In this document: positions 1 to 64,000 of the stretch, one piece after another
Numbering within the stretch: position 1 is the stretch's first letter
How the letters are laid out: every line of letters starts with the position of its first letter
IMG/VR virus record: IMGVR_UViG_3300043467_001216
Origin: a virus
Taxonomy: Duplodnaviria; Heunggongvirae; Uroviricota; Caudoviricetes
DNA length: 64,000 bases
Reading direction: 5' to 3' (one strand)
Position numbers and translations under genes: made by a program
The notes under the pieces: generated by a model
Seen by the model: the letters and a program-made list of their open reading frames with translations, nothing else
Databases searched by the model: none
What the model was told of the DNA's origin: nothing

Positions 1-978
1 GCTATTGAGATTGGGGCGATGACTGCCTTAGTTGCGGTAACAAATAGAATTAAAGGTGGTGTTTGGTTAATGTTTGGATTGGTTACGTTCATTCAAATGG
101 TGGGTAATATATTCTTCTCATATAAGGAAGTTGATACTGCGAGTTACTTATTTAAATCTTGGATTGAATTAACGGCACCTATTTGGGAGGCGTTAGGTTC
201 GGACTCTACTGATTTAGTTGCTATGAAACGATGGATTGCGTTTTTGGAAGGTGGTTTACTACCAATCATTTCACTAACATCATTACACTTCTTTGTTAAG
301 TTTGATGATGGTAAACCTAAGATTGAACAAGCGGTTAATGACCAAATTACCGATTCGGTAACTCAATCAATTGAAGAAGATGTTGAACCTATGATTCATC
401 CTGAAGCTATTGAAAATGGGGTTTACGAGACAAGTAAAATAGTTAATGAACATAAGGAAGATGAAGCTAAAAAAGTTTGGAATAAAGTTCGTGAATTAAG
501 AGAAGAAGGTAAATTACCTACACCTACTCAGGAAGATTTGGAAGATGAACCAACGGCATTAGCTTTCACACCATATGAAGTTGAAGAAGAATCACCAATC
601 GTTGAAACATTTGTTAGTGAAGATGAATATCTTGATTTACAAGATAGTCATTCATTAGTAAGTGAACCTGTAAGTGAACCTGTAAGTGAACCTGTAAATG
701 AGGTTGTAAATGAGGTTGTAAATGAATCTGAAACTGAGGGAATAACTGAGGGAATAACTGAGGGTGTAAATGAGGGTGTAAATGAGGGTGTAGAACCGAT
801 TATTGAAACAACTGAAACTATTAATGACGATATTCGAGAGATATTGGAAGAAATTGGTGATGAGGTTATTTCACAAGATGAAACAGAAGAACAAGTAATT
901 AATGTTGAAGAGATTATTTCACAAGACGAACCGGAAGAAAATAAAGTAAGACGTTTGAGTTATGTGAAAAAATCATAA
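1..978 (+). CDS. membrane-anchored acidic repeat protein (5' end probably outside window)
   Basis: Frame open from base 1 (no stop before ATG at 19); hydrophobic helices near N-terminus; D/E-rich tail with tetrapeptide repeats SEPV/NEVV/TEGI/NEGV. Confidence 0.6.
   Translation, partial: AIEIGAMTALVAVTNRIKGGVWLMFGLVTFIQMVGNIFFSYKEVDTASYLFKSWIELTAPIWEALGSDSTDLVAMKRWIAFLEGGLLPIISLTSLHFFVKFDDGKPKIEQAVNDQITDSVTQSIEEDVEPMIHPEAIENGVYETSKIVNEHKEDEAKKVWNKVRELREEGKLPTPTQEDLEDEPTALAFTPYEVEEESPIVETFVSEDEYLDLQDSHSLVSEPVSEPVSEPVNEVVNEVVNESETEGITEGITEGVNEGVNEGVEPIIETTETINDDIREILEEIGDEVISQDETEEQVINVEEIISQDEPEENKVRRLSYVKKS
661..792 (+). repeat. 11 tandem in-frame 12-bp units
   Basis: agtgaacctgta x3, aatgaggttgta x2, aatgaatctgaa, actgagggaata x2, actgagggtgta, aatgagggtgta x2. 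Confidence 0.9.
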
Positions 979-981
979 CAC

Positions 982-991
982 ATATTTATAA
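982..991 (+). promoter_or_regulatory. ATATTTAT-type upstream motif
   Basis: ATATTTATAA directly abuts ATG at 992. Confidence 0.4.
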
Positions 992-1606
992 ATGAAAAAA
1001 TATGGGTTGATGGTAGACATTATTGAATATAAAAATTTTAAATCGTTAAGTGAGAATACTGATAAAAAACAAATCATATTAACTCACACTTCAAGGTATA
1101 TTAACGATTATCTACAATCATTAAAATATAGACATAATGGGGATTATACTAAAATCCCCAATTATGTTATTGGTCGGGATGGTAAAATTCTTCAATTATT
1201 AAACAATGAAGAATGTTCTCAAATATTTAAAAACCCTGACATAGATAATAAATCAATTGTAATTTCATTAGAAAATTTAGGGTGGGTTCAAAAAGAACCC
1301 TTAACAAACCATTACGTTAACTGGATTGGTGATATTTATAATGGAGAGGTGTTTGAGAGAAAATGGAGAGATTACTATTTTTGGCAACCATACACTGATG
1401 GACAGATTAATTCATTAGTGTCTTTGTGTAAAAAAATATTTGGTGAAACCAAGATTGAATTTCAATTCATCGGTCATAATACAAAAATAACTGATTTTCA
1501 TAAATATGAGGGGTTATTAACAAGAAGTAATTACGATGTTTCATTTACAGATGTTAGTCCAGCCTTTAATTTTGAAGATTTTATAAAAAAAATAGAAAAT
1601 GGGTAA
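992..1606 (+). CDS. putative N-acetylmuramoyl-L-alanine amidase (Amidase_2/PGRP-like)
   Basis: IILTHTS, NYVIGRDGKILQ, NKSIVISLENLGW and YTDGQINSLVSLCKKI resemble the T7-lysozyme/PGRP fold; judged by eye only. Confidence 0.45.
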   Translation: MKKYGLMVDIIEYKNFKSLSENTDKKQIILTHTSRYINDYLQSLKYRHNGDYTKIPNYVIGRDGKILQLLNNEECSQIFKNPDIDNKSIVISLENLGWVQKEPLTNHYVNWIGDIYNGEVFERKWRDYYFWQPYTDGQINSLVSLCKKIFGETKIEFQFIGHNTKITDFHKYEGLLTRSNYDVSFTDVSPAFNFEDFIKKIENG

Positions 1607-2219
1607 TTCACACGACGAAATTAAAAGATTATTAAAAGCCTCAAGAACATTATTATCTAACGATAAATTAAATGAGGAGTATGAAGATATTAGAATCAAA
1701 TATAACATATTATCAGAACAATCAGTGGTTGGTGATAGATATAATGTTGGTCAGAGTATTGAGGATGAAATCGAAGATGACGAATATGAAACCGCAGAAA
1801 CGGAAGATGAGGAAATTGAAGATGAAGGGAGTGGTAGTGACAAGAAACAAGGTTATAGAGTTTCAGGGGGTATTTTAGTTTTACACGGTAAAGAACAAAC
1901 CGATTTAGAATTAACTACAGACGAGAAAATCACATTTCAAGAAACTATGGATGAATTTGTTACTGAAGTTTCAGATTTGGTTGATTTTAATAAACTAAAC
2001 ATTTATCCAAAAAACGTGGAGTGGTCAGGTAAAATCATTGATTTTGACATTGAATTTTATTTTAGTATTGGTGAGGAAAATGGGGTTTATATTGATAGTC
2101 AAATGGTTAAAGTTGATGAACAGTTTTTAGACTTATTAACTAAATTACAACAATACTACGAGAAATTCAAATCTAAATGGTCTAAAGTATTAGCGAGTAG
2201 AAAACGAACAACAGTATAA
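1599..2219 (+). CDS. hypothetical acidic protein
   Basis: 206-aa ORF, 8-nt overlap with upstream gene; nested ORF 1672-1878 rejected. Confidence 0.6.
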   Translation: MGNSHDEIKRLLKASRTLLSNDKLNEEYEDIRIKYNILSEQSVVGDRYNVGQSIEDEIEDDEYETAETEDEEIEDEGSGSDKKQGYRVSGGILVLHGKEQTDLELTTDEKITFQETMDEFVTEVSDLVDFNKLNIYPKNVEWSGKIIDFDIEFYFSIGEENGVYIDSQMVKVDEQFLDLLTKLQQYYEKFKSKWSKVLASRKRTTV

Positions 2220-2238
2220 TAAATTAAATTAGAATGAT

Positions 2239-2487
2239 ATGGCTTTAAGTACAACTGACAAACGAGAAATTGAAAATATTGTTAGAAAAGAAATAAAAGA
2301 CTTCTTGGGTTCTAATACTATTAAACAATTTGAAAATAAATTATTGGATATAATTGCTAGTGAATTAAATAACCGTAGTAAAGTTAATACTAATGTTAAA
2401 GAGATTGTGGTTAAAGTTTTTAGAGAATTCTATTACTATATGTGGTCTCAAAAAAGTTCTTGGGAACCTAAATTAAGAAATGCTTAA
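2239..2487 (+). CDS. hypothetical protein
   Basis: 82-aa ORF in + strand gene train. Confidence 0.55.
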   Translation: MALSTTDKREIENIVRKEIKDFLGSNTIKQFENKLLDIIASELNNRSKVNTNVKEIVVKVFREFYYYMWSQKSSWEPKLRNA

Positions 2488-3121
2488 AAAAATGGAAAGT
2501 ATTGTTAAAAGATTAGTTGATGGGTTTAATAAAAATAGTTCAGGTAAATTAACAGGTATGGAAGGTGCCTTGGCGAAGAATGATTTTATGAGAGATATTA
2601 GTGAAGAAGATATGGATGAAAAATGGTCTGAAAATTTTAAGAAAAGTATCGACTGTGATAATCCAAAAGGGTTTTCTCAAAAAGCTCATTGTCAGGGTAA
2701 AAAGAAAAAAGGTGAACATCAAGAATCAACAGGTGCTGCAAGTGCCGGTGGTTATTCCGCACCATTGTTTGGTGAGTCTGACGGGGAAATCACTAAAGTT
2801 GAGGCTAATGAAGTGACAAGTAGTTCTTCTGTTGGTGCGTATGACGCTCCTGGTTTTGAAGATGTTAAGATGAGAGGTAATCATACTCGTGGTTCAGGTA
2901 GGTCTTATAAAAAGACACAAGTACCAGGTGGTTCTTTTGTACAGGTTAAATCAAAATGTAAGAAATTTCCATATTGTAATCAAGGTATTGGAGCAATTAA
3001 ACTATATGGAGGTAAAAAACTGAACGAGGCAATATCCAAAGTGAGTAATAAAATGAATATAAGTGAAGATACCGTTAGAGAAATCATTGCTTATGAATAT
3101 AGAAATTTACTTTCAAAGTAA
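2480..3121 (+). CDS. hypothetical protein
   Basis: 213-aa ORF overlapping upstream stop by 8 nt. Confidence 0.6.
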   Translation: MLKKMESIVKRLVDGFNKNSSGKLTGMEGALAKNDFMRDISEEDMDEKWSENFKKSIDCDNPKGFSQKAHCQGKKKKGEHQESTGAASAGGYSAPLFGESDGEITKVEANEVTSSSSVGAYDAPGFEDVKMRGNHTRGSGRSYKKTQVPGGSFVQVKSKCKKFPYCNQGIGAIKLYGGKKLNEAISKVSNKMNISEDTVREIIAYEYRNLLSK

Positions 3122-3138
3122 TTTAAAATAAAAACTAA

Positions 3139-3150
3139 ATATTTATATAA
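3139..3150 (+). promoter_or_regulatory. ATATTTAT-type upstream motif
   Basis: ATATTTATATAA 12 nt before ATG 3162. Confidence 0.35.
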
Positions 3151-3161
3151 AAAAATATAAA

Positions 3162-4898
3162 ATGAAAAGAGAAAATAGTTTAATATCAAAATTAGTTGAT
3201 AAAGTATTAAATGAAACAATCGAAGAAAGAGCCAATTCTTTAGTTTCAAGATTAAAACATAAAGAAATGAAAGAAACTCATACAGGTTCAAAAATCAAAG
3301 GTATTATCAATAGTATGAAAGGTGAGGTTAACGAACTTGGAGGTATGGATGATGGTCATCCAAAATTAGGTGGTAAAAGATTTAAAAAAGATATGTCAGA
3401 TGACGAAATTGATGATATCCTTAGTCAATTAAGAATGGGTGATGATGATGATTTTGAAGATGGTGTTGATGAAATGCCACCATTTAAAAGAGGACGTGAT
3501 TATGAGGATGATGATTTTGACAATGAACTTGATGAAAATTACGATAGTGAAGAATTACAAAGTCATTTTGATGATAAGGAATATGATGACTTTGATTTTG
3601 AATCGAGTAAAGGTAGACTTAGACCTAATTTAAGAGATTTAGAAGGTGGAACAACGCACGGACGTGAATTTATGAAAGATTTTAAAGATAGAAGTGATTT
3701 TGCTAAGAAATTAAGACGTGGGTTTAGAGGTGAAGAAAACGAGGAACAACTATACGAAATCGAAATGGAACCTCAAGGTGAAGTATGTGAGTGTGGTGGT
3801 GATATGTATGAGGGTGTTTGTAATGAGTGTGGTACATCTTTAGGAATGATGGAAGAATCTGAAGATATTGAAATGAAAGAAACAAATGCTGAAGGATGTA
3901 AGACTGTTAAAGAAGTTGTTAAATCACAAAACGGTGAAGTTACTGAATTAGACCAAGAATTAATGGAAAGATATAATTGTGGTTCTTTAAAAGAATCTTT
4001 AATCCGTAGAGGTCTTATGAAAGAATCTTTAAAAGGTAATCAGAAAAAAATTGACAAAAACAAAAATAATAAAATTGATGCTGAAGATTTTGCGTTATTA
4101 AGAAAAGGTAAAAAAACTGAGACTAAAGAATCATTAAAAGGTGGACAGAAAAAACTTGATAAAAACAAGAATAATAAGATTGACTCTGAAGATTTTGAGA
4201 TGTTAAGAAATGGTAAAAAATCTAAAGATAAAGAAACTGTTACAGTAACTGAAAGTGAGTTGATTTCATTAATTGAAGAAATGGTTAATGAGGAGTTTGA
4301 AACTATTGGTACTAAACCAAGAGGTTTATCTGAATATGAACGAGCTCATAAAAAATCAGGAAGTGAAAACAAAGAGTATTTCAAGTCATTGAAGAAAAAA
4401 ATGGATGATTATCTAAAAGATGGTTCTAAAGGTGATTATGAAGAAAACCCAAAACATTTTCCAAAAGGTAATGGTGAGTTAGAAAAAATGAAAGCTAAAA
4501 AATATACTATGTCTAAAGATGGTGATGAGTTCATTGATGATTTTATGAGACCTGGTATGGAAAATTTAGATTACGATGAAATTCACCCTGACGAAAAATG
4601 GATGGAGGATAATATTGAAGGTTCATCAAGAACAGGAAATAATCCTAAATGGGGTAATGCTGAAGAAACTGAATTAGGTAAAAAACTTAATAAAAAACGT
4701 AAAGACAATAAATTTGCTAAAGCAACTAGACAAGCTTATAATAAATCTGCTCAACCTGTTATATCAGATAAAACGGGTGAAGATAGTGGTAAAGGTCTTA
4801 ATATTAAATTAGAATCTACTGATAAGAAAGAAAAAGTTTTAAATGAAGAATTCATCAAGATTAAAAACTTGATGAGTTACAATAGAAAAACTCAATAA
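3162..4898 (+). CDS. large charged protein with zinc-ribbon-like CxCG..CxxCG and internal 35-aa duplication
   Basis: 578-aa ORF; CECGGDMYEGVCNECG; KESLKG.QKK.DKNKNNKID.EDF..LR.GKK repeated twice. Confidence 0.7.
   Translation: MKRENSLISKLVDKVLNETIEERANSLVSRLKHKEMKETHTGSKIKGIINSMKGEVNELGGMDDGHPKLGGKRFKKDMSDDEIDDILSQLRMGDDDDFEDGVDEMPPFKRGRDYEDDDFDNELDENYDSEELQSHFDDKEYDDFDFESSKGRLRPNLRDLEGGTTHGREFMKDFKDRSDFAKKLRRGFRGEENEEQLYEIEMEPQGEVCECGGDMYEGVCNECGTSLGMMEESEDIEMKETNAEGCKTVKEVVKSQNGEVTELDQELMERYNCGSLKESLIRRGLMKESLKGNQKKIDKNKNNKIDAEDFALLRKGKKTETKESLKGGQKKLDKNKNNKIDSEDFEMLRNGKKSKDKETVTVTESELISLIEEMVNEEFETIGTKPRGLSEYERAHKKSGSENKEYFKSLKKKMDDYLKDGSKGDYEENPKHFPKGNGELEKMKAKKYTMSKDGDEFIDDFMRPGMENLDYDEIHPDEKWMEDNIEGSSRTGNNPKWGNAEETELGKKLNKKRKDNKFAKATRQAYNKSAQPVISDKTGEDSGKGLNIKLESTDKKEKVLNEEFIKIKNLMSYNRKTQ
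4020..4229 (+). repeat. two tandem 105-bp (35-codon) units inside CDS
   Basis: units 4020-4124 and 4125-4229 encode near-identical peptides. Confidence 0.85.
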
Positions 4899-4945
4899 TT
4901 TACTTTACAAAATAACTAATTATTATTTCTCCATAGACTAACTCT

Positions 4946-5410
4946 ATGGAGAATTTTTTTAACTATATAACAAAACCTGTGAGACCTGAAGATGTTGATG
5001 TGTGGTTTAGAAGTAATAACATTATTCCTGAAAAATTGGAATTATTTTATGATTTTACCTATTCACTTAATAAGACAATTGTTGATACGTATTTAGGTAG
5101 TACAACAGGTAATGAAACTAAAATAGTTATGACAACTGATGACATTGAAAATCATTTTAAATGGTGTTGGAATAGAACAGTTGAAAACTTCAAGAAAGAA
5201 AGTATCACATTCAATATTACAGGTGAACATTATGAATATTATAATTCATTTTTCTTAGATACTTTTTATAATCAAAAGAATGATGAGATAAGAAACTCAA
5301 TTGACGGTTTCTTTGATGATTTATTTGATACTCAAAAACCATTTACTAAATCCGATTTAGATATGATATCATCTATCTACAAAGTATTGGAAAAAAATAT
5401 TAGTAAGTAA
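4946..5410 (+). CDS. hypothetical protein
   Basis: 154-aa ORF. Confidence 0.65.
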   Translation: MENFFNYITKPVRPEDVDVWFRSNNIIPEKLELFYDFTYSLNKTIVDTYLGSTTGNETKIVMTTDDIENHFKWCWNRTVENFKKESITFNITGEHYEYYNSFFLDTFYNQKNDEIRNSIDGFFDDLFDTQKPFTKSDLDMISSIYKVLEKNISK

Positions 5411-5488
5411 AAAAATCCCCCTACTATTTACATTAACGACTATAAAATTAAATTATAGTATAATAATAAAATTAAACAATTTAATTAA

Positions 5489-5668
5489 ATGGAAACATTA
5501 GAACAAATCAAAACTTTGACTGAGGAATTGTCAGTTGACGCAACTAAGTTCTTTAAAGGTAATAACAGTGCGGGAACAAGAGCGAGACAATCGGCTCAAA
5601 AATTAAAGAATTTATTACAATCTTTAAGAGAAGAGATTTTAACGGAAAGAAAAAAAGAGGAGAAGTAA
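5489..5668 (+). CDS. histone H1-like small basic DNA-binding protein (Bacteroidetes type)
   Basis: 59-aa ORF below ORF-track cutoff; FFKGNNSAGTRARQSAQKLKNLLQSLREEI matches the ~60-aa H1/Hc1-like proteins common in Bacteroidetes. Confidence 0.5.
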   Translation: METLEQIKTLTEELSVDATKFFKGNNSAGTRARQSAQKLKNLLQSLREEILTERKKEEK

Positions 5669-5856
5669 TGAACGACTTTAATACAATATATCTTTTTGTA
5701 TTTATCTTTTCAATGTTAACTGTGTTAAGAACAGTTTTCAGGTTTATAGTTTCCCTTCTACAAGAATCACCACAAAAATTGGTTCTTAGTAGTAGGGAAC
5801 TAATATTCCTTGCCATTTCAATATCATATTGTTTAACGTATATAATAAAATTTTAA
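5668..5856 (+). CDS. small membrane protein
   Basis: TAATG coupling to upstream ORF; two hydrophobic helices. Confidence 0.4.
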   Translation: MNDFNTIYLFVFIFSMLTVLRTVFRFIVSLLQESPQKLVLSSRELIFLAISISYCLTYIIKF

Positions 5857-5858
5857 TT

Positions 5859-6308
5859 ATGAGTTTATTTACTGAATTTTCTACATTGTTTCCTTATCTA
5901 CAATCTGTTAGAAAATTAAAAAATTATTTAAGTTTTGATGTACATTTTCCAACTAGTTGGAAAATACCTAAGAAGTTTGTTAATGAACAAAAAGTTGTGG
6001 AACAAGAATCTAAATTAGATGGCCATAGATTAATTTCTTTTGTGTCGGAAATTAGTGAAACGTCTGTTGCTGATACGACATCTGATATTCAAAATATTAT
6101 TAAATATAATTTAGATAGGGAAGAAAAAGATAAGTTATTTCAAACTAAGGTTAACGAATTAAAGACTATCTTTGAAAAACAAAATTTAAACAAATTAAAG
6201 AATTTAGTATTTGATTATAAATCTGAAAGAATAACGTTAGATGACGATGATGACACCGAAGAATCCGTTGACGAAGGAAGAGAGATTGTTGGAGAGGGAC
6301 AGGATTAA
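5859..6308 (+). CDS. hypothetical protein
   Basis: start moved to ATG 5859 just after upstream stop. Confidence 0.55.
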   Translation: MSLFTEFSTLFPYLQSVRKLKNYLSFDVHFPTSWKIPKKFVNEQKVVEQESKLDGHRLISFVSEISETSVADTTSDIQNIIKYNLDREEKDKLFQTKVNELKTIFEKQNLNKLKNLVFDYKSERITLDDDDDTEESVDEGREIVGEGQD

Positions 6309-6309
6309 A

Positions 6310-6444
6310 ATGTTTAATGAATTGGAACGTCAAAAGTTACAATTCATTAATAATATTAAACAACAAACTAAAGAGGGTATTTTACCTAAAAAACCTGAAA
6401 AGAAATCGTTATGGAAGAGAATTATAAAAGTGTTGATGGGATAA
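6310..6444 (+). CDS. small hypothetical protein
   Basis: 44 aa from ATG 6310; the longer track ORF overlaps the upstream gene. Confidence 0.35.
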   Translation: MFNELERQKLQFINNIKQQTKEGILPKKPEKKSLWKRIIKVLMG

Positions 6445-6677
6445 TTGAGAAACTAGCGTTGATTAGTGATGCTGTTGACTCGTTATTTCCTGATGGTAGA
6501 AGTGCGGTTGTGTTTCAATTGAAGACTGAGGAGTTTAAGAAAGTACAAAGTAATTTTAGAGAAATTGATAGGGAACACAAACAATTTAAAATTGATATCT
6601 CTGGTGTTGAATTTATTTTTTTTGAGGAAACGTCGTTGACTGACGAAATAAATACTGTTTCGGATAACCAAGATTAA
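6411..6677 (+). CDS. hypothetical protein
   Basis: 88-aa ORF; 3' end overlaps convergent gene by 65 nt. Confidence 0.45.
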   Translation: MEENYKSVDGIIEKLALISDAVDSLFPDGRSAVVFQLKTEEFKKVQSNFREIDREHKQFKIDISGVEFIFFEETSLTDEINTVSDNQD

Positions 6678-7251
6678 CTAACATATCGTAAAGATATTTT
6701 CGTTGTGGGGTGGATGAATCTTTAATAAAGATACAATCCATCCTTTTTTCATTTATATACTTTTGAGATAAGTTATCTATGAAACGTGACGAATCAATTT
6801 CATTCTTAAATGTGAAAAGATTTGTGTTCTCATTTAGTTGAACGATTACCTTATTATTTAGTTTTGAAACCATTTTTAATCCGTCACCCCTTAAATACTT
6901 TTTAATTAATTCCTCACAATTGATTTTCTTTTTAGTGGAATAATCGACAAACTCTTCGTTTATTTTGTAATTGTTTATTTGTAACATACAGTAATCATCG
7001 TCTTCTACGGTAACCTTACTTTGTCTACCAAATTCATCTTTAATGTATATTGTGTTATTTTTTGATTTAGGTCCTAACAACCCTAATTCAAAGGTACTAT
7101 GATACCCGTTTTCGTGTTGTCTGTCAAAAATAACCTCATCACTAATAGATAATAGATTATTATAATACTTTTGAGCCCTATCAATTGTTTTAAATTTCTT
7201 GATAATTTTCTTTTTTAATCTATTTTTGAATAACACTATTATATAGTCCAT
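6613..7251 (-). CDS. hypothetical protein
   Basis: 212-aa minus-strand ORF. Confidence 0.65.
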   Translation of the reverse strand: MDYIIVLFKNRLKKKIIKKFKTIDRAQKYYNNLLSISDEVIFDRQHENGYHSTFELGLLGPKSKNNTIYIKDEFGRQSKVTVEDDDYCMLQINNYKINEEFVDYSTKKKINCEELIKKYLRGDGLKMVSKLNNKVIVQLNENTNLFTFKNEIDSSRFIDNLSQKYINEKRMDCIFIKDSSTPQRKYLYDMLVNLGYPKQYLFRQSTTFPQKK

Positions 7252-7284
7252 ACATAATAAATAATTTTATAAATAAATAAGTAA

Positions 7285-8208
7285 ATGCAAACAAATTATT
7301 ACGACGTACTTGGAGTTAAAGAAAACTCAGACCAAGACACGATTAAAAAAGCTTATAGGTCTTTGGCGAAAAAACATCATCCAGATAAAGGTGGTAATGA
7401 TGAGATGTTTAAGAAAGTTTCTGAAGCTTATGATGTTTTAGGGGATGAAAATAAACGAAGACAATATGATACCCAAAAACAAAACCCATTTCATAATGCA
7501 AGAGGTGGTGGGAATGGATTTAATCCATTTGATGAAATGTTCAATATGTTTAATGGTGGTCGACAAAGACAGAGAACTGTTCCTGATAAAATAATTGATA
7601 TTTTAATAACACCTGTAGAATCCTATAATGCGGTTGATAAACATATTAAATATCAAAGAAAACATATGTGTGTTGATTGTCACGGTAATGGGGGTGATAG
7701 ACAACACTGTGGACATTGTAATGGTACTGGTGTGATAACACAACGAATTGGTACGGGAATGTTTATTCAAATGGTTCAATCGCATTGTAATGTTTGTAAT
7801 GGTGTTGGTTATACATATACTAGAGTTTGTGGGACTTGTAAAGGTTCTTGTACTACTGAAAAAATGGACAGTATTAGTGTTAAATTACCTCACGGAATTG
7901 ATGACGGTCAATTTTTGAAAGTTCAAGGGAGAGGTGATTTTAGTAATGGTATTTATGGTAATTTAATTATTAGAATTAAAGTTAAAAATGATAGTAATTT
8001 TGAGAAATTTGGGGATGATTTAATTTATAATAAATTTTTGAACTTAGATGAATTAAAAGTGGATTCGTTTGTAGTCCCACATCCTTCAGGTGACTTATCA
8101 ATAAAAATACCACCAGTATTTGATTCATCAATACCTTTAAGAGTTAAATCTAAAGGTTATAATAATGGTGAGTTGTATATTAAATTATATGTAAAGTTCA
8201 CACGTTAA
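7285..8208 (+). CDS. dnaJ: type I DnaJ/Hsp40 co-chaperone
   Basis: J domain with HPD (YYDVLGV...KKHHPDKGG); G/F-rich linker; four CxxCxGxG zinc-finger repeats ([32 protein letters not shown]); C-terminal domain. Confidence 0.9.
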
Positions 8209-8433
8209 TTAACGTGTGAACAATGATGCGATATCTTTAACAATTTGAACTAAACCGTAAAATCCAAGAAATAATATTGCAACACCAATGGCAACTAATT
8301 TAAGGTTACCTGATGATAAAGCTTTATTTTTGCAACTTTTACATTCCTTTTTATTTTTATTAGGTTCTGTGTAGTTAGGGACTTCAACTAAGGTTGAAAA
8401 AATTTCTTCTTGATTTGTTTCTTGATTTTCCAT
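8209..8433 (-). CDS. small tail-anchored membrane protein
   Basis: 74 aa with C-terminal hydrophobic helix LKLVAIGVAILFLGFYGLV. Confidence 0.5.
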   Translation of the reverse strand: MENQETNQEEIFSTLVEVPNYTEPNKNKKECKSCKNKALSSGNLKLVAIGVAILFLGFYGLVQIVKDIASLFTR

Positions 8434-8504
8434 ATATTTTAGTATTATTAAATAATAATAATTAGTATTTTTCTAATTTTAAATAATTAAACAAAAAATA
8501 AAAT

Positions 8505-9344
8505 ATGTTATCTTATATTGGTGGTAAAAGTAAAATTGGTAAATGGATAGTTCCATTCATACCTAAAGACATTGAAACGTATGTCGAACCATTTAGTGGT
8601 ATGTATTGGGTTTTCTTCAATATGGATTTGAAAGAGTATCCTAACCTAAAGAAAGTTGTTTACAACGACTTTAACCCACTAAATTATAACCTATTCAAGT
8701 GTGTTCAGAACCCCCAAGAGTTGTTGAAGGCAATCAATTCAATTGAGTGTCAACAATTCGGAGTTGAGGTAACACCACCACACTTAAAAGAACAATTTAT
8801 CAGCTTTCAGGCTGAAATTTTTAAGGAAGGTTTCAGCGTAGAACCTGGTGATTATGTGGTCGCGGCTAAGTATGTGTATGTGTTGACTCAGGTGTTCTCA
8901 GGTTCAAAACCTGAAACCTCATCATATATTGACTTGAAAGGTAAATACAAATCAAAGTATCTAACATTTAGAGATAAGTTAAGTAAACCTGATTGGGTAG
9001 AACATTTCTTAAAGATAACTCACGTTGAGAATATGGACTTTGCTGATGTAATAACTAAGTATGATGGTGAGAAAAGTTATTTCTATACTGACCCGCCATA
9101 TTGGAAGACTGAGAATTACTATTCAAATCACGACTTCGATAGAAACGACCACGAGAGATTGGCAAATACACTAAAAGGTATTCAAGGTAAGTTCTCATTA
9201 TCTTATTATGATTTTGAAATATTATCTGAGTGGTTTCCAAAAAATGAGTATATTTGGGAGAGTAAACTATTCGCCAAAGCGGCAGCAGCTAAAAAAGGTA
9301 AAACACAAACTATGGGTGAAGAGTTATTAATTATGAATTATTAA
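8505..9344 (+). CDS. DNA N6-adenine methyltransferase, D12 (Dam-like) class
   Basis: YIGGKSKI, EPFSGMYWVFF (SAM-binding) and YTDPPYW (DPPY catalytic motif). Confidence 0.85.
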   Translation: MLSYIGGKSKIGKWIVPFIPKDIETYVEPFSGMYWVFFNMDLKEYPNLKKVVYNDFNPLNYNLFKCVQNPQELLKAINSIECQQFGVEVTPPHLKEQFISFQAEIFKEGFSVEPGDYVVAAKYVYVLTQVFSGSKPETSSYIDLKGKYKSKYLTFRDKLSKPDWVEHFLKITHVENMDFADVITKYDGEKSYFYTDPPYWKTENYYSNHDFDRNDHERLANTLKGIQGKFSLSYYDFEILSEWFPKNEYIWESKLFAKAAAAKKGKTQTMGEELLIMNY

Positions 9345-9362
9345 TTATTTTTGAATTTAGTA

Positions 9363-9377
9363 ATATTTATAGATAAA
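9363..9377 (+). promoter_or_regulatory. ATATTTAT-type upstream motif
   Basis: ATATTTATAGATAAA 8 nt before ATG 9386. Confidence 0.4.
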
Positions 9378-9385
9378 AATAAAGT

Positions 9386-10771
9386 ATGAAAATAACATCA
9401 GTTTTAAGGAACATATTATTAGAAGATTCACGATTTGAAAATTTATATACTAAATTTGTTGAACCTGCTCCGTCGAAAGACCCTGCTAAACCAAATAAAC
9501 CTAAACTTAAATTCGATACGTTAAAGCAATTTATATTTGCTGACCCTACGTCAAAGATGCCTGAGGATGTTGATGCTGAAGGTTTATCGTTAGCCGATAT
9601 TAGAAATTTAGGTAATAAGTTTAAAGTAGGTGCTTATACTCAATGGTTGTTGAAAAACTTCTTTAAACCGACTTTCCAAGGAGACCAAGCGAATGTTGAC
9701 CCATCAAGTCCTGAATATAAGGAAATGGTGAAGGAATTCAGACGTTTATTCCTTGAGGATTTGTTTAAGATGAATGATATTATCGGAAAGTTTGAACGTG
9801 TTAAACCATTAATACCGGCAGAACAACGTGATATTAATTCATATACACCGACAACGTTAACAAATTTAATTCTTAATTTACCTGAAGAATTAAAAGCTAA
9901 GATTCAAACTAAGGATGTAAAATCTCAGGCGAGAGAAGAAAGAAAGGCTAACAGATTCGCCCATCCAGGTGCTACAATTATGAAAGAGGGTACTAACTAT
10001 ACTTTAATTAAAATTGAAGGGACTGATACACCTCAGAAAGAGGCGGCACAGTGGTATGGTGGATTCTATGACTATATGAATGGTGAGTCACATTGGTGTA
10101 CTTCACCTCCGGGGTCTAACTACTTTATGACTTACGCATCGGCAGGTCCATTATATGTGATTATGGCTAACGATGATAAAGGACAGGTGGGTGCAAGAAC
10201 AGGACTTCCAACTGAAAGATACCAAATCAACTTCCCTAAAAACCAATTTATGGATAGAATGGACGGTAGATTTGATGTTGTTGAGAAATTCAATGGAGAC
10301 TTCGCTGAGTTTAAAGAAATCCTTAAACCTGAATTTGCAAAAGGATTCGTTATTCCAAATACTGATGAGGTTGAAATTACATATCCTGGAAGTTCTGCGG
10401 GTGTATTCATCGCATTATATGGATTTGATGATTTGATTAAATCATTACCAAAAACTATTAAACAGTTACACGTAAGTAATACTTCAAACACACCTGTTTA
10501 TTTAGATTTAAGTGATGCTATTGGTGAATTCACTGAATTAGATACGATATTATTACATAATGTTGTAAAAGAAATTCCTGAGTCAATCGGTAATCTTAGA
10601 AACTTAGATATATTGTCATTGACTGATAATAAAGAATTGAGAACATTACCAAAATCTATTCTTAATTTAGAAAATCTAACTTTCTTAGTGTTAACAGGTA
10701 GTAATGTTGATTTAGGTGATATGTCAGAGAACTTTTTTGAAACTGCTGACGGAGTTTATGCACTTGCTTAA
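9386..10771 (+). CDS. leucine-rich-repeat protein with PcfJ-like central motif
   Basis: C-terminal LRRs (IPESIGNLRNLDILSLTDNKELRTLPKSILNLENLTFLVL); central ESHWCTS..Y..GPLYVIM. Confidence 0.7.
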   Translation: MKITSVLRNILLEDSRFENLYTKFVEPAPSKDPAKPNKPKLKFDTLKQFIFADPTSKMPEDVDAEGLSLADIRNLGNKFKVGAYTQWLLKNFFKPTFQGDQANVDPSSPEYKEMVKEFRRLFLEDLFKMNDIIGKFERVKPLIPAEQRDINSYTPTTLTNLILNLPEELKAKIQTKDVKSQAREERKANRFAHPGATIMKEGTNYTLIKIEGTDTPQKEAAQWYGGFYDYMNGESHWCTSPPGSNYFMTYASAGPLYVIMANDDKGQVGARTGLPTERYQINFPKNQFMDRMDGRFDVVEKFNGDFAEFKEILKPEFAKGFVIPNTDEVEITYPGSSAGVFIALYGFDDLIKSLPKTIKQLHVSNTSNTPVYLDLSDAIGEFTELDTILLHNVVKEIPESIGNLRNLDILSLTDNKELRTLPKSILNLENLTFLVLTGSNVDLGDMSENFFETADGVYALA

Positions 10772-10786
10772 TAAAAAAACATAAAT

Positions 10787-11083
10787 ATGAAAAATTTAGA
10801 AGTTGATTTATACATCACACAATTTAGAGGTTTCTTCGATAAGAACCCAAATGACTTACTCTCTTTGATTGGTGATGTTTTGGTTGAAGATTTTTTTAAA
10901 CGTGTTGAAGAACAATGTTATAAAAATCTTGAGAAAGGTGATGAAGTATCTGTGACTAGACAACAACTAATTGATATTGTTGTCGACCTTAAATCGGAGG
11001 AGTCTGAATTTGAGAAAGACTTTAAGAGTTCAATCACAAAAGTATTCGAACATACTAAATTTGGAGACATCTGTCTTAACTAA
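10787..11083 (+). CDS. hypothetical protein
   Basis: 98-aa ORF followed by terminator. Confidence 0.6.
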   Translation: MKNLEVDLYITQFRGFFDKNPNDLLSLIGDVLVEDFFKRVEEQCYKNLEKGDEVSVTRQQLIDIVVDLKSEESEFEKDFKSSITKVFEHTKFGDICLN

Positions 11084-11085
11084 TT

Positions 11086-11112
11086 AAAACCCCCAAGACC
11101 TGGGGGTTTTTT
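11086..11112 (+). terminator. rho-independent terminator
   Basis: CCCCCA-agacc-TGGGGG followed by a T-run. Confidence 0.85.
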
Positions 11113-11173
11113 ATTATCTGAAAAAAAAAACAATTATTTTTTGTTGGGTGCTTGTACAATTAGATTTTATACA

Positions 11174-11181
11174 TATCTTTG
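11174..11181 (+). promoter_or_regulatory. Bacteroidetes-type -7 box
   Basis: TATCTTTG fits TAnnTTTG, 21 nt before ATG 11203. Confidence 0.5.
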
Positions 11182-11202
11182 ATAAACCAAAACGATAGAG
11201 AT

Positions 11203-11967
11203 ATGAGAAACACAGTTATGACATTAGACCAAGTAAAAGAAGTAGCACCATCAGTATTCGCTACAAGTGCATCACCAAAAGTATCTAACAGATACACATT
11301 CGTTCCAACCGTGGACATCGTAGAGAACTTCCAAAGAGAGGGATGGGAGATTGCAAGTGTTAAACAAACAGGTAAAGGTGTTCACGGATTACACGAAATC
11401 AAATTCCGTAATGGTGAGTTACCAAAAGTTGGTGACACATTGGTTGAGGCTATCGTTAAGAACTCACACAATGGTATGGCAACATTAAATATCTCCGCAG
11501 GACTACACAGATTGGTATGTGCTAACGGATTGACTGTCCCAACTTCATTGTCTGAGTCATTCAAAGTAAGACACACAGGTTTCGAGTTAGACGACGTTAA
11601 ACGTTTGACTGAGGACTTCTCAAAAAGATTACCATTAATCGAAGGGTCAGTGAACCGAATGATGGAGAGAGAGTTATCAACTGACGAGAAGTTGGACTTC
11701 GTTAGAAAATCCGCTGAGCTTCGTTGGAAAACAGGTTCAATTCCTGTGACATTGGACTACGAGGAAATCTTGAATCCATTGAGAGATGCTGACAACGGGG
11801 ATTCACTTTGGCAAGTATTCAACGTGGTTCAAGAGAAGTGGGTTAGAGGAGGTATCCAATACAAATCTAACGGTGGTCGTAAAACACAACTTAGAACGTT
11901 GAACGACATCTTGAACACCAACCGAATCAACACAAAACTTTGGGAGTTGGCTGAGGAAATGTTCTAA
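11203..11967 (+). CDS. DUF932 family protein (plasmid/ICE-associated)
   Basis: KNSHNGMATLNISAGLHRLVCANGL matches the DUF932 signature NSHDGS..GL.RLVC.NG; start moved from TTG 11179 to ATG 11203. Confidence 0.75.
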   Translation: MRNTVMTLDQVKEVAPSVFATSASPKVSNRYTFVPTVDIVENFQREGWEIASVKQTGKGVHGLHEIKFRNGELPKVGDTLVEAIVKNSHNGMATLNISAGLHRLVCANGLTVPTSLSESFKVRHTGFELDDVKRLTEDFSKRLPLIEGSVNRMMERELSTDEKLDFVRKSAELRWKTGSIPVTLDYEEILNPLRDADNGDSLWQVFNVVQEKWVRGGIQYKSNGGRKTQLRTLNDILNTNRINTKLWELAEEMF

Positions 11968-11973
11968 GACAAT

Positions 11974-11996
11974 GGGGAGTAAAATCCCCTTTTTTT
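11974..11996 (+). terminator. rho-independent terminator
   Basis: GGGGA-gtaaaa-TCCCC followed by T7. Confidence 0.8.
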
Positions 11997-12020
11997 ATTA
12001 TCAGGTATTGAATTATTTAT

Positions 12021-12028
12021 TATATTTG
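12021..12028 (+). promoter_or_regulatory. Bacteroidetes-type -7 box
   Basis: TATATTTG only 4 nt before ATG 12033. Confidence 0.5.
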
Positions 12029-12032
12029 TGGT

Positions 12033-13772
12033 ATGGAAGTATTGTTAGACATTAAATCAGTTAAAAGTTCTGTAAATATATACAAGAATTATTGCCCATT
12101 AGAAATTGAAGATATTTTCGGGAAAGGGTCTTTTGATGCTAAAACGTTATATTCAGATAGTAAAAGACATACACATTACGAATTTGATAAATCTGAGGAA
12201 ATAAGTGGTTCTGACTTGTTTGACAAATATAAAAACGACCAATTATGTTCACCTTCAATAAATAGAAAAAGTGTTGAGGTATTAAAGAGTAATGAAAAGG
12301 TGACGATTAAAATTTATCGTTACAATTTACATAGAGAAATAGGGAAACCGTATTTCAGAAAATCAACCTCGTATGTTTCATTAACATATAATATTAAACG
12401 TAATCAGTTTTATTTCTTTCTTATTAACAATTATCACAAGAAAAGAAATTTTAGTAAAACACTTAGATGTCTTAGTCCGTACTTGATATTGAATCATTTC
12501 CGACACCACTTAGTTGATACTTTATCTAATCGTGATGATGTTGATAAAGTCTTTAATGTTTTTTTTAAAGGTATTTACGAAGATATGGTTAATTACGTTG
12601 ATTTACTTGAATACGTTGTTAAAAAACAAGGGTTTAAATTACCGAACAATTTTGATGTATTCGCTGATGCTATCGGTGGTAATGGTTTCTATGGTAGAAC
12701 ACCAACTAAATTAGATGGTAAGAGAAATGGGTTTAAATATATTGATACCATTATGGGTATTAACATTTTGAAGGGGGATAAACTTAGACGAGTATTACAT
12801 AAGGTATCAGGATTTAATTTGGGTTTATATTATGAAATGGCTAGTTACTTTAAGGATGATTTTATTTTATCAAGACCTGATGAGGACCTAATTAAAATCT
12901 TTAATTCAAATATTAGTTATTCATCATTAAATGGGAGTGTCTTGATGACTAGGCAAGAAAAAATTAATATGTATAATATTATTATGGAGTTGATTAATAC
13001 TAATAGTAGTGATTTGTATTCAATTTCTGACCATTTAAATATTAAAAATAAATTGTCTAAATACGAAACTGTGAAGTGGAAATCTAAAACATATGATGAG
13101 TTTGTTGATGAGCACGACGAATGGTCACGTAATTTAGATTCATACACTAAAGGTGTAACACAAAGAAGATATAATAAAGAGTTCCTTAATCACATTGAAA
13201 AACCGTTTGAAATGGATGGTATTAAATACTACCCTGTTGTTTTAAACAGTAGTGATGATTATAATAGAGAATCAACTGTTCAAACAAACTGTGTTAGAAC
13301 TTATATCCATTATGCTCATTCATTGATTGTGTCATTACGTAGAGATAGTAAAGACAGTTATGAAAGATTAACTATTGAGGTGAATTTAATACCTGATGAG
13401 GATGTTAGATTATTAAGAAAACAAACTAAGGCAAAGAGAAATTCAACACCTGACGATAGTTGGAGTTTAGCGACTCGTGAACTTGATGACAGAATTGAGT
13501 TTATTAATAAGAATGGGTTATTTACTTTACCTGAAATGGACGTAATTTATACACGAGGTTTACCTAGACACGCAAAGGTTGATAATAGACTGATTCACAA
13601 TGATGGTTACAGTTATTGGACTGTATGTTGGGATGATGAAGAAGTTGACTCTATTACTGGTCTGTCATATTTCCCTGTGATTGATGATGAGGTAACCCAA
13701 GATGAAATTGATTATTTATTAACTAATAACACTCCGAATTATGTTACGGAGGATGATGATTTACCATTATGA
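12033..13772 (+). CDS. PcfJ-like domain protein
   Basis: 579-aa ORF; TNCVRTYIHYAHSLIVSLRRDSKDSYERLTIEV resembles the PcfJ core (HCV..Y...I.SLR...TLE); recalled from memory, not searched. Confidence 0.6.
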   Translation: MEVLLDIKSVKSSVNIYKNYCPLEIEDIFGKGSFDAKTLYSDSKRHTHYEFDKSEEISGSDLFDKYKNDQLCSPSINRKSVEVLKSNEKVTIKIYRYNLHREIGKPYFRKSTSYVSLTYNIKRNQFYFFLINNYHKKRNFSKTLRCLSPYLILNHFRHHLVDTLSNRDDVDKVFNVFFKGIYEDMVNYVDLLEYVVKKQGFKLPNNFDVFADAIGGNGFYGRTPTKLDGKRNGFKYIDTIMGINILKGDKLRRVLHKVSGFNLGLYYEMASYFKDDFILSRPDEDLIKIFNSNISYSSLNGSVLMTRQEKINMYNIIMELINTNSSDLYSISDHLNIKNKLSKYETVKWKSKTYDEFVDEHDEWSRNLDSYTKGVTQRRYNKEFLNHIEKPFEMDGIKYYPVVLNSSDDYNRESTVQTNCVRTYIHYAHSLIVSLRRDSKDSYERLTIEVNLIPDEDVRLLRKQTKAKRNSTPDDSWSLATRELDDRIEFINKNGLFTLPEMDVIYTRGLPRHAKVDNRLIHNDGYSYWTVCWDDEEVDSITGLSYFPVIDDEVTQDEIDYLLTNNTPNYVTEDDDLPL

Positions 13773-14119
13773 TACCAGAACATTGTATAAAATATTTTGA
13801 AGCGAAATATGAAATTTATCCCTCCAATTGTCAGGTGATAATGTCTGAGGAATTATTTAAAAAATTAGTTAGTCGTAGTGAATTACTTTGGTGTAGACAC
13901 TCAATAACAGGTGGTGTGGATAAAATGGAATCGTCATTACATTCTTTTCACGAAACAGGTATTTATATTTACTTAGATGAAATAAGGGCGAACCAAATCG
14001 GTGCGTCGACTAAAACAATAAATGAGTATAAAGTTTACTTTATGTATGAAATTAGTAAAAAACATATCGTTGACTTTACAATAAACCAAATAATAAAACA
14101 AAACAAAAATGGAAATTAG
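13769..14119 (+). CDS. hypothetical protein
   Basis: ATGA overlap with upstream gene. Confidence 0.6.
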   Translation: MIPEHCIKYFEAKYEIYPSNCQVIMSEELFKKLVSRSELLWCRHSITGGVDKMESSLHSFHETGIYIYLDEIRANQIGASTKTINEYKVYFMYEISKKHIVDFTINQIIKQNKNGN

Positions 14120-14432
14120 TAGTTCTGAATTACAAGAAAAAATTAACAAAGGTGAAAAATTAGTAGTTGACTTTTGGGCTGAGTGGTGTGGACCGTGTAG
14201 AATGCAAAAACCAATCTTCGAACAAGTTAGTCAGACAGCTATCGAAAACAAGTCAGAGGTGTCGTATTACACATTCAACGTCGAATCTGATAAAATATTC
14301 GCAGCGTCATTAGGTATTAGAAGTATTCCAACAATCAAATCATTTTCAAATGGTGGTGAGGTTACTACTAAAGTTGGTCTTATGGATGAATCACAATTAA
14401 AATCATTAGAGTCAATATTAATTAATGGGTAA
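14109..14432 (+). CDS. trxA: thioredoxin
   Basis: WAEWCGPCRMQKP active site; thioredoxin length. Confidence 0.9.
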   Translation: MEISSSELQEKINKGEKLVVDFWAEWCGPCRMQKPIFEQVSQTAIENKSEVSYYTFNVESDKIFAASLGIRSIPTIKSFSNGGEVTTKVGLMDESQLKSLESILING

Positions 14433-14712
14433 GTTATTAATTTTATATACGATGGACGGTTGTCCTTTCTGTCAAATGATGAAAGAGAAGTTAATTGAAT
14501 CTAACATCATTTATTATGAACGTGACATTGACGAGCATAAAGATGAGTATGACTTGTTTGTGGAAATTACGGAAAACGATTATGTTCCTGCGTTTATGAT
14601 AATAGAGGGTGATGATGAAAAACAACCAATTACATCATTGTACGCACCTGATAGGGATTTCAACGACTTAGATGAAGGTATTGAAATAATTAAAAACAAA
14701 ATGATTCTATAA
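14425..14712 (+). CDS. glutaredoxin/NrdH-like redoxin
   Basis: N-terminal CPFC motif; 95 aa. Confidence 0.75.
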   Translation: MGKLLILYTMDGCPFCQMMKEKLIESNIIYYERDIDEHKDEYDLFVEITENDYVPAFMIIEGDDEKQPITSLYAPDRDFNDLDEGIEIIKNKMIL

Positions 14713-14741
14713 AAAACCCCCAATTAAATGGGGGTTTTGTT
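14711..14741. terminator. bidirectional rho-independent terminator
   Basis: A-run, CCCCCA-attaaa-TGGGGG, T-run; lies between convergent genes. Confidence 0.85.
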
Positions 14742-15548
14742 TTAAAAGATAATACAGTTATTTGTTTGGTCTTTAAATAACCAAGGTTTAGGACCGAAGG
14801 GTTCGTCAATATCTTTGGTGAACTCATATGTTGATAATGTATGTTTGAATGATTCTAAATCAAAATTAAATACATCTAGCACCATTGATTTAATTACTTC
14901 ATCATTATACATTGAATCCGTTTTAATCTCAATCATAAAATCTTCATCTTCATCAATCCTTGTTGAGATTTTAAATGTTAATTTTTTTGAACTAATACTT
15001 GTCATAATGTTATGGGCGATATATTCAGAATAATAATAATGTATTCGACCCATATTTAGACTGTAACCGTGAGGGAATTCAGATGTGATTGTTATTGGGG
15101 GGTAAATGAAATTAGGTAATACGTCAATATCGGTACTTAAAAAATCAATTTCATATACTAAATCATTTGTGATTGAAAGGGAATTATCTAAACTTGCGTT
15201 TTGAATTATGAAGTCGGAGTATATTGGTCTTGATGTGTTATAGAATGTGAACCAATAGTCTTCTTGTTTTTTAGGACTAACGTCGTATTCGACTAAATCA
15301 ACAAGGTTAAGGTCTTTATATCCCAACACCTCTAAAACGTCTTTATTTTCTTTTAAAAACGATTCTTTAATGTGTGTAAGGTCTAATGGTTTCTCATATG
15401 ACGTGAATCCGTTAATTATAACAAATTTACCACAATCTGAGGTTTCAATTACAGAGTCATAATCACCTAACTTATTAATTTCATTTAGGATATGGTCCGC
15501 AAATTTGTTAACTATACCTCTATTTCTTTTAGGGTTAATGTATTTCAT
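14742..15548 (-). CDS. hypothetical protein
   Basis: 268-aa minus-strand ORF. Confidence 0.65.
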   Translation of the reverse strand: MKYINPKRNRGIVNKFADHILNEINKLGDYDSVIETSDCGKFVIINGFTSYEKPLDLTHIKESFLKENKDVLEVLGYKDLNLVDLVEYDVSPKKQEDYWFTFYNTSRPIYSDFIIQNASLDNSLSITNDLVYEIDFLSTDIDVLPNFIYPPITITSEFPHGYSLNMGRIHYYYSEYIAHNIMTSISSKKLTFKISTRIDEDEDFMIEIKTDSMYNDEVIKSMVLDVFNFDLESFKHTLSTYEFTKDIDEPFGPKPWLFKDQTNNCIIF

Positions 15549-15652
15549 ATTAAATATTTTTCTTAATTAATATTCAATTAAATTAACACTCTAAATAGTT
15601 AAACAAAAAATGGGAGTCACTGACCCCCATTTTAATCGAATATCTTAACACC

Positions 15653-15802
15653 TTACCTTTTCGTGTAGTATTTCTCAACTACTTTCTTAATTGACTCTTG
15701 AATCGTTTGGTTTTGAGGTTGAGCACCTCCTTGTTCCGGTTGTGGTTGAGCTCCTCCTTGTTGTGGTGCTTGATTTCCTTTATTTTTGCATCCGCATCCC
15801 AT
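15653..15802 (-). CDS. small Q/G/P-rich protein starting MGCGCKNK
   Basis: 49-aa ORF below track cutoff; internal repeat QQGGAQPQP/EQGGAQPQN; hairpin at 15608-15634 downstream. Confidence 0.35.
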   Translation of the reverse strand: MGCGCKNKGNQAPQQGGAQPQPEQGGAQPQNQTIQESIKKVVEKYYTKR

Positions 15803-15891
15803 TGTATTTTTGTTTTAAAGTTTATTCATCAATAAATATCTTACAAACAACTTAATTGTAAATAATAGATAATTATTAATATAATTAATTG

Positions 15892-15906
15892 ATATTTATT
15901 GATATG
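15892..15906 (+). promoter_or_regulatory. ATATTTATTGATATG motif containing the start codon
   Basis: identical 15-mer at 36986 and 54317. Confidence 0.5.
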
Positions 15907-17400
15907 AAAAATTTTAAACTAATAGAGTCGGACCTTAGAAAACTAGTCAGATTAATCATAGAAGAAACTGAGAATGAATCCGAAAGTGAAATTGTTAAGA
16001 TATTACCTACTGAGTTTTTAAAATTATTTAAATACACCAATAGTGTTGATGCGATTTTAAATCAAAAAAAATATAAAGATAAAAAGGTTGTGATTGCTGG
16101 TGACCTTAACTTTCCAAGTAATGATAAAGTTAAAACATTGGGTAAATTACACGGTGTTGAGGGTCGTTTGGATGTTAGTAGATTATCCAATCTACAGTCA
16201 TTAGGTGAATTAGATTTTGTTGACGGAGTTTTAGATATTTCAAGTACTAAAGTTAGTACGGTTGAAGGAGTTAGAGTTAGTGGTTCAATTAGAGATTGGG
16301 GAACACCTATTGAAACCGCAAGGTTGAGAAAAGAATTTCAAAGTAAATTAGATGAAGCTAATGAAAGACGTGAAAGTGGTGAGTGGGATGATGTTGAAAA
16401 TGATGATGAGTCAGCAAAAGCACACGCGTTACTAGAATACATTGATAATAATGAGCGTATTGATATATGGGATGAGGAGTCCAGAGAGGAATTTGATGGG
16501 TTGAAACGTAGATTAGAATTACTTAACGACCAATATAATGAGACTGATGATGATGATAGGATTGTTGAATTAACTAGTGAAATTGATGAAATTGAAGCTA
16601 GAATTGATGAGATGACAGGTCTTTATTATGACGTATACGATGCGTTACCAACAGGTTATAGTCATTATGGTGAAATGACTGTGTTTAATTTTAGAGACCA
16701 AGGTAATTTAGGTAATTTAAAAGAATATGCTGTAGGAACAAACGATGAAGCTGATAAGGCGTTAAAAGAATATTGGGAGAATTTATTGGATGACATTGGG
16801 GTTGATGGTATTCAACAATACATAATTGAAAATAACATTGATGGTGATAGGGTTGCTGAAGAGTTTGAAGAATATTATGAAGGTGATATTCGAGATAATT
16901 TAGATGTGTATTTTAATCTTGATGATTTGGAATTAAGTCCGGAACAAGAAAGTAGAAAAAGAGATATGGAATCATATATTGAAGAATTGGAATCATATAT
17001 TGAGGAAATGGAAGAAAAACAATCATCACTTGAAGATGAGATTGAAGACCCTGATGAATATTCTCAAGAATATGATAGGATTCAAGAATTAATTGATGAG
17101 GCTGAAAAGAAAAAAGAAGATGCTCAAGAGGAGATTGATGAAATGAGGGGTGAAGTTACTGATGAAATGATTGAATCTGAAGTTCAAGATAAATTATATG
17201 ATATTAGACAAGACCCATATGATTTCTTAAAAAATCAAATGGGTTATGACAGTAGAAGTATTCGTGATTATATTGATATGGATGGTGTTGTGGAAGATTT
17301 ATCTCGTGATAGTGATTATGGTGATTTAAATGGTTATGATGGGAGTTATGACGAAATTAAAATTGGAGGTGATTATTACGTTGTGATGAGAATTAATTAA
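15904..17400 (+). CDS. highly acidic protein with LRR-like N-terminal part
   Basis: start at ATG inside the conserved 15-mer; N-terminus MKNFKLIESDLRKLVRLIIEE; long D/E-rich coiled region. Confidence 0.7.
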   Translation: MKNFKLIESDLRKLVRLIIEETENESESEIVKILPTEFLKLFKYTNSVDAILNQKKYKDKKVVIAGDLNFPSNDKVKTLGKLHGVEGRLDVSRLSNLQSLGELDFVDGVLDISSTKVSTVEGVRVSGSIRDWGTPIETARLRKEFQSKLDEANERRESGEWDDVENDDESAKAHALLEYIDNNERIDIWDEESREEFDGLKRRLELLNDQYNETDDDDRIVELTSEIDEIEARIDEMTGLYYDVYDALPTGYSHYGEMTVFNFRDQGNLGNLKEYAVGTNDEADKALKEYWENLLDDIGVDGIQQYIIENNIDGDRVAEEFEEYYEGDIRDNLDVYFNLDDLELSPEQESRKRDMESYIEELESYIEEMEEKQSSLEDEIEDPDEYSQEYDRIQELIDEAEKKKEDAQEEIDEMRGEVTDEMIESEVQDKLYDIRQDPYDFLKNQMGYDSRSIRDYIDMDGVVEDLSRDSDYGDLNGYDGSYDEIKIGGDYYVVMRIN

Positions 17401-17443
17401 TTGATTAAATAACAATCAATCGTTATAATTAAATAAAAAAAAT

Positions 17444-18208
17444 ATGACTAAGAGTAGGAAAAATGATTTCATAATGGACACCGATTGGTTGTTTCAAGGA
17501 ATCATTGATGCGGAGCAAAAACAATATATCCTGTTAGATTATTTTCAAAAGTTAAATAAGGATTTTGATGAAATGAAAATATATCCAATGTTTATTGAGT
17601 TGTCATTACATTTGGGTAATATGCAAACATTGTTAACCCAAGACAAAATATTATATACCGAAAAGAAATTCACTACACCTGACGATGAATTATTGTTATC
17701 GGATTTAAAATTGAAAGAGATACCGGTATTAACTGATGAAGAAGTTGATGAGTATAAAAAGATTTTAAAACATTTCCAACCACAAATTCACGACTACTTC
17801 AACTTTGCAAAATCATTATGGACAATAGTATATGATTCTGTAACACTTAAAGTTGTTAAAAACGTTGAGAATATTGAAAAGAAGATTGGTTTTTTCTATA
17901 TTAAATACAATGAGAAAAACTACGTATGGAGATATGACAAAAAACGTGGATATAAATCACAACCTGAAGGTAGAACTGAATTAAAATTAATTTATAAAAC
18001 ATTTGATGATAATTTTGATGTGAATGAGATAATCTCGACACATTCAAAAACATATGATAAGAATAAAGAATCGGAAAGTCCGGTCTTTGAAGTTGTTTGT
18101 GATAATATATTTCCACTAAAAGAAACTGTTATTCCAATTGTGAAAAGAAAAATTTTAGCGTATATTAGCCAAACTAAAAAAGAGAAGAAACTAATAATGA
18201 TTGACTAA
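17444..18208 (+). CDS. hypothetical protein
   Basis: 254-aa ORF. Confidence 0.65.
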   Translation: MTKSRKNDFIMDTDWLFQGIIDAEQKQYILLDYFQKLNKDFDEMKIYPMFIELSLHLGNMQTLLTQDKILYTEKKFTTPDDELLLSDLKLKEIPVLTDEEVDEYKKILKHFQPQIHDYFNFAKSLWTIVYDSVTLKVVKNVENIEKKIGFFYIKYNEKNYVWRYDKKRGYKSQPEGRTELKLIYKTFDDNFDVNEIISTHSKTYDKNKESESPVFEVVCDNIFPLKETVIPIVKRKILAYISQTKKEKKLIMID

Positions 18209-18405
18209 TGAGCTTTCATAAAAGATATATTAATATCGACACAACAAAAGAATATTTAAACCGAGGGGATTTAGACGAACTATATAACGCTGACGCATAC
18301 TTCTTCAATGATGATTTGAGTTACGATGTATATAGGATGTATTTAGAGGAGTTGACTGATAAAGAAATCAAATTAAAACTAAATAACTATGGACAAAACA
18401 ATTAA
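18208..18405 (+). CDS. hypothetical protein
   Basis: TAATG coupling. Confidence 0.5.
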   Translation: MSFHKRYINIDTTKEYLNRGDLDELYNADAYFFNDDLSYDVYRMYLEELTDKEIKLKLNNYGQNN

Positions 18406-18577
18406 ATTATTACAGTCGAAACTTAGAAGACCAATTCACATTACCTACATTTCAGAACACATCTTGAAGAAAGATATTACTGAAACAAGAAAATTAGTAA
18501 CCAAACTTATGGAAGATGGTTATATGTTTGAAAGTGAAACATCTAAAGATTATTTTTATATTAAACCAAATGAGTAA
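18389..18577 (+). CDS. hypothetical protein
   Basis: 62-aa ORF overlapping neighbours. Confidence 0.5.
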   Translation: MDKTIKLLQSKLRRPIHITYISEHILKKDITETRKLVTKLMEDGYMFESETSKDYFYIKPNE

Positions 18578-18800
18578 AGAACACGTAAATCACCCAACAC
18601 ATTACGGGGGAGAAGGTAACCCTTACGAAGCAATCAAAGTGATTGATGCTTGGGAATTGGGTTTTAGTTTAGGTAATACTGTGAAGTATATCTCAAGAGC
18701 TGGTAAGAAAGAGTCTGACAAAGAATTACAAGACCTTAAAAAAGCAATGTGGTATCTTCAACACCACATCGAAGAGTTGGAGAAAAAACAATCTAATTAA
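18570..18800 (+). CDS. DUF3310 family protein
   Basis: HPTHYGG..PYEAIKVIDAWELGFSLGNTVKYISRAGKK...DL.KA.WYL is the DUF3310 pattern; start moved to ATG 18570. Confidence 0.7.
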   Translation: MSKEHVNHPTHYGGEGNPYEAIKVIDAWELGFSLGNTVKYISRAGKKESDKELQDLKKAMWYLQHHIEELEKKQSN

Positions 18801-18818
18801 TTATACAGAATAAAATAG

Positions 18819-18860
18819 TCTGGACTTATATTTATTAATAAAAATAAATTAAAGTTCAGA
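18819..18860 (+). promoter_or_regulatory. inverted repeat enclosing ATATTTATTAATAAA motif
   Basis: TCTGGACTT (18819-27) pairs with AAGTTCAGA (18852-60); motif at 18828-18842 sits in the loop; upstream of tail-fibre gene. Confidence 0.45.
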
Positions 18861-18870
18861 TTATTTTTAG

Positions 18871-20751
18871 ATGGCTAATCAAAAAGTCCCCCAATTACCC
18901 GTATTAACCGCTATCACAGGTAGTGATTTATTTTACGTTGTTGACGTTAGTGATATAACGGATGACCCAACGGGTAGTTCCAAACAGATTACAAGAGACG
19001 AAATATTAACAAGTGTTAATCAAATAGATTTTAACTTAACTGCCGTAACAACACACGAGGAAGGTCGAGTTTCTTGGAATGATGATATTAAATCATTAGA
19101 AATTGATACTGAAAACCCTGAAGTTCAAGTCCAAGTAGGACACGAAATGGTTATTAGAGTTAACAATCAAACAGGTTCTATTTTAACTAAAGGGACTGTT
19201 GTGTATATCAACGGTGCTCAAGGTCAAAGACCTACAGTGACTAAGGCGGATTATAGTGCTGATACGTCATCAGCGTCAGTTATTGGTTTAGTTGCAGCTG
19301 ACATAAATAATGGTGATAATGGTTATGTTATCACATCAGGAATTCTTGAAGGTGTCAACACAATTGATTATACGGCAGGAACATCATTATATTTGTTCAC
19401 AGGTGGGACGTATTCCTCAAATAAACCGCAAGCCCCTGACCACGATGTTCGTATTGGTAAAGTGGTTGTGTCAAACGCAACTACGGGTTCTATATATGTT
19501 AATGTTCAGAATGGTTATGAACTAGATGAATTGCACGACGTTAGAATCACAAGTGTGTCTGAGAATGATGTCTTGGTTCGTAGTACCTATAACGGTTCAC
19601 CTGTTTGGGTGAATACTAAAACAATTTCAGGTCTTACATATGTGCAGGCGACAACAATATCTGCAACGACATATCAAAATTTACCACCTGACTTATGGAC
19701 TCAGAATGGTAGTAGTATATACTATAATGGTGGGAATGTTGGTATTGGTCAAAGTAACCCAACTAGAAAGTTTGAGGTTGTAGATGGTGCTAGTTTAGCT
19801 TATTTTAACTTAACTGGTACAAGTGGACCAGCAGCTGTTATTAGTACTACAGACCTTACAAAATTAACTAGATTTATTGCAACTGATGGGACTAATTCAA
19901 TAAATATTGGTATTAGAACATCTGGTGAAACTGATAATCCTACTGTTGGTGGACAAGGTGATGCATTTATTTATGTTAATGCAAGTGCTAAGGGTTTAAG
20001 TATTGTTAATGCACCTTTTACAGGTATTAATAATGATTATATTAGATTATATGCGGGTTTACTTGCGACTCAAGGTATATCACATTTACACGTGCAAGGT
20101 TCTGGAACTACTAAAGGGTTTATCGGAATAAATAATGAAAATCCTATTGCACGACTACATGTAAGTGGTGATACACTCATAGATGGTGTTTTATCAGCGA
20201 CAACAATATCAGCAACAACCGCATCAATATCAGGTTCAGGTCAAAATGTTTTAACTGTTACAGGTTCAGGTAATAGTACCTCATCACCAATATTTAAAGT
20301 TATTGGTTCACAAGGAGAATTGTTTAGTGTTACTGATTCATTAACAGGTTTATTACAAAGTGTTAATAATATCTCAGGTTTACCAATTTGGCAAGTATAT
20401 TCTGATAATACCATATTAATGGGAACGTATTTAGCACCTTCGTTAAACACGACCGTTAGGGTATCATTAACTGCTGGAACTAATACTGTCTATTCAATAC
20501 CGACAAGTGCCTATACAGGTGGTTTCTTTGATTATACTGTGATTAGTAGTGGAGGTGCGGGAGCTAGAGCGGGAACTGTTATGTCTATATGGAGTGGTAC
20601 TACGGCTGAATACACTGATGTATCAACTAATGATATTGGTAATACATCGGGGATATCATTTTCAGTTGCGGTTTCCGGTGGTAATTCAGTGTTAAGTTGT
20701 TCCGCAACTACTACGGGTTGGATATTAAAAACTATAGTTAGAAGTATATGA
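18871..20751 (+). CDS. tail fibre protein
   Basis: 626 aa, S/T/G/N-rich beta-type sequence; N-terminus MANQKVPQLP.LTAITGSDLFYVVD typical of phage fibres; shares ISATTYQNLP motif with 22515 ORF. Confidence 0.7.
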   Translation: MANQKVPQLPVLTAITGSDLFYVVDVSDITDDPTGSSKQITRDEILTSVNQIDFNLTAVTTHEEGRVSWNDDIKSLEIDTENPEVQVQVGHEMVIRVNNQTGSILTKGTVVYINGAQGQRPTVTKADYSADTSSASVIGLVAADINNGDNGYVITSGILEGVNTIDYTAGTSLYLFTGGTYSSNKPQAPDHDVRIGKVVVSNATTGSIYVNVQNGYELDELHDVRITSVSENDVLVRSTYNGSPVWVNTKTISGLTYVQATTISATTYQNLPPDLWTQNGSSIYYNGGNVGIGQSNPTRKFEVVDGASLAYFNLTGTSGPAAVISTTDLTKLTRFIATDGTNSINIGIRTSGETDNPTVGGQGDAFIYVNASAKGLSIVNAPFTGINNDYIRLYAGLLATQGISHLHVQGSGTTKGFIGINNENPIARLHVSGDTLIDGVLSATTISATTASISGSGQNVLTVTGSGNSTSSPIFKVIGSQGELFSVTDSLTGLLQSVNNISGLPIWQVYSDNTILMGTYLAPSLNTTVRVSLTAGTNTVYSIPTSAYTGGFFDYTVISSGGAGARAGTVMSIWSGTTAEYTDVSTNDIGNTSGISFSVAVSGGNSVLSCSATTTGWILKTIVRSI

Positions 20752-21476
20752 GTACACATTATAAACCAAGGATTATTACTGATAATTTAATTTATTATGT
20801 TGACGGTGCTAATACCTCATCATACCCTGGAACAGGAACTATTTGTGATGATTTATCACGTCGTCAATTATTAGAACTGTCTTTAGTTAATGGGGTTGCA
20901 TTTGAAAATAATAATGGTGGTGTTTTTACATTTGATGGTGTTGATGACTTAATGTTATCTGATGTTACGATGAACGGTAAAATGACTAGTGGTATGACAT
21001 TTGATGTTTGGTTTAAACGAACTCAAGATATGAACGCATTTAATATGGTGGTTTCAAATCCGGTTCCTTATATTGCGTTTAGAGGTTCGGGTGCGGGTGT
21101 TAACTCTCAATATTTTTTATTTTCATTTTTAACTAGAATATCTTCAACTAATACGCAACGTTATTTATATTCTAATAATACGTTTAGTAATAATGTTTGG
21201 TATAATGTTGTTTGTACGTTATCTCAAAATACGACAACACAAGTGGTTGATGCTAAAATGTATGTTAATGGTGAATTAAACAATACTATAAGTGTTGGTT
21301 CGGCAACTGATAGTGTGTATCAACCCACTGCTGGGACTTTTTTTAGATTGGCGAATTACGCTCCAGCGGCATATCCGTTTAAAGGTAATATTTCGTCAGT
21401 TAAAATGTATGATAAATTACTAACGTCTGATGAAATTTTACAAAATTATAATACATTAAAAAATAGATTTAATTAA
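20748..21476 (+). CDS. LamG/concanavalin-A-like lectin domain protein
   Basis: FTFDGVDD, W...V and FKGNISSVKMYDKLLTSDEILQNY typical of LamG_3 domains; ATGA overlap with fibre gene. Confidence 0.7.
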   Translation: MSTHYKPRIITDNLIYYVDGANTSSYPGTGTICDDLSRRQLLELSLVNGVAFENNNGGVFTFDGVDDLMLSDVTMNGKMTSGMTFDVWFKRTQDMNAFNMVVSNPVPYIAFRGSGAGVNSQYFLFSFLTRISSTNTQRYLYSNNTFSNNVWYNVVCTLSQNTTTQVVDAKMYVNGELNNTISVGSATDSVYQPTAGTFFRLANYAPAAYPFKGNISSVKMYDKLLTSDEILQNYNTLKNRFN

Positions 21477-21501
21477 ATATAAAAAAAATAGTTAGAATTG
21501 T

Positions 21502-22185
21502 ATGAGTTCATTTTCAGGTCCAAAAATAGATATTAATAACCTTGTGTTGTATTTAGATGCGGGAAACTCTGATTCTTATGTTAGTGGTTCTACCACATGG
21601 TATGATTTAAGTGGTAATAATTATAATGGTACGTTAATTAATGGTACGGGTTTTAGTAGTGAAAAAAATGGTTGTATGACATTTGATGGTATTGACGATA
21701 TGGTTAGAACAAATTTTCAAACAATAACTGTAAATAGTAGTTTTGAGATATGGGCTAATAGAACTGAGAGTGTCAACGCATATAATATGATGGCTGGTAT
21801 GTATCTACCTTATTTTGCTATGAATAGTGGTAATACTTTACACTTTTCTAATTCAATAGGTGGTGTTCAAAGAAGTGCTTTTTCTTCACCATCAGGAACT
21901 TTAATGGATAATACTTGGTATTGTTTTCATTTTGTAAATTCATATGATGGTGTTAATACAACAATGAAATCGTATATTAACGGCACTTTAGTTCGTAGTA
22001 TTACTAATACAGGTCAAACGATTACAACAACTTTTCTTCCTCTAGTTATTGGTGGTTGGAGGTCTAATTTACCAACTGATTATCCATTTAAAGGTAAAAT
22101 ATCAATTGTTAAGGTTTATAATAAAGAATTAACACAAGATGAAATTAATCAAAACTATAATGCAACAAAAGGTAGATATTTATAA
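21502..22185 (+). CDS. LamG/concanavalin-A-like lectin domain protein (paralog)
   Basis: MTFDGIDDMV and FKGKISIVKVYNKELTQDEINQNY; paralog of 20748-21476. Confidence 0.7.
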   Translation: MSSFSGPKIDINNLVLYLDAGNSDSYVSGSTTWYDLSGNNYNGTLINGTGFSSEKNGCMTFDGIDDMVRTNFQTITVNSSFEIWANRTESVNAYNMMAGMYLPYFAMNSGNTLHFSNSIGGVQRSAFSSPSGTLMDNTWYCFHFVNSYDGVNTTMKSYINGTLVRSITNTGQTITTTFLPLVIGGWRSNLPTDYPFKGKISIVKVYNKELTQDEINQNYNATKGRYL

Positions 22186-22187
22186 TT

Positions 22188-22457
22188 ATGGAAACAATAT
22201 TACAAGATTACGAAAACAGAAAATTTATGATATTTAACGTATCTGAATTGGGCTTGATTGATTTTACACAAGTTTATCAAACATCAATTGATACTGTTAG
22301 AAAATCAGTTGATGGAACTAAAACATTGGTTAAATGGGATTCGGATGGAATACCATCATCAGTTAATCAACTAACAACCAAAGAAGGTCCATATACTTAT
22401 GATGAAATAATCGTTATTTTAAATACTTCTGAATGGAGTGGGACAATACCTGAATAA
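22188..22457 (+). CDS. hypothetical protein
   Basis: 89-aa ORF in structural module. Confidence 0.55.
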   Translation: METILQDYENRKFMIFNVSELGLIDFTQVYQTSIDTVRKSVDGTKTLVKWDSDGIPSSVNQLTTKEGPYTYDEIIVILNTSEWSGTIPE

Positions 22458-22514
22458 ATTAATAATTGATGGTATTTATACATAAATAAACCTGGATAGG
22501 GAAAGGTAAAAATT

Positions 22515-22985
22515 ATGTCAAACGAATTTAATATAAAGAATGGGTTTATCTCAAACTCAGATTCTAGAGTGATTGGTGGTTTCACCGCTAACACAATATC
22601 AGCAACAACTTATCAAAACTTACCTGTTGACCCCAATTATTATGTAACTGCGTTCACGTATAGTAATAACGTATTTACGGTTAAGCAAACAGGACAATCT
22701 GATTTAACGGCAACAATAAATTCTGTAACAGGGTGGACTGTTAATGGTGTTTTAACTGTTACGGGTGATACATCATTACAGGGTGTTACTGCAAATACCA
22801 TATCGGCAACAACAATATCAGGTGGGACTATGGTTATAACAACAACACCAACTACTGATAATACGTTAACTCAAGTATTATCAAGAGACCCAGTAACGGG
22901 AACTGTCGAATTAGTCGATACAACATCATTCCCATTCAACTATGGGTTGGCAAACGCAATAATGACAGGAACTTTTTTAACATAA
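22515..22985 (+). CDS. short tail-fibre-related protein
   Basis: ANTISATTYQNLP and ANTISATTISGG repeats shared with 18871 ORF. Confidence 0.6.
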   Translation: MSNEFNIKNGFISNSDSRVIGGFTANTISATTYQNLPVDPNYYVTAFTYSNNVFTVKQTGQSDLTATINSVTGWTVNGVLTVTGDTSLQGVTANTISATTISGGTMVITTTPTTDNTLTQVLSRDPVTGTVELVDTTSFPFNYGLANAIMTGTFLT

Positions 22986-23011
22986 AAATAAAAATAAAAA
23001 TAAAGTAATAT

Positions 23012-23434
23012 ATGGCAAATACATCATTAAATACACAACCAATTTATACGGCATCCGCTGATACTCAATGGATTGGAGGGGCTTTAACTGCGAACACAAC
23101 TAAAGACTTAACATCAGGAACTGCTTATTTGGCGTTTACTGCGTCAGCGAATGGGGGGTATGTTCAAAGATTAAGATTAAGACCATTAGGGACTAACGTC
23201 GCATCATTGGCTAGAATATTTATTAATAATGGTGATGTTACAGGAACAACCGCGAATAATATTCTTTGGGATGAGATATCATTACCGGCAACAACAGTTT
23301 CTGAGACATCGGCTTTACCTACTTATGAAATTCCATTAAATTTTGCATTACCCGCAGGTTACAGATTGTTTGTGACTATTGCTACGGGTGTGGCCGCAGG
23401 TTTTGCGATAACAGTTATAGGTGGAAAATATTAA
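23012..23434 (+). CDS. hypothetical structural protein
   Basis: 140-aa ORF in fibre module. Confidence 0.6.
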   Translation: MANTSLNTQPIYTASADTQWIGGALTANTTKDLTSGTAYLAFTASANGGYVQRLRLRPLGTNVASLARIFINNGDVTGTTANNILWDEISLPATTVSETSALPTYEIPLNFALPAGYRLFVTIATGVAAGFAITVIGGKY

Positions 23435-23437
23435 GAT

Positions 23438-23617
23438 ATGAACGAGTATATATTGTGGGAGTTTGAATACGGATACACAGGTCAAGTGTATCAGGAAATC
23501 AATAACGGACAAGTTATTAGATATTGTGATTTGGATGGGAATACTTTAACACTTGAAGGTGCTTACGGGTATAATTTAATAAATGTAACACCAGAAAGAC
23601 CAAGTTGGGCGTTATAA
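23438..23617 (+). CDS. small hypothetical protein
   Basis: 59-aa ORF below cutoff; fills the gap exactly between neighbours. Confidence 0.4.
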   Translation: MNEYILWEFEYGYTGQVYQEINNGQVIRYCDLDGNTLTLEGAYGYNLINVTPERPSWAL

Positions 23618-23618
23618 T

Positions 23619-24539
23619 ATGATAGATACTTTTAACATAAATGACGGTAGTTTAAACAACCAAGTGTTCAACTATAATGGGAATACAGGGTGGCAAGTAT
23701 GGAACAAACCACCTAAATGTAATTTAGTGAATTTCTTTTTAGTTGGTGGTGGTGCCGGTGGTCAAGGTGGTATTATTAATTCTGCCGCCAATCGTAATGG
23801 AGGTGCGGGAGGTGGTTCTGCCGCCTTTTCATATATAACCGTTCCAGCATTTGCAATTCCCGATACTTTATATATATTAGTGGCAAGTGGTGGAACAGGA
23901 GGTGCGTCAAGTGGTGGTGCCGGTGGTCAAGGAAGTCTTAGTTATGTCTGTTCTGTACCTGATACGTCAACTGTTAATAATATATTAATGAGGAGTGGTT
24001 CGGCGAATGCGGGTGTTACAACAACAACAACTGCGGGTGCGGCAATTACTGTTGCGGATATTTTATTAGCTGAGGCTGCGTTTATTTCAGGATATGCGGG
24101 TCAAACAGGTGGTGCGGGTGGTGTAACAAGTACTCCTGCGGTTGATATAACACCAACAGGTATTCCATTCACATCAGGTGCGGGTGGTGCTGGATGTGGT
24201 TCGACAGGAACGTTAGGTGTTGCGGGGGATATCGTAGGTATTTTAGATTTCCCAATTATCTCAGGTGGTACAAATACATCATCGGCAGGTGCGACTGCGG
24301 GTTCGGGAAATAACGGATTTTCGACAAGAGAAAGTTTTACTAGCCAAAATTATAAATATCCTATGTTCTTTACAGGAGGTGCCGGTGGTGGTGCAGCCTC
24401 TAACGCAACAGGTGTTGGAGGACGTGGTGGTGATGGAGCCTATGGTTGTGGTGGAGGAGGTGGTGGTGCCGGTGGAAACACAACTGCGGGACGTGGTGGT
24501 GATGGTGGTCACGGATTAGTTATAATTACAGTTACATAA
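23619..24539 (+). CDS. glycine-rich domain protein (paralog 1)
   Basis: MIDTFNI...WQVWNKP..C..V.FFLVGGGAGGQGG...GGAGGGSA...L.ILV..GGTGG...GGDGGHGLVIIT; Gly_rich-type pattern. Confidence 0.75.
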   Translation: MIDTFNINDGSLNNQVFNYNGNTGWQVWNKPPKCNLVNFFLVGGGAGGQGGIINSAANRNGGAGGGSAAFSYITVPAFAIPDTLYILVASGGTGGASSGGAGGQGSLSYVCSVPDTSTVNNILMRSGSANAGVTTTTTAGAAITVADILLAEAAFISGYAGQTGGAGGVTSTPAVDITPTGIPFTSGAGGAGCGSTGTLGVAGDIVGILDFPIISGGTNTSSAGATAGSGNNGFSTRESFTSQNYKYPMFFTGGAGGGAASNATGVGGRGGDGAYGCGGGGGGAGGNTTAGRGGDGGHGLVIITVT

Positions 24540-24542
24540 AAT

Positions 24543-25487
24543 ATGATAGATACTTTTCACATATCAGATGGTAGTGTCAATAGACAAGTGTTCTATGCGA
24601 CAGGACCGAATACCTTCCAAACTTGGAATAAACCCCAAAACTGTAAATTCGTTTACTTCGTATTAATCGGAGGTGGCGGAGGTGGCGGAGGTGGTCAAAG
24701 TGGTGGAACAGGAACCTCTCGTAGAGGTGGTGGTTCAGGTGGTTCAGGTGGATTAACTAAAGGTATGTTTCCCTCTTCAATTATTCCTGATAGATTATAT
24801 ATTCAAGTTGGTTCAGGTGGAACTGCTGGTGTTGGTGGTACGACTAACAGTGATGGTGGTACTGCTGGTATATCATATGTTATGGTTACACCTGACACTA
24901 CTGAAACTGCACAAAATATACTACTACAAAGTAGTTTGGCGGCTGCGGGTGGTGGTCGTTCAGGTTTAAATGGTGGTGCTCTTGGTGCTGCTGCAACGGC
25001 TTGGGTATTCACTAATAATATTTTTTATAAATTTGGGTTGGTTGATACTTATGCGGGTCAAGCGGGTGTTTTAGGTCAAACAACGGCATTACCAACTAAC
25101 TTAACAATTAGTGGTATTGTAAGTGGTGGTGGTCCAGGTGCGGGTCAAAACGGTGCAACTGCACAAGAGGGTGGTTCAGTTGTTGGTGGTGGGTCAATAC
25201 CTACAATGACAGGAGGACCAGCGGGTGGTTCAGCGACATCAACAACACCCGGAGGTAATGGTAGTGGTGGATATATGACATTTACCCCTAACACACTTGG
25301 ATACACAACAGAACCATTGATATTTATCGGTGGTGCTGGTGGTGGTTCATCAGATGGTGGACCCGGAGGTTCAGGAGCTGGCGGAGCCTATGGTTGTGGT
25401 GGTGGAGGAGGTGGAGCCGGAATAACTAACCAAGGTGGTAATGGTGGTAAAGGTGGTGACGGAATAGTCATAATAACGTGGTGGTAA
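24543..25487 (+). CDS. glycine-rich domain protein (paralog 2)
   Basis: same N- and C-terminal frame as paralog 1; 3-nt spacer. Confidence 0.75.
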   Translation: MIDTFHISDGSVNRQVFYATGPNTFQTWNKPQNCKFVYFVLIGGGGGGGGGQSGGTGTSRRGGGSGGSGGLTKGMFPSSIIPDRLYIQVGSGGTAGVGGTTNSDGGTAGISYVMVTPDTTETAQNILLQSSLAAAGGGRSGLNGGALGAAATAWVFTNNIFYKFGLVDTYAGQAGVLGQTTALPTNLTISGIVSGGGPGAGQNGATAQEGGSVVGGGSIPTMTGGPAGGSATSTTPGGNGSGGYMTFTPNTLGYTTEPLIFIGGAGGGSSDGGPGGSGAGGAYGCGGGGGGAGITNQGGNGGKGGDGIVIITWW

Positions 25488-25496
25488 TATTATAAA

Positions 25497-26459
25497 ATGA
25501 TAGATACATTCAATTTACCTGGAAAGGAAAGGTATACACAAATTTTTACAGTAAACTCAAGTGGGTCAACAGGTTGGGAAACTTGGAATAAACCATCAAA
25601 CATTTCTTACATCCATATTTTATGTATTGGTGGTGGAGGAGGTGGAGGAGGGGCTCGTGGTAGTTCGCTGAATACCGCAACAGGAGGAGGTGGTGGAGGT
25701 TCTGCAGCTCACTCAATTGGATTATTTCCTGCGGTTTTATTACCTGATACATTATTCGTTCAGGTGGGTAAAGGAGGTGCTAGTGGTGTTGGTGGTGCTA
25801 AGGGTGTTAACGGAACTGATGGTGGTTCGGGAGAACATTCTTATGTGTCAGTTATACCATCAACGGGAACTACTGCGGTATTGATGAAAAACGGTACTGC
25901 GGGTGCTGATGGTGGTAATGGTGGACAAAGTTCAGTTCAAGGTGCTGCGGGAACTGCGGGAACAACTTGGACTTATAACACAACATTTATATTTCCCCAA
26001 TTAGGACAGATATCACCATTTGCTGGTCAAAATGGTGGTATCGGTGGTTCAACAGGTGGTGGTAATGGTGGTTCGATAACTATTACAGGTCCAACAACAG
26101 GTGGTGGTGGTGGAGGTGGAACAACAAGTGGTGGCTCATCAGGTGGTGGTGGTTCAATTACGGGTGTTGGGATAATACCAACTATTGTTGGTGGAACTGC
26201 GAATTCATTAACGGCTAGTAATGGTGCGGGTGGTTATGGTATGAATTTATTAACAACTGAATCAAGTTCACCAAGTCCTTTATTTTTTACGGGAGCTGCG
26301 GGTGGTGGTGGTGCTGGTCCAAATGCTGATAGAGAAGGTGGTGACGGAGGTCACGCTGCTTACGGTTCAGGAGGTGGAGGTGGAGGTGCATCTTATAATG
26401 GTAAAGGTGGTGACGGAGGTAAAGGTGGTGATGGTGTTGTAATTATTACTTGTTGGTAG
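25497..26459 (+). CDS. glycine-rich domain protein (paralog 3)
   Basis: same frame as paralogs 1 and 2; 9-nt spacer. Confidence 0.75.
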   Translation: MIDTFNLPGKERYTQIFTVNSSGSTGWETWNKPSNISYIHILCIGGGGGGGGARGSSLNTATGGGGGGSAAHSIGLFPAVLLPDTLFVQVGKGGASGVGGAKGVNGTDGGSGEHSYVSVIPSTGTTAVLMKNGTAGADGGNGGQSSVQGAAGTAGTTWTYNTTFIFPQLGQISPFAGQNGGIGGSTGGGNGGSITITGPTTGGGGGGGTTSGGSSGGGGSITGVGIIPTIVGGTANSLTASNGAGGYGMNLLTTESSSPSPLFFTGAAGGGGAGPNADREGGDGGHAAYGSGGGGGGASYNGKGGDGGKGGDGVVIITCW

Positions 26460-26493
26460 TTGACATTTCAATTTAAAAAGTCTAAAATTATTT

Positions 26494-27357
26494 ATGGAAA
26501 ATTATATAGGAAAAATTATAAATGGTGATTGTGTTGATGTTATGTCAGAAATGCCAATAAACTCAATTGACTTAATTGTAACGTCACCCCCATACGGAGT
26601 TGGGATTGCCTATGATGTTCACGATGATGATATGTATATTGATGAATATTTGAAATTTACAACCAAATGGTTAACACAAGCATATCAGATATTAAAAGAT
26701 GATGGAAGGATTGCGATAAACATTCCTTATGAAATTAATAGACAGGACAAAGGTGGAAGAATTTTCTTTTGTTCTGAGGTTTATCAGGTAATGAAAAGAA
26801 TTGGATTTAAATTCTTTGGTATTGTTGACCTTGAAGAAGATTCTCCTCATCGTAGTAAAACTACGGCTTGGGGTAGTTGGATGTCACCTTCAAGTCCTTA
26901 CATATATAATCCAAAAGAATGTGTTATATTAGCCTACAAACACAAACATATTAAAACAGTTAAAGGTGAACCACAATGGAAAGGAATGCCAACTGAGATT
27001 GAACAAGAAGATGGGACAGTTAAGAAAAAAGTTGTCTATGATGAAATGGATAAGAAAGAGTTTATGGAATTGGTGTTTGGTCAGTGGAAATATTTTGCTG
27101 ATACTAAATCGTTAACAAAAGCGACTTTCTCTATGGATATCCCAACTAAGGCGATTAAAATATTGTCATATAAGAATGACGTAATATTGGACCCATTTGC
27201 GGGTTCAGGAACAAGTTTGGTTGCTGCTGAAACATTGGATAGACGATGGGTGGGTATTGAATTATCACCAAATTATGCTGAGATAGCTTGGAAACGAGTC
27301 CAAGGATTTGTGGACCAAAAAAAACAACAAGAATTAGAATTCGAAAAGGGGGAATAA
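26494..27357 (+). CDS. DNA methyltransferase, beta-class N4-cytosine/N6-adenine
   Basis: DLIVTSPPYG (motif IV) is N-terminal; DPFAGSGTSLVAAE (motif I) is C-terminal; SPPY favours m4C but is not decisive. Confidence 0.85.
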   Translation: MENYIGKIINGDCVDVMSEMPINSIDLIVTSPPYGVGIAYDVHDDDMYIDEYLKFTTKWLTQAYQILKDDGRIAINIPYEINRQDKGGRIFFCSEVYQVMKRIGFKFFGIVDLEEDSPHRSKTTAWGSWMSPSSPYIYNPKECVILAYKHKHIKTVKGEPQWKGMPTEIEQEDGTVKKKVVYDEMDKKEFMELVFGQWKYFADTKSLTKATFSMDIPTKAIKILSYKNDVILDPFAGSGTSLVAAETLDRRWVGIELSPNYAEIAWKRVQGFVDQKKQQELEFEKGE

Positions 27358-27373
27358 AAATCCCCCTTTTTTT
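27348..27373 (+). terminator. rho-independent terminator
   Basis: GGGGGA-ataaaaa-TCCCCC followed by T7; overlaps the stop codon. Confidence 0.8.
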
Positions 27374-27382
27374 GTTTTCATA

Positions 27383-27397
27383 ATATTTATAATAAAA
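27383..27397 (+). promoter_or_regulatory. ATATTTAT-type upstream motif
   Basis: ATATTTATAATAAAA 6 nt before ATG 27404. Confidence 0.4.
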
Positions 27398-27403
27398 AAT
27401 GTT

Positions 27404-28477
27404 ATGAGCCATTATATTATTAATAAACACGAATTTAAAGACGTTGTTAATAAAATTTACTTAGAAGAACAAAAAAACATTTTAAATGAGAAATGGTCTA
27501 AATTAAGTAAAGGGGAAAAAATATTCGTATTAGAATTTCTAAAAGTCATATATCCTGATAAATCTAAATTAATACAAGAATCTAAATGGTATAATACTTT
27601 AGGTGATATTGCCGGTATTTTTGACCCTACAGGTGTGATTGATGTTATCAACGGTATTAGTTATTGGAGACAAGATGATAAGTTATTTGCGTTACTGTCT
27701 TGGATTTCTGTAGTACCATTAATCGGTGACGTGATTGGTAAACCTGTTATTGGTGCATTAAAATTAGGTGGTGATACTGCTAAAATGTTTAAAGCCGCAG
27801 CTCTTGCGGGTGATGCTGCTAAAGTTGCTGAAACTGCAACTAAATCAGGTGGAGCTATTGGTAAATTTGTTAGTACTTCACCTACTTGGGGTGTTAAATT
27901 ATTAGAAATTTTAAAAAATGCGGGAAACAAAGTTCCAATACTAAGACGAATGTTTAAGTTAATTGAGGAATATGTTTCAGTGTTTGTAACCGCTAGTAAA
28001 GAAATGAAACTTGGTGCTGAGGTAACCAAAGGTATCGGTCTTGCGGAAAAGGAAACGTTAAAAAATACTTTTAGAGGGTTTAGAGATTTTGGTGGGTTTA
28101 AAAATAAATACCTCAAGTACATTTCATCTAAGGACGTATCACTCTGGAAAAAATTCACTGCGGGAGCACCACGAATATTTGGTGGTAATCCGGCTACTAG
28201 GTCATTAATGAGAAGAACTAAATGGTATTTAGGGTTTCTTGATTTCTTAGGTATTGGTGATTTTAAAACAACACCTGATGAATTAATGATTAAGTATCCG
28301 AATATAGAACAACAAGTTAATAAGTATAATCAAACTGAAAAGGCTCAACAAACATGGAATCAAGATTTTGGTTCAGGTGGTGATACACAAACCCAACAAA
28401 CAGATGGTGGGTTAAATACTCAAGATATTATGGGTATAAACCCGTTAGAAGTTTTTTTAAATCCTTTGTTTAAATAA
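27404..28477 (+). CDS. hypothetical protein
   Basis: 357-aa ORF; antisense 165-aa ORF rejected. Confidence 0.65.
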   Translation: MSHYIINKHEFKDVVNKIYLEEQKNILNEKWSKLSKGEKIFVLEFLKVIYPDKSKLIQESKWYNTLGDIAGIFDPTGVIDVINGISYWRQDDKLFALLSWISVVPLIGDVIGKPVIGALKLGGDTAKMFKAAALAGDAAKVAETATKSGGAIGKFVSTSPTWGVKLLEILKNAGNKVPILRRMFKLIEEYVSVFVTASKEMKLGAEVTKGIGLAEKETLKNTFRGFRDFGGFKNKYLKYISSKDVSLWKKFTAGAPRIFGGNPATRSLMRRTKWYLGFLDFLGIGDFKTTPDELMIKYPNIEQQVNKYNQTEKAQQTWNQDFGSGGDTQTQQTDGGLNTQDIMGINPLEVFLNPLFK

Positions 28478-29922
28478 TGAAAAAAATAGTAAGATTAAAT
28501 GAGAATCAAATGACCGATGTCATTAAACGAATGATAATGGAGTCAGGGATTCGTGATATTAATAAAATCGCTGAGAGATATCGAAAAGCTAAAATTTATT
28601 TTCATCAAGATTTGGATGGTGTAACAACTGCGATTGCGATGAAAGAATATTTAAAACAATATGGGATTGAAACCGTTGATTGTGAGGTAATACAATACGG
28701 TGATAAAGAATGGTCGATTAAAAAACCTGAAGGTAGTGGTGATGTTATGCCTGTATTGGTTGACTTTGCTCACGGTAAACCAATGTTTGTTATTCACACA
28801 GACCACCACGACACACAAGCGGGTGTTGAATCAGGGACTGCAACAAACTTTAAATCATCACGTTCAAATGTTGAAACTATATCACAATCAATATCACCAA
28901 AAGAATTATTCCCAAGTGATGATTTGTTATTAATCTCGACGGTTGACTCGGCGAATTTTGCACCAAACGATATCACAGTTGATGAGGTTAATAATTACAT
29001 CTTCAACTTAGATAAAGAAAAATCAGTTCCAAAAAACAAAATGGCTCTTGGTTTGACGATTAATAAATTATTATTGGCGTTTAAAAACAAACCTGATTTC
29101 TTAGAAGAATTGGTTATGGAATCAACACCATCTTTACTTAATATCTTAACTAACATTAAGAGAATTATGAAAGAGAAGGGGTTTGCGTCAGTTGATGTTC
29201 TACAACAAAATAGAGACAACTACGTTCAATCAATGAAGAATCATCCTAACGTTAAAGTTATGGATAATATCATTGTTCAATACGGTGGTGGTAATATGAT
29301 GAAACCTGGTTCTTATGATAGGTATACACCATTTAAAAACAATCCTGAAGCTGACTTTATAGTTATTGCTTGGCCGTTGGGGTTAGTTCAAGCGTCTTGT
29401 AATCCATTCAAAAAAGAGAGAGCATTGAAAGGTGTTAACTTAGGTGAGGTTAAAGATGAGGTGTTATCTAAATGGGAAACACAATTAAAACAAAAAGAAA
29501 TTCCATTATCTACAATCAAATGGGTATCTGAGAACAAATTAAATACTGAGTCAGTTGGTTTTACGTTTAAAGATTTTGAAGCATTGTATGGTGAAAAATT
29601 TAGTAAGATTAACAACGGACCTGAATTATTAAACATTATTAGTAATATAATGCAAAGACATTATAATAGTTTAAGTGATAAACAAAAATCTATTATGGAG
29701 AAAGTAACTGTTAGTGCTTGGGATATAATTCAAGCTAATAGTGGTGGACACAAATGTATTACGAATATATCAGGTCTTAGTTATTTAGGTAAGAACCCTC
29801 AGAAATTATCAGGAGGTGGAAGTTACCAAAAAAGTGAAGATGATTCACCATCGGTTAAGTTTACAAAAATGATTCAAAACGAATTTGTAAGAGTATTACA
29901 ACAAAAAATACAAGAAGGTTAA
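28477..29922 (+). CDS. DHH/DHHA1 family phosphoesterase (NrnA/RecJ-like)
   Basis: HQDLDGVTTA, VLVDF, VIHTDHHD (DHH motif) and C-terminal NSGGHKC (GGGH-like DHHA1 motif). Confidence 0.75.
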   Translation: MKKIVRLNENQMTDVIKRMIMESGIRDINKIAERYRKAKIYFHQDLDGVTTAIAMKEYLKQYGIETVDCEVIQYGDKEWSIKKPEGSGDVMPVLVDFAHGKPMFVIHTDHHDTQAGVESGTATNFKSSRSNVETISQSISPKELFPSDDLLLISTVDSANFAPNDITVDEVNNYIFNLDKEKSVPKNKMALGLTINKLLLAFKNKPDFLEELVMESTPSLLNILTNIKRIMKEKGFASVDVLQQNRDNYVQSMKNHPNVKVMDNIIVQYGGGNMMKPGSYDRYTPFKNNPEADFIVIAWPLGLVQASCNPFKKERALKGVNLGEVKDEVLSKWETQLKQKEIPLSTIKWVSENKLNTESVGFTFKDFEALYGEKFSKINNGPELLNIISNIMQRHYNSLSDKQKSIMEKVTVSAWDIIQANSGGHKCITNISGLSYLGKNPQKLSGGGSYQKSEDDSPSVKFTKMIQNEFVRVLQQKIQEG

Positions 29923-30260
29923 AATTCTATTCGGTCGTCAAGTTTAATACCTAAACGTTTGCATGTACCACCTTTAACTTCTAAAATCATATCACCTTCA
30001 CCACAATAGTTTCCACAATCTTTTGATTTACAAGGGGGACAATTGTGGTGGATGTTTGATATCATACCATCTTTAATAAAGATTATATCCAAAGGTATCA
30101 CACAATTTTTCATCCAAAAACAATGGTCGGCATCATCCATTAAAAATAACATACCTTGATTTGGTGATGTAAACTTTTTTCCCATCATACCGTTTGATTT
30201 ATCCTTGGGGGTAATCATAGTTTTTACTACAAACTTGTTATTATTAATTCGAATATTCAT
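29919..30260 (-). CDS. DUF192 family protein
   Basis: GMMGKK...GMLFLMD....FWMKNCVIPLDIIFI..G.I matches the DUF192/COG1430 pattern. Confidence 0.75.
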   Translation of the reverse strand: MNIRINNNKFVVKTMITPKDKSNGMMGKKFTSPNQGMLFLMDDADHCFWMKNCVIPLDIIFIKDGMISNIHHNCPPCKSKDCGNYCGEGDMILEVKGGTCKRLGIKLDDRIEF

Positions 30261-30294
30261 ATCTATAAATATTGTGAGGTTAAATAAAATTAAC

Positions 30295-30302
30295 TATATT
30301 TG
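30295..30302 (+). promoter_or_regulatory. Bacteroidetes-type -7 box
   Basis: TATATTTG 5 nt before the smpB ATG. Confidence 0.55.
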
Positions 30303-30307
30303 TTACT

Positions 30308-30742
30308 ATGAAATCGAGAGTGAATATAGTTAACAAGAAAGTTAAGTTTGAATACTTTTTCGTTGAGACATTTGTCGTTGGGGTTAAACTACAGGGTTCT
30401 GAGGTTAAGTCAATCAGTGACTCAAAAGTTTCAATGACTGATACGTATTGTTACTTTAAGAATGGTGAGTTATATGTTAAAGGGTTAAACATTGCTAGTT
30501 CTAATGTGTCATACGCTCACGAACCTATGAGGGAACGTAAATTGTTAATGAAGAAGAAAGAATTGCGTAAACTTGAGAACGAATTAATTAATGGGTTAAC
30601 GATTGTTCCGTATAGATTGTATCGTAATGAGACCGGGTTGATTAAGATGGAGATTGTATTAGCCAAAGGTAAGAAGTTGTGGGATAAGAGAGATTCGATT
30701 AAAGAACGAGATATAAATAGAGAATTAAAACGAGGTCTATGA
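30308..30742 (+). CDS. smpB: SsrA-binding protein SmpB
   Basis: full-length similarity to bacterial SmpB as recalled: NKK.KFEYF..E.F..G..LQGSEVKS, RKLLM...EL.KL and AKGKKLWDKRDSIKERD tail. Confidence 0.9.
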   Translation: MKSRVNIVNKKVKFEYFFVETFVVGVKLQGSEVKSISDSKVSMTDTYCYFKNGELYVKGLNIASSNVSYAHEPMRERKLLMKKKELRKLENELINGLTIVPYRLYRNETGLIKMEIVLAKGKKLWDKRDSIKERDINRELKRGL

Positions 30743-30978
30743 CAAAGGTATTAAAAGGTAAAATAGTCCACCAAGGTGGTGAACTAATGGTGGAACATTC
30801 ACCAAAGAAAATATTTGCAGAATTAAAAGGGGAGTCAATTGAAAAAGTCTTTTACAAGTATGATATTCTTAACCCCTTCACTGAACACAATTTAAAGGAG
30901 GGTGATGAGGTTGAATTTGTGTTTGAATTATATATTGATAATGGAGGTTCATTTAAATTTTGTGAAATAGTAAAATAG
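30739..30978 (+). CDS. hypothetical protein
   Basis: ATGA overlap with smpB. Confidence 0.55.
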   Translation: MTKVLKGKIVHQGGELMVEHSPKKIFAELKGESIEKVFYKYDILNPFTEHNLKEGDEVEFVFELYIDNGGSFKFCEIVK

Positions 30979-30981
30979 TGT

Positions 30982-30989
30982 TATATTTG
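30982..30989 (+). promoter_or_regulatory. Bacteroidetes-type -7 box
   Basis: TATATTTG. Confidence 0.45.
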
Positions 30990-31007
30990 TTGAAATAATT
31001 AAAGGAT

Positions 31008-31121
31008 ATGAAAACAATAGAGATAACACCACAAGAATTAAGAATGGCTACAAGACCTAACATCTATCGTAATAAGAAAAAATATTACAGAAAGAGTAAG
31101 CACAAGAATTCAGAAATTTAG
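31008..31121 (+). CDS. very small basic peptide (37 aa)
   Basis: ATG 18 nt after a TATATTTG box; K/R-rich; no other support. Confidence 0.25.
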   Translation: MKTIEITPQELRMATRPNIYRNKKKYYRKSKHKNSEI

Positions 31122-31129
31122 TATATTTG
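31122..31129 (+). promoter_or_regulatory. Bacteroidetes-type -7 box
   Basis: TATATTTG 22 nt before ATG 31152. Confidence 0.45.
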
Positions 31130-31151
31130 TTGAACATTTAAAATTTGAGAT

Positions 31152-31430
31152 ATGGTGATTAATAGTTTTCATAACATTAAAATAGAACACGAAAAGTTTG
31201 GAGTAGTATTAGATGAGACATTCATTGATGGAACACAATTCAAATTATTCCTTAAAGCGATTCACGGGTGTTTAGTTGAGAAAGAGGATTTGACATTCTT
31301 CAACGGGACTGATTTTTTAGTTCACGTCCCATTTAAACATTTGGTTGATTCGATAATCAAAACAGGTAAGACCGAGTATACCTCATCTGACCACGTTAAA
31401 AGTAAAATCGAAGCATTGGTAACAAAATGA
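31152..31430 (+). CDS. hypothetical protein
   Basis: 92-aa ORF. Confidence 0.55.
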   Translation: MVINSFHNIKIEHEKFGVVLDETFIDGTQFKLFLKAIHGCLVEKEDLTFFNGTDFLVHVPFKHLVDSIIKTGKTEYTSSDHVKSKIEALVTK

Positions 31431-31876
31431 TGAAACTAATTTACATATTGTTGGTGGTGTTGGGGGTAAGTTCTTGTTATAAAGAAGACCCCCAACCAAA
31501 AGAGTCTAAACCTATTATCGTTTACCCATATGTGACTGATACAGTTACTGATTCAATACCAACATTGAAAGGGTCAACTTGGGTATTAACGGGAATCAGA
31601 ATTGGAGGTATAGGTAATCCTCAAACAGTTAGTGATACGTTACAATTTATATCAAACACAAGTTATAAATACAACGGGTATAGTTCAAAATATTCGTTGT
31701 ATTACACAGGTGGTGGTTTTAATATGAGTATTAACGGAACGTCTTGGGGTAATTTAAGTGGGACAATCTATGAATACAATTTAAAGAGTGGTAAAATCGA
31801 AGGGTTGAAATTTATTGATATTACACCTGGTTCGAGTAACCAAACAAATTATTTTCTTTGGATGAATAAAATCTGA
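31427..31876 (+). CDS. lipoprotein
   Basis: MMKLIYILLVVLGVSSC lipobox. Confidence 0.65.
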   Translation: MMKLIYILLVVLGVSSCYKEDPQPKESKPIIVYPYVTDTVTDSIPTLKGSTWVLTGIRIGGIGNPQTVSDTLQFISNTSYKYNGYSSKYSLYYTGGGFNMSINGTSWGNLSGTIYEYNLKSGKIEGLKFIDITPGSSNQTNYFLWMNKI

Positions 31877-31936
31877 TTGATAGTTTGAAATATTATATAT
31901 AAGTTTATTAACAATTAAAAATCTATTAGTTATGAA

Positions 31937-32170
31937 ATGAAAAGTTGGTTAAATTTAAGTAGTAATGGTTGGTTGGTATTGGCCTCTACGATTGTCTACA
32001 TCAGTGTCCTTACAATAATATTTGAATATGTTATTAGTAGAGAATTTCCGATGTTCTTACAAATGATATCAGTGTTTTTTGGGTTATTTTACACTGTGTC
32101 TCAATTAAAAATAATATCCAAATATGTTATAAATTTATTTAATTTTAAAGAAAAAGAAGAAGAAGTATGA
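31937..32170 (+). CDS. small membrane protein (possible NfeD-like partner of SPFH)
   Basis: two hydrophobic helices; ATGA overlap with the SPFH gene. Confidence 0.5.
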   Translation: MKSWLNLSSNGWLVLASTIVYISVLTIIFEYVISREFPMFLQMISVFFGLFYTVSQLKIISKYVINLFNFKEKEEEV

Positions 32171-33069
32171 TTACAATTATTTTATTAGTATTGTCATTGG
32201 TTGTTGCAGGTGTAATGATTTTTAGAGGTGTTGCGAATGATGACACTGTGAGTTTAAGAAACGGGATTATCGTTGGTGTATTGGGGATTGTTATCTCATT
32301 AATTCAACCATTCTCAACAGAACGAGTGGATACAGGTAACGTTGGTATCAAAGTTAATTTAACAGGTGATGCTCGTGGTGTATCGAAGTATGAGTACAAA
32401 ACAGGTTGGGTAGTTTATAACTCTTGGACTGAAACAATGTATGAGTTCCCTGTGTTCCAACAACACATTGAGTATGGTGACCAAATGGTGATTACTAAGG
32501 GTGGATTTACCACAACTATTAACCCTACGTTTAACTACAAATTGAAATCTAGTACAGTTGGGGATATGTTCCAAAACTTGAGATTACCGATTAAAGAAGT
32601 GGAGCAAGGATGGTTGAAAAATGCAATCGTTGGAGCGGTGAATGACGTGGCGAATACTTGGTCTGTCGATAGTATCTTTAACCACCGTGAAAATTTCGAG
32701 TCTAATATCGTAGTCGAATGTAATAAACGATTGATTAAATGGTTTGACGTATCTCAGTTGAGAACTAACATTACACCTCCTGAGGCATTACAAGAATCAA
32801 TTATCGCAAAAACAAGAGCCATCCAACAAGCGGAAGCATCTAAACAACAAGCAATTGCTGCTCAGGCTGATGGTCAACGTAAAGTTGCGGTTGCAAAGGC
32901 TGACTCCGCAGAGACTGTTATCAACGCATCCGCTAAGGCGAGAGCGATGGATTTAACACAACAAAAGTTAACACCTTTGTATGTTGAATATAAGAAAATT
33001 GAGAAATGGGATGGTCAATTACCTTCAACAGTTGCGGGTGGAACAGGAACATTCTTGAATATAAAATAA
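32167..33069 (+). CDS. SPFH/band-7 (prohibitin/flotillin-like) membrane protein
   Basis: N-terminal TM helix, then a VDTGNVGIKVN..G core and an A/Q-rich coiled C-terminus typical of SPFH proteins. Confidence 0.75.
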   Translation: MITIILLVLSLVVAGVMIFRGVANDDTVSLRNGIIVGVLGIVISLIQPFSTERVDTGNVGIKVNLTGDARGVSKYEYKTGWVVYNSWTETMYEFPVFQQHIEYGDQMVITKGGFTTTINPTFNYKLKSSTVGDMFQNLRLPIKEVEQGWLKNAIVGAVNDVANTWSVDSIFNHRENFESNIVVECNKRLIKWFDVSQLRTNITPPEALQESIIAKTRAIQQAEASKQQAIAAQADGQRKVAVAKADSAETVINASAKARAMDLTQQKLTPLYVEYKKIEKWDGQLPSTVAGGTGTFLNIK

Positions 33070-33086
33070 TAAACATAATACAATAT

Positions 33087-33110
33087 GGTAACGACAATGG
33101 TGTCGTTACC
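33087..33110 (+). other. perfect 9-bp intergenic hairpin
   Basis: GGTAACGAC-aatggt-GTCGTTACC; no T-run. Confidence 0.6.
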
Positions 33111-33140
33111 ATTAATAACCAACAACCAAAACTTATAGAT

Positions 33141-33656
33141 ATGAAATTAGATGTGTCAAATTTATTATTAAACGATTTAGTTGAACTTAGAGATAAAATC
33201 AATGGTTTAATTTGGGAATATAAAGATGGACACATCTACATCTGTAAGGTTAGGTCTTATGGTCGTAATTGGGAAGAAAAGGGTATTACTAATATAAGTA
33301 GATTGAGAGACTTATGTTATGAATATGATGGTGAAAACGGTATTGTTGACATCTACACGACAAATACTGACTTAGGTGAAGGTTTTTATAACTATGGTGA
33401 TACTAAAGTTATAAAATCACTTGAGGACTATGAGAAGTGGAATAAACACAAGGGATTAACTATACTCCTTCAAAGGATGGAAGAAGAATTACGTGATGAT
33501 GCTGAGGACCAAGAGAAACCTTATAATCAACGACGTTCTCATTTTAGAACATACTACACTCAGGAAATGGTTGATGAACTGAAGGAAGATATAAAAAACC
33601 TTCCAATGGATTTTGAACCTCCAAGAAATTATTTTCAGTATGAGGATGCTGAGTAA
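33141..33656 (+). CDS. hypothetical protein
   Basis: start moved to ATG 33141 downstream of the SPFH stop and hairpin. Confidence 0.55.
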   Translation: MKLDVSNLLLNDLVELRDKINGLIWEYKDGHIYICKVRSYGRNWEEKGITNISRLRDLCYEYDGENGIVDIYTTNTDLGEGFYNYGDTKVIKSLEDYEKWNKHKGLTILLQRMEEELRDDAEDQEKPYNQRRSHFRTYYTQEMVDELKEDIKNLPMDFEPPRNYFQYEDAE

Positions 33657-33669
33657 TTGAAATTTTGTT

Positions 33670-33677
33670 TATATTTG
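33670..33677 (+). promoter_or_regulatory. Bacteroidetes-type -7 box
   Basis: TATATTTG. Confidence 0.45.
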
Positions 33678-33702
33678 TATATATAAATAAAAACAAACGG
33701 AT

Positions 33703-33927
33703 ATGAGTTCAGAGACATTAGGTACATTAGCAGTGATAGGTTTTGGTGGGTATATGATTTTCAAATTTTGGAAGACAGCAATAAAATTAGTGATTGGATT
33801 AATTTGTTTTTGTATTGTTTACACTTATTTTTCATTGAAAAAATATTTTAACGGTTCAACTGAAGGTAAACAAAAAATTGAACAAGTTGTTGAAGAAACT
33901 GTTAAAGAATCAACACCTGGTTATTAG
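33703..33927 (+). CDS. small membrane protein
   Basis: two hydrophobic helices. Confidence 0.55.
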   Translation: MSSETLGTLAVIGFGGYMIFKFWKTAIKLVIGLICFCIVYTYFSLKKYFNGSTEGKQKIEQVVEETVKESTPGY

Positions 33928-33986
33928 GAAATAACGTTTCTTTGTATCGTATAACAAAGTGGTGGATGTGCCTCTATGGCCCCAAA

Positions 33987-34011
33987 GGGAGATTTCGGTC
34001 TCCCTTTTTTT
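33987..34011 (+). terminator. rho-independent terminator
   Basis: GGGAGA-tttcgg-TCTCCC followed by T7. Confidence 0.85.
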
Positions 34012-34019
34012 ATTTAGAT

Positions 34020-34034
34020 ATATTTATAAATAAA
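34020..34034 (+). promoter_or_regulatory. ATATTTATAAATAAA motif
   Basis: identical 15-mer at 35397. Confidence 0.5.
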
Positions 34035-34041
34035 AGGTATT

Positions 34042-34398
34042 ATGGGAACAATTATTATAAATGAAAAACAATTAGAAACTTTAGTTAATAGATTGAAAAA
34101 TAACATTAATGAAGGTGGTAATCACAATAACTCTCGATATATGTTCTTTAGTAATTTGGAACAAATTAAAAGACAATGTGAAATGTTATTGGAAATGGAT
34201 GAATCAACAATTAATGAGATATTAGAAAACGGTCACGATTGGGCTCAGGACCATATTGCTGAAGCAAAAAACAATATGGACCAAGTATTTGATTTCTTAA
34301 TGAATGAGACAAAAGGTGAAGGTGAGGATGATGAAGATTACGAAGATGATGATTACGAAGATGATGATGAGGACGTTGATTTCGGTGACGATTTTTAA
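34042..34398 (+). CDS. hypothetical protein with poly-acidic C-terminal tail
   Basis: MGTIIINEKQLETLVNRL N-terminus; tail GEGEDDEDYEDDDYEDDDEDVDFGDDF. Confidence 0.6.
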   Translation: MGTIIINEKQLETLVNRLKNNINEGGNHNNSRYMFFSNLEQIKRQCEMLLEMDESTINEILENGHDWAQDHIAEAKNNMDQVFDFLMNETKGEGEDDEDYEDDDYEDDDEDVDFGDDF

Positions 34399-34422
34399 TT
34401 AACAAATGTTTGATATTATAAA

Positions 34423-34455
34423 ACCTTTATCCTATAATTAGATAAAGGTTTTTTT
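34423..34455 (+). terminator. rho-independent terminator
   Basis: 9-bp stem ACCTTTATC/GATAAAGGT followed by T7, abutting ATG 34456. Confidence 0.75.
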
Positions 34456-34977
34456 ATGGAATATCCCCAAGTTAATTTCAATCAGGTGTTTGTGGACCAC
34501 CGAGGAACATTCACTCCACTATCTTTAAATTCCTACGATAAGGAATGGTTACAAAGTAACATTAGTATTAACCCCCAAATGTTTACTCTAAGAGGTTTAC
34601 ACTTCCAAGTTGGGGATAAGGCTCAGTCCAAACTAATTAAGGTGATTACAGGGTCTATTGTTGATTTCATAGTTGATATTCGTGAGGATTCACCTGAGTA
34701 TATGAAATTGTATCATTATAATATGGTGTCGGGTTCTGAATTACTAGTACCGAGGGGTTTTGCTCACGGGTTTATGACAACGCAACCAAATACGGTAGTT
34801 CAGTATTTAGTTGACAATGTTTATTCACCCGAATCGGAAGGGTCGATTTATTGGAAAGAGATTGAAGGGTTGTACGATGTGTTGAATTTTGCGTCATATT
34901 TTAAAGAATTAGAAGATGAAGACATTATAATGTCGGTTAAAGATTATAAAACTATAAATTTTAAATTAAACAAATAA
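34456..34977 (+). CDS. rmlC: dTDP-4-dehydrorhamnose 3,5-epimerase-like cupin (RmlC family)
   Basis: DHRGTF, LRGLHFQ, QSKLIKVITGSIVDFIVDIR and VPRGFAHGF match RmlC motifs. Confidence 0.8.
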   Translation: MEYPQVNFNQVFVDHRGTFTPLSLNSYDKEWLQSNISINPQMFTLRGLHFQVGDKAQSKLIKVITGSIVDFIVDIREDSPEYMKLYHYNMVSGSELLVPRGFAHGFMTTQPNTVVQYLVDNVYSPESEGSIYWKEIEGLYDVLNFASYFKELEDEDIIMSVKDYKTINFKLNK

Positions 34978-34988
34978 AATATAGAGGT

Positions 34989-35207
34989 ATGTTATACGAA
35001 AATGAAATTAAAAAATTAGATGTGTATTTTGAAGGGAAGTATCTTATTGATGAAGAGAAAGACCTTGAGTTAAAGAAAATACTAAGTTACGTTATTGAAG
35101 AACGTAAGAAGTTCAAACAGATGGTGAATGAAACCCCAAACGATATGGACTTAGGTAAACTAGTAAGAAGTTATTATAGAAATTTAAATGAAGGTGAAAC
35201 GATTTAA
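34989..35207 (+). CDS. hypothetical protein
   Basis: 72-aa ORF. Confidence 0.5.
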   Translation: MLYENEIKKLDVYFEGKYLIDEEKDLELKKILSYVIEERKKFKQMVNETPNDMDLGKLVRSYYRNLNEGETI

Positions 35208-35385
35208 ATTTGATATTCCAACTTTAATTGTTGGTAAATCAATAGATGAGGCTCGAAAGATATGTTTGGCGGAAGGTTATGTTTTAAGTTTGGGTGACAA
35301 GGTGGATATGAATGAAACTTATCTTATTAATGTAACAGAATTAGGACCTGATGGTAAAATATTAAACGCCAAATACGGTAAATAA
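35188..35385 (+). CDS. hypothetical protein
   Basis: 65-aa ORF overlapping upstream gene by 20 nt. Confidence 0.45.
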   Translation: MKVKRFKFDIPTLIVGKSIDEARKICLAEGYVLSLGDKVDMNETYLINVTELGPDGKILNAKYGK

Positions 35386-35396
35386 GGGTATTGGGT

Positions 35397-35411
35397 ATAT
35401 TTATAAATAAA
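35397..35411 (+). promoter_or_regulatory. ATATTTATAAATAAA motif
   Basis: 10 nt before ATG 35422. Confidence 0.5.
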
Positions 35412-35421
35412 AGTTTATAAA

Positions 35422-35889
35422 ATGGAAAAAGTTTTTAGTAAAAAATCAATATTGAATAAAAGACTATTCGAACAGGAAGAGGAAAAGGATGATACTAACG
35501 TTGAAAAATCTGAAGGTAAAGTAAGCGGGTCATTTGTTGATATAGTTTCAGGGATTTTACATTCAAGAACTCAAATACATATATATCATTTACAAACAAA
35601 ATCGTTTGCGGTTCATAAAGCCTTAAATGATTATTATGATGGTGTTGTTGATTTATTTGACGGTTTAGTTGAATCATATCAAGGTAAACACGGAATTGTT
35701 GAGGATTATAAATGTGATGGTTACGATAATTACACTAGTGTTAATAGTGCAATTGAATACTTACAGAAATTGGATAAAACAATTGAGAGTTCAAGAAAAT
35801 CAGTTAAAGAAAGTTTCATTCAAAATCAAATAGACACAGTTCAAGAATTAATTTACTCAACTATTTATAAGTTGAAATTCTTGGAATAA
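35422..35889 (+). CDS. hypothetical protein (weak Dps/ferritin-like helical-bundle resemblance)
   Basis: 155-aa ORF; IHIYHLQTKSFAVHKALNDYYDGVVDLFDGLVE loosely resembles Dps helices A and B. Confidence 0.55.
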   Translation: MEKVFSKKSILNKRLFEQEEEKDDTNVEKSEGKVSGSFVDIVSGILHSRTQIHIYHLQTKSFAVHKALNDYYDGVVDLFDGLVESYQGKHGIVEDYKCDGYDNYTSVNSAIEYLQKLDKTIESSRKSVKESFIQNQIDTVQELIYSTIYKLKFLE

Positions 35890-35916
35890 TTTACTTTTCA
35901 TAGTATTTTAATTTTT

Positions 35917-35946
35917 ACCCCAATTTTAATTAGTTGGGGTTTTTTA
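35917..35946 (+). terminator. rho-independent terminator
   Basis: CCCCAA-ttttaattag-TTGGGG followed by a T-run. Confidence 0.8.
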
Positions 35947-35947
35947 T

Positions 35948-35955
35948 TATATTTG
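35948..35955 (+). promoter_or_regulatory. Bacteroidetes-type -7 box
   Basis: TATATTTG 4 nt before ATG 35960. Confidence 0.5.
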
Positions 35956-35959
35956 TTTT

Positions 35960-36286
35960 ATGGATGCGAAAGGAAAATATAAGTTAGCCGAATTGCTTGT
36001 TGATAAGACAAAATTAGCCGTAAATTATGAAGGGATTAACTTCATCCAATTCAGAATTGAATTTCCATTTTTAAAAGGTGGTGTTTGTAAGGATTACTAT
36101 TTAAAACTTGAGTTGGAAAAAAATTCTTGGAATTTTGGAATGCCACCTAATTATCACTTAATCACTTACTTAGAAACTTTATTCAGAATTAAAGATGAAT
36201 CAATAATAAACGAGATTCGTGAATTATATCTTGATATATTTGAAGAAAGAATTAAAAATTTACAAGTATATCTATTGACACATTGA
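35960..36286 (+). CDS. hypothetical protein
   Basis: 108-aa ORF. Confidence 0.55.
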   Translation: MDAKGKYKLAELLVDKTKLAVNYEGINFIQFRIEFPFLKGGVCKDYYLKLELEKNSWNFGMPPNYHLITYLETLFRIKDESIINEIRELYLDIFEERIKNLQVYLLTH

Positions 36287-36329
36287 AATAAAATCTATAT
36301 GATTGTTATATAAGAAAAAAGATAATAAT

Positions 36330-36764
36330 ATGACAATCAAACAGGCGTTAAAGGAGAAGAACCGATTGATTAAAGCAATCGACGATGAGTTCAAAAAAGT
36401 GTACTCATACAACTCAATAGATGAGGGTAATGTTAGACCATACTCAACGGTTACGGCATTAGAAAACATAATGACTTTGGAAGAAGGTCTAATCGACATC
36501 AAAACAAAAATCCATAGAGCAAATATGGGTGTTTACAATAAGATTTTCAGATTGTCTGAGTTGAAATCTTTGGCGAAAAGATTAACCCAAATTAATTGTG
36601 ATGAAGGTAAAGTAACTGACAGATACCATAGAGGTACTGAACCATCAATTAAAACTGCGGAAGTGTCAGTTGTTGATAGAGACTCACGAGTTAAAATGAT
36701 TGAAGAAGAGATTGAACAATTGCAAGAAGAGTTAGATACTCACAACGCAACCACATCAATATAA
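36330..36764 (+). CDS. DIP1984/septicolysin-like family protein
   Basis: MTIKQALKEKNRL...L.E.L..IK.KI.RANM........L.ELK.LAKRL pattern; start moved from TTG to ATG 36330. Confidence 0.5.
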   Translation: MTIKQALKEKNRLIKAIDDEFKKVYSYNSIDEGNVRPYSTVTALENIMTLEEGLIDIKTKIHRANMGVYNKIFRLSELKSLAKRLTQINCDEGKVTDRYHRGTEPSIKTAEVSVVDRDSRVKMIEEEIEQLQEELDTHNATTSI

Positions 36765-36935
36765 TCGGACTTGTTGTTGACTAATAAATCATTACTAAAT
36801 TCTTCAGAGATGTTCGATGTTTATGACCGTGATGCCGACTCAAAGTTCAACCATCAAATTTATTCAAGGTTCACTAATTAAAAATTAAAACTCGTCTACC
36901 TGGGATTTGTTTTTCAACACAATAAGATTATATTT

Positions 36936-36967
36936 CCCCCCATCTGTTAAAGGTGGGGGTTTTTTTA
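36936..36967 (+). terminator. rho-independent terminator
   Basis: CCCCCA-tctgttaaagg-TGGGGG followed by T8. Confidence 0.85.
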
Positions 36968-36968
36968 T

Positions 36969-36976
36969 TATATTTG
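36969..36976 (+). promoter_or_regulatory. Bacteroidetes-type -7 box
   Basis: TATATTTG. Confidence 0.4.
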
Positions 36977-36985
36977 TATTTAGTA

Positions 36986-37000
36986 ATATTTATTGATATG
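36986..37000 (+). promoter_or_regulatory. ATATTTATTGATATG motif containing the start codon
   Basis: identical to 15892 and 54317. Confidence 0.5.
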
Positions 37001-37678
37001 GAAGACAAAAAATATATAGAAATCTTTAACAAATACTCTAAAAACGCGGTTGATATTGAAGGTATCAAATTTACGTTGATAGGTATCAATAACCCTGGTG
37101 TTGGAAACCAATTAATCAACGAACAATTGGTGTTTAGAATGTCAAATGTAGATGATTTATCTTATAATATATTTTCGTTAGTTGAATTAATTCGGGATAA
37201 AGTTCTAAAGTTTAACAGGTTATTTAGTTTGGGGAATTTTGGTTTTGATGAAATTGAAATTGAAAATGCTGATGGAGTTTACATTGGTAAAGGTGATAAT
37301 GTGGGGGAATTAATTAGTGGTGTGTTTGAGAATACTACAAAATTAAAAACACACAAATATTACTCAACTGATTATGGTCAAGAAGTGGTAGATGTGTTTA
37401 TGGTTAAACACATTTCATTTAAATATGAAATGGATGGTGACTTTATTAGATTTGTGAATAAAGTAAGACCAATTAAAGCTTATGTTGTTGGGGTTAATTC
37501 AAGACAACCTGTTGGTGAACTTGACCTTGAAGATGCTGAATATGTGTATCAGGAAGGTTTTACTGGTTCGTATGAGGAAACTGAATTGAATTATACTAAG
37601 ATGGATTACCTTGATTTTCCTAAAAGGTTTATGGATGGAGATTTCCAATCAACTTATGTCTATACCGATTTCTTATAA
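36998..37678 (+). CDS. hypothetical protein
   Basis: start at ATG inside the conserved 15-mer; the track N-terminal extension runs through the terminator. Confidence 0.6.
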   Translation: MEDKKYIEIFNKYSKNAVDIEGIKFTLIGINNPGVGNQLINEQLVFRMSNVDDLSYNIFSLVELIRDKVLKFNRLFSLGNFGFDEIEIENADGVYIGKGDNVGELISGVFENTTKLKTHKYYSTDYGQEVVDVFMVKHISFKYEMDGDFIRFVNKVRPIKAYVVGVNSRQPVGELDLEDAEYVYQEGFTGSYEETELNYTKMDYLDFPKRFMDGDFQSTYVYTDFL

Positions 37679-37705
37679 AAAAACCCCCAAGATAGGGGGT
37701 TTTTC
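37677..37705. terminator. bidirectional rho-independent terminator
   Basis: A-run, CCCCC-aagata-GGGGG, T-run; between convergent genes. Confidence 0.85.
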
Positions 37706-38314
37706 TTATTTGATATCAGTTGATTCTAATAATGTGTAACTAAATTTGTTACCGTGAATTTTAAGTGCTTTTTTACAGATTTTCATAAACTCGTTAAAGT
37801 CTTTAACTCTTTTGAATACTTGACATCCTTCAGACCAGTTTTCAACCCAAGTAGAATCTGTTCCTGCTTTATGGATGTTAATACCAAACATACCTTCATC
37901 AATTAAAGTCTCTTCGAATATTAAATCTTTATTAGCGTCTCTCCATACTTTTACTTTCGCCAATCTTTGACAAAGAGCTTCGTATTTTCCTTGATGTAAA
38001 TCAACCGCCCAAGTAGTTCTATATTGATTTGGAACTAATCTAGCAACACCTTTTTTATTGTGGAATTGTTGAACTCCTTTTTTACCTGGGTCACAGGTTG
38101 CGTTCCAGCAATAGAATTGCCAAACACCTTTCTCATCTTTAAATGAAATTGTGATATGGTCATCAAATACGTTAGTTACTTTTTTAGCAACTGATGGTGC
38201 GTTGTTTCTAACACCAACGATATTAACATCATAACTTTTATTTGATTTGTCCTCAAACCACACATAACCTTTAGCTTTTAAAGCTGATTCAATCTGTTCT
38301 CTTGTATAAGACAT
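37706..38314 (-). CDS. putative peptidoglycan-active enzyme (endolysin candidate; S-x-G-C motif)
   Basis: NIVGVRN, CDPG, GINIHKAG and WSEGCQVF resemble a phage cell-wall hydrolase family with a YkuD-like SxGC motif; by eye only. Confidence 0.5.
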   Translation of the reverse strand: MSYTREQIESALKAKGYVWFEDKSNKSYDVNIVGVRNNAPSVAKKVTNVFDDHITISFKDEKGVWQFYCWNATCDPGKKGVQQFHNKKGVARLVPNQYRTTWAVDLHQGKYEALCQRLAKVKVWRDANKDLIFEETLIDEGMFGINIHKAGTDSTWVENWSEGCQVFKRVKDFNEFMKICKKALKIHGNKFSYTLLESTDIK

Positions 38315-38463
38315 AATTTAAATTTTTTTGTTTATTTAATTATAAATATGTAGTCGGTTATATTTATTGGTTTAAAAACCCCCGAACTAATGGAAGATAT
38401 TATTGAAGAATTTGAAGAATTTGGTGACCACCTTATTTGTTCTTTTTAAGAGTGGTTATTGAT

Positions 38464-38631
38464 ATGGATGAAACTATTGGAAAATTGATTAAGAAGATAA
38501 TTGATAAACAATTAAACTCGCCGCGGTGTGGCGAGTATTCATCTCAAATTGATTATGATAAAATCATAAAAGATTTAAAGAAATTGAAAAAACGGTTGAG
38601 TTCTGGTATGGTTATTGATGATGATAAGTAA
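38464..38631 (+). CDS. small hypothetical protein
   Basis: start at ATG in GGTTATTGATATG (partial copy of the 15-mer motif). Confidence 0.4.
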   Translation: MDETIGKLIKKIIDKQLNSPRCGEYSSQIDYDKIIKDLKKLKKRLSSGMVIDDDK

Positions 38632-38739
38632 AACTTATATTATGATACACAATACCGAAGCCATATTACAAACAACATTAGGTTCTGTTGTTATTTTAGT
38701 TGTAATCACACAATTGATTGTTAGTAAAGTGAAGGGGAA

Positions 38740-39237
38740 TTAAATTGGTTTAACATCACGGTTGTAAATACCCCAATCATCCATTGAACCATCTAAATGG
38801 TCCTGACTCATTTCTTGACCACTAAATAAATCTAACGCACCATCATATTCTAATTCCTTAAATAGATTAATAGCGTCGGAACTATCACCATACGACTCAA
38901 TTTCTTGTGAGTATTCAGTTCTCATTATAATACTTTCAACAACCCAATATGGTACTTGATAAGTATTATATTGAGGTTCAATTAAATTATCGTAATCTTC
39001 GTTTGCTAAACTATCGTCGTTTAATTTAATAAAATTAACAATGTATGATGTGTCAAGTCTTAAATCATCAGATTTAATACCAAATAATTTAAGTAATTTA
39101 CTAACTTGATTTAATATATCACCATATTCGATATAATCAAACTCACGGTCTAAGATATTTTCAAGTAAATCTGTGGTTTTATAAAAACGTTTAACAATCG
39201 CGTGTCTTAATTTTTCGGGTTGTTCTCCTAATCTCAT
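38740..39237 (-). CDS. hypothetical acidic protein
   Basis: 165-aa minus-strand ORF. Confidence 0.6.
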   Translation of the reverse strand: MRLGEQPEKLRHAIVKRFYKTTDLLENILDREFDYIEYGDILNQVSKLLKLFGIKSDDLRLDTSYIVNFIKLNDDSLANEDYDNLIEPQYNTYQVPYWVVESIIMRTEYSQEIESYGDSSDAINLFKELEYDGALDLFSGQEMSQDHLDGSMDDWGIYNRDVKPI

Positions 39238-39310
39238 AATGTTAAATTTATATGTATAAATAGTTGAGTTGTATAATAAATTTAGTTACCTTTATTAAAA
39301 AGAAAATTAT

Positions 39311-39526
39311 ATGCAAACATTAGTATTTAACACAACAACAAAAACTGCAAAACTTTATGAAGGTATTGCGGAAAGTACAACCCTAATCGCTCACTACACT
39401 GACGTTCCAACTGTGAAAGTTATGGATGATGGGTATTACCAAGTAATGCAAAGAGACGCATTAGAAAAACAATTACCTGTATTAAGAGTTCCAATCGCAA
39501 ACACAAATATGTTTATTAAAGAGTAA
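39311..39526 (+). CDS. hypothetical protein
   Basis: 71-aa ORF. Confidence 0.5.
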   Translation: MQTLVFNTTTKTAKLYEGIAESTTLIAHYTDVPTVKVMDDGYYQVMQRDALEKQLPVLRVPIANTNMFIKE

Positions 39527-39837
39527 TGAAATCAATCGGTCAAATTTTTAGAAGTAATAGACAATTAATGGATGAACCTGAAGTTCAGGTGTTAATAGAA
39601 TATTGCCGTGAATTGGAAGGGCAAGTTATGGATAGAAAGATTGATGATAATTACGATAAGGAACACGTTCTACGTAGTATGTTAAAGGACATTAGAACAG
39701 GTATTGATGACACATTAAAAGACGACGAGGAATCAATCAGGTTCAATGAAACACCAAGAGTTGATTTCAAAGATGCTATGTTGAATTTGAAAAAATTCCT
39801 TGCCGAAATGTGTTTAATTAACAAAATTATTTTATGA
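39526..39837 (+). CDS. hypothetical protein
   Basis: TAATG coupling. Confidence 0.55.
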   Translation: MKSIGQIFRSNRQLMDEPEVQVLIEYCRELEGQVMDRKIDDNYDKEHVLRSMLKDIRTGIDDTLKDDEESIRFNETPRVDFKDAMLNLKKFLAEMCLINKIIL

Positions 39838-40220
39838 AGAAAAGAGTTTATTTAGTCGATATTGATGGGACTATCTGTGATGATATAAAGAATGAAGAGA
39901 GTCATTTATATCCTGACGCTAAAGTATATGATGGTGCTTTAGAAGAATTAAATAAGTTGTATGATGAAGGTAATATAATTACATTCTTCACTGCCAGAGA
40001 AAGTAAAGACCGTGAGGTTACGGAAAAGTGGTTGAACGATAATGGGTTCAAGTATCACGGATTAATCACTGATAAACCAAGAATCAAAGATGCTCAGGAG
40101 TATGTTTGGATTGATAACATTCCAATCAGAGGTATTACCTATAAAGGTAAGTGGTCACCAATCATTGAGAAACAATTATTCTGTGATGAGGTGAAATCAA
40201 TGTTGATGTTTAAGAAATGA
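39834..40220 (+). CDS. HAD-superfamily phosphatase
   Basis: N-terminal VYLVDIDGTICDD (DxDGT nucleophile motif); FFTARE. Confidence 0.7.
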   Translation: MKKRVYLVDIDGTICDDIKNEESHLYPDAKVYDGALEELNKLYDEGNIITFFTARESKDREVTEKWLNDNGFKYHGLITDKPRIKDAQEYVWIDNIPIRGITYKGKWSPIIEKQLFCDEVKSMLMFKK

Positions 40221-40247
40221 AAAAAGGGGTCTAATTCGACCCCTTTT
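40221..40247. terminator. bidirectional terminator
   Basis: A-run, GGGGTC-taattc-GACCCC, T-run. Confidence 0.8.
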
Positions 40248-40566
40248 CAATTGGAATTACTTTTACTCTGATACGTCCCACTTGGTGGTTTGCTAACTTG
40301 CCAAATGATTTTTTACTTAAATCAATTCTGTTTTGTGATTTATTACCCATCCTATCGGTAATTTCAACAGTGTCTGATTTATTGTTTGATAAGTTAACAA
40401 CGATTGCTTTTGAACGTAGTGGTAAGTAATTGTAAGCTGCCGTCGAATATTCTCTATGAACTTTTGGATGTCCTGTTGTATCATACCAAGTTGCGGTGTG
40501 AACGTCAGGTTGAGTGTTCGTTAGTGAGGTTAATGACAGACATAATAAAATAAATATTACTCTCAT
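40231..40566 (-). CDS. secreted RlpA-like double-psi beta-barrel protein
   Basis: signal peptide MRVIFILLCLSLTSL; ATWYD..G...AAY..LPL.S...V.NL.N.KS..V.ITDR....IDLS...F..L pattern. Confidence 0.65.
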   Translation of the reverse strand: MRVIFILLCLSLTSLTNTQPDVHTATWYDTTGHPKVHREYSTAAYNYLPLRSKAIVVNLSNNKSDTVEITDRMGNKSQNRIDLSKKSFGKLANHQVGRIRVKVIPIEKGSN

Positions 40567-40610
40567 AGTGTATAAGTATACGTATAATCTTGACAAAAGG
40601 AAACCATTGA

Positions 40611-40625
40611 GTATTTATTAATAAA
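40611..40625 (+). promoter_or_regulatory. GTATTTATTAATAAA motif
   Basis: 8 nt before ATG 40634. Confidence 0.45.
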
Positions 40626-40633
40626 AATCTGAT

Positions 40634-41836
40634 ATGAAACATAAAATAATGATTACTGAATCTCAGTATAAAAAATTATTGAGGGGTATTAATGAACAAC
40701 AGAATAAAAATTTTTCACCTCAGTTAAGTTTTGGGCGTAAATCAGCACCTTGGTTGAGTGCAATTTTTGGAAATAAGCAAGATGGTTATACTATTTATTT
40801 ACCACAGTCAATAAAAACTGAAGAAGTTAACAGTCTTATTAGTGACGATGAAGTTAAAGAGTTAAATAAAAGTGGGTATGGGCAAAGATTATCTTATCAA
40901 TTGGGTGAACGTAACGGAAGTCATTTTATGGGTACAATGAGACAAATAAACCCAAAATACCGAGCTCTAATAATTAAAACGTATCAAATGCTTATTGAAA
41001 GTGGGGTTAAAAATCCGAAACTTAAATTTGAGAGAACTGAAAAAACAACAACAACTAAACCAACAGGTGAACCTGGAGGTGAAATACCGTTTACTAAAAA
41101 GTTTCCTGTTAAAGATGATTTAAAAAGTGAAAAATATTTTGTTGATAATAGTTGGGCGTTAGATATACAATTTGTTACAAAATTTAGAGAAACTACCCTT
41201 AAAAATATTAAAGATGAATTGTCAAATACACCTAACGGTCAAGGTGTTTTAAATGGAATCACAGTTAGAACATCTTGTTCAACATTACCTAATGGTAAAT
41301 CACCTGATGGTAAAGTTCACACATTTGCTGAATTATCTAAATTAAGAAACAAATCGGCAAAAGATTTTGTTCTTAAAGAATTACAATCAATTGGGGTTAA
41401 GATATCACCTGAATTAATTTATGAAGATGATTGGGAAGGTGGTCTTACGGGTAAATATTTAGGGGCGTCAAGTAACAGTGGTAATATTTGGGGTCAACCT
41501 GGAGCGTCAAAAAACACTGATGATTATGAACAGGATAAATATTTAGAAATTGCCTTAGATTTGGTTATTTCAGGTAAGAGAAAAATCCCTATTGACCCAA
41601 CTAATGAGGATGGAACGAAAAATGTTAGTTATGATTATGTTGCGGCATTTTATGTTCCTGATATTCCACGTACTATACCAACTATTGACCTTGCTTGGGT
41701 TTGGAATCCAAAAACCCAATCTAAATGTAAAATTGGTGAACCAAATACTCAAATGAAATGTGAAACTTGGGGTGAAGGTCCTAAAGATTGGTCAACCAAT
41801 ATGAAAGGTAAAATTCATTGGGGAACTGAAGATTAA
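40634..41836 (+). CDS. hypothetical protein
   Basis: 400-aa ORF; N-terminus MKHKIMITESQYKKLLRGI. Confidence 0.65.
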   Translation: MKHKIMITESQYKKLLRGINEQQNKNFSPQLSFGRKSAPWLSAIFGNKQDGYTIYLPQSIKTEEVNSLISDDEVKELNKSGYGQRLSYQLGERNGSHFMGTMRQINPKYRALIIKTYQMLIESGVKNPKLKFERTEKTTTTKPTGEPGGEIPFTKKFPVKDDLKSEKYFVDNSWALDIQFVTKFRETTLKNIKDELSNTPNGQGVLNGITVRTSCSTLPNGKSPDGKVHTFAELSKLRNKSAKDFVLKELQSIGVKISPELIYEDDWEGGLTGKYLGASSNSGNIWGQPGASKNTDDYEQDKYLEIALDLVISGKRKIPIDPTNEDGTKNVSYDYVAAFYVPDIPRTIPTIDLAWVWNPKTQSKCKIGEPNTQMKCETWGEGPKDWSTNMKGKIHWGTED

Positions 41837-41840
41837 TAAA

Positions 41841-41867
41841 AAAAGGGAGATAATACTCCCTTTTTTT
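41841..41867. terminator. bidirectional terminator
   Basis: A-run, GGGAG-ataata-CTCCC, T7. Confidence 0.85.
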
Positions 41868-42423
41868 ATTTACAACGAATTACTATGTGAATGGTTGAGT
41901 CTTCAAGAGTGAATCCAAAACCAAATTCTTTGTATTTTTCGTCAAGTAATATTGACATATGTGGTTTAGATGCTACAAAGATATCGAAGATACATTCAGA
42001 TACTAATTTATTGAAGTCACCATCAGTTTTTTTGATTAGTGTGAACGTTTCGATAGGTAACATACTAATACATTCGGCACCTTTAGTTATCTTATCGTGA
42101 CAGTACTTCTTTACTAATTTTTTAGAGTATTTTTGACAATCAATGGTTAATTGTTTGTCTTCAACAACTGAACATTTACCATAGTCATTTCTGAATTCAT
42201 TGAATGATTCAAACAAATATGATTTTATTTTGTTAGTGTCTATTTTTGAATTAACTGAGTCTAAGTAGTCATATCTAAAACTAACTAAACCGTTTATTGG
42301 TTGAACAACTGAAGTTTTACTGTTGAAGTCAAATAACCATACTTTAGAGTGTAGTTTGTAACCACTTTGAGCGTTAACGTTTAACGTTACTAAGATTGTC
42401 AATATCAAGATTAATGTTTTCAT
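41866..42423 (-). CDS. secreted protein
   Basis: signal peptide MKTLILILTILVTLNVNAQ; several Cys. Confidence 0.65.
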   Translation of the reverse strand: MKTLILILTILVTLNVNAQSGYKLHSKVWLFDFNSKTSVVQPINGLVSFRYDYLDSVNSKIDTNKIKSYLFESFNEFRNDYGKCSVVEDKQLTIDCQKYSKKLVKKYCHDKITKGAECISMLPIETFTLIKKTDGDFNKLVSECIFDIFVASKPHMSILLDEKYKEFGFGFTLEDSTIHIVIRCK

Positions 42424-42484
42424 AGTATGATGTGTTTGTCTTATAAAAATACAATAATTATTCTTTACTCAAACAATTTCTTGA

Positions 42485-42499
42485 ATATTTATTAATAAA
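42485..42499 (+). promoter_or_regulatory. ATATTTATTAATAAA motif
   Basis: identical to 18828; 8 nt before ATG 42508. Confidence 0.5.
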
Positions 42500-42507
42500 C
42501 TTTTAGA

Positions 42508-44172
42508 ATGAGAAATATATTAGCCGAACAAATTAGTAAGATGCAATCTATGATGGGTATTCAAGATGACTTACTACTTGAAGCTTCGAAATTAAAAATA
42601 TTAACAGACAAAGAAGGTTTAGACCAAGACCAAGCGGAATTACTTGATGAGTTATGCGGTGGGTTATCGGTTTGGATGTTAAGTAAGATAAAAGATTTCC
42701 AAAGAGAAACGGCTAGAATTAGAAATATGGAGGATTTATCCGATAAAGCAATGATTAATTTAATAAATGTCAATGGGTTAACTAGTAGGATAAGACCAAA
42801 CATTATTAATGTTATGGATTGGGTTCGAGTTGGGTTGAATAGTAATGTTAAACCATTTAAAAACTTAACATTACAAGAGTTAGATAAGAAAGCTAAGGAA
42901 TGGCACGAATCATTGAGTATTGGTCAAGGTGATATTAATTATGTTGAGAAAAATGACATAATTAAAGACTTCCGTGATGAAAATGGTAATGGGTTTTATT
43001 GGGCTGACTTGAATACTAAGGATTCGAAGGAAGAGTCTGAAAGAATGGGTCACTGTGGTCGTTCAAATTATGGGTATATATATTCATTAAGAGAAACAAA
43101 ACCTATTAATGATAAATTCAAAATCAATAGAAGTCATTTAACAACCGCAATTGGACATGATGGTATTATGTATCAATTAAAAGGTCCTAAGAACTCTAAA
43201 CCTAAAGAAGAATACCATAACTACATTTTACCATTGTTTTATGTGTTAGGTGGTGAAGGTGAAGAAGATGATTATTTAGTTAAAGGATTTGGAACCGAAT
43301 ACGCGTCACAACAGGATTTCAAATTAAGTGACTTACCTGATGATGTTATCAGAGAGTTATATCGAAATAGACCTGAATTGTTTGAAGGTAGAGTGATGAT
43401 GAGAAAATTGGTTGATATGGGTATAATTGATGCTCCTAATGTTAACTATAATATTACACTTAATATAGACCCTGATGATGTTACAAGATATGTTGATGGT
43501 GATTACGTTTATAGAAGATATAAGAAAAAGGTTACAACACCTGCGGGTCAAGAATATGAAAGAACTGTTGAAGTTACAATGTTTGAATTAATATTAGCGG
43601 GAGAAACTTGGGATTTATATTATAATGACTATACGGATTGGAGAGATTGTCTTAACTATTACGTAGATGATAAGAATGAACAAGAAATTAGAGAAATTTT
43701 AAGAAAAGTTGCTGAACGTGATGATGATGAATTCATTGCTGAAGATTTTGACGAAATGGATATTGAGGATATTATTGAAGAATATGATGATAATCATAGT
43801 ATACAAAGTGCGTTAGGTAATGCTCAAAGTAACGCTGAAGCGGATGATTACTCTAATTATTTATATGGATTATTAAAAGATGCGTTACAAGAATATGGGA
43901 CAATTGAGAAAATGAATGATGAGGGGGTAATCTTACATATAGATACACAACGATATTTTGATGATGTTCATTCTGATTATCTTGATGAATATTTTGAAAG
44001 ATGTGATGATGATATTGAATGTACCTTTAAGGAACTTGCGTATGAAGGTGAAATTGAAAAACCAAAGTGGGACCCTGATGATAGATGGTATCCAAGCGTT
44101 GATAAAAATAACTATAATGAAATGTTATCCGATTATCTCTACGATGTAAGAAGTGAATATAATGTAAAATAA
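42508..44172 (+). CDS. acidic protein with PcfJ-like motif
   Basis: 554-aa ORF; ERMGHCGRSNYGYIYSLRE...SHLTTAI; D/E-rich C-terminal half. Confidence 0.65.
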   Translation: MRNILAEQISKMQSMMGIQDDLLLEASKLKILTDKEGLDQDQAELLDELCGGLSVWMLSKIKDFQRETARIRNMEDLSDKAMINLINVNGLTSRIRPNIINVMDWVRVGLNSNVKPFKNLTLQELDKKAKEWHESLSIGQGDINYVEKNDIIKDFRDENGNGFYWADLNTKDSKEESERMGHCGRSNYGYIYSLRETKPINDKFKINRSHLTTAIGHDGIMYQLKGPKNSKPKEEYHNYILPLFYVLGGEGEEDDYLVKGFGTEYASQQDFKLSDLPDDVIRELYRNRPELFEGRVMMRKLVDMGIIDAPNVNYNITLNIDPDDVTRYVDGDYVYRRYKKKVTTPAGQEYERTVEVTMFELILAGETWDLYYNDYTDWRDCLNYYVDDKNEQEIREILRKVAERDDDEFIAEDFDEMDIEDIIEEYDDNHSIQSALGNAQSNAEADDYSNYLYGLLKDALQEYGTIEKMNDEGVILHIDTQRYFDDVHSDYLDEYFERCDDDIECTFKELAYEGEIEKPKWDPDDRWYPSVDKNNYNEMLSDYLYDVRSEYNVK

Positions 44173-44175
44173 TTT

Positions 44176-44205
44176 AAACCCCCAGGTAAAATTGGGGGTT
44201 TTTTA
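44176..44205 (+). terminator. rho-independent terminator
   Basis: CCCCCA-ggtaaaat-TGGGGG followed by T6. Confidence 0.85.
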
Positions 44206-44229
44206 TTTGGTAGATGTTTGGATATGTAT

Positions 44230-44237
44230 TATATTTG
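44230..44237 (+). promoter_or_regulatory. Bacteroidetes-type -7 box
   Basis: TATATTTG 17 nt before ATG 44255. Confidence 0.45.
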
Positions 44238-44254
44238 TTAAAAATGTAACGGAT

Positions 44255-44560
44255 ATGAGAAAAGTAGTTTTATTAGGGTTGTTAGTTTTGGGGGTGGTGT
44301 CTTGTAAAAAAGAAGATAAAGTATTAATGAAGTATGCCTACATCACTCAGGACAACGTAGACTATAAAAACGAGAAAGGTTACGGTGTTATAACAACACA
44401 CTTATGTCCGGTAGATAAGTCAGTATCTTCTGTAGATATTGAGAACGAGAGAAGTAATCAAAAATACTTAACTGAAATGAAAGGTAAAGAAATATTGGCT
44501 GACACCTTGGTTGATATTAATTCTGATGTTACCAAAATTTTATTTAGTAGATTAAAATAA
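44255..44560 (+). CDS. lipoprotein
   Basis: MRKVVLLGLLVLGVVSC lipobox; the track start at 44192 runs through the terminator. Confidence 0.6.
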   Translation: MRKVVLLGLLVLGVVSCKKEDKVLMKYAYITQDNVDYKNEKGYGVITTHLCPVDKSVSSVDIENERSNQKYLTEMKGKEILADTLVDINSDVTKILFSRLK

Positions 44561-44566
44561 TATTTA

Positions 44567-44574
44567 TACATTTG
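44567..44574 (+). promoter_or_regulatory. Bacteroidetes-type -7 box
   Basis: TACATTTG 17 nt before ATG 44592. Confidence 0.4.
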
Positions 44575-44591
44575 TAAAAACGATAAGAGTT

Positions 44592-44744
44592 ATGGAAAGA
44601 TTTTCAATGAGAGAAGTGTTAAAGGAGAAATACGGTGAAACTGAGAAAAACACTAAAACTGCCAAGTCAACTAAGAAAGTTGAGAAGAAGGGTAACTATG
44701 TTGTGAAGATAGTAGATGGTGTTAAATATATGGTTTTAAAATAA
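44592..44744 (+). CDS. small basic protein (50 aa)
   Basis: below track cutoff; has its own TAnnTTTG box; fills the gap. Confidence 0.3.
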   Translation: MERFSMREVLKEKYGETEKNTKTAKSTKKVEKKGNYVVKIVDGVKYMVLK

Positions 44745-44749
44745 TAGAT

Positions 44750-45082
44750 ATGTTAAATATAGTTTCAAAAACATTAATGGTTGATATTGAGAATGATATC
44801 ACATTACATAACGGAGCGATTACAATGAAGGTATTACATCAAGCGTATATTAATCAAGATAATGAAGGTGAAATTTACGTTGATGTTGAATTAACCGACT
44901 ACTTAAACGTTAAATTTTTAGGTAAAGAAATTGATTATTCAAAGTTGAAATTAAATTTGAAACAGTTAGATGTTGACCTTGACGAATTAGTTCAAAATTC
45001 AGTGGTAGATATTGTAACTGATGAGGATGTAGAATATTTAAAACAATTGTATTTAACAATTAAATCACCATATACGAAATAA
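44750..45082 (+). CDS. hypothetical protein
   Basis: 110-aa ORF. Confidence 0.55.
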   Translation: MLNIVSKTLMVDIENDITLHNGAITMKVLHQAYINQDNEGEIYVDVELTDYLNVKFLGKEIDYSKLKLNLKQLDVDLDELVQNSVVDIVTDEDVEYLKQLYLTIKSPYTK

Positions 45083-45085
45083 GAT

Positions 45086-45622
45086 ATGCAAAACAGGGCT
45101 AAAACAGGTATTGAATTTGAAAACTTAGTTCAAGTTGATGGTTGGGTGAAAAAAACCAAATCACCAAGAATGAAGTGGAGTGGTAAAGGTAGAACTATAT
45201 TCGACAAGATTAAGTCGGTAGATTACGACCCAACTCGTTTTATCTTGGACGAGACGGTTGAGATTAGTAAATATGATATCTTTCACCCTGAAACAAAAAG
45301 ATATCGTGAGGTAAAGAAATATAATAAAGACACGTTTAATGGTTGGTTATTATATTCTGAACCGTATTTTAAAATGGCTTCGAAACATTTTTTACATAAA
45401 ATAAATGTTGAAGATTATAATAACTTTGTTGAGGAGTTTTATAATCATAATCTTAATACCGGTTTATTTGATAGAGTTATCAAATTGATAAATGAAAAAA
45501 GTGAGGGGATTAGGGTTGTTGATGGGTTTATACCCAAGGAAGAGTTAGAGTTTAGAACAATTATTGATAGAAACAATTGGATGGGTTATTATAGAATTAC
45601 TATTCAAGTAAAAAGAAAGTGA
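45086..45622 (+). CDS. hypothetical protein (possible PD-(D/E)xK nuclease fold)
   Basis: GIEFENLV near N-terminus and YDIF...REVKK; weak. Confidence 0.55.
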   Translation: MQNRAKTGIEFENLVQVDGWVKKTKSPRMKWSGKGRTIFDKIKSVDYDPTRFILDETVEISKYDIFHPETKRYREVKKYNKDTFNGWLLYSEPYFKMASKHFLHKINVEDYNNFVEEFYNHNLNTGLFDRVIKLINEKSEGIRVVDGFIPKEELEFRTIIDRNNWMGYYRITIQVKRK

Positions 45623-45623
45623 T

Positions 45624-45944
45624 ATGACATTTGAAAATTTTTTTAAGATACTTGATTGTTACAAGAGAGGGTCTGAAATGATATCAGACCTTCACGATTT
45701 TGGTTTTGATTTGATGGAGGGTAAATTTAAATTATCCGATATTTTATACGAACAATTACAACACTCAATACGTTCTGTTTATGGTGATGAAGGATTGGAT
45801 TGGGTGGAATGGTTCATATTTGAAAATAAGTATGGTGAGGGTGATTTTGTTATGGAGGCTTGGCACGAAGATGAATTAATCTGTCAAACATATGAAGAAT
45901 TATATAAATATTTAGAAAAACATCATAAATTATGTACACATTAA
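45624..45944 (+). CDS. hypothetical protein
   Basis: 106-aa ORF. Confidence 0.55.
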   Translation: MTFENFFKILDCYKRGSEMISDLHDFGFDLMEGKFKLSDILYEQLQHSIRSVYGDEGLDWVEWFIFENKYGEGDFVMEAWHEDELICQTYEELYKYLEKHHKLCTH

Positions 45945-46222
45945 AAAGAAGTGATGGTTTAGTTAAAAGGTCCGAAGATATTAGATGGATTGAGTTTAAC
46001 GAAGAAGGTAGTGGTAAAGAAATGCACGAAAAACCTGATGTTGGTTTAAGTTTAATTATGTCACCATTCAATATGTTTTATACTTGGATGACAACTGAGG
46101 TTACAGAACTATTGGAAAGTTCAGAAAATTATATTAAATTTAGGACTAAGAATAGTGATTACGAATTAATTAAAGAAGACGATGACTTGGATAAACCCGG
46201 AAGCTTGGATGAAGAATCTTGA
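45932..46222 (+). CDS. hypothetical protein
   Basis: 96-aa ORF. Confidence 0.5.
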   Translation: MYTLKRSDGLVKRSEDIRWIEFNEEGSGKEMHEKPDVGLSLIMSPFNMFYTWMTTEVTELLESSENYIKFRTKNSDYELIKEDDDLDKPGSLDEES

Positions 46223-46577
46223 TGCCAAGCCAATTAACTTTAACTTAGATACTAAACTTAAAACTTATGATGAGTATCTTAAAGATAACTTCTTCTATAA
46301 GTTTGGTGAGGTGTTTAGAACCTTAGTCGGGACTAAATTTATGTGTTACGAAGGTGATGAATTAATTACTAAAACAATTAAGGAAATCAAGTTCAACGCT
46401 GATATAGTATACGATGAGGTCCGTAAAGAATATGTTGATAAGAAAAACAAATTTGTTGCTTTACACGAGTTACCAATGCCGAATGATTACACAGGATATA
46501 AATTGTTTATGTTTGTAATTAGTGATGACGACATTCAATATAATTTTAGTGAAATTTATTTAAAACCTGAGAAATGA
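46209..46577 (+). CDS. hypothetical protein
   Basis: start moved to ATG 46209 (14-nt overlap, as at other junctions). Confidence 0.55.
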   Translation: MKNLDAKPINFNLDTKLKTYDEYLKDNFFYKFGEVFRTLVGTKFMCYEGDELITKTIKEIKFNADIVYDEVRKEYVDKKNKFVALHELPMPNDYTGYKLFMFVISDDDIQYNFSEIYLKPEK

Positions 46578-46735
46578 GAAGAGTTAAAATCCCCATTGAT
46601 GCGGCAGTCAAGGTAATACCTGAGATTGCTAACATAGGTAGTTTACCAAGAAAGAAAAAGAAACAAATGAAAAAGTACTTTGATAAAGTCTTTATGGATA
46701 AATTTTATAAATGGTTAGAAAATGGAAAACGATAA
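46574..46735 (+). CDS. small basic protein (53 aa)
   Basis: ATGA overlap; below track cutoff. Confidence 0.3.
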   Translation: MRRVKIPIDAAVKVIPEIANIGSLPRKKKKQMKKYFDKVFMDKFYKWLENGKR

Positions 46736-46940
46736 ATATGATAAAATGTTGGAGCGTTTAATTGAGGATGCTTTAAAATATGGTTCAGGTTTGGAGGCGG
46801 CTATAGACCATCTTAATCTGGGTTTTGTTCATCTGTATAGACATTTAAATGGTGATGATAAACAAAATCTGTTACAAGACTTACAGGAGTATAATGAAAA
46901 ACTAAAAAAGATATTAGTGGATGAAGGAGATAGCGTTTAG
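46722..46940 (+). CDS. hypothetical protein
   Basis: 72-aa ORF. Confidence 0.5.
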   Translation: MENDKYDKMLERLIEDALKYGSGLEAAIDHLNLGFVHLYRHLNGDDKQNLLQDLQEYNEKLKKILVDEGDSV

Positions 46941-47100
46941 TATTGGTGGTTTGTTGGTATTCTTAACTGTTATATTAATGGTTAATTATTCTTTGAGATT
47001 AAAAAGTTTTGGGTTCGATAATAAGAAGTATTTTAATTTTTTAGTATATTTGTTATTCGTAGAAATGTTATTATTAGGAATCAGTCAAATTATACTTTAA
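46921..47100 (+). CDS. small membrane protein (59 aa)
   Basis: two hydrophobic helices; below track cutoff. Confidence 0.35.
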   Translation: MKEIAFSIGGLLVFLTVILMVNYSLRLKSFGFDNKKYFNFLVYLLFVEMLLLGISQIIL

Positions 47101-47104
47101 GATT

Positions 47105-47359
47105 ATGGCAGCAATTACAATGAGTGAGGTGAAGATAGGTAGAACAACATATCCTGTTAAGAGTGGTGATTATATTTTATATAATGGTGCTTGTTATCAG
47201 TTTATAGCTGGTGATGGTAGAACTTTGAAACAAGAAGGTTTTACCGGTTATAGTAATTTGAAAATGCCTATGACATTAATTAAGAAAATACCGTTCATCA
47301 GAATGACAAAAGTTAGTTTCAATAAAAATGGGGTGGATTTAGTAAAATGGTATTTCTAA
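47105..47359 (+). CDS. hypothetical protein
   Basis: 84-aa ORF. Confidence 0.5.
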   Translation: MAAITMSEVKIGRTTYPVKSGDYILYNGACYQFIAGDGRTLKQEGFTGYSNLKMPMTLIKKIPFIRMTKVSFNKNGVDLVKWYF

Positions 47360-47685
47360 ATATAAGGATTACCAAACTCTTTTAAACTATTAAACATATC
47401 TTCGATACGTTTACATTCTTTAATGAAGTTAGATGCAATCTCAGGGGGTAATTGGAACCATTCAGTTCCCCCTTCCAACAAATACTTAAAGTAATCTCGT
47501 TTCATTACCGTTTCAATTTTTGTGTAGTATTCTGATTGGTGTTTACGTAGTAAGACTAACTCGTGAGGGTTTGAAGTCTGATGGGCTTTTAGTCTTAATT
47601 GGGGGTCATTTTTTGAGATACCGATTTTATATCGTTCAGGTTCGGAACCCCATTCAACTATTAGATATACATAACCATAATCCAT
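47356..47685 (-). CDS. T5orf172/GIY-YIG-like domain protein
   Basis: GYVYLIVEW....YKIGISKNDPQLRLKAHQTSNPHEL......EWFQL pattern. Confidence 0.65.
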   Translation of the reverse strand: MDYGYVYLIVEWGSEPERYKIGISKNDPQLRLKAHQTSNPHELVLLRKHQSEYYTKIETVMKRDYFKYLLEGGTEWFQLPPEIASNFIKECKRIEDMFNSLKEFGNPYI

Positions 47686-47720
47686 ATGGTTAAATGTAAA
47701 TCAAGGGGATTTTAAGTAAA

Positions 47721-48191
47721 TTATTCTTCCTTTCTTATGAATTTTATTTTATTAACATCAATATCAACACTACCCATATATTCAGGGTCTAATTCACCAT
47801 TATAGTACATTTTTGTGTAGAATTTATATTCTTTTGGTAAATATCTGTGATACTTGTTAAGTTGTTTTTTTAAGTCAAAATAGTCCTTAAAACAAGGTCT
47901 GTTTTCAAAACCATCCATTGATGAGTATTGTAGTGGTGCACATAAAGAATAACCAGTCCTCATAAATTCATATTCACTAAAATAGCTAATTACAGGTACT
48001 TTAAAATAATCAGATAATTTATCAACATCTACTATAATATCAATACCAACTATTGTTGAATATCTATTAGGTTCATTATCGGTAAATTCCCAACCAACAA
48101 TATACGGGTATTTTTTATGAATTGTTTTAAGCAACATATCAATACCTTTTAATTGGTTTTCGGTTGGTTCATCTCTAAAAATCTTGAACAT
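47721..48191 (-). CDS. hypothetical protein
   Basis: 156-aa minus-strand ORF. Confidence 0.6.
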   Translation of the reverse strand: MFKIFRDEPTENQLKGIDMLLKTIHKKYPYIVGWEFTDNEPNRYSTIVGIDIIVDVDKLSDYFKVPVISYFSEYEFMRTGYSLCAPLQYSSMDGFENRPCFKDYFDLKKQLNKYHRYLPKEYKFYTKMYYNGELDPEYMGSVDIDVNKIKFIRKEE

Positions 48192-48226
48192 ACAAATAAA
48201 TAGTTTTGTTTTTAAAATTAAAAAGT

Positions 48227-48234
48227 TATCTTTG
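48227..48234 (+). promoter_or_regulatory. Bacteroidetes-type -7 box
   Basis: TATCTTTG 19 nt before ATG 48254. Confidence 0.45.
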
Positions 48235-48253
48235 TTCTATAAATATATCACTT

Positions 48254-48493
48254 ATGAGAAAGACGTGTAATGTAGTTGAAATGTTAGAATACGCAAATAT
48301 GCAATTGGCTAGAACTGATGAGTTTGCAACTAAAGATTTTAAAGTCGGTATTAGTGTAATGATTGAACATATATTACACTTAACAGGTAATTATTCAGGG
48401 TTTATGTTTATTAATAACGAAGATTCTGACACAGGAACGTTAGGTTATTACAGTAGATATTATTTTACTAACAGAAAATTGGAGAAAAAATGA
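48254..48493 (+). CDS. hypothetical protein
   Basis: start moved from TTG 48206 to ATG 48254. Confidence 0.5.
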   Translation: MRKTCNVVEMLEYANMQLARTDEFATKDFKVGISVMIEHILHLTGNYSGFMFINNEDSDTGTLGYYSRYYFTNRKLEKK

Positions 48494-48867
48494 CATACGA
48501 TGAAATGAAAGAGTTTTTGGAGTCCATTGGTGGACTTGAAAATGGGTTTTTTACTGACAGACCCCCAATCACTGACCCACATTTTTTTGGTGTTAAGGAA
48601 GGTTGGTATCAATTAATCAAAGACTTGATTGTGGACCTAAATGAAATGGGTTGGGATAAACAGGTGATGCAAGTTAAAGAGAAATTTGGTGGGTTAAGAT
48701 TCTATGTGAATTCACATATTGAAAATGATGATTTACACAATAGAGTATTCAAAGCAGAAAAAGATAGTTATAAAATTTGTGAAGTATGTGGGGAACCTGG
48801 TAGAGTAAGAAATAACGGGTGGTATATGACCTTATGTTATTCACACAGAAGAGAAGGAGACGATTGA
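48490..48867 (+). CDS. hypothetical protein with C-terminal CxxC..C.H cluster
   Basis: ATGA overlap; CEVCGEPG....LCYSH. Confidence 0.6.
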   Translation: MTYDEMKEFLESIGGLENGFFTDRPPITDPHFFGVKEGWYQLIKDLIVDLNEMGWDKQVMQVKEKFGGLRFYVNSHIENDDLHNRVFKAEKDSYKICEVCGEPGRVRNNGWYMTLCYSHRREGDD

Positions 48868-49272
48868 ATGAAAAAGGTTAGTTTTGATTATGATGGAACA
48901 TTGGCATTACCCGCAGTGGAGGAGTTTGCTAAGGAGTTAGTGGACCAAGGTTATGATGTTTGGGTGGTCACTTCAAGAGTGGGTGATGACAATTTAGATA
49001 AGTCATTCCAACCTTGGAAATCACCTGATTGGAATAAAGATTTGTGGGACACTTGTTTAAATGTGGGTATACCTAAAAGTAAAGTTGTATTCACAAGTTT
49101 TGTGGATAAGATTGAATTTTTAAAAGGAAAGAATTATATTTTTCATTTAGATGATGATTTGTATGAGTTAACCGCAATTATGGAATCCAAAGATGGTTGT
49201 ATGCCATTGAATGTTGGTCACTCAGATTGGAAAAGAAATTGTTTAGAAGAATTAGAAAAACATAAAATATGA
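48868..49272 (+). CDS. HAD-superfamily hydrolase
   Basis: VSFDYDGTLA (DxDGT motif). Confidence 0.6.
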   Translation: MKKVSFDYDGTLALPAVEEFAKELVDQGYDVWVVTSRVGDDNLDKSFQPWKSPDWNKDLWDTCLNVGIPKSKVVFTSFVDKIEFLKGKNYIFHLDDDLYELTAIMESKDGCMPLNVGHSDWKRNCLEELEKHKI

Positions 49273-49634
49273 AAAAAAACAGACGTAGAGCGGTCCACGC
49301 TGAGTTAATTAGAGAAAGTAGAGATAACCCAGGTTATTTCAGGTATAACATTACCATCAGGGAAAAAGATGGAATGGAACACATAGTTCCTGCTTATGGT
49401 AAAGATATGCAAGATGCGATTGAAAGATTGTTATGGAATGAACGTGTTGGTAAGGTAACCAAATCAAAAATAATGGCACCAAGTTTTGCTATATTATTAC
49501 TTGCCGTTGTTGCATTATCAGGTATGACGGGTGTAATCTACGACAATCCATTATGGGTTGCTGGTGGTCTTGGATTTTGTGGTGTTTCATTATTATTAAC
49601 ATCATTGGTGGATAAATATTTAAATAGAAAATAA
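49269..49634 (+). CDS. membrane protein
   Basis: two C-terminal hydrophobic helices. Confidence 0.55.
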   Translation: MKKNRRRAVHAELIRESRDNPGYFRYNITIREKDGMEHIVPAYGKDMQDAIERLLWNERVGKVTKSKIMAPSFAILLLAVVALSGMTGVIYDNPLWVAGGLGFCGVSLLLTSLVDKYLNRK

Positions 49635-49635
49635 T

Positions 49636-49872
49636 ATGACAAGTAGAGATTTTGCGTTTTGGTTGCAAGGATTCTTTGAAGTTGCAAACCCAATTTCTAT
49701 CGGTTCAAAAGAAACTGAAATGATTAAGAGACATTTAAATCTTGTTTTCAAACACGAGATTGACCCGGCAATGGGTGATGAAAAACACCAACAAGTGTTG
49801 AATGAAATTCATACACCAAGTAAATGGCCGTCAACATTTTCAAATCCTGATAAAGAAATATTACGTTGTTGA
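49636..49872 (+). CDS. hypothetical protein
   Basis: 78-aa ORF. Confidence 0.5.
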   Translation: MTSRDFAFWLQGFFEVANPISIGSKETEMIKRHLNLVFKHEIDPAMGDEKHQQVLNEIHTPSKWPSTFSNPDKEILRC

Positions 49873-49874
49873 TT

Positions 49875-50063
49875 ATGAGTGAATTTGAATTACCTAATTA
49901 TACTACATCAGAGTGTAGTGATGGACCTAAGTCAGGTGCTGTTGTATTAAAAGAGTTCGTTGTTCGATGGGATTACAATGGTGATGGTAGTATCACCGTA
50001 TCATTGAATAATAGTGACGATAAACTAATCCAAAGTTTGGAACATACAAAATCAAAAGTATGA
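49875..50063 (+). CDS. hypothetical protein
   Basis: start moved to ATG 49875. Confidence 0.45.
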   Translation: MSEFELPNYTTSECSDGPKSGAVVLKEFVVRWDYNGDGSITVSLNNSDDKLIQSLEHTKSKV

Positions 50064-50320
50064 GAATTGATTATTTAACGGAGAATTTTGAAGGTGAAGA
50101 TTTTTTGGTTGCGGATGGTTTTGACGATGCCATTATTGGTGTTGACGAAAATAGTATGAGAATTATATATTCTGTGACTAAATCCATTGAAATTTTAATG
50201 AAAGAAAATATGACATATGAAGAAGCTAATGAGTATTTTTACTTTAATGTTAGTGGTTCTTATGTTGGTGATAAGACACCGATTTGGTGTTACGATAATT
50301 GTTTAACAAACCAAAACTGA
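50060..50320 (+). CDS. hypothetical protein
   Basis: ATGA overlap. Confidence 0.5.
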   Translation: MRIDYLTENFEGEDFLVADGFDDAIIGVDENSMRIIYSVTKSIEILMKENMTYEEANEYFYFNVSGSYVGDKTPIWCYDNCLTNQN

Positions 50321-50324
50321 TATT

Positions 50325-50474
50325 ATGTTAGAACTAGTAAAAATAAGTCACAACGCTGATAAAGCAACTGCGATTAGACTAATATCGCAAACATTGGAAA
50401 ATTATGGGTTAGTGGTTAAAGTCCACGAGATTAATGATGAAGAAACGGTATATTCAATTGATGTTTTAAAATAA
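50325..50474 (+). CDS. small hypothetical protein (49 aa)
   Basis: below cutoff; fills the gap. Confidence 0.3.
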   Translation: MLELVKISHNADKATAIRLISQTLENYGLVVKVHEINDEETVYSIDVLK

Positions 50475-50480
50475 AAAAGT

Positions 50481-50750
50481 ATGGGTATTTCAATTCACGT
50501 TGATTTAGATGAGGTTTACGACCAAATGGATTCTTGGGATAAAAAAGAAATGGTTAGTTTCCTTCGTCATGATGGTTATTTAACTGAGGAAAAAACACCT
50601 ATTAATGAAGGTGTTAGAATAGAAATACCATTGGATGCGACATTTGAACAGGAACAACATTTAAGGATGATTTCAAAGTTAGGTGGATTATTTTATCGTA
50701 TCAGTGATGAGGATATGGAAATAATTCGTAATATTGTAAAAAAGTATTAG
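50481..50750 (+). CDS. hypothetical protein
   Basis: 89-aa ORF. Confidence 0.5.
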   Translation: MGISIHVDLDEVYDQMDSWDKKEMVSFLRHDGYLTEEKTPINEGVRIEIPLDATFEQEQHLRMISKLGGLFYRISDEDMEIIRNIVKKY

Positions 50751-50754
50751 TGTT

Positions 50755-50976
50755 ATGAAGAAAAAAGATTTCAAATTCAATACAAAAGAACGTAAGTCAG
50801 TTAACGCAGACTTAAATGATTTCTGTTATTTGGCAAAACCTCACGACTTCATTGAAGTTACTGATTGGTCCAATCTTGATGGTTATGATATCACATTAAA
50901 TGATAAACATATCTCATTAACAAGAGGTGAGTTGGATGCAATTAAAGCGTTAGTTAAAAAATTAAATAAATTATGA
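50755..50976 (+). CDS. hypothetical protein
   Basis: 73-aa ORF. Confidence 0.5.
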   Translation: MKKKDFKFNTKERKSVNADLNDFCYLAKPHDFIEVTDWSNLDGYDITLNDKHISLTRGELDAIKALVKKLNKL

Positions 50977-51458
50977 ACTTATACGAAACATATCTTAATA
51001 CTAAATCATCAGGTTCAGTTGAAGATAGAATTGAGGTGATGAACGACATCATCAGACAAAATCCTAAGTTAATGGATTATATTGAAACCAAGATTGATTC
51101 CTGTTATGGGACTCACATTGTTTACTTGGTTAATATGAGGGTTAACGGTGAAGATATGTTGAAGATAGGTTATACCAAGAATTCTGTTGATGGTAGATTT
51201 GGTGAACATAGATATGCCGGTAGAGATAGTTTGGAGATTGTTGAGAAAATCCGAGAAGGTAAGTTACAAGCCAAAGGTGCGATTGAGTTTGAGAAATCAC
51301 TAAAAGAGAAGTTTAAAGACTTCAAAATCACGACTGATTTAACACTACCTGGTAAAGGTGAATTTTATGACATCGTATTCTATGATGAAATGATAAGGAT
51401 ATACGACGAAGAATATCCCAAATTTATAAATGTTATCGGTTTAAAGTCCCCTAATTAA
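50973..51458 (+). CDS. T5orf172-like domain protein
   Basis: HIVYLVNM......LKIGYTKNSVDGRFGEH........GEFYDI. Confidence 0.55.
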   Translation: MNLYETYLNTKSSGSVEDRIEVMNDIIRQNPKLMDYIETKIDSCYGTHIVYLVNMRVNGEDMLKIGYTKNSVDGRFGEHRYAGRDSLEIVEKIREGKLQAKGAIEFEKSLKEKFKDFKITTDLTLPGKGEFYDIVFYDEMIRIYDEEYPKFINVIGLKSPN

Positions 51459-51467
51459 TGTTAGGGG

Positions 51468-51482
51468 ATATTTATTTATATG
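51468..51482 (+). promoter_or_regulatory. ATATTTATTTATATG motif containing the start codon
   Basis: preceded by hairpin CCCCTAA-ttaatg-TTAGGGG. Confidence 0.45.
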
Positions 51483-52028
51483 AAAGTTATAATTACGGAA
51501 TCTAATTTAAAATATGTGATATTCAGATATTTTGATAATCAAAAAAGTAAAGGTCAACAACCTTATGTAAGTAGTAGACTGTATAAATTATTTAAAAGTG
51601 ATGAAGACACTTTGTTGGATTACTTATTTGATTACCTTGGTGGTAGAGACGGTGCTACTGAGGTTGCTAAAAAAATGTTAAAAGAATTACCTGATAGGAT
51701 TAAAATAAATGATGCACAATTTGAGGGTGAGTTTTATTATTCAATCTATGATGTAGGTAGTGAGATTAACCCATATGATGGTTATTTACCTGTGTTTATA
51801 GATTGTTATGGTGATGTTAATGGTGCTCCTGTATGGAATGATGATAATGGAGATTACGATTATATTGATACTACATTATATGATTGGTATTCGGAGTTGG
51901 ATATGACTGAAGGTTGGGAAGTAAAAGATACTTTTGTTTCAGATATTAATGGTCAATTTTTTGATTTGATAACACGATATACGGGTGTACCAATTAATGT
52001 TGAAGGATTCTCAGTAATTGATGGATAA
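51480..52028 (+). CDS. hypothetical acidic protein
   Basis: N-terminus MKVIITESNLKYVI. Confidence 0.6.
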   Translation: MKVIITESNLKYVIFRYFDNQKSKGQQPYVSSRLYKLFKSDEDTLLDYLFDYLGGRDGATEVAKKMLKELPDRIKINDAQFEGEFYYSIYDVGSEINPYDGYLPVFIDCYGDVNGAPVWNDDNGDYDYIDTTLYDWYSELDMTEGWEVKDTFVSDINGQFFDLITRYTGVPINVEGFSVIDG

Positions 52029-52032
52029 AAAA

Positions 52033-52058
52033 TAAACCCCCTTAATTGGGGGTTTTTT
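52033..52058. terminator. bidirectional terminator
   Basis: A-run, CCCCC-ttaatt-GGGGG, T6. Confidence 0.85.
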
Positions 52059-52059
52059 G

Positions 52060-52581
52060 TTATAGTTTACATAGAAGAATATCGTTGAATTTATATTGGG
52101 GAGTTCCTTCAGTTTCAAGGATGTCAATTCTATTAACATATCGTTTATTCATTGTGTCGGTTACTTTATACACACCTGATTTTTTACCAGCATTAGTAAT
52201 CAAAACCTCATCACCATAATCAAATTGACCTCCCCATCTTTTTAATAAGTTACGACTCATAGCAATCCATTTATGTTGACTTGCTTTCTTTGGGTTTATC
52301 TTATACATTCCCGCAGTTACCAATGGGTCCTTATCACATTGTTTGATTACCGGGTAATACATTGTTGCGGTTAAATGTTTCAAAACCTTTTTACTTTTCT
52401 TCAAGGTTTTAAACTGCATAGTTACCTCAACTGATTTAGGTTTCTCAACCTTAACAACTTTTTGTGTTTTGTGTTTTTCATTTAATTCCTTGGCTAAGTT
52501 CATCATATAGACTACATAGGAATGGTAATACATACCTAACACTAAAATAATTGCCGATTTAAAAAGTTCTTTCACATTCAT
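52060..52581 (-). CDS. 3D-domain (MltA/RlpA-like DPBB) cell-wall protein
   Basis: N-terminal TM helix; TATMYYPVIKQCDKDPLVTA....IAMSRNLLKRWGG.F.YGDEVLI......GVYKVTDTMNKRY..RIDIL. Confidence 0.65.
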   Translation of the reverse strand: MNVKELFKSAIILVLGMYYHSYVVYMMNLAKELNEKHKTQKVVKVEKPKSVEVTMQFKTLKKSKKVLKHLTATMYYPVIKQCDKDPLVTAGMYKINPKKASQHKWIAMSRNLLKRWGGQFDYGDEVLITNAGKKSGVYKVTDTMNKRYVNRIDILETEGTPQYKFNDILLCKL

Positions 52582-52676
52582 ACGTTTTATATTTAAGGGT
52601 TACGAATACGAAGATAGTTAATATTTAAAATTTGGGGGTCTTTTAATTTCCGAAATAAATTACTATAATTAGAGAT

Positions 52677-53063
52677 ATGAGTAGAGTTAATTTGATTGCA
52701 TCAACAGGGTTAATCTTCAATGAAGATAAGTCAATGGTATTAGGTGTGTCACGTAAAGACGATAAAACTAAATTTGGTTTACCTGGTGGTAAGGTTGATG
52801 AAGGTGAAACAATGTATGAAGCATTGGTTAGAGAGTTGAAAGAAGAAACAGGATTGGATGTTATTAAGGCGGTCCCGATATATTTCAGAGAAGATGGTAT
52901 ATACGTGACCGTGGTTTATTTGATTAGTGAATATTCAGGTGATATATATACAGAAGAGGCCGGTGTCGTTAAATGGGTTACATTTGAAGAATTGAAACAC
53001 GGGGCGTTCTCAGAATACAATACAATGTTGGAGGAACATTTGAAATTTATAAATTATATATGA
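52677..53063 (+). CDS. Nudix hydrolase
   Basis: Nudix box GLPGGKVDEGETMYEALVRELKEETGL. Confidence 0.85.
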   Translation: MSRVNLIASTGLIFNEDKSMVLGVSRKDDKTKFGLPGGKVDEGETMYEALVRELKEETGLDVIKAVPIYFREDGIYVTVVYLISEYSGDIYTEEAGVVKWVTFEELKHGAFSEYNTMLEEHLKFINYI

Positions 53064-53818
53064 ATATGAAGAAATTAATTTATTTTACATTAGGTAATAA
53101 TCCAAATTACTTAAAATTGGCTGATATGTGTATTAACAGTTTATATCATAATGGTTATGATGGTGATTTTTTATTTATAACTGACTTAAAGAATGAGATT
53201 TTAAACCAAATCAATTTTAAAACTCAACCTTATTTTTTAGAATTAAAAGAATCTTCATTGTTAGAATCGTCGGCGAATAAACTTAAAGTTTATTCATTTA
53301 ATAAAATAAATGAATATGATAAAATTATATTTTCAGATTTAGATATTTTATGGGTGTCGAACCCTGAAATAATTTTTAATCTTATTGATGAGGATAAATT
53401 TTATATGAGTAATGAAGAAGGGTTAATGACTGATGAATTATGGGGTGGTTTGTTGTTAACTGATACTGAAAAAATTGAAATTGACCAATTGAAAATTTTT
53501 GGGTTAAATTGTGGTCTATTTGCGTTTAATAACAAAATGATACCGTATTTAGAGCAGGTTGATTTATTTTTGAATAATAATTTAGAGTTACAAAATGTGT
53601 GTTTAGAACAACCATTTTTGAATGTTTATGTTTATCGTAATAATTTATATAATAATAAATTGAATGGTTTGGTTAGTCATAAAGGTTATCATTTTGTTAA
53701 TTCACCTTTAGATTTAATCAAATATGATGGTGTTGTTTTACATTTTGCAGGTGGTCCTGGTAATTATGATTTTAAATATGAAAAAATGTTGATTTATTTT
53801 AACGAATATTTTAAATAA
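53060..53818 (+). CDS. glycosyltransferase (GT8-like, DxD)
   Basis: IIFSDLDILW DxD motif; overall nucleotide-diphospho-sugar transferase layout. Confidence 0.6.
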   Translation: MNMKKLIYFTLGNNPNYLKLADMCINSLYHNGYDGDFLFITDLKNEILNQINFKTQPYFLELKESSLLESSANKLKVYSFNKINEYDKIIFSDLDILWVSNPEIIFNLIDEDKFYMSNEEGLMTDELWGGLLLTDTEKIEIDQLKIFGLNCGLFAFNNKMIPYLEQVDLFLNNNLELQNVCLEQPFLNVYVYRNNLYNNKLNGLVSHKGYHFVNSPLDLIKYDGVVLHFAGGPGNYDFKYEKMLIYFNEYFK

Positions 53819-53830
53819 ATAACGTGTTAT

Positions 53831-54031
53831 ATGTTGGTTGAGGGGGAATATAATTATGCTAAACTAATTACTATTGAAGGTGATGTTGTCGCGGTTGCGG
53901 TTATGGAAGTAGGTTCAGAGAATGAAGCTGGTGTTGTTAATTGGGCTTTAGATAATGATTTCACCTTAGTTAAGATTGACGAACAAGAGTTTTTGGATTT
54001 TGAAAGTGATTATGATATTGAACTTGAATAA
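53831..54031 (+). CDS. hypothetical protein
   Basis: 66-aa ORF. Confidence 0.5.
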   Translation: MLVEGEYNYAKLITIEGDVVAVAVMEVGSENEAGVVNWALDNDFTLVKIDEQEFLDFESDYDIELE

Positions 54032-54069
54032 AATTTTCACTCAGGTGTTGTGCATATCCAAAAGATAGT

Positions 54070-54077
54070 TATATTTG
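54070..54077 (+). promoter_or_regulatory. Bacteroidetes-type -7 box driving the sRNA
   Basis: TATATTTG with no ORF downstream. Confidence 0.5.
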
Positions 54078-54083
54078 TAGTGT

Positions 54084-54306
54084 GTGAGTGTCACACAGGA
54101 TGTCAGAACTCCTAACTTACAATCTGACCATTAAGTATCAGGTGAGATGATACGGGTTGATTACCCCAACTTAGTAAGTGAAACCATCAGGATGTCAGAA
54201 CTCCTAGTTCACAATCTGACCACTAAGAATCGGGTGAGGCGGTTCGGGTTAAACACCTCAATCCAAAGGATGAAATTTAAACCCCCAAGTACATTGGGGG
54301 TTTTTT
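54084..54306 (+). ncRNA. candidate phage sRNA: 5' hairpin, two tandem 92-nt pseudoknot-like units, intrinsic terminator
   Basis: no ORF on either strand; units start at 54096 and 54188 (46 of the first 52 nt identical); AGGA/TCCT interleaved with GTCAGA/TCTGAC; terminator CCCCCAA-gtaca-TTGGGGG followed by T6; 5' end approximate. Confidence 0.6.
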
Positions 54307-54316
54307 GTTTTATCTA

Positions 54317-54331
54317 ATATTTATTGATATG
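54317..54331 (+). promoter_or_regulatory. ATATTTATTGATATG motif containing the start codon
   Basis: identical to 15892 and 36986. Confidence 0.5.
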
Positions 54332-54805
54332 AAAATAATATTAACTGAGAATAAGTTAGATAAAATAATTGAAAAATATGGTATAGTTAAAACCATTAGA
54401 AATATTGGTGGGTATAAAAATTTTGATAAAATATACCCTGATTATTTTTATTCAGGTGATACATCACAATGGGATAGAGAACGTGTTATTAATTTTTTAA
54501 ATGAATGTGTTGAGGTTAATAACAGAATAGAAAATGAATCAAGTATTTATCTTCACGACTATTGGGAAGATATCTTATATCAAAGTTGGAGTGATTATAA
54601 TGAAGATGCTGGTAGAGAGTTTCAGTATGAATCTAGAATAATGTCTATTAGTACTGATTTTGCACATACTGAAGTGTGGCAATATGATGAGGAAGGTGAA
54701 ATGTTTGATGAAGCTTACGATTATAATGATATACCTTTGAATAGATTGGAAACTAGGTTTTTAAGTAAAATATTTGGGCAACTTTGGGGGGTATTTAAAT
54801 TATGA
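54329..54805 (+). CDS. hypothetical acidic protein
   Basis: N-terminus MKIILTENKLDKIIEKY; start inside the conserved 15-mer. Confidence 0.6.
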   Translation: MKIILTENKLDKIIEKYGIVKTIRNIGGYKNFDKIYPDYFYSGDTSQWDRERVINFLNECVEVNNRIENESSIYLHDYWEDILYQSWSDYNEDAGREFQYESRIMSISTDFAHTEVWQYDEEGEMFDEAYDYNDIPLNRLETRFLSKIFGQLWGVFKL

Positions 54806-55278
54806 AGTTATTAAAATTATTATCGACATTAATTACTGAGAGTAGGTTATTTGACAGATTTGTTGTCAACGGTCTTGTTGTTGATGTAACCAGCACTCGT
54901 GAGTCTGATGTTGCGGTAATGGATAATACAACATTCGGTAGAGTTCCCAAAGAAGAAATATTAGAATCAATGAGAGATATCATTGAAGTTATTGTAACAC
55001 AAGGATTGGTGGTATTAGATACTTGTGAAAGAAGATGTGGTTTATTAGTAAGTGATTATTCAATGGGGTTCGATTACCAACTTTGGGTAACATTGAAGAC
55101 TAATAAATTAGAATTGAAAATTAACACATCAATCAAACATCCAAAACAATTATTTAACGATAAACACAAAACAAGACGTGTTATCGTAACTAGAGACGGT
55201 GAGACCGTTATCAGAGAATCATTAGAACATTATCGTTCAGTTAAAATCGGAAAAAAAATCGTTTATTTTATAGACTAA
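54802..55278 (+). CDS. hypothetical protein
   Basis: ATGA overlap. Confidence 0.55.
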   Translation: MKLLKLLSTLITESRLFDRFVVNGLVVDVTSTRESDVAVMDNTTFGRVPKEEILESMRDIIEVIVTQGLVVLDTCERRCGLLVSDYSMGFDYQLWVTLKTNKLELKINTSIKHPKQLFNDKHKTRRVIVTRDGETVIRESLEHYRSVKIGKKIVYFID

Positions 55279-55337
55279 ATCGTAAATTATCTATAACTTT
55301 AGTCATAAAAGAAATTTTAGATTAAATACTAACGATT

Positions 55338-55535
55338 ATGAATAAGCATAGAATTAACATTATCAACAAACAGAGTAGTAGGTTGATACATAAGAACCAC
55401 TTAGATAGTTGTTTAGAACATTTATCAATCGCTCACTTTCACTTATCAAAACATCTTAAAGGTAAGAATGATATGGGGTTATTGACTAACATATTGAACT
55501 CATCTTTTGAGATAAAAAAACATTTAAAACGATGA
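55338..55535 (+). CDS. hypothetical protein
   Basis: 65-aa ORF. Confidence 0.45.
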   Translation: MNKHRINIINKQSSRLIHKNHLDSCLEHLSIAHFHLSKHLKGKNDMGLLTNILNSSFEIKKHLKR

Positions 55536-55958
55536 ATGGATAAAAAGATTGGATTTACGTGTTCCTGTTTTGATTTATTTCATGCGGGACATATTATGAT
55601 GCTTAAAGAAGCTAAAAGTGTTTGTGATTACTTAATAGTTGGTTTACAGAGTGACCCCACGTTAGACAGACCTGAGAAGAATAAACCTGTTCAAAGTATA
55701 GTTGAAAGATTTATTCAATTGGATGCTTGTAAGTATGTTGATGAGATTGTGGTTTATGCGACAGAAAAAGATTTAATGGACGTATTGTTATCGTATCCAA
55801 TCAATGTTAGGATTGTTGGGGATGAATACGCTGAAGTTAATTTTACAGGTAAAAACTTACAACATATTGAAATTTATTATAATACAAGACGACATTCATT
55901 TTCAACAACAGAATTAAGAAAACGAGTAATTGAATTATCAAATGGACAAAGTAAGTGA
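55536..55958 (+). CDS. cytidylyl/adenylyltransferase (RfaE domain II / TagD-like)
   Basis: CSCFDLFHAGHIMMLKEAK (HxGH motif), LIVGLQSD, VDEIVVY and FSTTELRKRV match the glycerol-3-P cytidylyltransferase / heptose-1-P adenylyltransferase family. Confidence 0.8.
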   Translation: MDKKIGFTCSCFDLFHAGHIMMLKEAKSVCDYLIVGLQSDPTLDRPEKNKPVQSIVERFIQLDACKYVDEIVVYATEKDLMDVLLSYPINVRIVGDEYAEVNFTGKNLQHIEIYYNTRRHSFSTTELRKRVIELSNGQSK

Positions 55959-56478
55959 TATATTGGTTAAACAATTTTCCTTGTCGGATGAGTTTAAAGA
56001 TTACATTCAAGATAATATTAATAATTCAGGTTGTTCTAACATTGAATTTTTAGAATTTAATAATGGTTTGTTTGGTGTTTCATTACACGATGGTATAATA
56101 CTAAATGATACGTTGTTAAAATATCCATTATCGTTATGTATTTTCATAATACTACACGAATTAACACACCAATTACAATTTAATAAATATGGTGTTGACA
56201 AGATGTATCTTTATTTAAATGATGTGAGTGATGATGAGGTTAGTGAATTCATTTTAAAACAAGAAATCGTTGCTGATAGATTGGCATCACTGAAAATACG
56301 TCAATTACAAAAGAAAGGTTTAATTAGTAAAGATTTTACACCAATACAGATTCATAAAAAGGTCGACCCAAAACTCTTTAAACAAAAGATTGTAAATTAT
56401 AGAAACCTGATGAGAGAACAAAACGTTAGAACACCTGACGATGTTAGTTGTTTTTTTAAATCATTAATATTATATTAG
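55942..56478 (+). CDS. HExxH zinc-metallopeptidase-like protein
   Basis: FIILHELTHQLQF; start moved from TTG 55930 to ATG 55942. Confidence 0.5.
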   Translation: MDKVSDILVKQFSLSDEFKDYIQDNINNSGCSNIEFLEFNNGLFGVSLHDGIILNDTLLKYPLSLCIFIILHELTHQLQFNKYGVDKMYLYLNDVSDDEVSEFILKQEIVADRLASLKIRQLQKKGLISKDFTPIQIHKKVDPKLFKQKIVNYRNLMREQNVRTPDDVSCFFKSLILY

Positions 56479-56482
56479 TAAA

Positions 56483-57196
56483 ATGAAAAAGAAAATTGTT
56501 GTATTCACAGGTGCTGGTGTTTCAAGAGAAAGTGGTGTCTTGACATTTAGAGATAGTGTGGATGGGTTATGGGAGAATCATAGTATTGATGATGTTTGTA
56601 CACCTTCAGGATGGAAAAAAGACCGTGAGAAGGTTTTGAATTTTTATAACGATAGACGAAGACAATTACCTACGGTTGAACCTAACTCAGCCCACACAGG
56701 TTTGGTTAAGTTAGAGGACAAATATGACGTAACAATCGTTACCCAAAATGTTGATGACCTACACGAAAGAGCGGGTTCATCTAAGATATTACATTTACAC
56801 GGTGAGTTGACTAAAGCCAGAGGTGCGATGTATAGTCATAAGACAAGTCCATTGGATAATATCGTGGTGATTGGTTATAATGATATTAACATTGGTGATA
56901 AGTGTGAGATAACAGGTTCACAGTTGAGACCCCACATTGTTTGGTTTGAAGAGATGCCATTCAACGTCGAGGAAAGTTATGACGCAATAACCGAATCTGA
57001 TGTGTTAATCATTATCGGAACTAGTTTGATGATTGGTTACACATTAAATCTATTATCAAGTGTTAGTGATGAGTGTAAGATTTATTATATTGACCCCCAA
57101 CCAAGTAGGTATTTGGACCATTTAGGTAAAGATATTACTTACATTGAGAAACCGGCAACGGAAGGTGTTGAATTAATTTTAAATGAATTGTTATGA
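56483..57196 (+). CDS. cobB: Sir2-family NAD-dependent protein deacylase (CobB type)
   Basis: VVFTGAGVSRESGVLTFRD, QNVDDLHERAG, HLHGE, RPHIVWFEE and IIIGTS are collinear with CobB; most zinc-module cysteines are absent. Confidence 0.9.
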   Translation: MKKKIVVFTGAGVSRESGVLTFRDSVDGLWENHSIDDVCTPSGWKKDREKVLNFYNDRRRQLPTVEPNSAHTGLVKLEDKYDVTIVTQNVDDLHERAGSSKILHLHGELTKARGAMYSHKTSPLDNIVVIGYNDINIGDKCEITGSQLRPHIVWFEEMPFNVEESYDAITESDVLIIIGTSLMIGYTLNLLSSVSDECKIYYIDPQPSRYLDHLGKDITYIEKPATEGVELILNELL

Positions 57197-57600
57197 AAAG
57201 AAATATACCTGATATGAAGAACCAATTGTTGTTCTATATGGATAAGTGGGGTGAAAAAGGAAACAAGTCTGACCGAACACCTGAAAAGTATGAGGAAACT
57301 ATGATTAATCTTGAGAAGAAGATTGAGAAGGATATGATTGAGGTTTTATCTAAAATGGGGATTAATGCCAGTGTTAAGACTGATAGATATTCATTACCAC
57401 ATCAGTTTCAAATTAAAACTACACAATACGGAGAATCATATTTGAATGGGGCATTCGAATCTGTTAAATTATATCGTGCGGTTTTAAAAGAAATGACTAC
57501 TTTGAATTTATATAAAATTAGATTTTATATTTTAGCCGAGGTCGAAGATTGTTTACCTATAGGTAAGGTTAATTATTACTTCAATTATTATATTCACTAA
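57193..57600 (+). CDS. hypothetical protein
   Basis: ATGA overlap with Sir2 gene. Confidence 0.55.
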   Translation: MKRNIPDMKNQLLFYMDKWGEKGNKSDRTPEKYEETMINLEKKIEKDMIEVLSKMGINASVKTDRYSLPHQFQIKTTQYGESYLNGAFESVKLYRAVLKEMTTLNLYKIRFYILAEVEDCLPIGKVNYYFNYYIH

Positions 57601-57613
57601 AAACAAATAAAAA

Positions 57614-57973
57614 ATGAAAAAATTAACATATCACGAAATTAAAGAACGTGAACTGAAAGTTGTTGAGAAGTATGATGACAAAGATTTCGATAGGTATATT
57701 AAATTATTAATACTTGCTAAAAAAATCTTCTCTGAAAAAATATTATGGGTTGTTAGTTTCATACCCTTTTTAATTATTTGGGGGATATTTTATTTATTTG
57801 GAGCCATTAAATTAGATTTACCAACTATCATCACTTTTGTTATTTCACATATGATATATTGGATATTTGCTGGTAAGAAAAGTACTCAAAAATTGATTAA
57901 TAATGTTGTTCCCGAATTAGAAATGGTTATTGATGCGATAAAAGAAATTAAAGAAGAACGTTTAAAAAAATAA
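57614..57973 (+). CDS. membrane protein
   Basis: two or three hydrophobic helices. Confidence 0.55.
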   Translation: MKKLTYHEIKERELKVVEKYDDKDFDRYIKLLILAKKIFSEKILWVVSFIPFLIIWGIFYLFGAIKLDLPTIITFVISHMIYWIFAGKKSTQKLINNVVPELEMVIDAIKEIKEERLKK

Positions 57974-57977
57974 TATT

Positions 57978-58466
57978 ATGTCAATAGATTTAGATAACCT
58001 CAAAAAACATATTGAGGAATTAAATAAAAAAACTGAAGCGATGATGCAAACTCCTGAGTGGGAAGAATATGCTAAATTAAAAAAAGATTTTGACGGGTTT
58101 GTTTCTCATATGAAACAACGAAGAATTGATAAACTATACACATACGTGATTGGTTTAATCAACGATTCAAGTTCATATGAGGTTAAAGTACGTAGACCTG
58201 CGGAAGATAAGATTGAGGAATGGTTGGAACGTCTTGATGGTCACAGAAGTAATTTATATCGTAATGGTCTTAAAAAAGGTTACATTGCTTGTGAATCTAA
58301 CGCTTTAGATTTATTGTGGGAAATGTTCAGTAAGTATGGTCTAAAAAGTGATTATTCTGACACTTTTACCGATGCCGCTTATACTCTTAATATCTACACA
58401 ATGGAAATGTATTCAGGTCAAGGTGAATATGGTTATCACATACATAAATTAACACAGGTATTATGA
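57978..58466 (+). CDS. hypothetical protein
   Basis: 162-aa ORF. Confidence 0.6.
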   Translation: MSIDLDNLKKHIEELNKKTEAMMQTPEWEEYAKLKKDFDGFVSHMKQRRIDKLYTYVIGLINDSSSYEVKVRRPAEDKIEEWLERLDGHRSNLYRNGLKKGYIACESNALDLLWEMFSKYGLKSDYSDTFTDAAYTLNIYTMEMYSGQGEYGYHIHKLTQVL

Positions 58467-58624
58467 GCGAATTAAGTATTTGGAACAAATTAAAGTTACG
58501 CATTGGTGCGGTGGCTTTCGGTATATTCATTTGGTCTATGGGAATGACTGATGAAGAATATTTTGATGCGATTTACGAACAAGAAAAAAAGTTAAAAGAA
58601 AAGACCGATGAGCAAGAGAATTAA
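58463..58624 (+). CDS. small membrane protein (53 aa)
   Basis: ATGA overlap; one hydrophobic helix; below cutoff. Confidence 0.3.
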   Translation: MSELSIWNKLKLRIGAVAFGIFIWSMGMTDEEYFDAIYEQEKKLKEKTDEQEN

Positions 58625-58790
58625 GATTAATTTTGAAACAGTTAATGAAGGTGAATACACAGTTATTCATCCGAAAGAAATTGCTGAAATAAATAGAAGG
58701 ATTAAAATTGAAATGACACCATTTATTGAGGAGTTTAAAAAGAAAGAATACGAATCTTGGTTACAAGCTGGTAAAACTATTATGAAATGA
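58608..58790 (+). CDS. hypothetical protein
   Basis: 60-aa ORF. Confidence 0.45.
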   Translation: MSKRIKINFETVNEGEYTVIHPKEIAEINRRIKIEMTPFIEEFKKKEYESWLQAGKTIMK

Positions 58791-59107
58791 GTTCAAAAAA
58801 AATCAAAATCGGTGACTCTCAATTCACATTTGTGTTAAGACATCGTTGGGAGAAAGGTAGTAAATCTATTTTAGATAATTACGATGCGAACAAGTTAAGA
58901 AAAGAATTATCACTAGGTGTTTGGTTTAAGAAAGATAAGGTCGTTGGTAGGGTTAAGAAGGGTTCAGACAAAGGTGAAACGGTAAAGAATACCTTCAATG
59001 TTGATAATATGGTTAATGATTACTACGTTGGTCTCAACTTGATTGTTTGTAAATTTTGGGTTAATTTTTCATTTAAACCAACATTTGGTTCGAATTATAA
59101 AGGATAA
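58787..59107 (+). CDS. hypothetical protein
   Basis: ATGA overlap. Confidence 0.55.
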   Translation: MSSKKIKIGDSQFTFVLRHRWEKGSKSILDNYDANKLRKELSLGVWFKKDKVVGRVKKGSDKGETVKNTFNVDNMVNDYYVGLNLIVCKFWVNFSFKPTFGSNYKG

Positions 59108-59110
59108 GAT

Positions 59111-59464
59111 ATGAGTGATTGGAAAGACGAAATTGAATTACCCTCAGATGATGAGTATTCAAAGTTTATGGATAAAATTACAGGTAAAGAGGGGTTTAAG
59201 AATGAAGCAATAAAAGTGTTGGACCATTATATCGGTTCAGAATTTGAAGAGACGTTAATGAAGAAGATACAATCTGATTTAGATGTTGTCTTAAATAACT
59301 ATTTGAAGGATGTCCCAATGTATAAAACAGATTTCCCAATTAGTTTTAACCACGATATCGGTGAATTTATTATATCCGAAAATGGGTATGTTGCATTTCT
59401 ACCTAAGAAAACTCCCCAATACATTGAAGTAAATATAACAATAAATAAAACAGGTGAATTATGA
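59111..59464 (+). CDS. hypothetical protein
   Basis: 117-aa ORF. Confidence 0.55.
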   Translation: MSDWKDEIELPSDDEYSKFMDKITGKEGFKNEAIKVLDHYIGSEFEETLMKKIQSDLDVVLNNYLKDVPMYKTDFPISFNHDIGEFIISENGYVAFLPKKTPQYIEVNITINKTGEL

Positions 59465-59537
59465 TATCAAGGTATATGATGATATAAAAAGTTTAACAGA
59501 AAATTTGGTTAGAGTTTTGAAATCAAAATAAGTTTTC

Positions 59538-59545
59538 TATATTTG
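59538..59545 (+). promoter_or_regulatory. Bacteroidetes-type -7 box
   Basis: TATATTTG 19 nt before ATG 59565; could also drive the downstream RNA array. Confidence 0.45.
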
Positions 59546-59564
59546 TAAGACAAAACACAGAGAT

Positions 59565-59831
59565 ATGGAAATTACACGCTTCGACAGACACGAATCAATG
59601 AACGATGAAACTCGTTCTGAAATCTTACAAGTAATTAGAACGTTATCATTTAGTGATGAGTCGTCTTTTAAACTTGAAAATTACTTATACGGTTTGTTCG
59701 ATGGGTATGATTACACACCATTCATCTTAAACTCTGAGGACTTCAAGAACATTAAGGACAAAGAGTTGACTGATAGAGTTACAAAAATCTTGGATGAGGT
59801 TAACAAATATCCAAGAGTGGTTTATAAATAA
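59565..59831 (+). CDS. hypothetical protein
   Basis: 88-aa ORF. Confidence 0.55.
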   Translation: MEITRFDRHESMNDETRSEILQVIRTLSFSDESSFKLENYLYGLFDGYDYTPFILNSEDFKNIKDKELTDRVTKILDEVNKYPRVVYK

Positions 59832-59836
59832 ATTAT

Positions 59837-59922
59837 TGTGTTGTTCCCTTGAGAAAGGAACTAGGGTAAAAACGGAGCATAGGAAGGGTGAAGATTGCTA
59901 CAACACAGAGGCTCTCAACCTC
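59837..59922 (+). ncRNA. structured leader preceding first tRNA-like element
   Basis: TGTGTT (59837-42) pairs with AACACA (59902-07), enclosing hairpin GTTCC-cttgagaaa-GGAAC; then hairpin GAGG-ctctcaa-CCTC. Confidence 0.35.
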
Positions 59923-59926
59923 AAAT

Positions 59927-60012
59927 AGTCAGGTAATGCGTAATGGGAAAACGGTTATCTCATCCAACTAAAAAGGGTTGCATCGTTGTGGGTTCGAGTC
60001 CCACCCTGGCTA
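59927..60012 (+). tRNA. tRNA-like RNA 1 (non-canonical core)
   Basis: acceptor AGTCAGG/CCTGGCT (U3-G70); perfect T arm GTGGG-TTCGAGT-CCCAC; D-loop-like TAATGGGAAAA; ATGCG/TGCAT helix replaces the D and anticodon stems; no CCA encoded. Confidence 0.45.
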
Positions 60013-60272
60013 CAACTTCGCTGGTTAATGGGGGTAGTTTGCATCTTGCAACTCAAGTGGTTAAGTTCGGCGTTAAGATATTAATCCTACTATGGTGATT
60101 GATTGAAATGTACGGCTCACACCAACCTCTGCAAGTTAAAACAAACTGTACTACACATTCAAAGATGGGTTACACAATAGAATTTATTCTATAAGATGCT
60201 GTGTCAAATTGAGATATGTGTAAGTATAACATCTGAAGTTTGCCTCAATGGTATTTTTAGTAAGATGTATTT

Positions 60273-60371
60273 AGTCAGGTGGCGTAATGGTAAAAGCGTT
60301 GGTCAGTGGGTTTAAACACCTAACGGTAAAAATGGGTACCAGATATACAGGTTCGAATCCTGTCCTGACTA
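60273..60371 (+). tRNA. tRNA-like RNA 2 (99 nt; 34-nt domain where the anticodon loop should be)
   Basis: AGTCAGG/CCTGACT acceptor; T arm ACAGG-TTCGAAT-CCTGT; TTGGT/ACCAG helix closes 34 nt; discriminator A. Confidence 0.5.
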
Positions 60372-60389
60372 CTGACAATAAAACTTTGG

Positions 60390-60442
60390 GGTCAGGGTTT
60401 TGTTGGCACTGAAAGGTGTGTGTTTTCAACGGTTCGAGTCCG
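60390..60442 (+). pseudogene. 3'-truncated tRNA-like fragment
   Basis: GGTCAGG 5' strand and CGG-TTCGAGT-CCG T-arm remnant but no 3' acceptor strand; abuts element 3. Confidence 0.4.
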
Positions 60443-60556
60443 AGTCAGGTGGCGGAATTGGTAGACGCTAACGGTGGTAAGTGTGATAGTCAGAGCTCGG
60501 GAACTCCTATCAAAAAGTTTGGTTCACACATACAGGTTCAAGTCCTGTCCTGACTA
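60443..60556 (+). tRNA. tRNA-like RNA 3 (114 nt; Leu-type D arm)
   Basis: AGTCAGG-TG-GCGGAATTGGTAGACGC is the class II tRNA-Leu 5' part; T arm ACAGG-TTCAAGT-CCTGT; core closed by GTGTGA/TCACAC; discriminator A. Confidence 0.55.
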
Positions 60557-60569
60557 CTAAAAATAAGAT

Positions 60570-60800
60570 ATGAATAATAGAGAACAAAAATTGATTGATT
60601 TAATGTTTGAAATGGTGTTAGTGACAACAAACGACCCCGTATTTTGTAAAAGACCAAGAGGTGAAAGAATGGCTTGGGTTGCAGATAATTTGAGGGGTTC
60701 GGGATTTGATACACATCCAATCGGAATGAGTTGGGGGGTTTTGGTTGACTCTTCATTCAGGGACACAATTGATGTTAAAACAGAAAATTTAGATAATTAA
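60570..60800 (+). CDS. hypothetical protein embedded in the RNA array
   Basis: 76-aa ORF between tRNA-like elements with normal amino-acid composition. Confidence 0.5.
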   Translation: MNNREQKLIDLMFEMVLVTTNDPVFCKRPRGERMAWVADNLRGSGFDTHPIGMSWGVLVDSSFRDTIDVKTENLDN

Positions 60801-60805
60801 CTAAC

Positions 60806-60949
60806 AGTCAGGTGGTGGAATGGTAGACGTGTAATGGGTGATTTGATTAATGGGGCCGTGAGACATCACATTAAATATGTTGACCATCCCCAAGAACCGA
60901 ATAAAATCGGTCTTTTCAAATCGTACAGGTTCGAATCCTGTCCTGACTG
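60806..60949 (+). tRNA. tRNA-like RNA 4 (144 nt; branched domain replaces the anticodon arm)
   Basis: AGTCAGG/CCTGACT; GGTGGAATGGTAGACG D region; 9-bp helix GTGATTTGA/TCAAATCGT abuts the T arm; inner helices TGGGG/CCCCA, GTGA/TCAC, ACCGA/TCGGT; discriminator G. Confidence 0.5.
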
Positions 60950-61119
60950 CTGAATTAGCCCTCTGGTGGTGCACCGCTAAGGAACGAAGATAGAGATTAC
61001 AGATATGGGTTGAAATAAAAAGACCTTCGGGTTTACACATATGTTGGCGTGGACGCTCTCCGAATCGTATGTCGGCATAGTTTGTGTGTTCTAGGGATAA
61101 TTTAAAAACACACATTTTT
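60950..61119 (+). ncRNA. structured spacer
   Basis: AGACC-TTCG-GGTTT (UUCG tetraloop hairpin); GTGTGTT/AACACAC 7-bp stem; GGTG-gtg-CACC; only a minus-strand shadow ORF. Confidence 0.3.
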
Positions 61120-61235
61120 AGTCAGGTGGCGGAAGGGATTGAGGTAACTCGGTCGTTGGTAGACGCACATATCCATACAGGGATGATGCAGTACTGTATT
61201 ACTGTGTCTTACAAGTTCGAATCTTGTCCTGACTA
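61120..61235 (+). tRNA. tRNA-like RNA 5 (116 nt; 21-nt hairpin inserted in the D loop)
   Basis: GGCGGAA[GG GATTGAG GTAA CTCGGTC G]TTGGTAGACGC; T arm ACAAG-TTCGAAT-CTTGT (compensated); TATCC-ATACAG-GGATG stem with 6-nt loop; variable hairpin CAGTA/TACTG. Confidence 0.55.
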
Positions 61236-61276
61236 CAAAAAATAACGAAGGTATTGTTTAATTAAATAAAAAAACA

Positions 61277-61284
61277 TATCTTTG
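61277..61284 (+). promoter_or_regulatory. Bacteroidetes-type -7 box
   Basis: TATCTTTG 12 nt before tRNA-like RNA 6. Confidence 0.45.
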
Positions 61285-61296
61285 AAATGTTAATAT

Positions 61297-61411
61297 AGAT
61301 AGGTGGCGGATGGGTAGACGCAGAGGTGAGGGGATATAGTAACACTCTGAAAGTAGCAGTCTCGTTACGTCCTACGGTGAAATCGAACAGGTTCGAATCC
61401 TGTCCTATCTA
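61297..61411 (+). tRNA. tRNA-like RNA 6 (115 nt; possible Leu-GAG with expanded loop)
   Basis: acceptor AGATAGG/CCTATCT (compensated relative to the others); D arm GCG-GATGGGTAGA-CGC; CAGAG/CTCTG closes a 19-nt loop that begins GU-GAG-G; T arm ACAGG-TTCGAAT-CCTGT. Confidence 0.55.
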
Positions 61412-61461
61412 CACTATAATGAATTTGGGTAACGATTTAGATACAAGAATTCATATAGTTA

Positions 61462-61531
61462 AGCGGAGTAGTGTAATTGGTAACATATTGGATTGTCTCC
61501 TTTGATGTGGGTTCGAGTCCCATCGCCGCAA
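61462..61531 (+). tRNA. tRNA-like RNA 7 (70 nt; poor anticodon stem)
   Basis: D arm GTGT-AATTGGTA-ACAT; T arm GTGGG-TTCGAGT-CCCAT; acceptor has two mismatches; the anticodon region TTGGA-TTGTCTC-CTTTG pairs poorly. Confidence 0.45.
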
Positions 61532-61545
61532 CTAAAATTTAAATT

Positions 61546-62076
61546 ATGAAAACAGTTCTTACATTCTTATTATTACTTGCGTTTAATACATTCGCACAGG
61601 ACGTTACAGTATTGGGTAGAATCTATATTGATACGGCAGTTATGTCACCAACTGAGTATACAACTTGTGATACAACAAAGACACTCAGAATTATGACTGA
61701 TAACGACCTTTCAAATATTGCCTCAGATAGGTTATCCAAAATGTATAGTTTATCTAACGATTATGATAATGAATTTTTAAATGGGGGGTTTGATTTCTGT
61801 AAAAAAGTTGCGGTAGATTCAAGTAAGAATATATTACTAATCTATGTTGATGTTAGTAATAGTTACAAGATAGATGCTATTGAAGCTATTATGGAATATG
61901 TTGATGAAGATAAAGTATTACATAAAGACATTAAAGAACTAACACCTAAAATGATTTACACAAATTATTTCCAAGTGTTTACAAGTACCTCTAAACGTGA
62001 ACACGTTGTGGTTACGTTAGTGTTACCTAATGATGAAAATAAAAAGTATTACTACATAGATACTATACCTGAATAA
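61546..62076 (+). CDS. secreted protein
   Basis: signal peptide MKTVLTFLLLLAFNTFAQ. Confidence 0.6.
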   Translation: MKTVLTFLLLLAFNTFAQDVTVLGRIYIDTAVMSPTEYTTCDTTKTLRIMTDNDLSNIASDRLSKMYSLSNDYDNEFLNGGFDFCKKVAVDSSKNILLIYVDVSNSYKIDAIEAIMEYVDEDKVLHKDIKELTPKMIYTNYFQVFTSTSKREHVVVTLVLPNDENKKYYYIDTIPE

Positions 62077-62079
62077 ATT

Positions 62080-62313
62080 ATGACAAAGAAAGAATTAGTA
62101 GAGATATTAAGTCAGTATGACGATGATATGTTAATCTTGATACCAGGTTATGAAAACGGTTTTAATTTAACTGGTTATGTTACTTCAACACTCGTTATGA
62201 AACGACCTAGAGCTAGTTGGTGGGATGGTGAATATTTGGTATTAAATGATTCACAACTAACACCAAATGGTATATTATTACATCCAAGAGAAAGGGATAA
62301 TGAAAAAGGTTAA
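62080..62313 (+). CDS. hypothetical protein
   Basis: 77-aa ORF. Confidence 0.5.
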   Translation: MTKKELVEILSQYDDDMLILIPGYENGFNLTGYVTSTLVMKRPRASWWDGEYLVLNDSQLTPNGILLHPRERDNEKG

Positions 62314-62593
62314 TATTAAAGGTCGTGAATTCAAGTATATAGTTCAAAATCAATGTAGTGAATATGGTGATTACTATTGGACTGAGTTTTATGAGGAAAC
62401 ATATACTAAAACATATAAAAAGTATTGGTTATTTGGTCCGACATTGACTAAGGAAGAACCAATTGTGTTATTTCAATTATCTTTAAATGTTGAAGACGAG
62501 TATTACACCAAATCAGATATTAGGTCAAAAATTTTAAGACAACTTGAATTGCTGGATAGGAAAGAACAAATTGAAAGAGGTGAATTGATATGA
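62300..62593 (+). CDS. hypothetical protein
   Basis: start moved to ATG 62300 (14-nt overlap). Confidence 0.5.
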   Translation: MKKVNIKGREFKYIVQNQCSEYGDYYWTEFYEETYTKTYKKYWLFGPTLTKEEPIVLFQLSLNVEDEYYTKSDIRSKILRQLELLDRKEQIERGELI

Positions 62594-62961
62594 AAAATCG
62601 TTATAATGATATAATTGATGAGGTGTATGACAAATACGATGAGTTATTTGATTCATATTATCCTGCGTTTAGTGCTCCATATCCAAAAAGATTAACCAAA
62701 GAAGAATTGGTTCAGGAAATAAAGAATGGTGGTAGTGTTCTTAAAGAGTTCCAATTGGATGTTAAGATAACTGAACGTGAGTTGAGTTTGGAGGAAAGGT
62801 TTAATCTAAGATATCCTGGTGGTAAATTCTCGGTATTCCAAGAGAACTACCCCAACACACACAAAAGAAATGACCCAAATGGGTTATTAGATGCTTTCGA
62901 TATCCCCACCAAAAAATATAGACTTGAATATAAAAACGAAATTGTTGAATATTATGAATGA
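62590..62961 (+). CDS. hypothetical protein (paralog A)
   Basis: MKNRYNDIIDEVYDKY...ITERELSLEERFN...YKNEIVEYYE. Confidence 0.6.
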   Translation: MKNRYNDIIDEVYDKYDELFDSYYPAFSAPYPKRLTKEELVQEIKNGGSVLKEFQLDVKITERELSLEERFNLRYPGGKFSVFQENYPNTHKRNDPNGLLDAFDIPTKKYRLEYKNEIVEYYE

Positions 62962-63394
62962 AAGATATAATCAAATAATTGATGAGGTATATAATGGGTA
63001 TTTAGTTCATACTATCTCAGGTGTTGAAAATGGTTTTGATAAAATCAAAGGTTATTTAGATAAATGTTTAGTTGAATTTGATGGTGAGTACGAACATTTT
63101 AATAATCCATCATTTCAATATGGGTATCGTCCACATACACAAGAAGAGTTCGTCAACAAAATCAAAACAGATGATGAGTTTGGTGAAAAGTGGGGTAAAA
63201 TAACTGAACGTGAGTTGAGTTTTAAAGAAAGACAGAACTATGGTATTGATATTCTTGGATATGAGAGCTTATTAGATTATGGTCATTCACAAAATGATGA
63301 TGATATAATATTAGAATTATTAAATATTTGGAATGTTCCCACCAAAGTAATAACACTTGATTATAAAAACGAAATTGTTGAATATTATGAATGA
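62954..63394 (+). CDS. hypothetical protein (paralog B)
   Basis: MNERYNQIIDEVYNGY...ITERELSFKERQN...YKNEIVEYYE; start at ATG 62954. Confidence 0.6.
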   Translation: MNERYNQIIDEVYNGYLVHTISGVENGFDKIKGYLDKCLVEFDGEYEHFNNPSFQYGYRPHTQEEFVNKIKTDDEFGEKWGKITERELSFKERQNYGIDILGYESLLDYGHSQNDDDIILELLNIWNVPTKVITLDYKNEIVEYYE

Positions 63395-63611
63395 CGAAAC
63401 GAGAGTGCTTGACCACATAGATTATAAAGGTTATTGTTATGTATATGAAAGACGACCTGGTAAAAATGGTGAAATATGTTTGGCGACTAAAGACCCTACG
63501 AAATATTGTAATGGTTTTTATTCTTTCTCAAGTAAAGACCCAGGTAGTGGTGTTGCTTTCGTTGTAATTGCTCACGATAATCCAAATGAAGATTGGTATG
63601 AAAATTATTAA
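63387..63611 (+). CDS. hypothetical protein
   Basis: start at ATG 63387 in the repeated junction ATTATGAATGA. Confidence 0.5.
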   Translation: MNDETRVLDHIDYKGYCYVYERRPGKNGEICLATKDPTKYCNGFYSFSSKDPGSGVAFVVIAHDNPNEDWYENY

Positions 63612-63801
63612 TAAATTTAAAGTCGGTGATAAGTTAAAGGCTAGTGATTATGATAAAGAACATCACGGTTTGGAATTTGTAACAATTACCTCAATAAACG
63701 AGGAGAATGAAGTTTACCATTGGGAATCACCTTGTCCTTATTTAGGTGGTAAAATACATTCGGGTTATTTTTTTAATGAAGCGGAAAGTTATGAGTATTG
63801 A
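63598..63801 (+). CDS. hypothetical protein
   Basis: start moved to ATG 63598 (14-nt overlap). Confidence 0.5.
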   Translation: MKIINKFKVGDKLKASDYDKEHHGLEFVTITSINEENEVYHWESPCPYLGGKIHSGYFFNEAESYEY

Positions 63802-63970
63802 AGTTAAAAAATGTGTTGGTGAAATCATTGATACATTATGTGATAGAGGTGGATTCGATGATTGGTGGTATAACCTTGATGATGAGGTTGAAAAAGAAAT
63901 CACCGACAAGTTAGAAGAAATTGTTAAACGAAGATTTGAGAAATACAATGGGGGTAGTGGTAAGTTATAA
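63791..63970 (+). CDS. hypothetical protein
   Basis: start moved to ATG 63791 (11-nt overlap). Confidence 0.5.
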   Translation: MSIEVKKCVGEIIDTLCDRGGFDDWWYNLDDEVEKEITDKLEEIVKRRFEKYNGGSGKL

Positions 63971-64000
63971 AGAAGAAAGATACTCAGGTAGAGTATATGA
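63948..64000 (+). CDS. hypothetical protein, 3' end outside window
   Basis: ATG 63948; frame open to the window end. Confidence 0.3.
   Translation, partial: MGVVVSYKEERYSGRVY

Follow-up and report, generated by a model that had tools for sequence, protein, structure and literature searches.

Opposite-strand genes for putative envelope-directed proteins in a Bacteroidota phage: probable long-term residents rather than recent morons

Are the genes that break the gene train of a phage on the opposite strand recent acquisitions, or do they belong to its lineage? The question is raised by positions 37677-52581 of the window, the 64,000-nucleotide stretch of phage DNA analysed here, where a sequence-only reading had described four minus-strand genes as terminator-bracketed, independently transcribed moron-type insertions encoding secreted or cell-wall-active proteins. 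The window is a portion of a large phage infecting Bacteroidota; the longest contig encoding a protein identical to that of the first of these genes, ORF1, spans 310 kb. The host is given by the Bacteroidota style of the signal peptides, by the cellular homologues of ORF4, which come from Cytophagales and Flavobacteriales only, and by the distribution of ORF1 homologues, which are carried by Bacteroides and crAss-like phages.

The four minus-strand open frames, ORF1 (37706-38314), ORF2 (40231-40566), ORF3 (41866-42423) and ORF4 (52060-52581), are real at the coordinates first proposed, and an independent gene caller made identical calls for ORF1-ORF3 on an essentially identical public contig, whose locus ends short of ORF4 and hence leaves it outside that comparison. 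The plus-strand train, however, is interrupted by seven minus-strand genes and not by four. Those that had been missed encode an acidic protein of 165 aa that matches no family and shares 30-91% identity with its counterparts in syntenic relatives (38740-39237), a T5orf172/MUG113 homing-endonuclease-like protein (47356-47685) and an acidic protein without an assigned family (47721-48191). Terminator hairpins are absent from all three, and two of them have stop codons that overlap the convergent plus-strand gene, as the stretch 47356-48191 does at its stop. Elsewhere in the window three more credible minus-strand genes are found, at 6613, 14742 and 29919, none with an exported product; the non-exported minus-strand products comprise homing-endonuclease-like and acidic proteins, a DUF192 protein and unknowns. 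The amidase-like frame noted earlier on the plus strand (992-1606) matches Pfam Amidase_2 (PF01510, E 2.5e-9). Because ORF1-ORF4 are encoded on the opposite strand, they cannot share a transcript with their neighbours.

As had been proposed, a hairpin with an A-run on its 5' side and a T-run on its 3' side adjoins each of the four genes, and folding on both strands (-13.8 to -18.1 kcal/mol) bears this out. These bidirectional intrinsic terminators lie where ORF1 meets the plus-strand gene that stops at 37678 (37679-37704; -15.5/-18.1 kcal/mol; stem kept and loop variable in relatives), where ORF2 meets the one that stops at 40220 (40222-40247; -15.5/-17.5 kcal/mol; kept in L092 and L093), where ORF3 meets the one that stops at 41836 (41838-41867; -16.3/-17.0 kcal/mol, z -6.7/-6.0; kept in L089-L091) and where ORF4 meets the one that stops at 52028 (52034-52055; -13.9/-13.8 kcal/mol; kept, though the loop varies, in L081, L082 and L103). 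They would stop transcripts arriving from either side. The genes are nevertheless not bracketed: each has a single terminator, at its 3' end and in common with the convergent plus-strand gene, with a divergent intergenic region upstream of it. Nor do the hairpins set these four genes apart. A fifth terminator of the same type lies at 14711-14738, between the convergent genes 14425-14712 (+) and 14742-15548 (-), the latter lacking an envelope signature, and similar hairpins occur at about nine junctions of co-directional genes; between 36 and 54 kb there are 17 terminator-like sites, against 5.8 +/- 2.6 in shuffled sequence. In the window as a whole, five of nine convergent junctions carry a hairpin, compared with about 11 of 111 others (p 0.002). 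Likewise, of the 80 ORF1 loci examined, 36 of 42 convergent ones have a hairpin after the ORF1 homologue, as against 1 of 36 co-directional ones. The hairpin tracks convergence, not the gene, and the shared terminators are thus explained by convergent transcription in general. Bidirectional intrinsic terminators are known from convergent gene pairs of bacteria; those of the phage share with them the GC stem with A-run and T-run between two converging stops and the strong association with convergence, and are in no way unusual, save that 40222-40247 overlaps the final ORF2 codons.

On the 5' side, the upstream regions of the four genes are kept in relatives. An AT-rich promoter-like motif, TATTTATAATTAAA, lies on the minus strand 20 nt upstream of the ORF1 start (38335-38348), within a block kept in five relatives. 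A near-palindromic promoter-like motif, TATTTATTAATAAA, is found in two divergent gaps, at 40612-40625 where ORF2 and the gene at 40634 part, and at 42486-42499 where ORF3 and the gene at 42508 do so. Promoters were assigned solely by enrichment of an AT-rich motif, and by this measure TATTTATAATTAAA may serve as the promoter of ORF1. The blocks conserved upstream of ORF2 and of ORF4 are each unique in sequence.

What do these genes encode? Family and fold searches show that the domains first guessed for the four products were right or nearly right, and all four are plausibly wall- or envelope-directed, their activity and export being predicted. ORF1 (202 aa) carries, by fold and family comparison, a YkuD-like-fold Cys/His domain, and is thereby a candidate for a peptidase of peptidoglycan or an endolysin. 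Its homologues all keep the H...SxGC motif, and ORF1 matches the PHROG 'endolysin' and BFVD 'Lysin' entries; one of five AF2 models is confident (71.5, the others 43-50), with the catalytic loop at pLDDT <50. The superfamily of YkuD-fold L,D-transpeptidases includes the hydrolytic members Csd6, Pgp2, DpaA and Tlde1. ORF1 differs from it in being phage-encoded and stand-alone, of about 200 aa with an additional N-terminal subdomain, in matching no Pfam YkuD model and in lacking a signal peptide; it is taken to be cytoplasmic. Elsewhere the ORF1-type domain is a module of multi-domain lysins, fused to SLT, to Glucosaminidase and PG_binding_1, or to Amidase_2 and LysM. Of all genes in the region ORF1 is the most strongly conserved (7035 homologues, the best 120 of them with at least 79% identity). 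The lysin database PhaLP counts YkuD and DPBB_1 as rare catalytic domains (PMC8310338). In phage ACA1 two holins are described and the endolysin was not identified; its ORF1 homologue is placed among the tail genes, the site of the lysis genes in P2-like phages (PMC10612066). We suggest that ORF1 would cut peptidoglycan stem peptides once released by a holin, acting as endolysin or as co-lysin alongside the Amidase_2 protein.

ORF2 and ORF4 are both DPBB proteins. In ORF2 (111 aa) an N-terminal signal-like peptide is followed by a single RlpA-type domain (Pfam DPBB_1, E 1.2e-9, 38.7 bits against a cut-off of 28.8 bits), which scores far below the NCBIfam rlpA cut-offs and has PA4485 as its best PDB match. 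The frame starts with ATG, and a TTG at 40596 would lengthen it; homologues keep both the signal-like N-terminus and a TDRMG...RIDLS motif. ORF4 (173 aa) consists of an N-terminal transmembrane helix, a K-rich linker and, by fold and family comparison, a C-terminal MltA/3D-type DPBB domain. JGI labels its homologues '3D domain', Pfam 3D is not matched, and its family profile found no PDB relative by sequence. The Asp residues of its D-T-x...R-I-D-I motif are invariant, and ORF2 and ORF4 both retain an Asp-containing D-x-M...R-I-D motif. The last Asp, that of R-I-D-[LI], is at the position which we take to be changed to Ser in the inactive RlpA of E. coli, and the first of the three Asp positions of the 3D motif presumably corresponds, from comparison with YuiC and MltA, to the invariant Ser108-Arg109 of ORF4. 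RlpA of P. aeruginosa is a lytic transglycosylase acting on denuded glycans (PMC9712689). ORF2 resembles it in its DPBB_1 match above the Pfam threshold and its conserved Asp-containing motifs, and the window also encodes an amidase that could make denuded glycans; ORF2 differs in its mere 111 aa, without lipobox, SPOR or expansin-like domain. ORF4 shares the DPBB fold of its C-terminus with MltA/3D proteins such as YuiC and the tail-hub hydrolases of diffocin and cyanophage A-1(L), from which it differs in being small, bitopic and outside any tail hub, with one of the three Asp positions apparently replaced. ORF2 would thus be a Sec-exported minimal RlpA-type protein and ORF4 a membrane-tethered MltA/3D-type protein, both probably acting on glycan strands from the periplasmic side. 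SAR and secreted endolysins are exemplified by P1 Lyz and R of phage 21. ORF4 is like SAR endolysins in that a wall-directed domain is held at the membrane by a moderately hydrophobic N-terminal helix (conserved, Tyr/His-containing, 19-residue Kyte-Doolittle mean 1.39), and unlike them in that the helix is not Gly/Ala/Ser-rich and is followed by a linker of about 40 residues; that ORF4 might be released from the membrane is pure speculation by analogy.

ORF3 (185 aa) comprises a signal peptide, MKTLILILTILVTLNVNAQ, and a divergent CAP/SCP domain of the YkwD type. The Pfam CAP model matches 20 of 28 family members (best 7.9e-7), this copy remaining below threshold at E 0.03. JGI names the homologues YkwD, the family profile weakly matches GAPR-1 and BB0689 in PDB, and His108, Glu116 and His154 are kept in the family. 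In its CAP matches, conserved residues and signal peptide ORF3 thus resembles the bacterial YkwD type of the CAP/SCP/PR-1 proteins; it differs in being phage-encoded and in the swapping of its mature domain behind a constant signal peptide. The two parts have discordant histories. In the closest relatives a replacement has taken place at 40673-42328, a block made up of the body of the plus-strand gene 40634-41836, the terminator it shares with ORF3 and the mature portion of ORF3; the TATTTATTAATAAA copy at 40612-40625 stands at the left edge of this block. L001 and L007 are otherwise 89-93% identical to the window, yet L001 has no blastn match to the block and L007 matches weakly (76%) over its last ~150 nt, whereas L006 and L091 (78%) align straight through it; amino-acid identities mirror this mosaic. 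The sole exchanging unit seen is this convergent gene pair, not a single gene. ORF3 would therefore be a secreted CAP/YkwD protein whose mature part is swapped among lineages.

Are the four genes then morons, that is, recent, host-derived and independently transcribed insertions? Morons of lambdoid and HK97-like phages are extra genes that have a promoter and a terminator of their own, and ORF1-ORF4 are like them in being single genes amid a longer operon, each with a conserved upstream region, a factor-independent terminator and what would be its own transcription unit. The more distant L039 lacks the block 39834-42423, homologues of ORF1, ORF2 and ORF4 lie co-directionally in other contexts in distant phages, and the cellular homologues of ORF4 in Bacteroidota, at 35-53% identity, make an ancient host origin plausible. 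Yet in GC, GC3 and codon usage the four genes lie within the plus-strand distribution, the cellular homologues found reach 53% identity at most, and the gap in L039 removes two plus-strand genes together with ORF2 and ORF3. Each gene has the same place and strand in all syntenic relatives for which the fetched sequence reaches it, four contigs for ORF1-ORF3 and three for ORF4, with nucleotide identity as low as about 70-78%. When presence and absence are compared across related phages, a check suggested by the sequence-only reading itself, the variable genes turn out to be on the plus strand, one of them the lipoprotein gene 44192-44560 and the other 53060-53818. Homologues of ORF1 occur in thousands of phage contigs, the terminators belong to convergent junctions and are held in common with the neighbour rather than brought by the gene, and the phage is large, with no sign of a temperate lifestyle in the window. 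Recent insertion is thus improbable. We consider it moderately likely that the four are long-resident genes of the lineage, with exchange at conserved divergent regions and putative roles at the wall.

Whether the exported products degrade the wall is a separate matter. ORF2, ORF3 and ORF4 could instead be binders or modulators acting during infection and not lysis enzymes; they might, for instance, bind peptidoglycan or glycans, inhibit autolysins or proteases of the host, or serve in superinfection exclusion. We know of no established muralytic activity among CAP proteins, and a kept signal peptide with a swapped mature part, as in ORF3, is a pattern typical of proteins engaged in conflict between host and phage or between phages. 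The best DPBB matches include the non-catalytic expansins, kiwellin, cerato-platanin and a papain inhibitor, and the apparent loss of the first 3D Asp in ORF4 points the same way. RlpA of E. coli is catalytically dead (PMC9712689). Opposing this, the R-I-D-[LI] Asp of ORF2 and ORF4 aligns with the I-D-V-S motif of PA4485, D141 and D152 of ORF4 are invariant in 37 relatives, and among enzymes the nearest in structure are lytic transglycosylases, together with a tail-hub hydrolase; a purely non-enzymatic role is possible, if the less probable. A similar doubt attaches to the strand itself, since orientation could be an accident of mosaicism and the envelope-directed genes concentrated on the minus strand by chance. 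By a crude hydrophobicity criterion, exported proteins make up 3 of 10 minus-strand and 6-8 of 107 plus-strand products (one-sided Fisher p 0.03-0.05), an enrichment that is only weakly indicated. Three of the seven minus-strand genes of the region are not exported, nor are those at 6613, 14742 and 29919, other opposite-strand singletons in L039 encode acidic cytoplasmic proteins, and the co-directional homologues of ORF2 and ORF4 fit the same explanation. The plus strand also carries lipoproteins and membrane proteins (31427, 44255, 32167), so that the statistical tie of orientation to function is a weak one. On the other hand, orientation and terminator are kept for all four genes down to about 70% nucleotide identity, suggesting that the arrangement at least does no harm and may be under selection, and in 36 of 80 loci, many of them in otherwise unrelated neighbourhoods, ORF1 again stands alone on the opposite strand and is followed by a terminator. 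Chance alone we hold to be a rather unlikely account.

For phages of this kind, a hairpin at a convergent junction is a generic arrangement and no mark of insertion. Change in the lineage would proceed by exchange of alleles or modules at conserved divergent promoter regions, and the ORF1 family looks like a candidate for an unrecognised yet very widespread family of lysins.

The region at 37677-52581 is about 30% GC and densely coded on the plus strand. Four minus-strand genes are open within it: ORF1 (37706-38314), ORF2 (40231-40566), ORF3 (41866-42423) and ORF4 (52060-52581). An independent gene caller run on a public contig with the same stretch agrees for the first three, giving products of 202, 111 and 185 aa; that locus ends before 52060-52581. 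Each ORF end is adjoined by a hairpin with a perfect GC-rich stem, an A-run and a T-run (37679-37704, 40222-40247, 41838-41867 and 52034-52055). With genes and hairpins placed where the sequence-only reading had put them, its core observation is real. The four genes do interrupt the plus-strand gene train, but the minus-strand genes of the interval number seven, and three had been overlooked: 38740-39237, which is acidic and has no family matches, 47356-47685, a homing-endonuclease-like T5orf172/MUG113 gene, and 47721-48191. Nor are the genes bracketed by terminators as claimed, since each has a single one, at its 3' end. The domains assigned to the four proteins were essentially right, and family and profile searches allow ORF3 to be named more precisely, as a CAP/YkwD protein; activity and export are predicted. 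Statistically, envelope function is only weakly tied to the opposite strand (p 0.03-0.05), and the tie may be a coincidence.

Are the four genes moron-type insertions, as had been proposed? Their native composition, their fixed synteny and their presence in all covering relatives leave this reading largely unsupported. The GC content of ORF1-4 (0.29-0.34) does not differ from that of the plus-strand genes (0.321 +/- 0.045), and their codon-usage distance falls at the 53rd to 92nd percentile of plus-strand genes of like length. The comparison of presence and absence that had been suggested as a check turns against insertion. It covered 3300008261_000100 (L001/L081, ~93% nucleotide identity), 3300044700_000299 (L007/L082), the 186 kb contig 3300042868_008486 (L006/L103, ~78%) and 3300027797_000050 (L091). 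ORF1-3, covered in all four contigs, are present in 4/4, and ORF4, covered in the first three only (L081, L082 and L103), in 3/3, always in the same place and orientation. The hairpins are kept in the relatives too, with conserved stems and changing loops. The distant locus L039 alone is without a block, 39834-42423, that holds ORF2, ORF3 and two plus-strand genes. As to a terminator of its own, the remaining mark of a moron, a hairpin does stand at each 3' end, but it is common to the convergent gene. A lipoprotein gene on the plus strand, 44192-44560 (internal start MRKVVLLGLLVLGVVSC), has a better claim to be a moron than any of these four. The window, L006 and L091 carry it and L001 and L007 do not; in the stretch 44176-44560 a terminator of its own (44176-44201) precedes it. 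The plus-strand gene 53060-53818 (252 aa, no family match) is likewise missing in L081 and L082, both close relatives.

All four hairpins can fold on either strand, with energies of -13.8 to -18.1 kcal/mol. In 36-54 kb there are 17 terminator-like sites, where shuffles give 5.8 +/- 2.6. The hairpin type has a fifth copy at the convergent junction 14712/14742, where the minus-strand gene is not envelope-directed, and about nine more between co-directional genes. We classified 80 IMG/VR loci with an ORF1 homologue, the neighbours of which are mostly unrelated. A perfect hairpin follows the stop of the homologue in 36 of the 42 loci where the next gene is convergent and in 1 of the 36 where it is co-directional; among the six convergent exceptions, the hairpin of L039 contains a G-U pair. 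Hairpins occupy 5 of the 9 convergent junctions of the window as against roughly 1 in 10 other junctions (p 0.002), and at the four convergent junctions without a hairpin the stops overlap or leave no clear gap. The hairpin is a generic ending of converging transcripts in these phages, and the terminator pattern is ordinary. Given that it marks convergence and not insertion, opposite orientation is no proxy for accessory status; in these AT-rich Bacteroidota phages, an A/T-symmetric hairpin beside an opposite-strand gene should be read as a convergent junction.

Independent transcription of ORF1-4, also part of the earlier reading, is likely, because the blocks upstream of all four are conserved in relatives and a promoter-like motif is enriched. 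The most enriched intergenic octamer is TATAAATA/TATTTATA. The near-palindromic, AT-rich TATTTATWAATAAA stands 5-28 nt ahead of many starts on both strands, among them those of ORF1, 38740, 6613 and 14742, with 37 matches at <=2 mismatches where 10.8 +/- 4.2 are expected; two copies, 40612-40625 and 42486-42499, fill divergent gaps. TATTTATWAATAAA also occurs at 18829-18842, and it contains the T4-late-promoter-like TATAAATA. A single promoter class for the four genes does not fit, as the blocks upstream of ORF2 and ORF4 each occur only once in the window and a sigma-70-type scan is at chance (105 sites against 107 +/- 12). A search by eye for Bacteroidota-type -33/-7 elements gave a near-match at ORF3 and did not find them in all four genes.

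Gene exchange is seen at ORF3. The window and its closest relative, L001, share 93% nucleotide identity up to 40672 and again from 42329, with no similarity between, and L006 and L091 (78%) align through 40673-42328 uninterrupted. This mosaic block comprises the body of 40634-41836(+), the common terminator and the mature part of ORF3. Family alignment A3 shows the signal peptide of ORF3, MKTLILILTILVTLNVNAQ, at 83-100% identity in homologues with a mature domain of only 37-58% identity; homologues with a 73-82% identical mature domain have a signal peptide that is 44-67% identical. A constant signal peptide on a divergent mature domain points to recombination at the junction of the two, and the breakpoints together with the protein comparison indicate that the unit that moved was the convergent gene pair. 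As a case of module exchange it is a clean one: in each gene of the pair the breakpoint falls shortly inside the 5' end, and the two adjoin the two motif-bearing divergent regions. Mosaicism affects plus-strand genes too (45086-45622) and is therefore not special to the minus-strand genes. ORF1 is 90% identical in L006 and 67% in L091, two contigs otherwise alike, which resembles the exchange of the ORF3 block.

The phage has no match in INPHARED by megablast with 36-54 kb, and its flanking ORFs and largest ORFs give almost no PHROG or Pfam matches, so that it is not typable by hallmark genes. Other genes in the window can be named singly. An SmpB homologue (30308-30742; its identical copy in L101 matches Pfam SmpB) adjoins a DUF192 gene (29919-30260(-), Pfam E 6.8e-26), and further accessory genes encode a Band_7/SPFH membrane protein (32167-33069, by Pfam; PHROG 200 "lipoprotein"), a dTDP-sugar isomerase (34456-34977, from L101), a NUDIX hydrolase (52677-53063) and a probable SIR2 protein (56483-57196, of the same length and position as the SIR2 gene in L103). 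Three consecutive ORFs at 23619-26459 (306-320 aa) reach 46% GC against ~30% elsewhere; one weakly matches a tail-fibre-assembly PHROG, and the trio may be paralogous fibre-like genes. The T5orf172/MUG113 gene 47356-47685(-), of GIY-YIG-like homing-endonuclease type, lies <4 kb from a second, 50973-51458(+), and a homologue in L091 sits beside tRNA-region sequence. Three Rfam tRNA matches fall in 60273-61531; two of them, of unusual length (99 and 114 nt) and not called by ARAGORN, could be tRNAs with introns or tRNA-like elements. Neither of the minus-strand ORFs there looks like a real gene, since 60271-60429 overlaps an Rfam tRNA match and 60801-61115 has an aberrant GC of 0.43. The gene calls of L102 include a 33-aa ORF, 38642-38743(+), with one hydrophobic helix as its product (MIHNTEAILQTTLGSVVILVVITQLIVSKVKGN); the stops of this ORF and of 38740-39237(-) overlap.

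ORF2, ORF3 and ORF4 have hydrophobic N-termini (Kyte-Doolittle 12-mer means 2.2-2.9) that are kept in homologues. In ORF2, this signal-like peptide, without a clear cleavage site, is followed by a Pfam DPBB_1 domain (PF03330) at 38.7 bits against a cut-off of 28.8. The RlpA-family models score far under their own cut-offs (TIGR00413, 38 bits against 82; NF007953, 27 against 201), and with 111 aa, no SPOR domain and no canonical lipobox, ORF2 is short of a full RlpA architecture. Its best PDB relative is RlpA-like PA4485, and in its homologues the TDRMG and RIDLS motifs are kept along with a signal-like N-terminus. The Asp of R-I-D-L-S, also kept, aligns with the I-D-V-S motif of PA4485. We take the Asp of this I-D-L-S motif to be the counterpart of Asp168 in Pseudomonas aeruginosa RlpA. 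P. aeruginosa RlpA requires Asp168, and Escherichia coli RlpA is inactive because it has Ser in its place (PMC9712689).

In ORF4 a Lys-rich linker joins the N-terminal helix to a C-terminal domain of 110 residues, which is well conserved and has a predicted DPBB fold related to the catalytic domain of MltA. The label "3D domain" derives from the JGI annotation of homologues alone; Pfam 3D (PF06725) matches 0 of 37 family members at E <= 1. D82, D84, D141 and D152 are invariant in the family, the last two within a DTMN...RIDIL motif. The position expected for the first Asp of the 3D motif reads S108-R109, in a family for which no sequence alignment to a solved 3D domain was obtained. Sequence and family-profile searches of the PDB gave nothing meaningful, and NCBIfam holds no ORF4 family. 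The DTMN...RIDIL motif is the only part of ORF4 that aligns with ORF2; hhalign aligns this 26-residue Asp motif alone, at a probability of 14%, which does not make the two paralogues. Cellular homologues of ORF4 (35-53% identity) were found only in Cytophagales and Flavobacteriales, which also indicates a Bacteroidota host. The composition of the ORF4 helix does not fit a SAR endolysin, and the likeness is a remote analogy only.

The ORF3 signal peptide is of typical Bacteroidota style, with a site at ...NVNAQ/S. The copy in the window matches Pfam CAP at E 0.03 (15.5 bits, under the gathering score of 21.1). Among 28 homologues, 20 match CAP at E <= 0.1 (best 7.9e-7), two have a precomputed PF00188 match, and some are named YkwD by JGI. 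The family profile weakly matches GAPR-1 and Borrelia BB0689, and H108, E116 and H154 are invariant in the family. PDB searches with the ORF3 sequence gave no meaningful match, and NCBIfam holds no ORF3 family.

Of the leads from this analysis, ORF1 has the most value, as a candidate lysin-type domain that is very widespread and has gone unrecognised. Its sequence matches nothing in Pfam (E <= 0.1, YkuD and YkuD_2 models included), NCBIfam or the PDB, and no functional annotation exists in the libraries and records checked. PHROG matches are to PHROG 3000 (unknown function) and to the C-terminal half of PHROG 33083 ("endolysin"), and a structural relative in BFVD is annotated "Lysin". Across 47 aligned sequences H147, S160, G162 and C163 do not vary, and ORF1 has a putative catalytic His followed by [S/T]-x-G-C, as YkuD-fold enzymes do. 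In YkuD enzymes, [S/T]-x-G-C follows the catalytic His by ~14-18 residues, and we take His...[S/T]xGC in ORF1 to be the signature of this type. The predicted fold is the YkuD catalytic beta-sandwich. Of five AF2 models only one is confident (pLDDT 71.5, pTM 0.72), with the catalytic loop modelled poorly.

A search of 1.8 billion representatives returned 2593 clusters (50% identity) with an ORF1-like domain, several of them multi-domain. The domain stands C-terminal to SLT (P0328), to Glucosaminidase and PG_binding_1 (P0339), and to Amidase_2 and LysM (P0376). Given that these are classical modular-lysin architectures, it almost certainly acts on peptidoglycan. Of 7035 ORF1 homologues, the best 120 share at least 79% identity. 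Homologues occur in Bacteroides phages DAC16-23, crAss-like phages and the P2-like Pseudoalteromonas phage ACA1. The crAss-like homologue sits between a PD-(D/E)XK nuclease and TerL, and that of ACA1, gp35, amid tail genes, between tube and chaperone. Two holins and no endolysin are annotated in ACA1 (PMC10612066). Rare catalytic domains of phage lytic proteins in PhaLP include YkuD (10 cases) and DPBB_1 (2 cases) (PMC8310338); a YkuD-type endolysin of crAss-like phages was not found in the literature. The fusions to lysin modules, the "lysin" labels in PHROG and BFVD and the ACA1 context indirectly suggest that ORF1 is a candidate phage endolysin. ORF1 is 78-99% identical over the 80 IMG/VR contigs (L001-L080), a conservation far above that of the surrounding sequence, and the flanking 10 kb are mostly without a gene detectably common with the window. 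Its position shifts among loci, and in L025 and L031 it is near homologues of the Amidase_2 block.

How might these proteins act together? ORF1, the N-terminus of which has no hydrophobic stretch, would be made in the cytoplasm and reach the wall through a holin lesion, where its Cys/His site would cut stem peptides. ORF2, as a soluble periplasmic protein, and ORF4, tethered to the membrane, could have glycan strands as their targets, perhaps ones that the Amidase_2 protein (992-1606) has denuded. ORF3 would be secreted and under diversifying exchange, a hint of a role in conflict rather than lysis. We tentatively propose, as a possibility that we would not yet rely on, that ORF1 represents a very widespread peptidoglycan-peptidase (endolysin) family missed by current domain libraries. 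It would have a divergent YkuD-like Cys/His fold and ~2,600 clusters in freshwater Bacteroidota, crAss-like/Bacteroides and P2-like Pseudoalteromonas phages, would include the "missing" ACA endolysin, and in this lineage would act alongside Sec-exported RlpA-like, 3D-like and CAP-like proteins, whose attack on the wall, or remodelling of it, would come from the periplasm. Separately, and equally tentatively, gene exchange in these phages would proceed by swaps of convergent gene pairs, with conserved palindromic promoter regions as the sites of exchange. Whether phages remodel the wall from the periplasm, be it ahead of lysis or in its course, could be learnt from a phage with two exported DPBB proteins and an exported CAP protein. 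If the ORF1 family is a genuine lysin domain, crAss-like, Bacteroides and many environmental phages, as well as phages like ACA1 in which no endolysin could be found, would gain an annotation that they lack, and the enzybiotic toolbox would gain a Cys/His module of the L,D-peptidase type.

Follow-up and report, generated by a model that had tools for sequence, protein, structure and literature searches.

The 64,000-nucleotide stretch of DNA analysed here (the window) comes from an uncultured aquatic phage, large at about 187 kb or more, with about 30% GC. Between 52.7 and 57.6 kb it carries genes for a Nudix hydrolase, a nucleotidyltransferase (NTase) and a sirtuin (Sir2), and the question this raises is whether they act together on NAD, as a preliminary description proposed. 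The open reading frames were found where that description had placed them, all are genuine, and its domain calls were borne out (Nudix, a weak GT8-like match, HIGH-motif NTase, HExxH, CobB-type Sir2 and a coupled ORF), while its reading of them found support in part. The genes do not form an NAD-salvage operon; they are accessory genes that have been shuffled independently. The reading favoured here, with some reserve, is that of an accessory region in which the genes are tightly packed and have been reshuffled by recombination; they are independent modules and make up no single pathway. The features are:

50309..50480, no strand: empty syntenic sites, from a collinear tblastn map against the related locus L173
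52677..53063, + strand: minimal Nudix hydrolase, 128 aa, MutT-like by profile (PF00293, 8.6e-18)
53060..53818, + strand: GT8-like glycosyltransferase candidate (PF01501, E 0.0018)
54279..54303, + strand: terminator-like hairpin, AAACCCCC...GGGGGTTT then a T run, past the Nudix/GT block and ahead of the NTase-Sir2 run
55338..55535, + strand: 65-aa ORF, in this lineage a conserved partner on the 5' side of the NTase
55536..55958, + strand: cytidylyltransferase-family (TagD/ECT/CCT/RfaE-II type) NTase, 140 aa (PF01467, 4.3e-15)
55942..56478, + strand: gluzincin-like HExxH protein, 178 aa, uncurated family (HELTH at residues 72-76)
56483..57196, + strand: zinc-less CobB-type (class III) sirtuin, 237 aa (PF02146, 1.9e-38)
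57193..57600, + strand: 135-aa lineage-restricted ORF, w57193, with an ATGA overlap with Sir2

The gene overlaps in the run are genuine, but since 9 of the 22 same-strand junctions between 49.9 and 59.8 kb overlap (and 16 of the 22 have a gap of 15 nt or less), they are nothing unusual for this region.

In a salvage route the NTase would be an NMN or NaMN adenylyltransferase. A profile search of the PDB gave matches to ECT (1.4e-25), TagD (1.2e-13), HldC (3e-7) and CCT (1e-6), against E values of 0.2-0.8 for NadR, NMNAT and PPAT; over the comparisons as a whole NMNAT and NadR stood at 0.03-0.8. Among NCBIfam models RfaE-II (6e-19) and TagD (3e-16) likewise stood far from NMNAT (0.004-0.007). 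The assignment as an RfaE/TagD-like enzyme therefore holds, and NMNAT was rejected, as profile comparison places the protein with the TagD/ECT/CCT/RfaE cytidylyltransferases. It scores 58 bits against TIGR00125 (cut-off 27.7), matches PHROG 7878 at 6.5e-37 and is annotated by JGI as glycerol-3-phosphate cytidylyltransferase; 'cytidylyltransferase' is also the annotation of an auxiliary gene in cyanophage papers. With TagD, ECT, CCT and RfaE domain II (HldC) it shares the HxGH, (R/K)YVDE and RTxGISTT-like motifs, present here as FHAGH (15-19), KYVDE (66-70) and RRHSFSTT (118-125). TagD is of the same size (129-140 aa) and the match spans the full length. The scores nevertheless lie below the equivalog cut-offs of TagD (59.8 against 165.4) and RfaE-II (68.3 against 181.5), so the NTase is an ortholog of neither. 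The structural model was poor (pLDDT 62, TM about 0.38) and fold comparison therefore adds little. From its family, the enzyme would be expected to make an NDP-activated alcohol or sugar phosphate.

The NTase has at least 8000 homologs, the best 120 listed being 77-95% identical. An alignment of the 27 closest gave a mean column identity of 86%, which is unusually high, and showed no variation in the family motifs HxGH, KYVDE and R-x-x-S-F-S-T-T. The gene's usual setting, seen in more than 40 of 80 loci, is UvsW-UvsY-(T4 gp55-like gene)-NTase-gp47-gp46. The 65-aa ORF, whose stop codon abuts the NTase ATG, is found directly 5' of the NTase in L005, L086, L166 and L173 with 58-88% identity. The NTase is a very conserved aquatic-phage auxiliary gene, unrelated to NAD synthesis.

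The Nudix hydrolase had also been put forward as a possible member of the unit. It has a canonical Nudix box (residues 38-60) and occupies the same position in L005, L086, L173 and L174 (91-98% identity), but it is MutT-like at best: MutT is its top NCBIfam match (6.6e-15, under the cut-off), the NudE/ADPRase models reaching only 1e-5. It is separated from the run by the hairpin at 54279, one of six ACCCCC-N-GGGGGT copies in the window (chance expectation 0). The adjoining GT8-like call is weak (18.4 bits against a PF01501 gathering cut-off of 24.3). No homolog of this gene was found in 164 related loci, the 96-98% identical L005 included, and its site is occupied in L173 and L174 by a reverse-strand 149-aa gene; it is a strain-specific insertion.

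Nor do the relatives support treating the run as a module conserved for a joint function: the neighbourhood is mosaic. The clade shows four gene arrangements of the region, the slot directly 5' of Sir2 holds three unrelated genes across relatives, and, starting from either gene, just 1 IMG/VR locus in 80 has the other within 6 kb; the many loci behind such counts are not independent in phylogenetic terms. NTase and Sir2 are 0.5-4.4 kb apart in all but one of the clade's four types of arrangement, so a loose functional link is possible. The Nudix, GT8-like, HExxH and w57193 genes would be variable cargo.

Sir2 itself is CobB-type, as had been proposed. E. coli CobB is its top solved-structure match (1.6e-46 over residues 2-182, in the 45% identity range), and CobB-type NCBIfam models match at 4.6e-55, although every NCBIfam equivalog cut-off is missed (186 bits against 318). 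With E. coli/Salmonella CobB and other class III sirtuins (SIRT5, Sir2Af1) the protein shares the Rossmann NAD-binding motifs, QNxD, the catalytic His, the Y-x-x-R acyl-carboxylate pair and RPHxVWF. The motifs are GAGVS (10-14), TFR (21-23), FYNDRRR (54-60, holding the class III Y55 and R58), TQNVDD (87-92) and HLHGE (104-108, with the catalytic H106). Conservation across 85 phage homologs is 90% or more for FYNxRR and for every NAD and catalytic motif. The preliminary description was also right that these motifs are intact while most zinc-module cysteines are gone: C141 is the one cysteine left in the zinc region, against four in E. coli CobB. The substrate-staple loop is GTSLMIGYT rather than the canonical sirtuin GTSLxVxPA (GTSGHVYPA in CobB), FEE replaces FGE, and the C-terminal 55 residues diverge from CobB. 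The loss of zinc ligation and the altered staple loop are both lineage traits, not decay. All but one of 86 phage sequences, among them the Sir2 of the window, have a zinc-region cysteine count of 0, 1 or 2. Homologs occur in more than 1000 GenBank phage records. Zinc-less phage CobB-type sirtuins are a kind already known, published for KVP40-like phages; the zinc-less finger domain was earlier described for phiSt2/KVP40 (PMC5107563). KVP40-like Vibrio phages and T5-like phages have Sir2/CobB proteins of the same family (PHROG 2162, 1.5e-45; 36-46% identity), but those genomes encode NAD salvage genes and the window none; its clade is also uncultured, aquatic and of low GC, with the IGYT staple variant and a neighbour of its own, w57193.

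Most likely, judged from these motifs, Sir2 is an NAD-dependent lysine deacylase. It would use NAD+ to take acyl groups off lysine residues in proteins of the host or the phage; from the conserved Y55/R58 pair, these may be acidic acyls. Its products would be nicotinamide and O-acyl-ADP-ribose. The lost zinc site, the non-canonical staple loop and FEE for FGE do imply that the substrate may not be an acyl-lysine peptide, and no biochemical data for phage CobB-type sirtuins were found in the literature searched.

The proposed NAD-centred neighbourhood stands at the level of the lineage, where an NAD/ADP-ribose link is seen, but the genes are not those that had been named. Namat (8e-166 to SPbetaL1 Namat 9W5X) lies a few kb upstream in L171, L173 and L174, and L173 additionally has an Adps-like gene (Prs homology, 2e-14). 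The latter sits where the window has 50309-50348 (40 nt), and Endonuclease VII, Namat and a 105-aa ORF where it has 50472-50480 (9 nt). In a sister clade Sir2 is embedded among Nampt, NADAR, Macro, HAD-SAK, Prs and Thg1. Overall 34 of 84 Sir2 loci have Prs, Nampt, Macro or NADAR, compared with none of 80 NTase loci. The window encodes no Nampt/Namat, Prs/Adps, NMNAT, Macro or NADAR. Across the wider lineage the region would thus be an NAD/ADP-ribose island, with the window's phage lacking those genes at syntenic sites; in relatives the Adps/Namat or Nampt/Prs/Macro/NADAR genes could recycle sirtuin products. The likeness to the phage NAD reconstitution pathways NARP1 (Adps + Namat) and NARP2 (Nampt + NMNAT-Nudix) lies in the relatives with Namat in the same collinear region and in the sister clade with Nampt, Prs and Macro around Sir2. 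The window has neither Adps nor Namat, its NTase is no NMNAT and its Nudix is a free-standing MutT-like protein.

Three other explanations were weighed against that of independent accessory genes. A salvage or counter-defence pathway for NAD or ADP-ribose is distinctly improbable. It would join to Sir2 a Nudix that acts as a pyrophosphatase on ADP-ribose or NAD and an HxGH NTase that works as an NMN adenylyltransferase, amounting to KVP40 NatV (NMNAT-Nudix) in split form. The order Nudix, NTase, Sir2 does recur in L173 and L174, 3-6 kb downstream of Namat, an NMNAT-Nudix fusion is used by NARP2, and NMNATs too fall under PF01467. The TagD-like family is not confined to one phosphate monoester, some of its enzymes acting on others (e.g. 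the archaeal RibL FMN adenylyltransferase). Against this, NMNAT/NadR/NadM models trail TagD/ECT/RfaE by 10 to 20 orders of magnitude, the cytidylyltransferase signatures KYVDE and RxxSFSTT are invariant, the usual home of the NTase is the T4-type replication/recombination block, none of 80 NTase loci has Nampt, Prs, Macro or NADAR, the MutT-like Nudix lies behind the hairpin, and the window has no Nampt/Namat from which NMN could come. Remoter still is a weapon, with Sir2 as an NADase or ADP-ribosyltransferase (defence-SIR2- or SirTM-like) for superinfection exclusion or host shut-off. NAD hydrolysis is within reach of Sir2 domains and the anti-defence-type genes Tad6 and NARP1 are nearby in relatives, but no PADLOC defence model, SIR2 included, matches, no fused sensor, HerA, TIR, pAgo or Macro partner is present in the window, and the closest sequences are housekeeping CobB and Sir2Af1/SIRT5. 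Sir2 as a defence NADase was rejected on the PADLOC result and the top match to CobB.

A role in RNA repair is unlikely, though less so than either of these. [quoted passage not shown] 2022, PMC9503650). Like theirs, the window's Sir2 is phage-specific and has no Macro partner, and its relatives have HAD-SAK and Nudix nearby: in L171-L173 a distance of 3-8 kb separates Sir2 from HAD_SAK_2 (the 'Swiss army knife' HAD of RNA repair), and the sister-clade cassette includes HAD_SAK_2 and Thg1. The non-canonical staple loop and zinc-less small domain suit a non-peptide substrate, and the Y/R pair could bind phosphate. However, none of the partners in those neighbourhoods (2H, cREC, PIN, T4 RNA ligase, kinase, MazG, HAD-SAK) is encoded in the window, nor any RNA ligase, PNK or Thg1, and Sir2 has lost neither the class III acyl-recognition pair (Y-x-x-R) nor any of the residues for deacylase catalysis.

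The two remaining genes flank Sir2. The HExxH protein belongs to a family of 166 clusters at 50% identity with weak Pfam matches to SprT/YgjP, and in 38 homologs H72, E73, H76, Q79, K82, G84, E108 and A111 are invariant. For w57193, the AF2 model (pLDDT 69) gave no significant match in a fold search, and its 180 homologs are all hypothetical, none with a Pfam domain; it adjoins Sir2 or lies within about 1 kb of it in all clade relatives (L005-L010, L166-L173).

The ORFs named in the preliminary description of this phage sequence (GC about 30%) were all found where it had placed them, and its domain calls held: Nudix (PF00293, 8.6e-18), nucleotidyltransferase (PF01467, 4.3e-15) and Sir2 (PF02146, 1.9e-38). 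What it had observed was thus confirmed; its reading of the region as an NAD-centred neighbourhood stood in part only. Searched by megablast against the phages of GenBank, the region gave no match, the sequence having no close relative there, and in four huge-phage loci (460-640 kb) compared as context Sir2 was the sole gene in common. The features concerned are:

50309-50348, 40-nt site, and 50472-50480, 9-nt site, where a relative carries extra genes
52677-53063, Nudix protein
53060-53818, GT8-like protein
54279-54303, terminator-like hairpin, + strand
55338-55535, w55338, ORF of 65 aa
55536-55958, nucleotidyltransferase (NTase)
55942-56478, HExxH protein
56483-57196, Sir2 protein, 237 aa
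57193-57600, w57193, coupled ORF of 135 aa

The Sir2 protein, a single domain of 237 aa, scored 132.7 bits against PF02146 (cut-off 24) and matched PHROG 2162 'Sir2' at 1.5e-45. Its best solved-structure match was E. coli CobB (1.6e-46). CobB-type NCBIfam models gave values of up to 4.6e-55, yet under their cut-offs, and the protein fell short of the CobB equivalogs (NF001755, 186.5 bits vs 318; NF040867, 153.6 vs 320). Its motifs are GAGVS (residues 10-14), TFR (21-23), TQNVDD (87-92) and the catalytic H106; across the family the NAD-binding Rossmann motifs and the catalytic His are at least 90% conserved. In class III sirtuins a Y-x-x-R pair recognises acidic acyl groups. This pair (Y55/R58, in FYNDRRR, 54-60) aligns with FYNARRR of CobB and is kept across 85 homologs.

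The claim that the NAD-binding and catalytic motifs are intact and most zinc-module cysteines gone was borne out, as only C141 remains vs four in E. coli CobB (fragment). With this one Cys, the protein does not have the Cys-ligated zinc of the class III small domain. Phage Sir2 sequences, the window's included, have none (22), one (39) or two (24) of these residues in 85 of 86 cases, so that zinc-Cys loss is a family trait; it has already been described in silico for phiSt2/KVP40 Sir2 (PMC5107563). The peptide beta-staple loops also differ, with FEE for FGE, seen in the window's clade too, and GTSLMIGYT for GTSLxVxP. Both this clade and its sister carry GTSLxI(G/T)YT, a further derived feature; GTSLxVxPA is the form found in canonical sirtuins and in phage homologs at a greater distance, the latter keeping FGE and VxPA. 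Homologs turned up in 1022 records of GenBank phages, T5-like, KVP40-like and huge ones among them, and number at least 8000 as metagenomic cluster representatives.

The NTase belongs by motifs and profile to the cytidylyltransferase family (TagD/CCT/ECT/RfaE-II). FHAGH (15-19), KYVDE (66-70) and RRHSFSTT (118-125) show no variation among 27 sequences, and the TIGR00125 score was 58 against a cut-off of 27.7. The idea that it might be an NMN/NaMN adenylyltransferase (NadD, NadM, NadR, NatV) did not survive the profile comparison that the preliminary description had suggested, with a clear outcome at the sequence level. The NCBIfam values were 6e-19 for RfaE domain II and 3e-16 for TagD, against 0.0038 for NadR and 0.007 for NadM. 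Searches of all PDB sequences gave ethanolamine-phosphate cytidylyltransferase (ECT) at 1e-22 with the single protein and 1.4e-25 with a 27-sequence profile, followed by TagD (1.2e-13), HldC (3e-7) and CCT (1e-6), with NMNAT/NadR/PPAT at 0.03-0.8. Foldseek placed TagD, HldC, CCT and ECT first and NadM at rank 40, but with a poor AlphaFold model (pLDDT 62) and a TM of about 0.38 this ranking only echoes the sequence result and is not independent evidence. As the NTase lies below the equivalog cut-offs of both TagD (TIGR01518, 59.8 vs 165.4) and RfaE-II (TIGR02199, 68.3 vs 181.5), it is classed from its sequence as a separate cytidylyltransferase subfamily and not as an ortholog of either.

The NTase has at least 8000 homologs, 77-95% identical among the best 120 listed, which JGI names glycerol-3-phosphate cytidylyltransferase. 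An alignment of its 27 nearest homologs, which come from many contigs and share 76-95% identity with the window protein, has a mean column identity of 86%. Among 80 IMG/VR loci examined (L087-L164 among them), more than 40, from T4-type aquatic phages, have the gene in a T4-type block of UvsW, UvsY, a gp55-like gene, NTase, gp47 (Metallophos) and gp46 (SMC_N); the likeness to T4 gp55 comes from reading of the sequence, with no Pfam hit. A T4 Rnl1-type RNA ligase adjoins the NTase in 15 of the 80. Some of these T4-type loci (families 36 and 63) also hold homologs of the genes at 7285-9344 of the window, a PHROG 14336 protein (8.8e-61) and a DNA methyltransferase (PHROG 56, 4.2e-45). In cyanophage papers the NTase figures among the auxiliary genes, as a cytidylyltransferase to which no role is assigned. 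As an aquatic-phage gene of extreme conservation, this small TagD-like enzyme merits biochemical study.

A Nudix box is present in the 52677-53063 protein, for which the best profile was MutT (6.6e-15, under its cut-off); NudE and bifunctional NMNAT/ADPRase models gave 1e-5 to 4e-3, all under cut-offs. A match to the PADLOC candidate system PDC-S07 (1.3e-14) was taken as generic Nudix similarity. The GT8-like assignment is weak (E 0.0018, under the Pfam cut-off), and among the relatives compared the gene occurs in the window only. No curated Pfam family was found for w57193 or for the HExxH protein, which gave weak SprT/YgjP matches only. In the latter H72, E73, H76 and a downstream Glu ligand, E108, are invariant in 38 diverse homologs; it thus has the gluzincin signature (HExxH plus downstream Glu) and is a putative metallopeptidase. 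Pfam searches of large proteins fused to the HExxH domain were uninformative, and when w57193 was compared by hhalign with every Sir2-neighbour family, the probability stayed under 2% throughout.

The overlaps within the run of NTase, HExxH and Sir2 genes are real. They are no sign of an operon, since tight packing is the local norm: of the 22 junctions between 49.9 and 59.8 kb, 9 overlap and 16 show a gap no larger than 15 nt. The hairpin at 54279-54303 separates this run from the Nudix/GT block and is one of six of its kind. On the + strand, ACCCCC-N(6-10)-GGGGGT hairpins with T-rich tails were found at 11089, 14716, 37683, 44178, 52036 and 54281 (six observed vs none expected in 100 shuffles). 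Two of the six score as intrinsic terminators, and all look like the phage's standard transcription terminators, marking unit boundaries. A promoter scan gave 53 sites vs 52.8 expected, from which no inference was drawn.

Gene orders around Sir2 in the window and related IMG/VR loci
Window and L005: Nudix ... w55338, NTase, HExxH, Sir2, w57193
L173 and L174: Nudix, two other genes, w55338, NTase, 138 aa, 196 aa, Sir2, DUF3307, DUF2452, w57193
L165-L167: w55338, NTase, then seven genes including Endonuclease_NS, then 194 aa, Sir2, w57193, thymidylate synthase, Tad6
L171 and L172: DUF2452, 194 aa, Sir2, DUF3307, w57193; NTase and Nudix absent within 10 kb

Two units are stable across these orders, w55338 with the NTase and Sir2 with w57193, the latter two lying side by side or no more than about 1 kb apart in all of them. 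The slot directly upstream of Sir2 is taken by one of three unrelated proteins. At one stage the NTase-Sir2 pairing seemed unique to one 96% identical contig; longer contigs overturned this, showing the two genes 1-4.4 kb apart in two further types of arrangement. The context of the Sir2 and NTase genes is a shuffled accessory region, in which, as far as the evidence goes, the NTase, Nudix, GT8-like and HExxH genes ride as cargo independent of one another. In L165-L169 the zone 1-3 kb downstream of Sir2 holds a thymidylate synthase split by a NUMOD-type homing endonuclease (e.g. L166:16217-18832) and a homolog of Tad6 (PF25188, Thoeris anti-defence), both absent from the window.

A link with NAD was found among the relatives. 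Gene for gene, L173 runs collinear with the window except for two insertions (L173:992-4501). The first, at the 40-nt site, is a 299-aa Adps-like homolog of Prs (2e-14); the second, at the 9-nt site, comprises genes for Endonuclease VII and for a Nampt-like protein of 494 aa, together with an ORF of 105 aa. The 494-aa protein matched the SPbetaL1 Namat crystal structures 9W5X/9W5W at 8e-166 vs 1e-65 for true NAMPT which, with the Adps-like gene, gives L173 a pair of the NARP1 type (Adps and Namat), one of the phage NAD reconstitution pathways. The same Namat recurs in L171 and L174; the relative in which the Adps-like gene was observed is L173. At the two short intergenic sites of the window, a NARP1-type pair thus shows a clean presence/absence polymorphism. 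In the sister clade (56-67% identity, about 30 loci; L011-L037 and related, e.g. L017:388-12711, L033) Sir2 sits inside a conserved cassette in the order Nampt, NADAR, Macro, HAD_SAK_2, dCMP deaminase, three unknowns, Sir2, DUF3127, an unknown, Prs, Thg1 and a 526-aa protein. Genes for NAD, ADP-ribose and RNA repair are intermingled there, with a phage sirtuin in their midst. Of 84 Sir2 loci, 34 hold a gene for Prs, Nampt, Macro or NADAR, vs none of 80 NTase loci, the loci not being phylogenetically independent.

The NAD link proposed at the outset thus exists at the level of the lineage, and not through the Nudix and NTase genes then named. Tblastn and family HMMs over six frames of the whole 64 kb found neither NARP1 nor any Nampt, Prs, Macro or NADAR gene. 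NARP2 (KVP40-type Nampt with NMNAT/Nudix) is likewise missing from the window, which has no Nampt and an NTase that is not of NMNAT type. Salvage by the Nudix, the HxGH NTase and Sir2 together, the NMNAT/Nudix route proposed at the outset, is very improbable and can be set aside. The best-supported reading, and a fairly likely one, makes the Sir2 protein a lysine deacylase of CobB/SIRT5 type that depends on NAD; homology, retained motifs, the lack of defence-type features and the mosaic context are what has been shown, while the chemistry and substrates are inferred. It would act on host or phage proteins, releasing nicotinamide and O-acyl-ADP-ribose; in the relatives Macro and NARP1 or Nampt/Prs enzymes could recycle these products, and the window lacks such recycling. 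That the protein is instead an NADase weapon is very improbable. No PADLOC defence SIR2 profile (ThsA, DSR, SIR2-HerA, SPARSA and Avs5 types were considered) matched at E <=0.01, so a defence-type NADase is unlikely; and no HerA, TIR, pAgo or SLOG gene was found near this single-domain protein.

For most phage sirtuins, Iyer et al. (2022, PMC9503650) proposed a part in RNA repair, through removal of 2'-phosphates. A role for the Sir2 protein in RNA repair by ADP-ribosyl transfer is conceivable but doubtful: HAD_SAK_2 and Thg1 in the sister-clade cassette speak for it, and the class III pair kept by the window's protein speaks against it. There is also a small chance of a functional coupling between the modified sirtuin clade and genes of NAD reconstitution or RNA repair, and that the zinc-less clade with the GTSLxIGYT staple comprises not protein deacylases but NAD-consuming enzymes of RNA repair or counter-defence, co-evolving with NAD-reconstitution genes. 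Those of close relatives (NARP1 Adps/Namat) and of the sister clade (Nampt/Prs/Macro/NADAR/HAD-SAK/Thg1) might then, equally tentatively, be kept nearby to pay the NAD bill or recycle ADP-ribose products, and the window phage might just possibly be a natural 'NARP-less' variant of the island. The NARP1 preprint makes no mention of sirtuins. Across relatives the Sir2 island has acquired or lost genes for rebuilding NAD, of NARP1 type or of Nampt/Prs type, which provides natural plus/minus variants for testing a functional coupling of phage sirtuins and NAD reconstitution. CobB-type sirtuins occur in more than 1000 sequenced phages, and no tested function was found in the literature searched. 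With its CobB-type phage sirtuin and its phage auxiliary gene for a cytidylyltransferase, the window adds new members to known kinds and by itself reveals no new pathway.

Most large ORFs of the window (e.g. 3162-4898, 18871-20751 and 42508-44172) gave no or only marginal Pfam/PHROG matches. A single tRNA, tRNA-Thr (anticodon TGT), lies at 61462-61532. A GC island at 23619-26459 (45% vs the 30% background) consists of three tandem paralogous glycine-rich ORFs of 306, 314 and 320 aa (42-43% pairwise identity), and is followed at 26494-27357 by an ORF with a DLIVTSPPY methyltransferase motif.

Follow-up and report, generated by a model that had tools for sequence, protein, structure and literature searches.

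A small non-coding RNA gene with tandem pseudoknot units in an uncultured phage, and a protein family found only beside it

Organisation of the locus

The window, by which we mean the whole stretch of 64,000 nucleotides of phage DNA that was analysed (64 kb), has a G+C content of 32% and the phage-like arrangement of dense, co-oriented ORFs. Positions 54070 to 54306 are a genuine small non-coding RNA gene of an uncultured phage, made up of two units that each consist of a pseudoknot followed by hairpins. The features of the locus, together with the two ORFs that follow it, are these:

54047-54050, plus strand: possible -33 element GTTG, 19 nt 5' of the -7 box, a weak candidate
54070-54077, plus strand: -7 promoter box TATATTTG of the TAnnTTTG type, recognised by its sequence and by a box at the same place in most homologous loci
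54082-54096, plus strand: perfect 6-bp hairpin GUGUGA-GUG-UCACAC at the 5' end, where the transcript is predicted to start
54096-54187, plus strand: unit 1 (covariance model, 107 bits; also pair counts and mutual information), with P1 at 54097-54100/54110-54113, P2 at 54102-54106/54124-54129, P3 at 54135-54140/54148-54153 (loop GGUGAGA), P4 at 54154-54156/54164-54166, P5 at 54169-54172/54176-54179 and a conserved UGAAA tail
54188-54279, plus strand: unit 2 (covariance model, 103 bits), with P1 at 54189-54192/54202-54205, P2 at 54194-54198/54216-54221, P3 at 54227-54232/54240-54245 (loop GGUGAGG), P4 at 54246-54248/54256-54258 and P5 at 54261-54264/54268-54271
54279-54309, plus strand: intrinsic terminator with a 10-bp stem, 5 G-C pairs and a T-run
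54329-54805, plus strand: ORF of family B (158 aa), an acidic protein of which these phages have multiple copies
54802-55278, plus strand: ORF of family A, 158 aa, the second ORF downstream, adjacent to the RNA in every family A locus examined

The promoter box, the 5' hairpin, the two tandem 92-nt units and the strong terminator that an earlier note on this DNA had described are all present in the sequence. The repeats do begin at 54096 and 54188, 92 nt apart, as the note had it, whereas its count of 46 identical positions in the first 52 comes to 45 of 52 on recounting; a repeat finder aligns 54096-54169 with 54188-54261, a direct repeat of 74 nt with 81% identity at a spacing of 92. The absence of any ORF of 60 aa or more was likewise borne out, the sole frame within the interval being one of 56 aa (54147-54317). 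Coding is ruled out by 1-nt insertions and deletions inside the core of the homologues (columns 12-14 of A5), taken together with the pattern of covariation, and on the same grounds short frames opened by the AUG within AGGAUG were rejected as coding. An apparently conserved 19-codon upstream ORF in L215-type loci was also discarded: it consists of hairpins with compensatory changes (CAUC-GAAA-GAUG, CGUC-GAAA-GACG and CGUC-GUAA-GACG), and it is broken in L222.

Bacteroidota promoters have the -7 consensus TAnnTTTG and the layout TTTG-19/21-TAnnTTTG, with which the spacing between GTTG and TATATTTG is compatible. On the plus strand of the window TATATTTG occurs 15 times, with about 10 of the copies intergenic, often directly after terminators, in a sequence whose intergenic share is only 24%. 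A TAnnTTTG box is found at the equivalent place in most homologous loci, with TTTG or TTG 19-20 nt upstream, and most of the loci with such a box have a 5' hairpin of variable sequence at the equivalent position. L001-type loci carry a TATTTAT-type box instead, three or four bases 5' of the unit, and have a consensus TATATTTG promoter also 3' of the terminator, which indicates that the RNA is a separate transcription unit there. The terminator of the window, AAACCCCCAA-GTACA-TTGGGGGTTT at 54279-54303 with T6 up to 54306, ranks first among terminator-like sites in a local scan, and nearly all homologous loci have a terminator after the RNA. Judged by these signals, the RNA gene is predicted to have its own promoter and terminator and to be independently transcribed. 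Transcription would start a few bases 3' of the TATATTTG box, at what would be a stabilising 5' hairpin, pass through the two units of about 92 nt and end at the intrinsic terminator, giving a predicted RNA of about 225 nt. The phage host looks Bacteroidota-like on promoter type alone.

Secondary structure of the RNA

Each unit folds into an H-type pseudoknot, formed by P1 (4 bp, AGGA/UCCU) and P2 (5-6 bp, GUCAG/CUGAC), followed by the hairpins P3 to P5. In an alignment of 52 distinct full units, 97% of pair cells hold standard pairs. P3 (6 bp, with the 7-nt loop GGUGNGN) shows changes on both sides at all six of its pairs, and P5 (3-4 bp) does so at three; P4 (GGG/CCY) alternates between G-C, G-U and A-U pairs and is lengthened to AGGUC/GACCU in some members. 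The two units of the window differ from each other in the same compensatory manner, with GUAUCA/UGAUAC against GAAUCG/CGGUUC in P3 and ACUU/AAGU against AUCC/GGAU in P5. Covariation as strong as that observed did not arise in any of 500 column shuffles, sliding the partners abolishes the pairing, and the top pairs by mutual information are exactly P3 and P5.

Both helices of the pseudoknot are invariant in close relatives, which is uninformative either way. Across the family P2 occurs as GUCAG/CUGAC and, in diverged members, as GUUAGG/CCUAAC, GUUGGG/CCCAAC and GGUCAYGG/CCUGACC, and is paired in every version. For P1 three paired versions are seen: AGGA/UCCU, GGGA/UCCC, which belongs to a single separate clade, and GGGA/UCCU, which is intermediate between the two; in four rare variants a terminal pair is broken. 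The interleaving of AGGA/UCCU with GUCAG/CUGAC, which the earlier note had read as an H-type pseudoknot, lies at the positions given there and covaries in diverged relatives. The GGTG...YACC hairpin that the note placed after it did not survive comparison: it shows no covariation, two of its four pairs are mismatched in 10 of 52 and 13 of 52 units, and its GGUG is the loop of the strongly covarying 6-bp P3. The loops of the pseudoknot are of classical H-type dimensions, with 1-2 nt in loop 1, 2-4 nt in loop 2 and 4-11 nt in an A-rich loop 3.

A nested alternative, in which G3, G4 and U6 pair with R36, Y37 and Y38 (the R-Y-Y after P2), agrees with 99.8% of cells among close relatives, where the changes that preserve it are all transitions, and is broken in L214, L227 and L232; it may represent an alternative conformer. 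There are many G-U pairs, and every alternative pair type recorded is either standard or G-U, which is consistent with an RNA read from the plus strand. Folding of the whole transcript gives a z-score of only -1.44; the evidence for the structure is evolutionary and not energetic. Long variants of the unit have extra hairpins capped by GNRA tetraloops.

Distribution and arrangement of the RNA family

An exact core 17-mer retrieved eight IMG/VR phage contigs, patterns for the 3' and 5' halves of the unit retrieved more, and a pattern that put no constraint on helix P1 picked up 54 loci in metagenomes, every one of which was positive with R1, a covariance model built from 14 units. Altogether more than 50 distinct homologous units were gathered, from about 110 phage and metagenome loci, and about 45 of the 90 unit positions are invariant among the 52 distinct units. 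Over the 64 kb of the window R1 scores the two units at 107 and 103 bits and everything else at 13 bits or less, and it found no match in a negative control of about 80-120 viral loci (about 0.7 Mb) that had been caught by an over-loose pattern and are unrelated to the RNA.

No match to Rfam 15 was obtained in the RNA region at the gathering threshold, so that no riboswitch, leader, ribozyme or sRNA family is represented among the hits, and at E <= 10 the only Rfam matches in the region are chance matches driven by the terminator; 13 further loci scanned at permissive thresholds gave no recurrent family. The Rfam scan that the earlier note had proposed, with a match to a riboswitch or leader family as the outcome that would speak against it, has thus been run and matched no known family. 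BLASTN of the region and of the consensus unit against 50,697 deposited phage records returned chance matches only. When the core pattern was run over 185,579 species genomes of bacteria and archaea, it gave three matches, all due to chance, whose likeness goes no further than the pattern itself; one of them falls within the gene of an XRE repressor. Within the limits of these data, absence from Rfam, from deposited phages and from bacterial genomes confines the RNA family to uncultured phages. The contigs that carry it mostly bear JGI metagenome identifiers, which we take to denote freshwater samples. A literature search found no paper containing the core sequence. One catalogue compiled from IMG/VR (PMC10690425) comprises 10,006 candidate structured RNAs of viruses, and the motif may be among them, with no function assigned. 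Relative to Rfam 15 and to deposited phage genomes, the RNA family is new.

To describe the arrays we write F for a full unit and H for a half-unit of 57 nt that comprises the pseudoknot and P3 only. Among 57 distinct arrangements, 39 are a single full unit and 7 were scored as two full units; three scored as FH are two-unit arrays as well, since the second unit has AGGUY in place of GGGUU and was missed by the test. A half-unit is fused to a full unit in 7 of the 57 (HF), and two half-units precede a full unit in one (HHF).

In most loci the RNA is followed by its terminator and then, 20-50 nt away, by co-oriented genes, which are varied and none of which is metabolic. Other settings differ. 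In L196 the unit is followed a few bases on by a tRNA-like gene with which it would be co-transcribed, and the same probably holds for L172, whose contig ends after 29 nt. In L152, L158 and L160 the unit lies inside a longer non-coding stretch, with two separated copies in L158. These five loci have no terminator, and GGGUU is still invariant in them. At least eight types of context have the RNA and lack family A.

The neighbouring protein families

Clustering of the neighbouring ORFs gave two families of about 160 residues each, A and B. IMG/VR loci were retrieved with the family A alignment alone (n = 27), and the RNA lay within about 150 nt of the family A gene in all 27. The order is the canonical one (promoter, RNA, terminator, family A) in 18 of them, where L214 and L220 score only 52-53 bits; in nine, the RNA is diverged (51-57 bits) and sits on the other strand just 3' of family A, the two converging on a common bidirectional terminator amid different neighbours, neither Dam methylase nor DnaJ. 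Distant homologues of family A, with 25-33% identity to the protein of the window, have the RNA directly upstream in all seven loci that offer enough upstream DNA. The reverse coupling is partial: family A stands beside the RNA in 45 of 77 loci retrieved by the RNA, within the flanks available, and a family A search did not detect it in the long contigs (74-223 kb) of the L001, L002 and L003 types. Family A was found only beside the RNA, and the RNA can stand alone. Such asymmetric dependence is the pattern expected of an antidote or an obligate cofactor. The adjacency is kept in two gene orders with different neighbours; since all the phages concerned are related, it may in part be inherited gene order.

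Family A has no sequence match in Pfam, PHROG, PADLOC or the PDB. Its AlphaFold (AF2) model, made from a 49-sequence alignment (pLDDT 84.8, pTM 0.78), runs from a strand through two helices to three long antiparallel strands. Foldseek found nothing significant for this model in the PDB. Against viral models it matched a 'site-specific RNA endonuclease' of a T4-like phage (probability 0.98, TM 0.46-0.51, E 0.08), a label that we take to be the usual annotation of RegB; the other viral matches are uncharacterised phage proteins. The resemblance of the fold to RelE, ParE, BrnT, CdiA-CT and RegB is weak. Comparison of the family A profile with that of T4 RegB by hhalign was null, and an identification of family A with RegB by sequence was rejected on that result. 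The search with the structure model brought up no ToxN/AbiQ/CptN-like fold. The invariant residues are mostly acidic, with E13, D85 and E139 at 100%, R47 and Y155 at 97%, and D91 and H113 at 87-89%, and the family as a whole is mildly acidic (median pI 5.9), unlike the RelE, RegB and ToxN nucleases, which are basic. Given the weak fold match, the null profile comparison and the want of a sequence match, we treat the reading of family A as a ribonuclease as a lead and not as a finding.

Family B has no match in Pfam, PHROG or PADLOC either, which agrees with the doubt voiced earlier about 54329-54805 as a ToxN/AbiQ-type nuclease. It lies between the RNA and family A only in loci of the window type, is found upstream of the RNA in those of the L001 type, and is not homologous to family A by profile comparison. 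With so inconsistent a position and no homology to family A, it was rejected as the partner of the RNA and is probably outside the system. The layout of promoter, RNA repeats, terminator and ORF that the earlier note drew is sound, with the correction that the conserved partner is the ORF at 54802-55278 and not that at 54329-54805.

Discussion

The reading that we tentatively favour, at somewhat under an even chance, is that this independent structured RNA may act in trans and have family A as its partner, most likely in the manner of an antidote. An action in trans with family A is suggested by an adjacency that survives rearrangement, by the asymmetric dependence of the protein on the RNA, and by module-like repeats that vary in number; the F, FF, HF and HHF arrays are as expected of repeated binding modules. 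According to this model the family A protein of about 160 residues encoded next to it would have the RNA as its partner in trans, each module of pseudoknot plus P3 would bind a family A protein and hold it inactive or direct it, in the way of type III antitoxin RNAs, and the terminator would set a high ratio of RNA to protein. We infer the binding of the RNA to family A, the direction of its effect and the ribonuclease identity of family A alike.

Besides the missing sequence matches, the null RegB comparison and the acidic character of family A, and the relatedness of the phages, two further observations argue against such a partnership. The RNA core, with its 45 or so invariant positions, is far better conserved than family A, whose members fall to 25-40% identity, which suggests that the RNA contacts something more constant as well; and the RNA persists in contigs of 74-223 kb that lack a detected family A, beside tRNA-like genes and inside non-coding stretches. 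The main rival, possible if somewhat doubtful in our estimation, is built on both: the RNA would be an autonomous trans-acting RNA aimed at a conserved host component, with family A an accessory or a syntenic neighbour. The ribosome, RNA polymerase, a tRNA-processing enzyme, a defence protein or a small signalling molecule are the candidates for that component, as a group with the same doubtful standing. It would suit a target of this kind that about 45 of 90 positions are invariant in 52 units beside neighbouring proteins that diverge to 25-40% identity, that at least eight types of context have the RNA but not family A, that in L196, and probably in L172, the RNA would share a transcript with a tRNA-like gene, that it has the many conserved unpaired bases and the A-rich pseudoknot loop typical of aptamers and complex folds, and that the motif is absent from bacterial genomes. 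What the host-component reading leaves unexplained is the constant presence of the RNA beside family A, in two gene orders.

A role in cis, in which the units as a leader, riboswitch or attenuator would sense a ligand or protein and gate the terminator at 54279-54306, seems improbable to us. Most loci do present the motif, the terminator and co-oriented genes 20-50 nt on, no consensus TAnnTTTG box intervenes between the terminator and the first ORF in loci of the window and L127 types, and tandem aptamers occur in riboswitches. However, the nine convergent loci have a bidirectional terminator and no gene downstream (in L215-L224 the RNA converges on the protein gene and cannot serve as its leader), which means that some of the RNA family, at the least, cannot be acting as a leader in cis only. 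In L001-type loci a separate consensus promoter follows the terminator, half-units (HF, HHF) would make no sense as aptamers, and the downstream genes vary without any being metabolic. It might also be held in favour of gating that the invariant GGGUU of P4 can pair with AACCC in the 5' arm of the terminator in about 20 of 47 truncated folds. This complementarity may be incidental, since a C-rich 5' arm is the general style of the terminators of this phage (52034, 51446), and GGGUU is invariant all the same in L196, L172 and L152/L158/L160, which are without a terminator; on these two grounds we rejected antiterminator pairing.

The dense invariant unpaired nucleotides around the pseudoknot, the GNRA-capped extra hairpins of the long variants and the occurrence of head-to-tail units and of units that immediately precede a tRNA-like gene could also befit a self-cleaving ribozyme or processing module that cuts multi-unit or RNA-tRNA precursors to unit length, and small ribozymes are common in phages. 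We think this very improbable, as no Rfam ribozyme model matches even at E <= 10, no junction sequence is conserved between units beyond the UGAAA tail, and most loci have a single unit and so nothing to process. There remains the reading with which the earlier note had begun, that of a classical type III antitoxin (ToxI, CptI, TenpI) or of a pseudo-antitoxin against a ToxN-like toxin of the host. The order of promoter, tandem pseudoknot repeats, terminator and ORF speaks for it, as does a repeat number that varies among loci, but it is largely refuted and keeps only a slight probability: no ToxN/AbiQ/CptN/TenpN-like protein was found by sequence or fold, the units are 92 nt long and match no Rfam antitoxin family, and none of 185,579 species genomes contains the core. 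The note's type III reading has thus stood as regards layout and pseudoknot units and fallen as regards membership of a known family, there being no ToxN/AbiQ, a 92-nt unit and mostly a single unit. Its variant, a phage decoy of a host antitoxin, is unlikely for the reason that no bacterial genome among those scanned has the core. A tmRNA, which the note had also brought up, is excluded by ARAGORN and by Rfam (RF00023); ARAGORN finds only a tRNA-Thr in the window and scores the units as neither tmRNA nor tRNA.

To return to the partnership with family A, its boldest form is that the two constitute a new RNA-protein toxin-antitoxin-like module of lytic freshwater phages, in which the RNA would neutralise or guide an endoribonuclease of the RelE/RegB fold and, in phages that have the RNA only, would act as antidote to related nucleases made by hosts or rival phages. 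This form we regard as unlikely. Were a RegB/RelE-like nuclease to be under RNA control here, RNA-antitoxin logic would reach a new toxin fold, and lytic phages as well, and the module would be a model for how phages restrain their own ribonucleases; the RNA would correspond to the 'anti-RegB' partner speculated on in the T4 literature, and the module would be the first type III-like system with a toxin that is not ToxN-like. Should the nuclease-antidote reading fail, the RNA family would still be a good new candidate for an aptamer or a ribonucleoprotein. It combines a well-supported fold, unusually high conservation and modular repeats with one protein family found only beside it, and with family A it forms a pair that is directly testable by binding, toxicity rescue, cleavage and structure. 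The locus also documents Bacteroidota-type promoters in uncultured freshwater phages. We know of very few phage-encoded structured RNAs with known roles. A review of 2010 stated that no riboswitch or trans-acting small RNA of T4 had been functionally characterised (PMC3014915).

Comparison with known systems

In its dimensions the pseudoknot is like the H-type aptamers of the preQ1 and SAM-II riboswitches, which have a short stem 1, a loop 1 of 1-2 nt, a stem 2 of 5-6 bp, an A-rich loop 3 and invariant unpaired bases. Unlike these, the phage RNA has no Rfam match, no consistent class of downstream gene and, in several contexts, the status of a stand-alone gene.

Among phage RNAs the nearest likeness is to RNAC and RNAD of T4 (species 1 and 2), small stable structured RNAs whose role is unknown and which are co-transcribed with tRNAs (PMC3014915). 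Two related copies lie side by side in both cases, and in L196, probably also in L172, our RNA comes immediately 5' of a tRNA-like gene. As relatives, RNAC and RNAD were rejected: R1 reaches at most 9 bits on T4 60000-74000 (the tRNA region), and there is no BLAST match in the 50,697 phage records. The comparison of family A with T4 RegB, an early phage RNase like RelE and YoeB, finds no similarity of sequence or profile, and RegB is basic whereas family A is acidic. To our knowledge RegB has no RNA partner. The T4 review raises the possibility of an antitoxin-like partner for it (PMC3014915).

The type III systems ToxIN, CptIN and TenpIN share more with the locus described here. Common to both are the order of promoter, tandem RNA repeats, terminator and protein gene, units that form pseudoknots, a variable number of repeats, a protein gene strictly tied to the RNA gene, and orphan RNAs in phages. 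The differences are as consistent. Family A is not a nuclease of the ToxN family (Kid/MazF-like); type III repeats are of about 34-45 nt, whereas the phage units are of 92 nt with three extra hairpins; one unit is the rule (39 of 57 architectures), in nine loci the RNA and the protein gene are convergent, and the RNA is much better conserved than the protein. Type III systems reside on plasmids or chromosomes, whereas the RNA and family A are found in large genomes of lytic-type phages. In gene layout and in its pseudoknotted repeats the locus recalls a type III system, of which both components would seem to come from new families.

Gene neighbourhood of the pseudoknot RNA

In the window, the locus of the pseudoknot RNA (54070-54306, plus strand) is flanked by three genes that could be an NAD- or ADP-ribose-related set:

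52677-53063, NUDIX hydrolase
55536-55958, cytidylyltransferase-like protein, with a weak NMNAT-like PHROG match
56483-57196, Sir2-family protein

Among the homologous phage and metagenome loci (L-numbers), 45 encode, downstream of family A (the protein whose gene adjoins the RNA), a conserved protein of about 52 residues that contains a CxxC motif and a single predicted transmembrane helix. It lies at about +540 after the RNA in L127-type loci and directly after the RNA in L002 and L006. The next gene is DnaJ-like and on the opposite strand, and a divergent Dam-like methylase gene lies upstream.

Variant RNAs and tRNA-like genes

The RNA unit, an H-type pseudoknot with further hairpins, also occurs in other arrangements. 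In L158 (5300-6800, minus strand), L152 and L160 an 8-bp hairpin precedes it, there is no terminator, and conserved non-coding DNA extends for about 250 nt beyond it. Two units occur in L158, separated by about 1 kb, and the core of the second is a variant one (CGGA...CCCU, UUGAC). The diverged RNAs of L215, L217, L221, L222 and L224, at about 1900-2060 on the minus strand, have a 5' leader of about 65 nt with two extra hairpins, one of which is capped by a GNRA loop and shows compensatory changes (CAUC-GAAA-GAUG, CGUC-GAAA-GACG, CGUC-GUAA-GACG); this leader superficially resembles a conserved 19-codon ORF.

The window also contains, at 60272-61410, five tRNA-like genes, each about 100-150 nt long. 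All share an acceptor stem (AGUCAGG...CCUGACUAC), a D arm and a T arm, and in each the anticodon and variable region are replaced by a long insert, the inserts being unrelated to one another. Rfam called two of the five as tRNA (99 and 114 nt); ARAGORN, run on the window, called none of them, its sole call being the tRNA-Thr at 61462-61532, which is of ordinary type. In L196 the pseudoknot RNA is immediately followed by another such insert-bearing tRNA-like gene, and L172 probably has the same arrangement.

Terminators and promoter-like boxes

Between convergent genes at 52034-52055 lies a perfect bidirectional terminator, AAACCCCC-TTAATT-GGGGGTTT, whose C-rich/G-rich design matches that of the RNA's own terminator.

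Two boxes recur in the window. One, TA(n)TATTTAT, is present at 54310-54328 and 36985-37000, immediately upstream of the family A start codon in L127-type loci, and 3-4 nt upstream of the RNA unit in L001-type loci; its distance to start codons is about 7 nt, and it may mark another class of promoter in these phages. The motif TAnnTTTG, the type to which the other box belongs, was counted 72 times on the plus strand and 44 times on the minus strand of the window; shuffled sequence gave about 48 per strand. The other box, TATATTTG(T), is repeated across intergenic DNA (for example at 12021, 30295, 35948, 36969, 44230, 47045 and 59538), often immediately 3' of a terminator and just some 4 nt upstream of an ATG, a pattern which suggests that this phage uses promoters of the Bacteroidota type and leaderless mRNAs.
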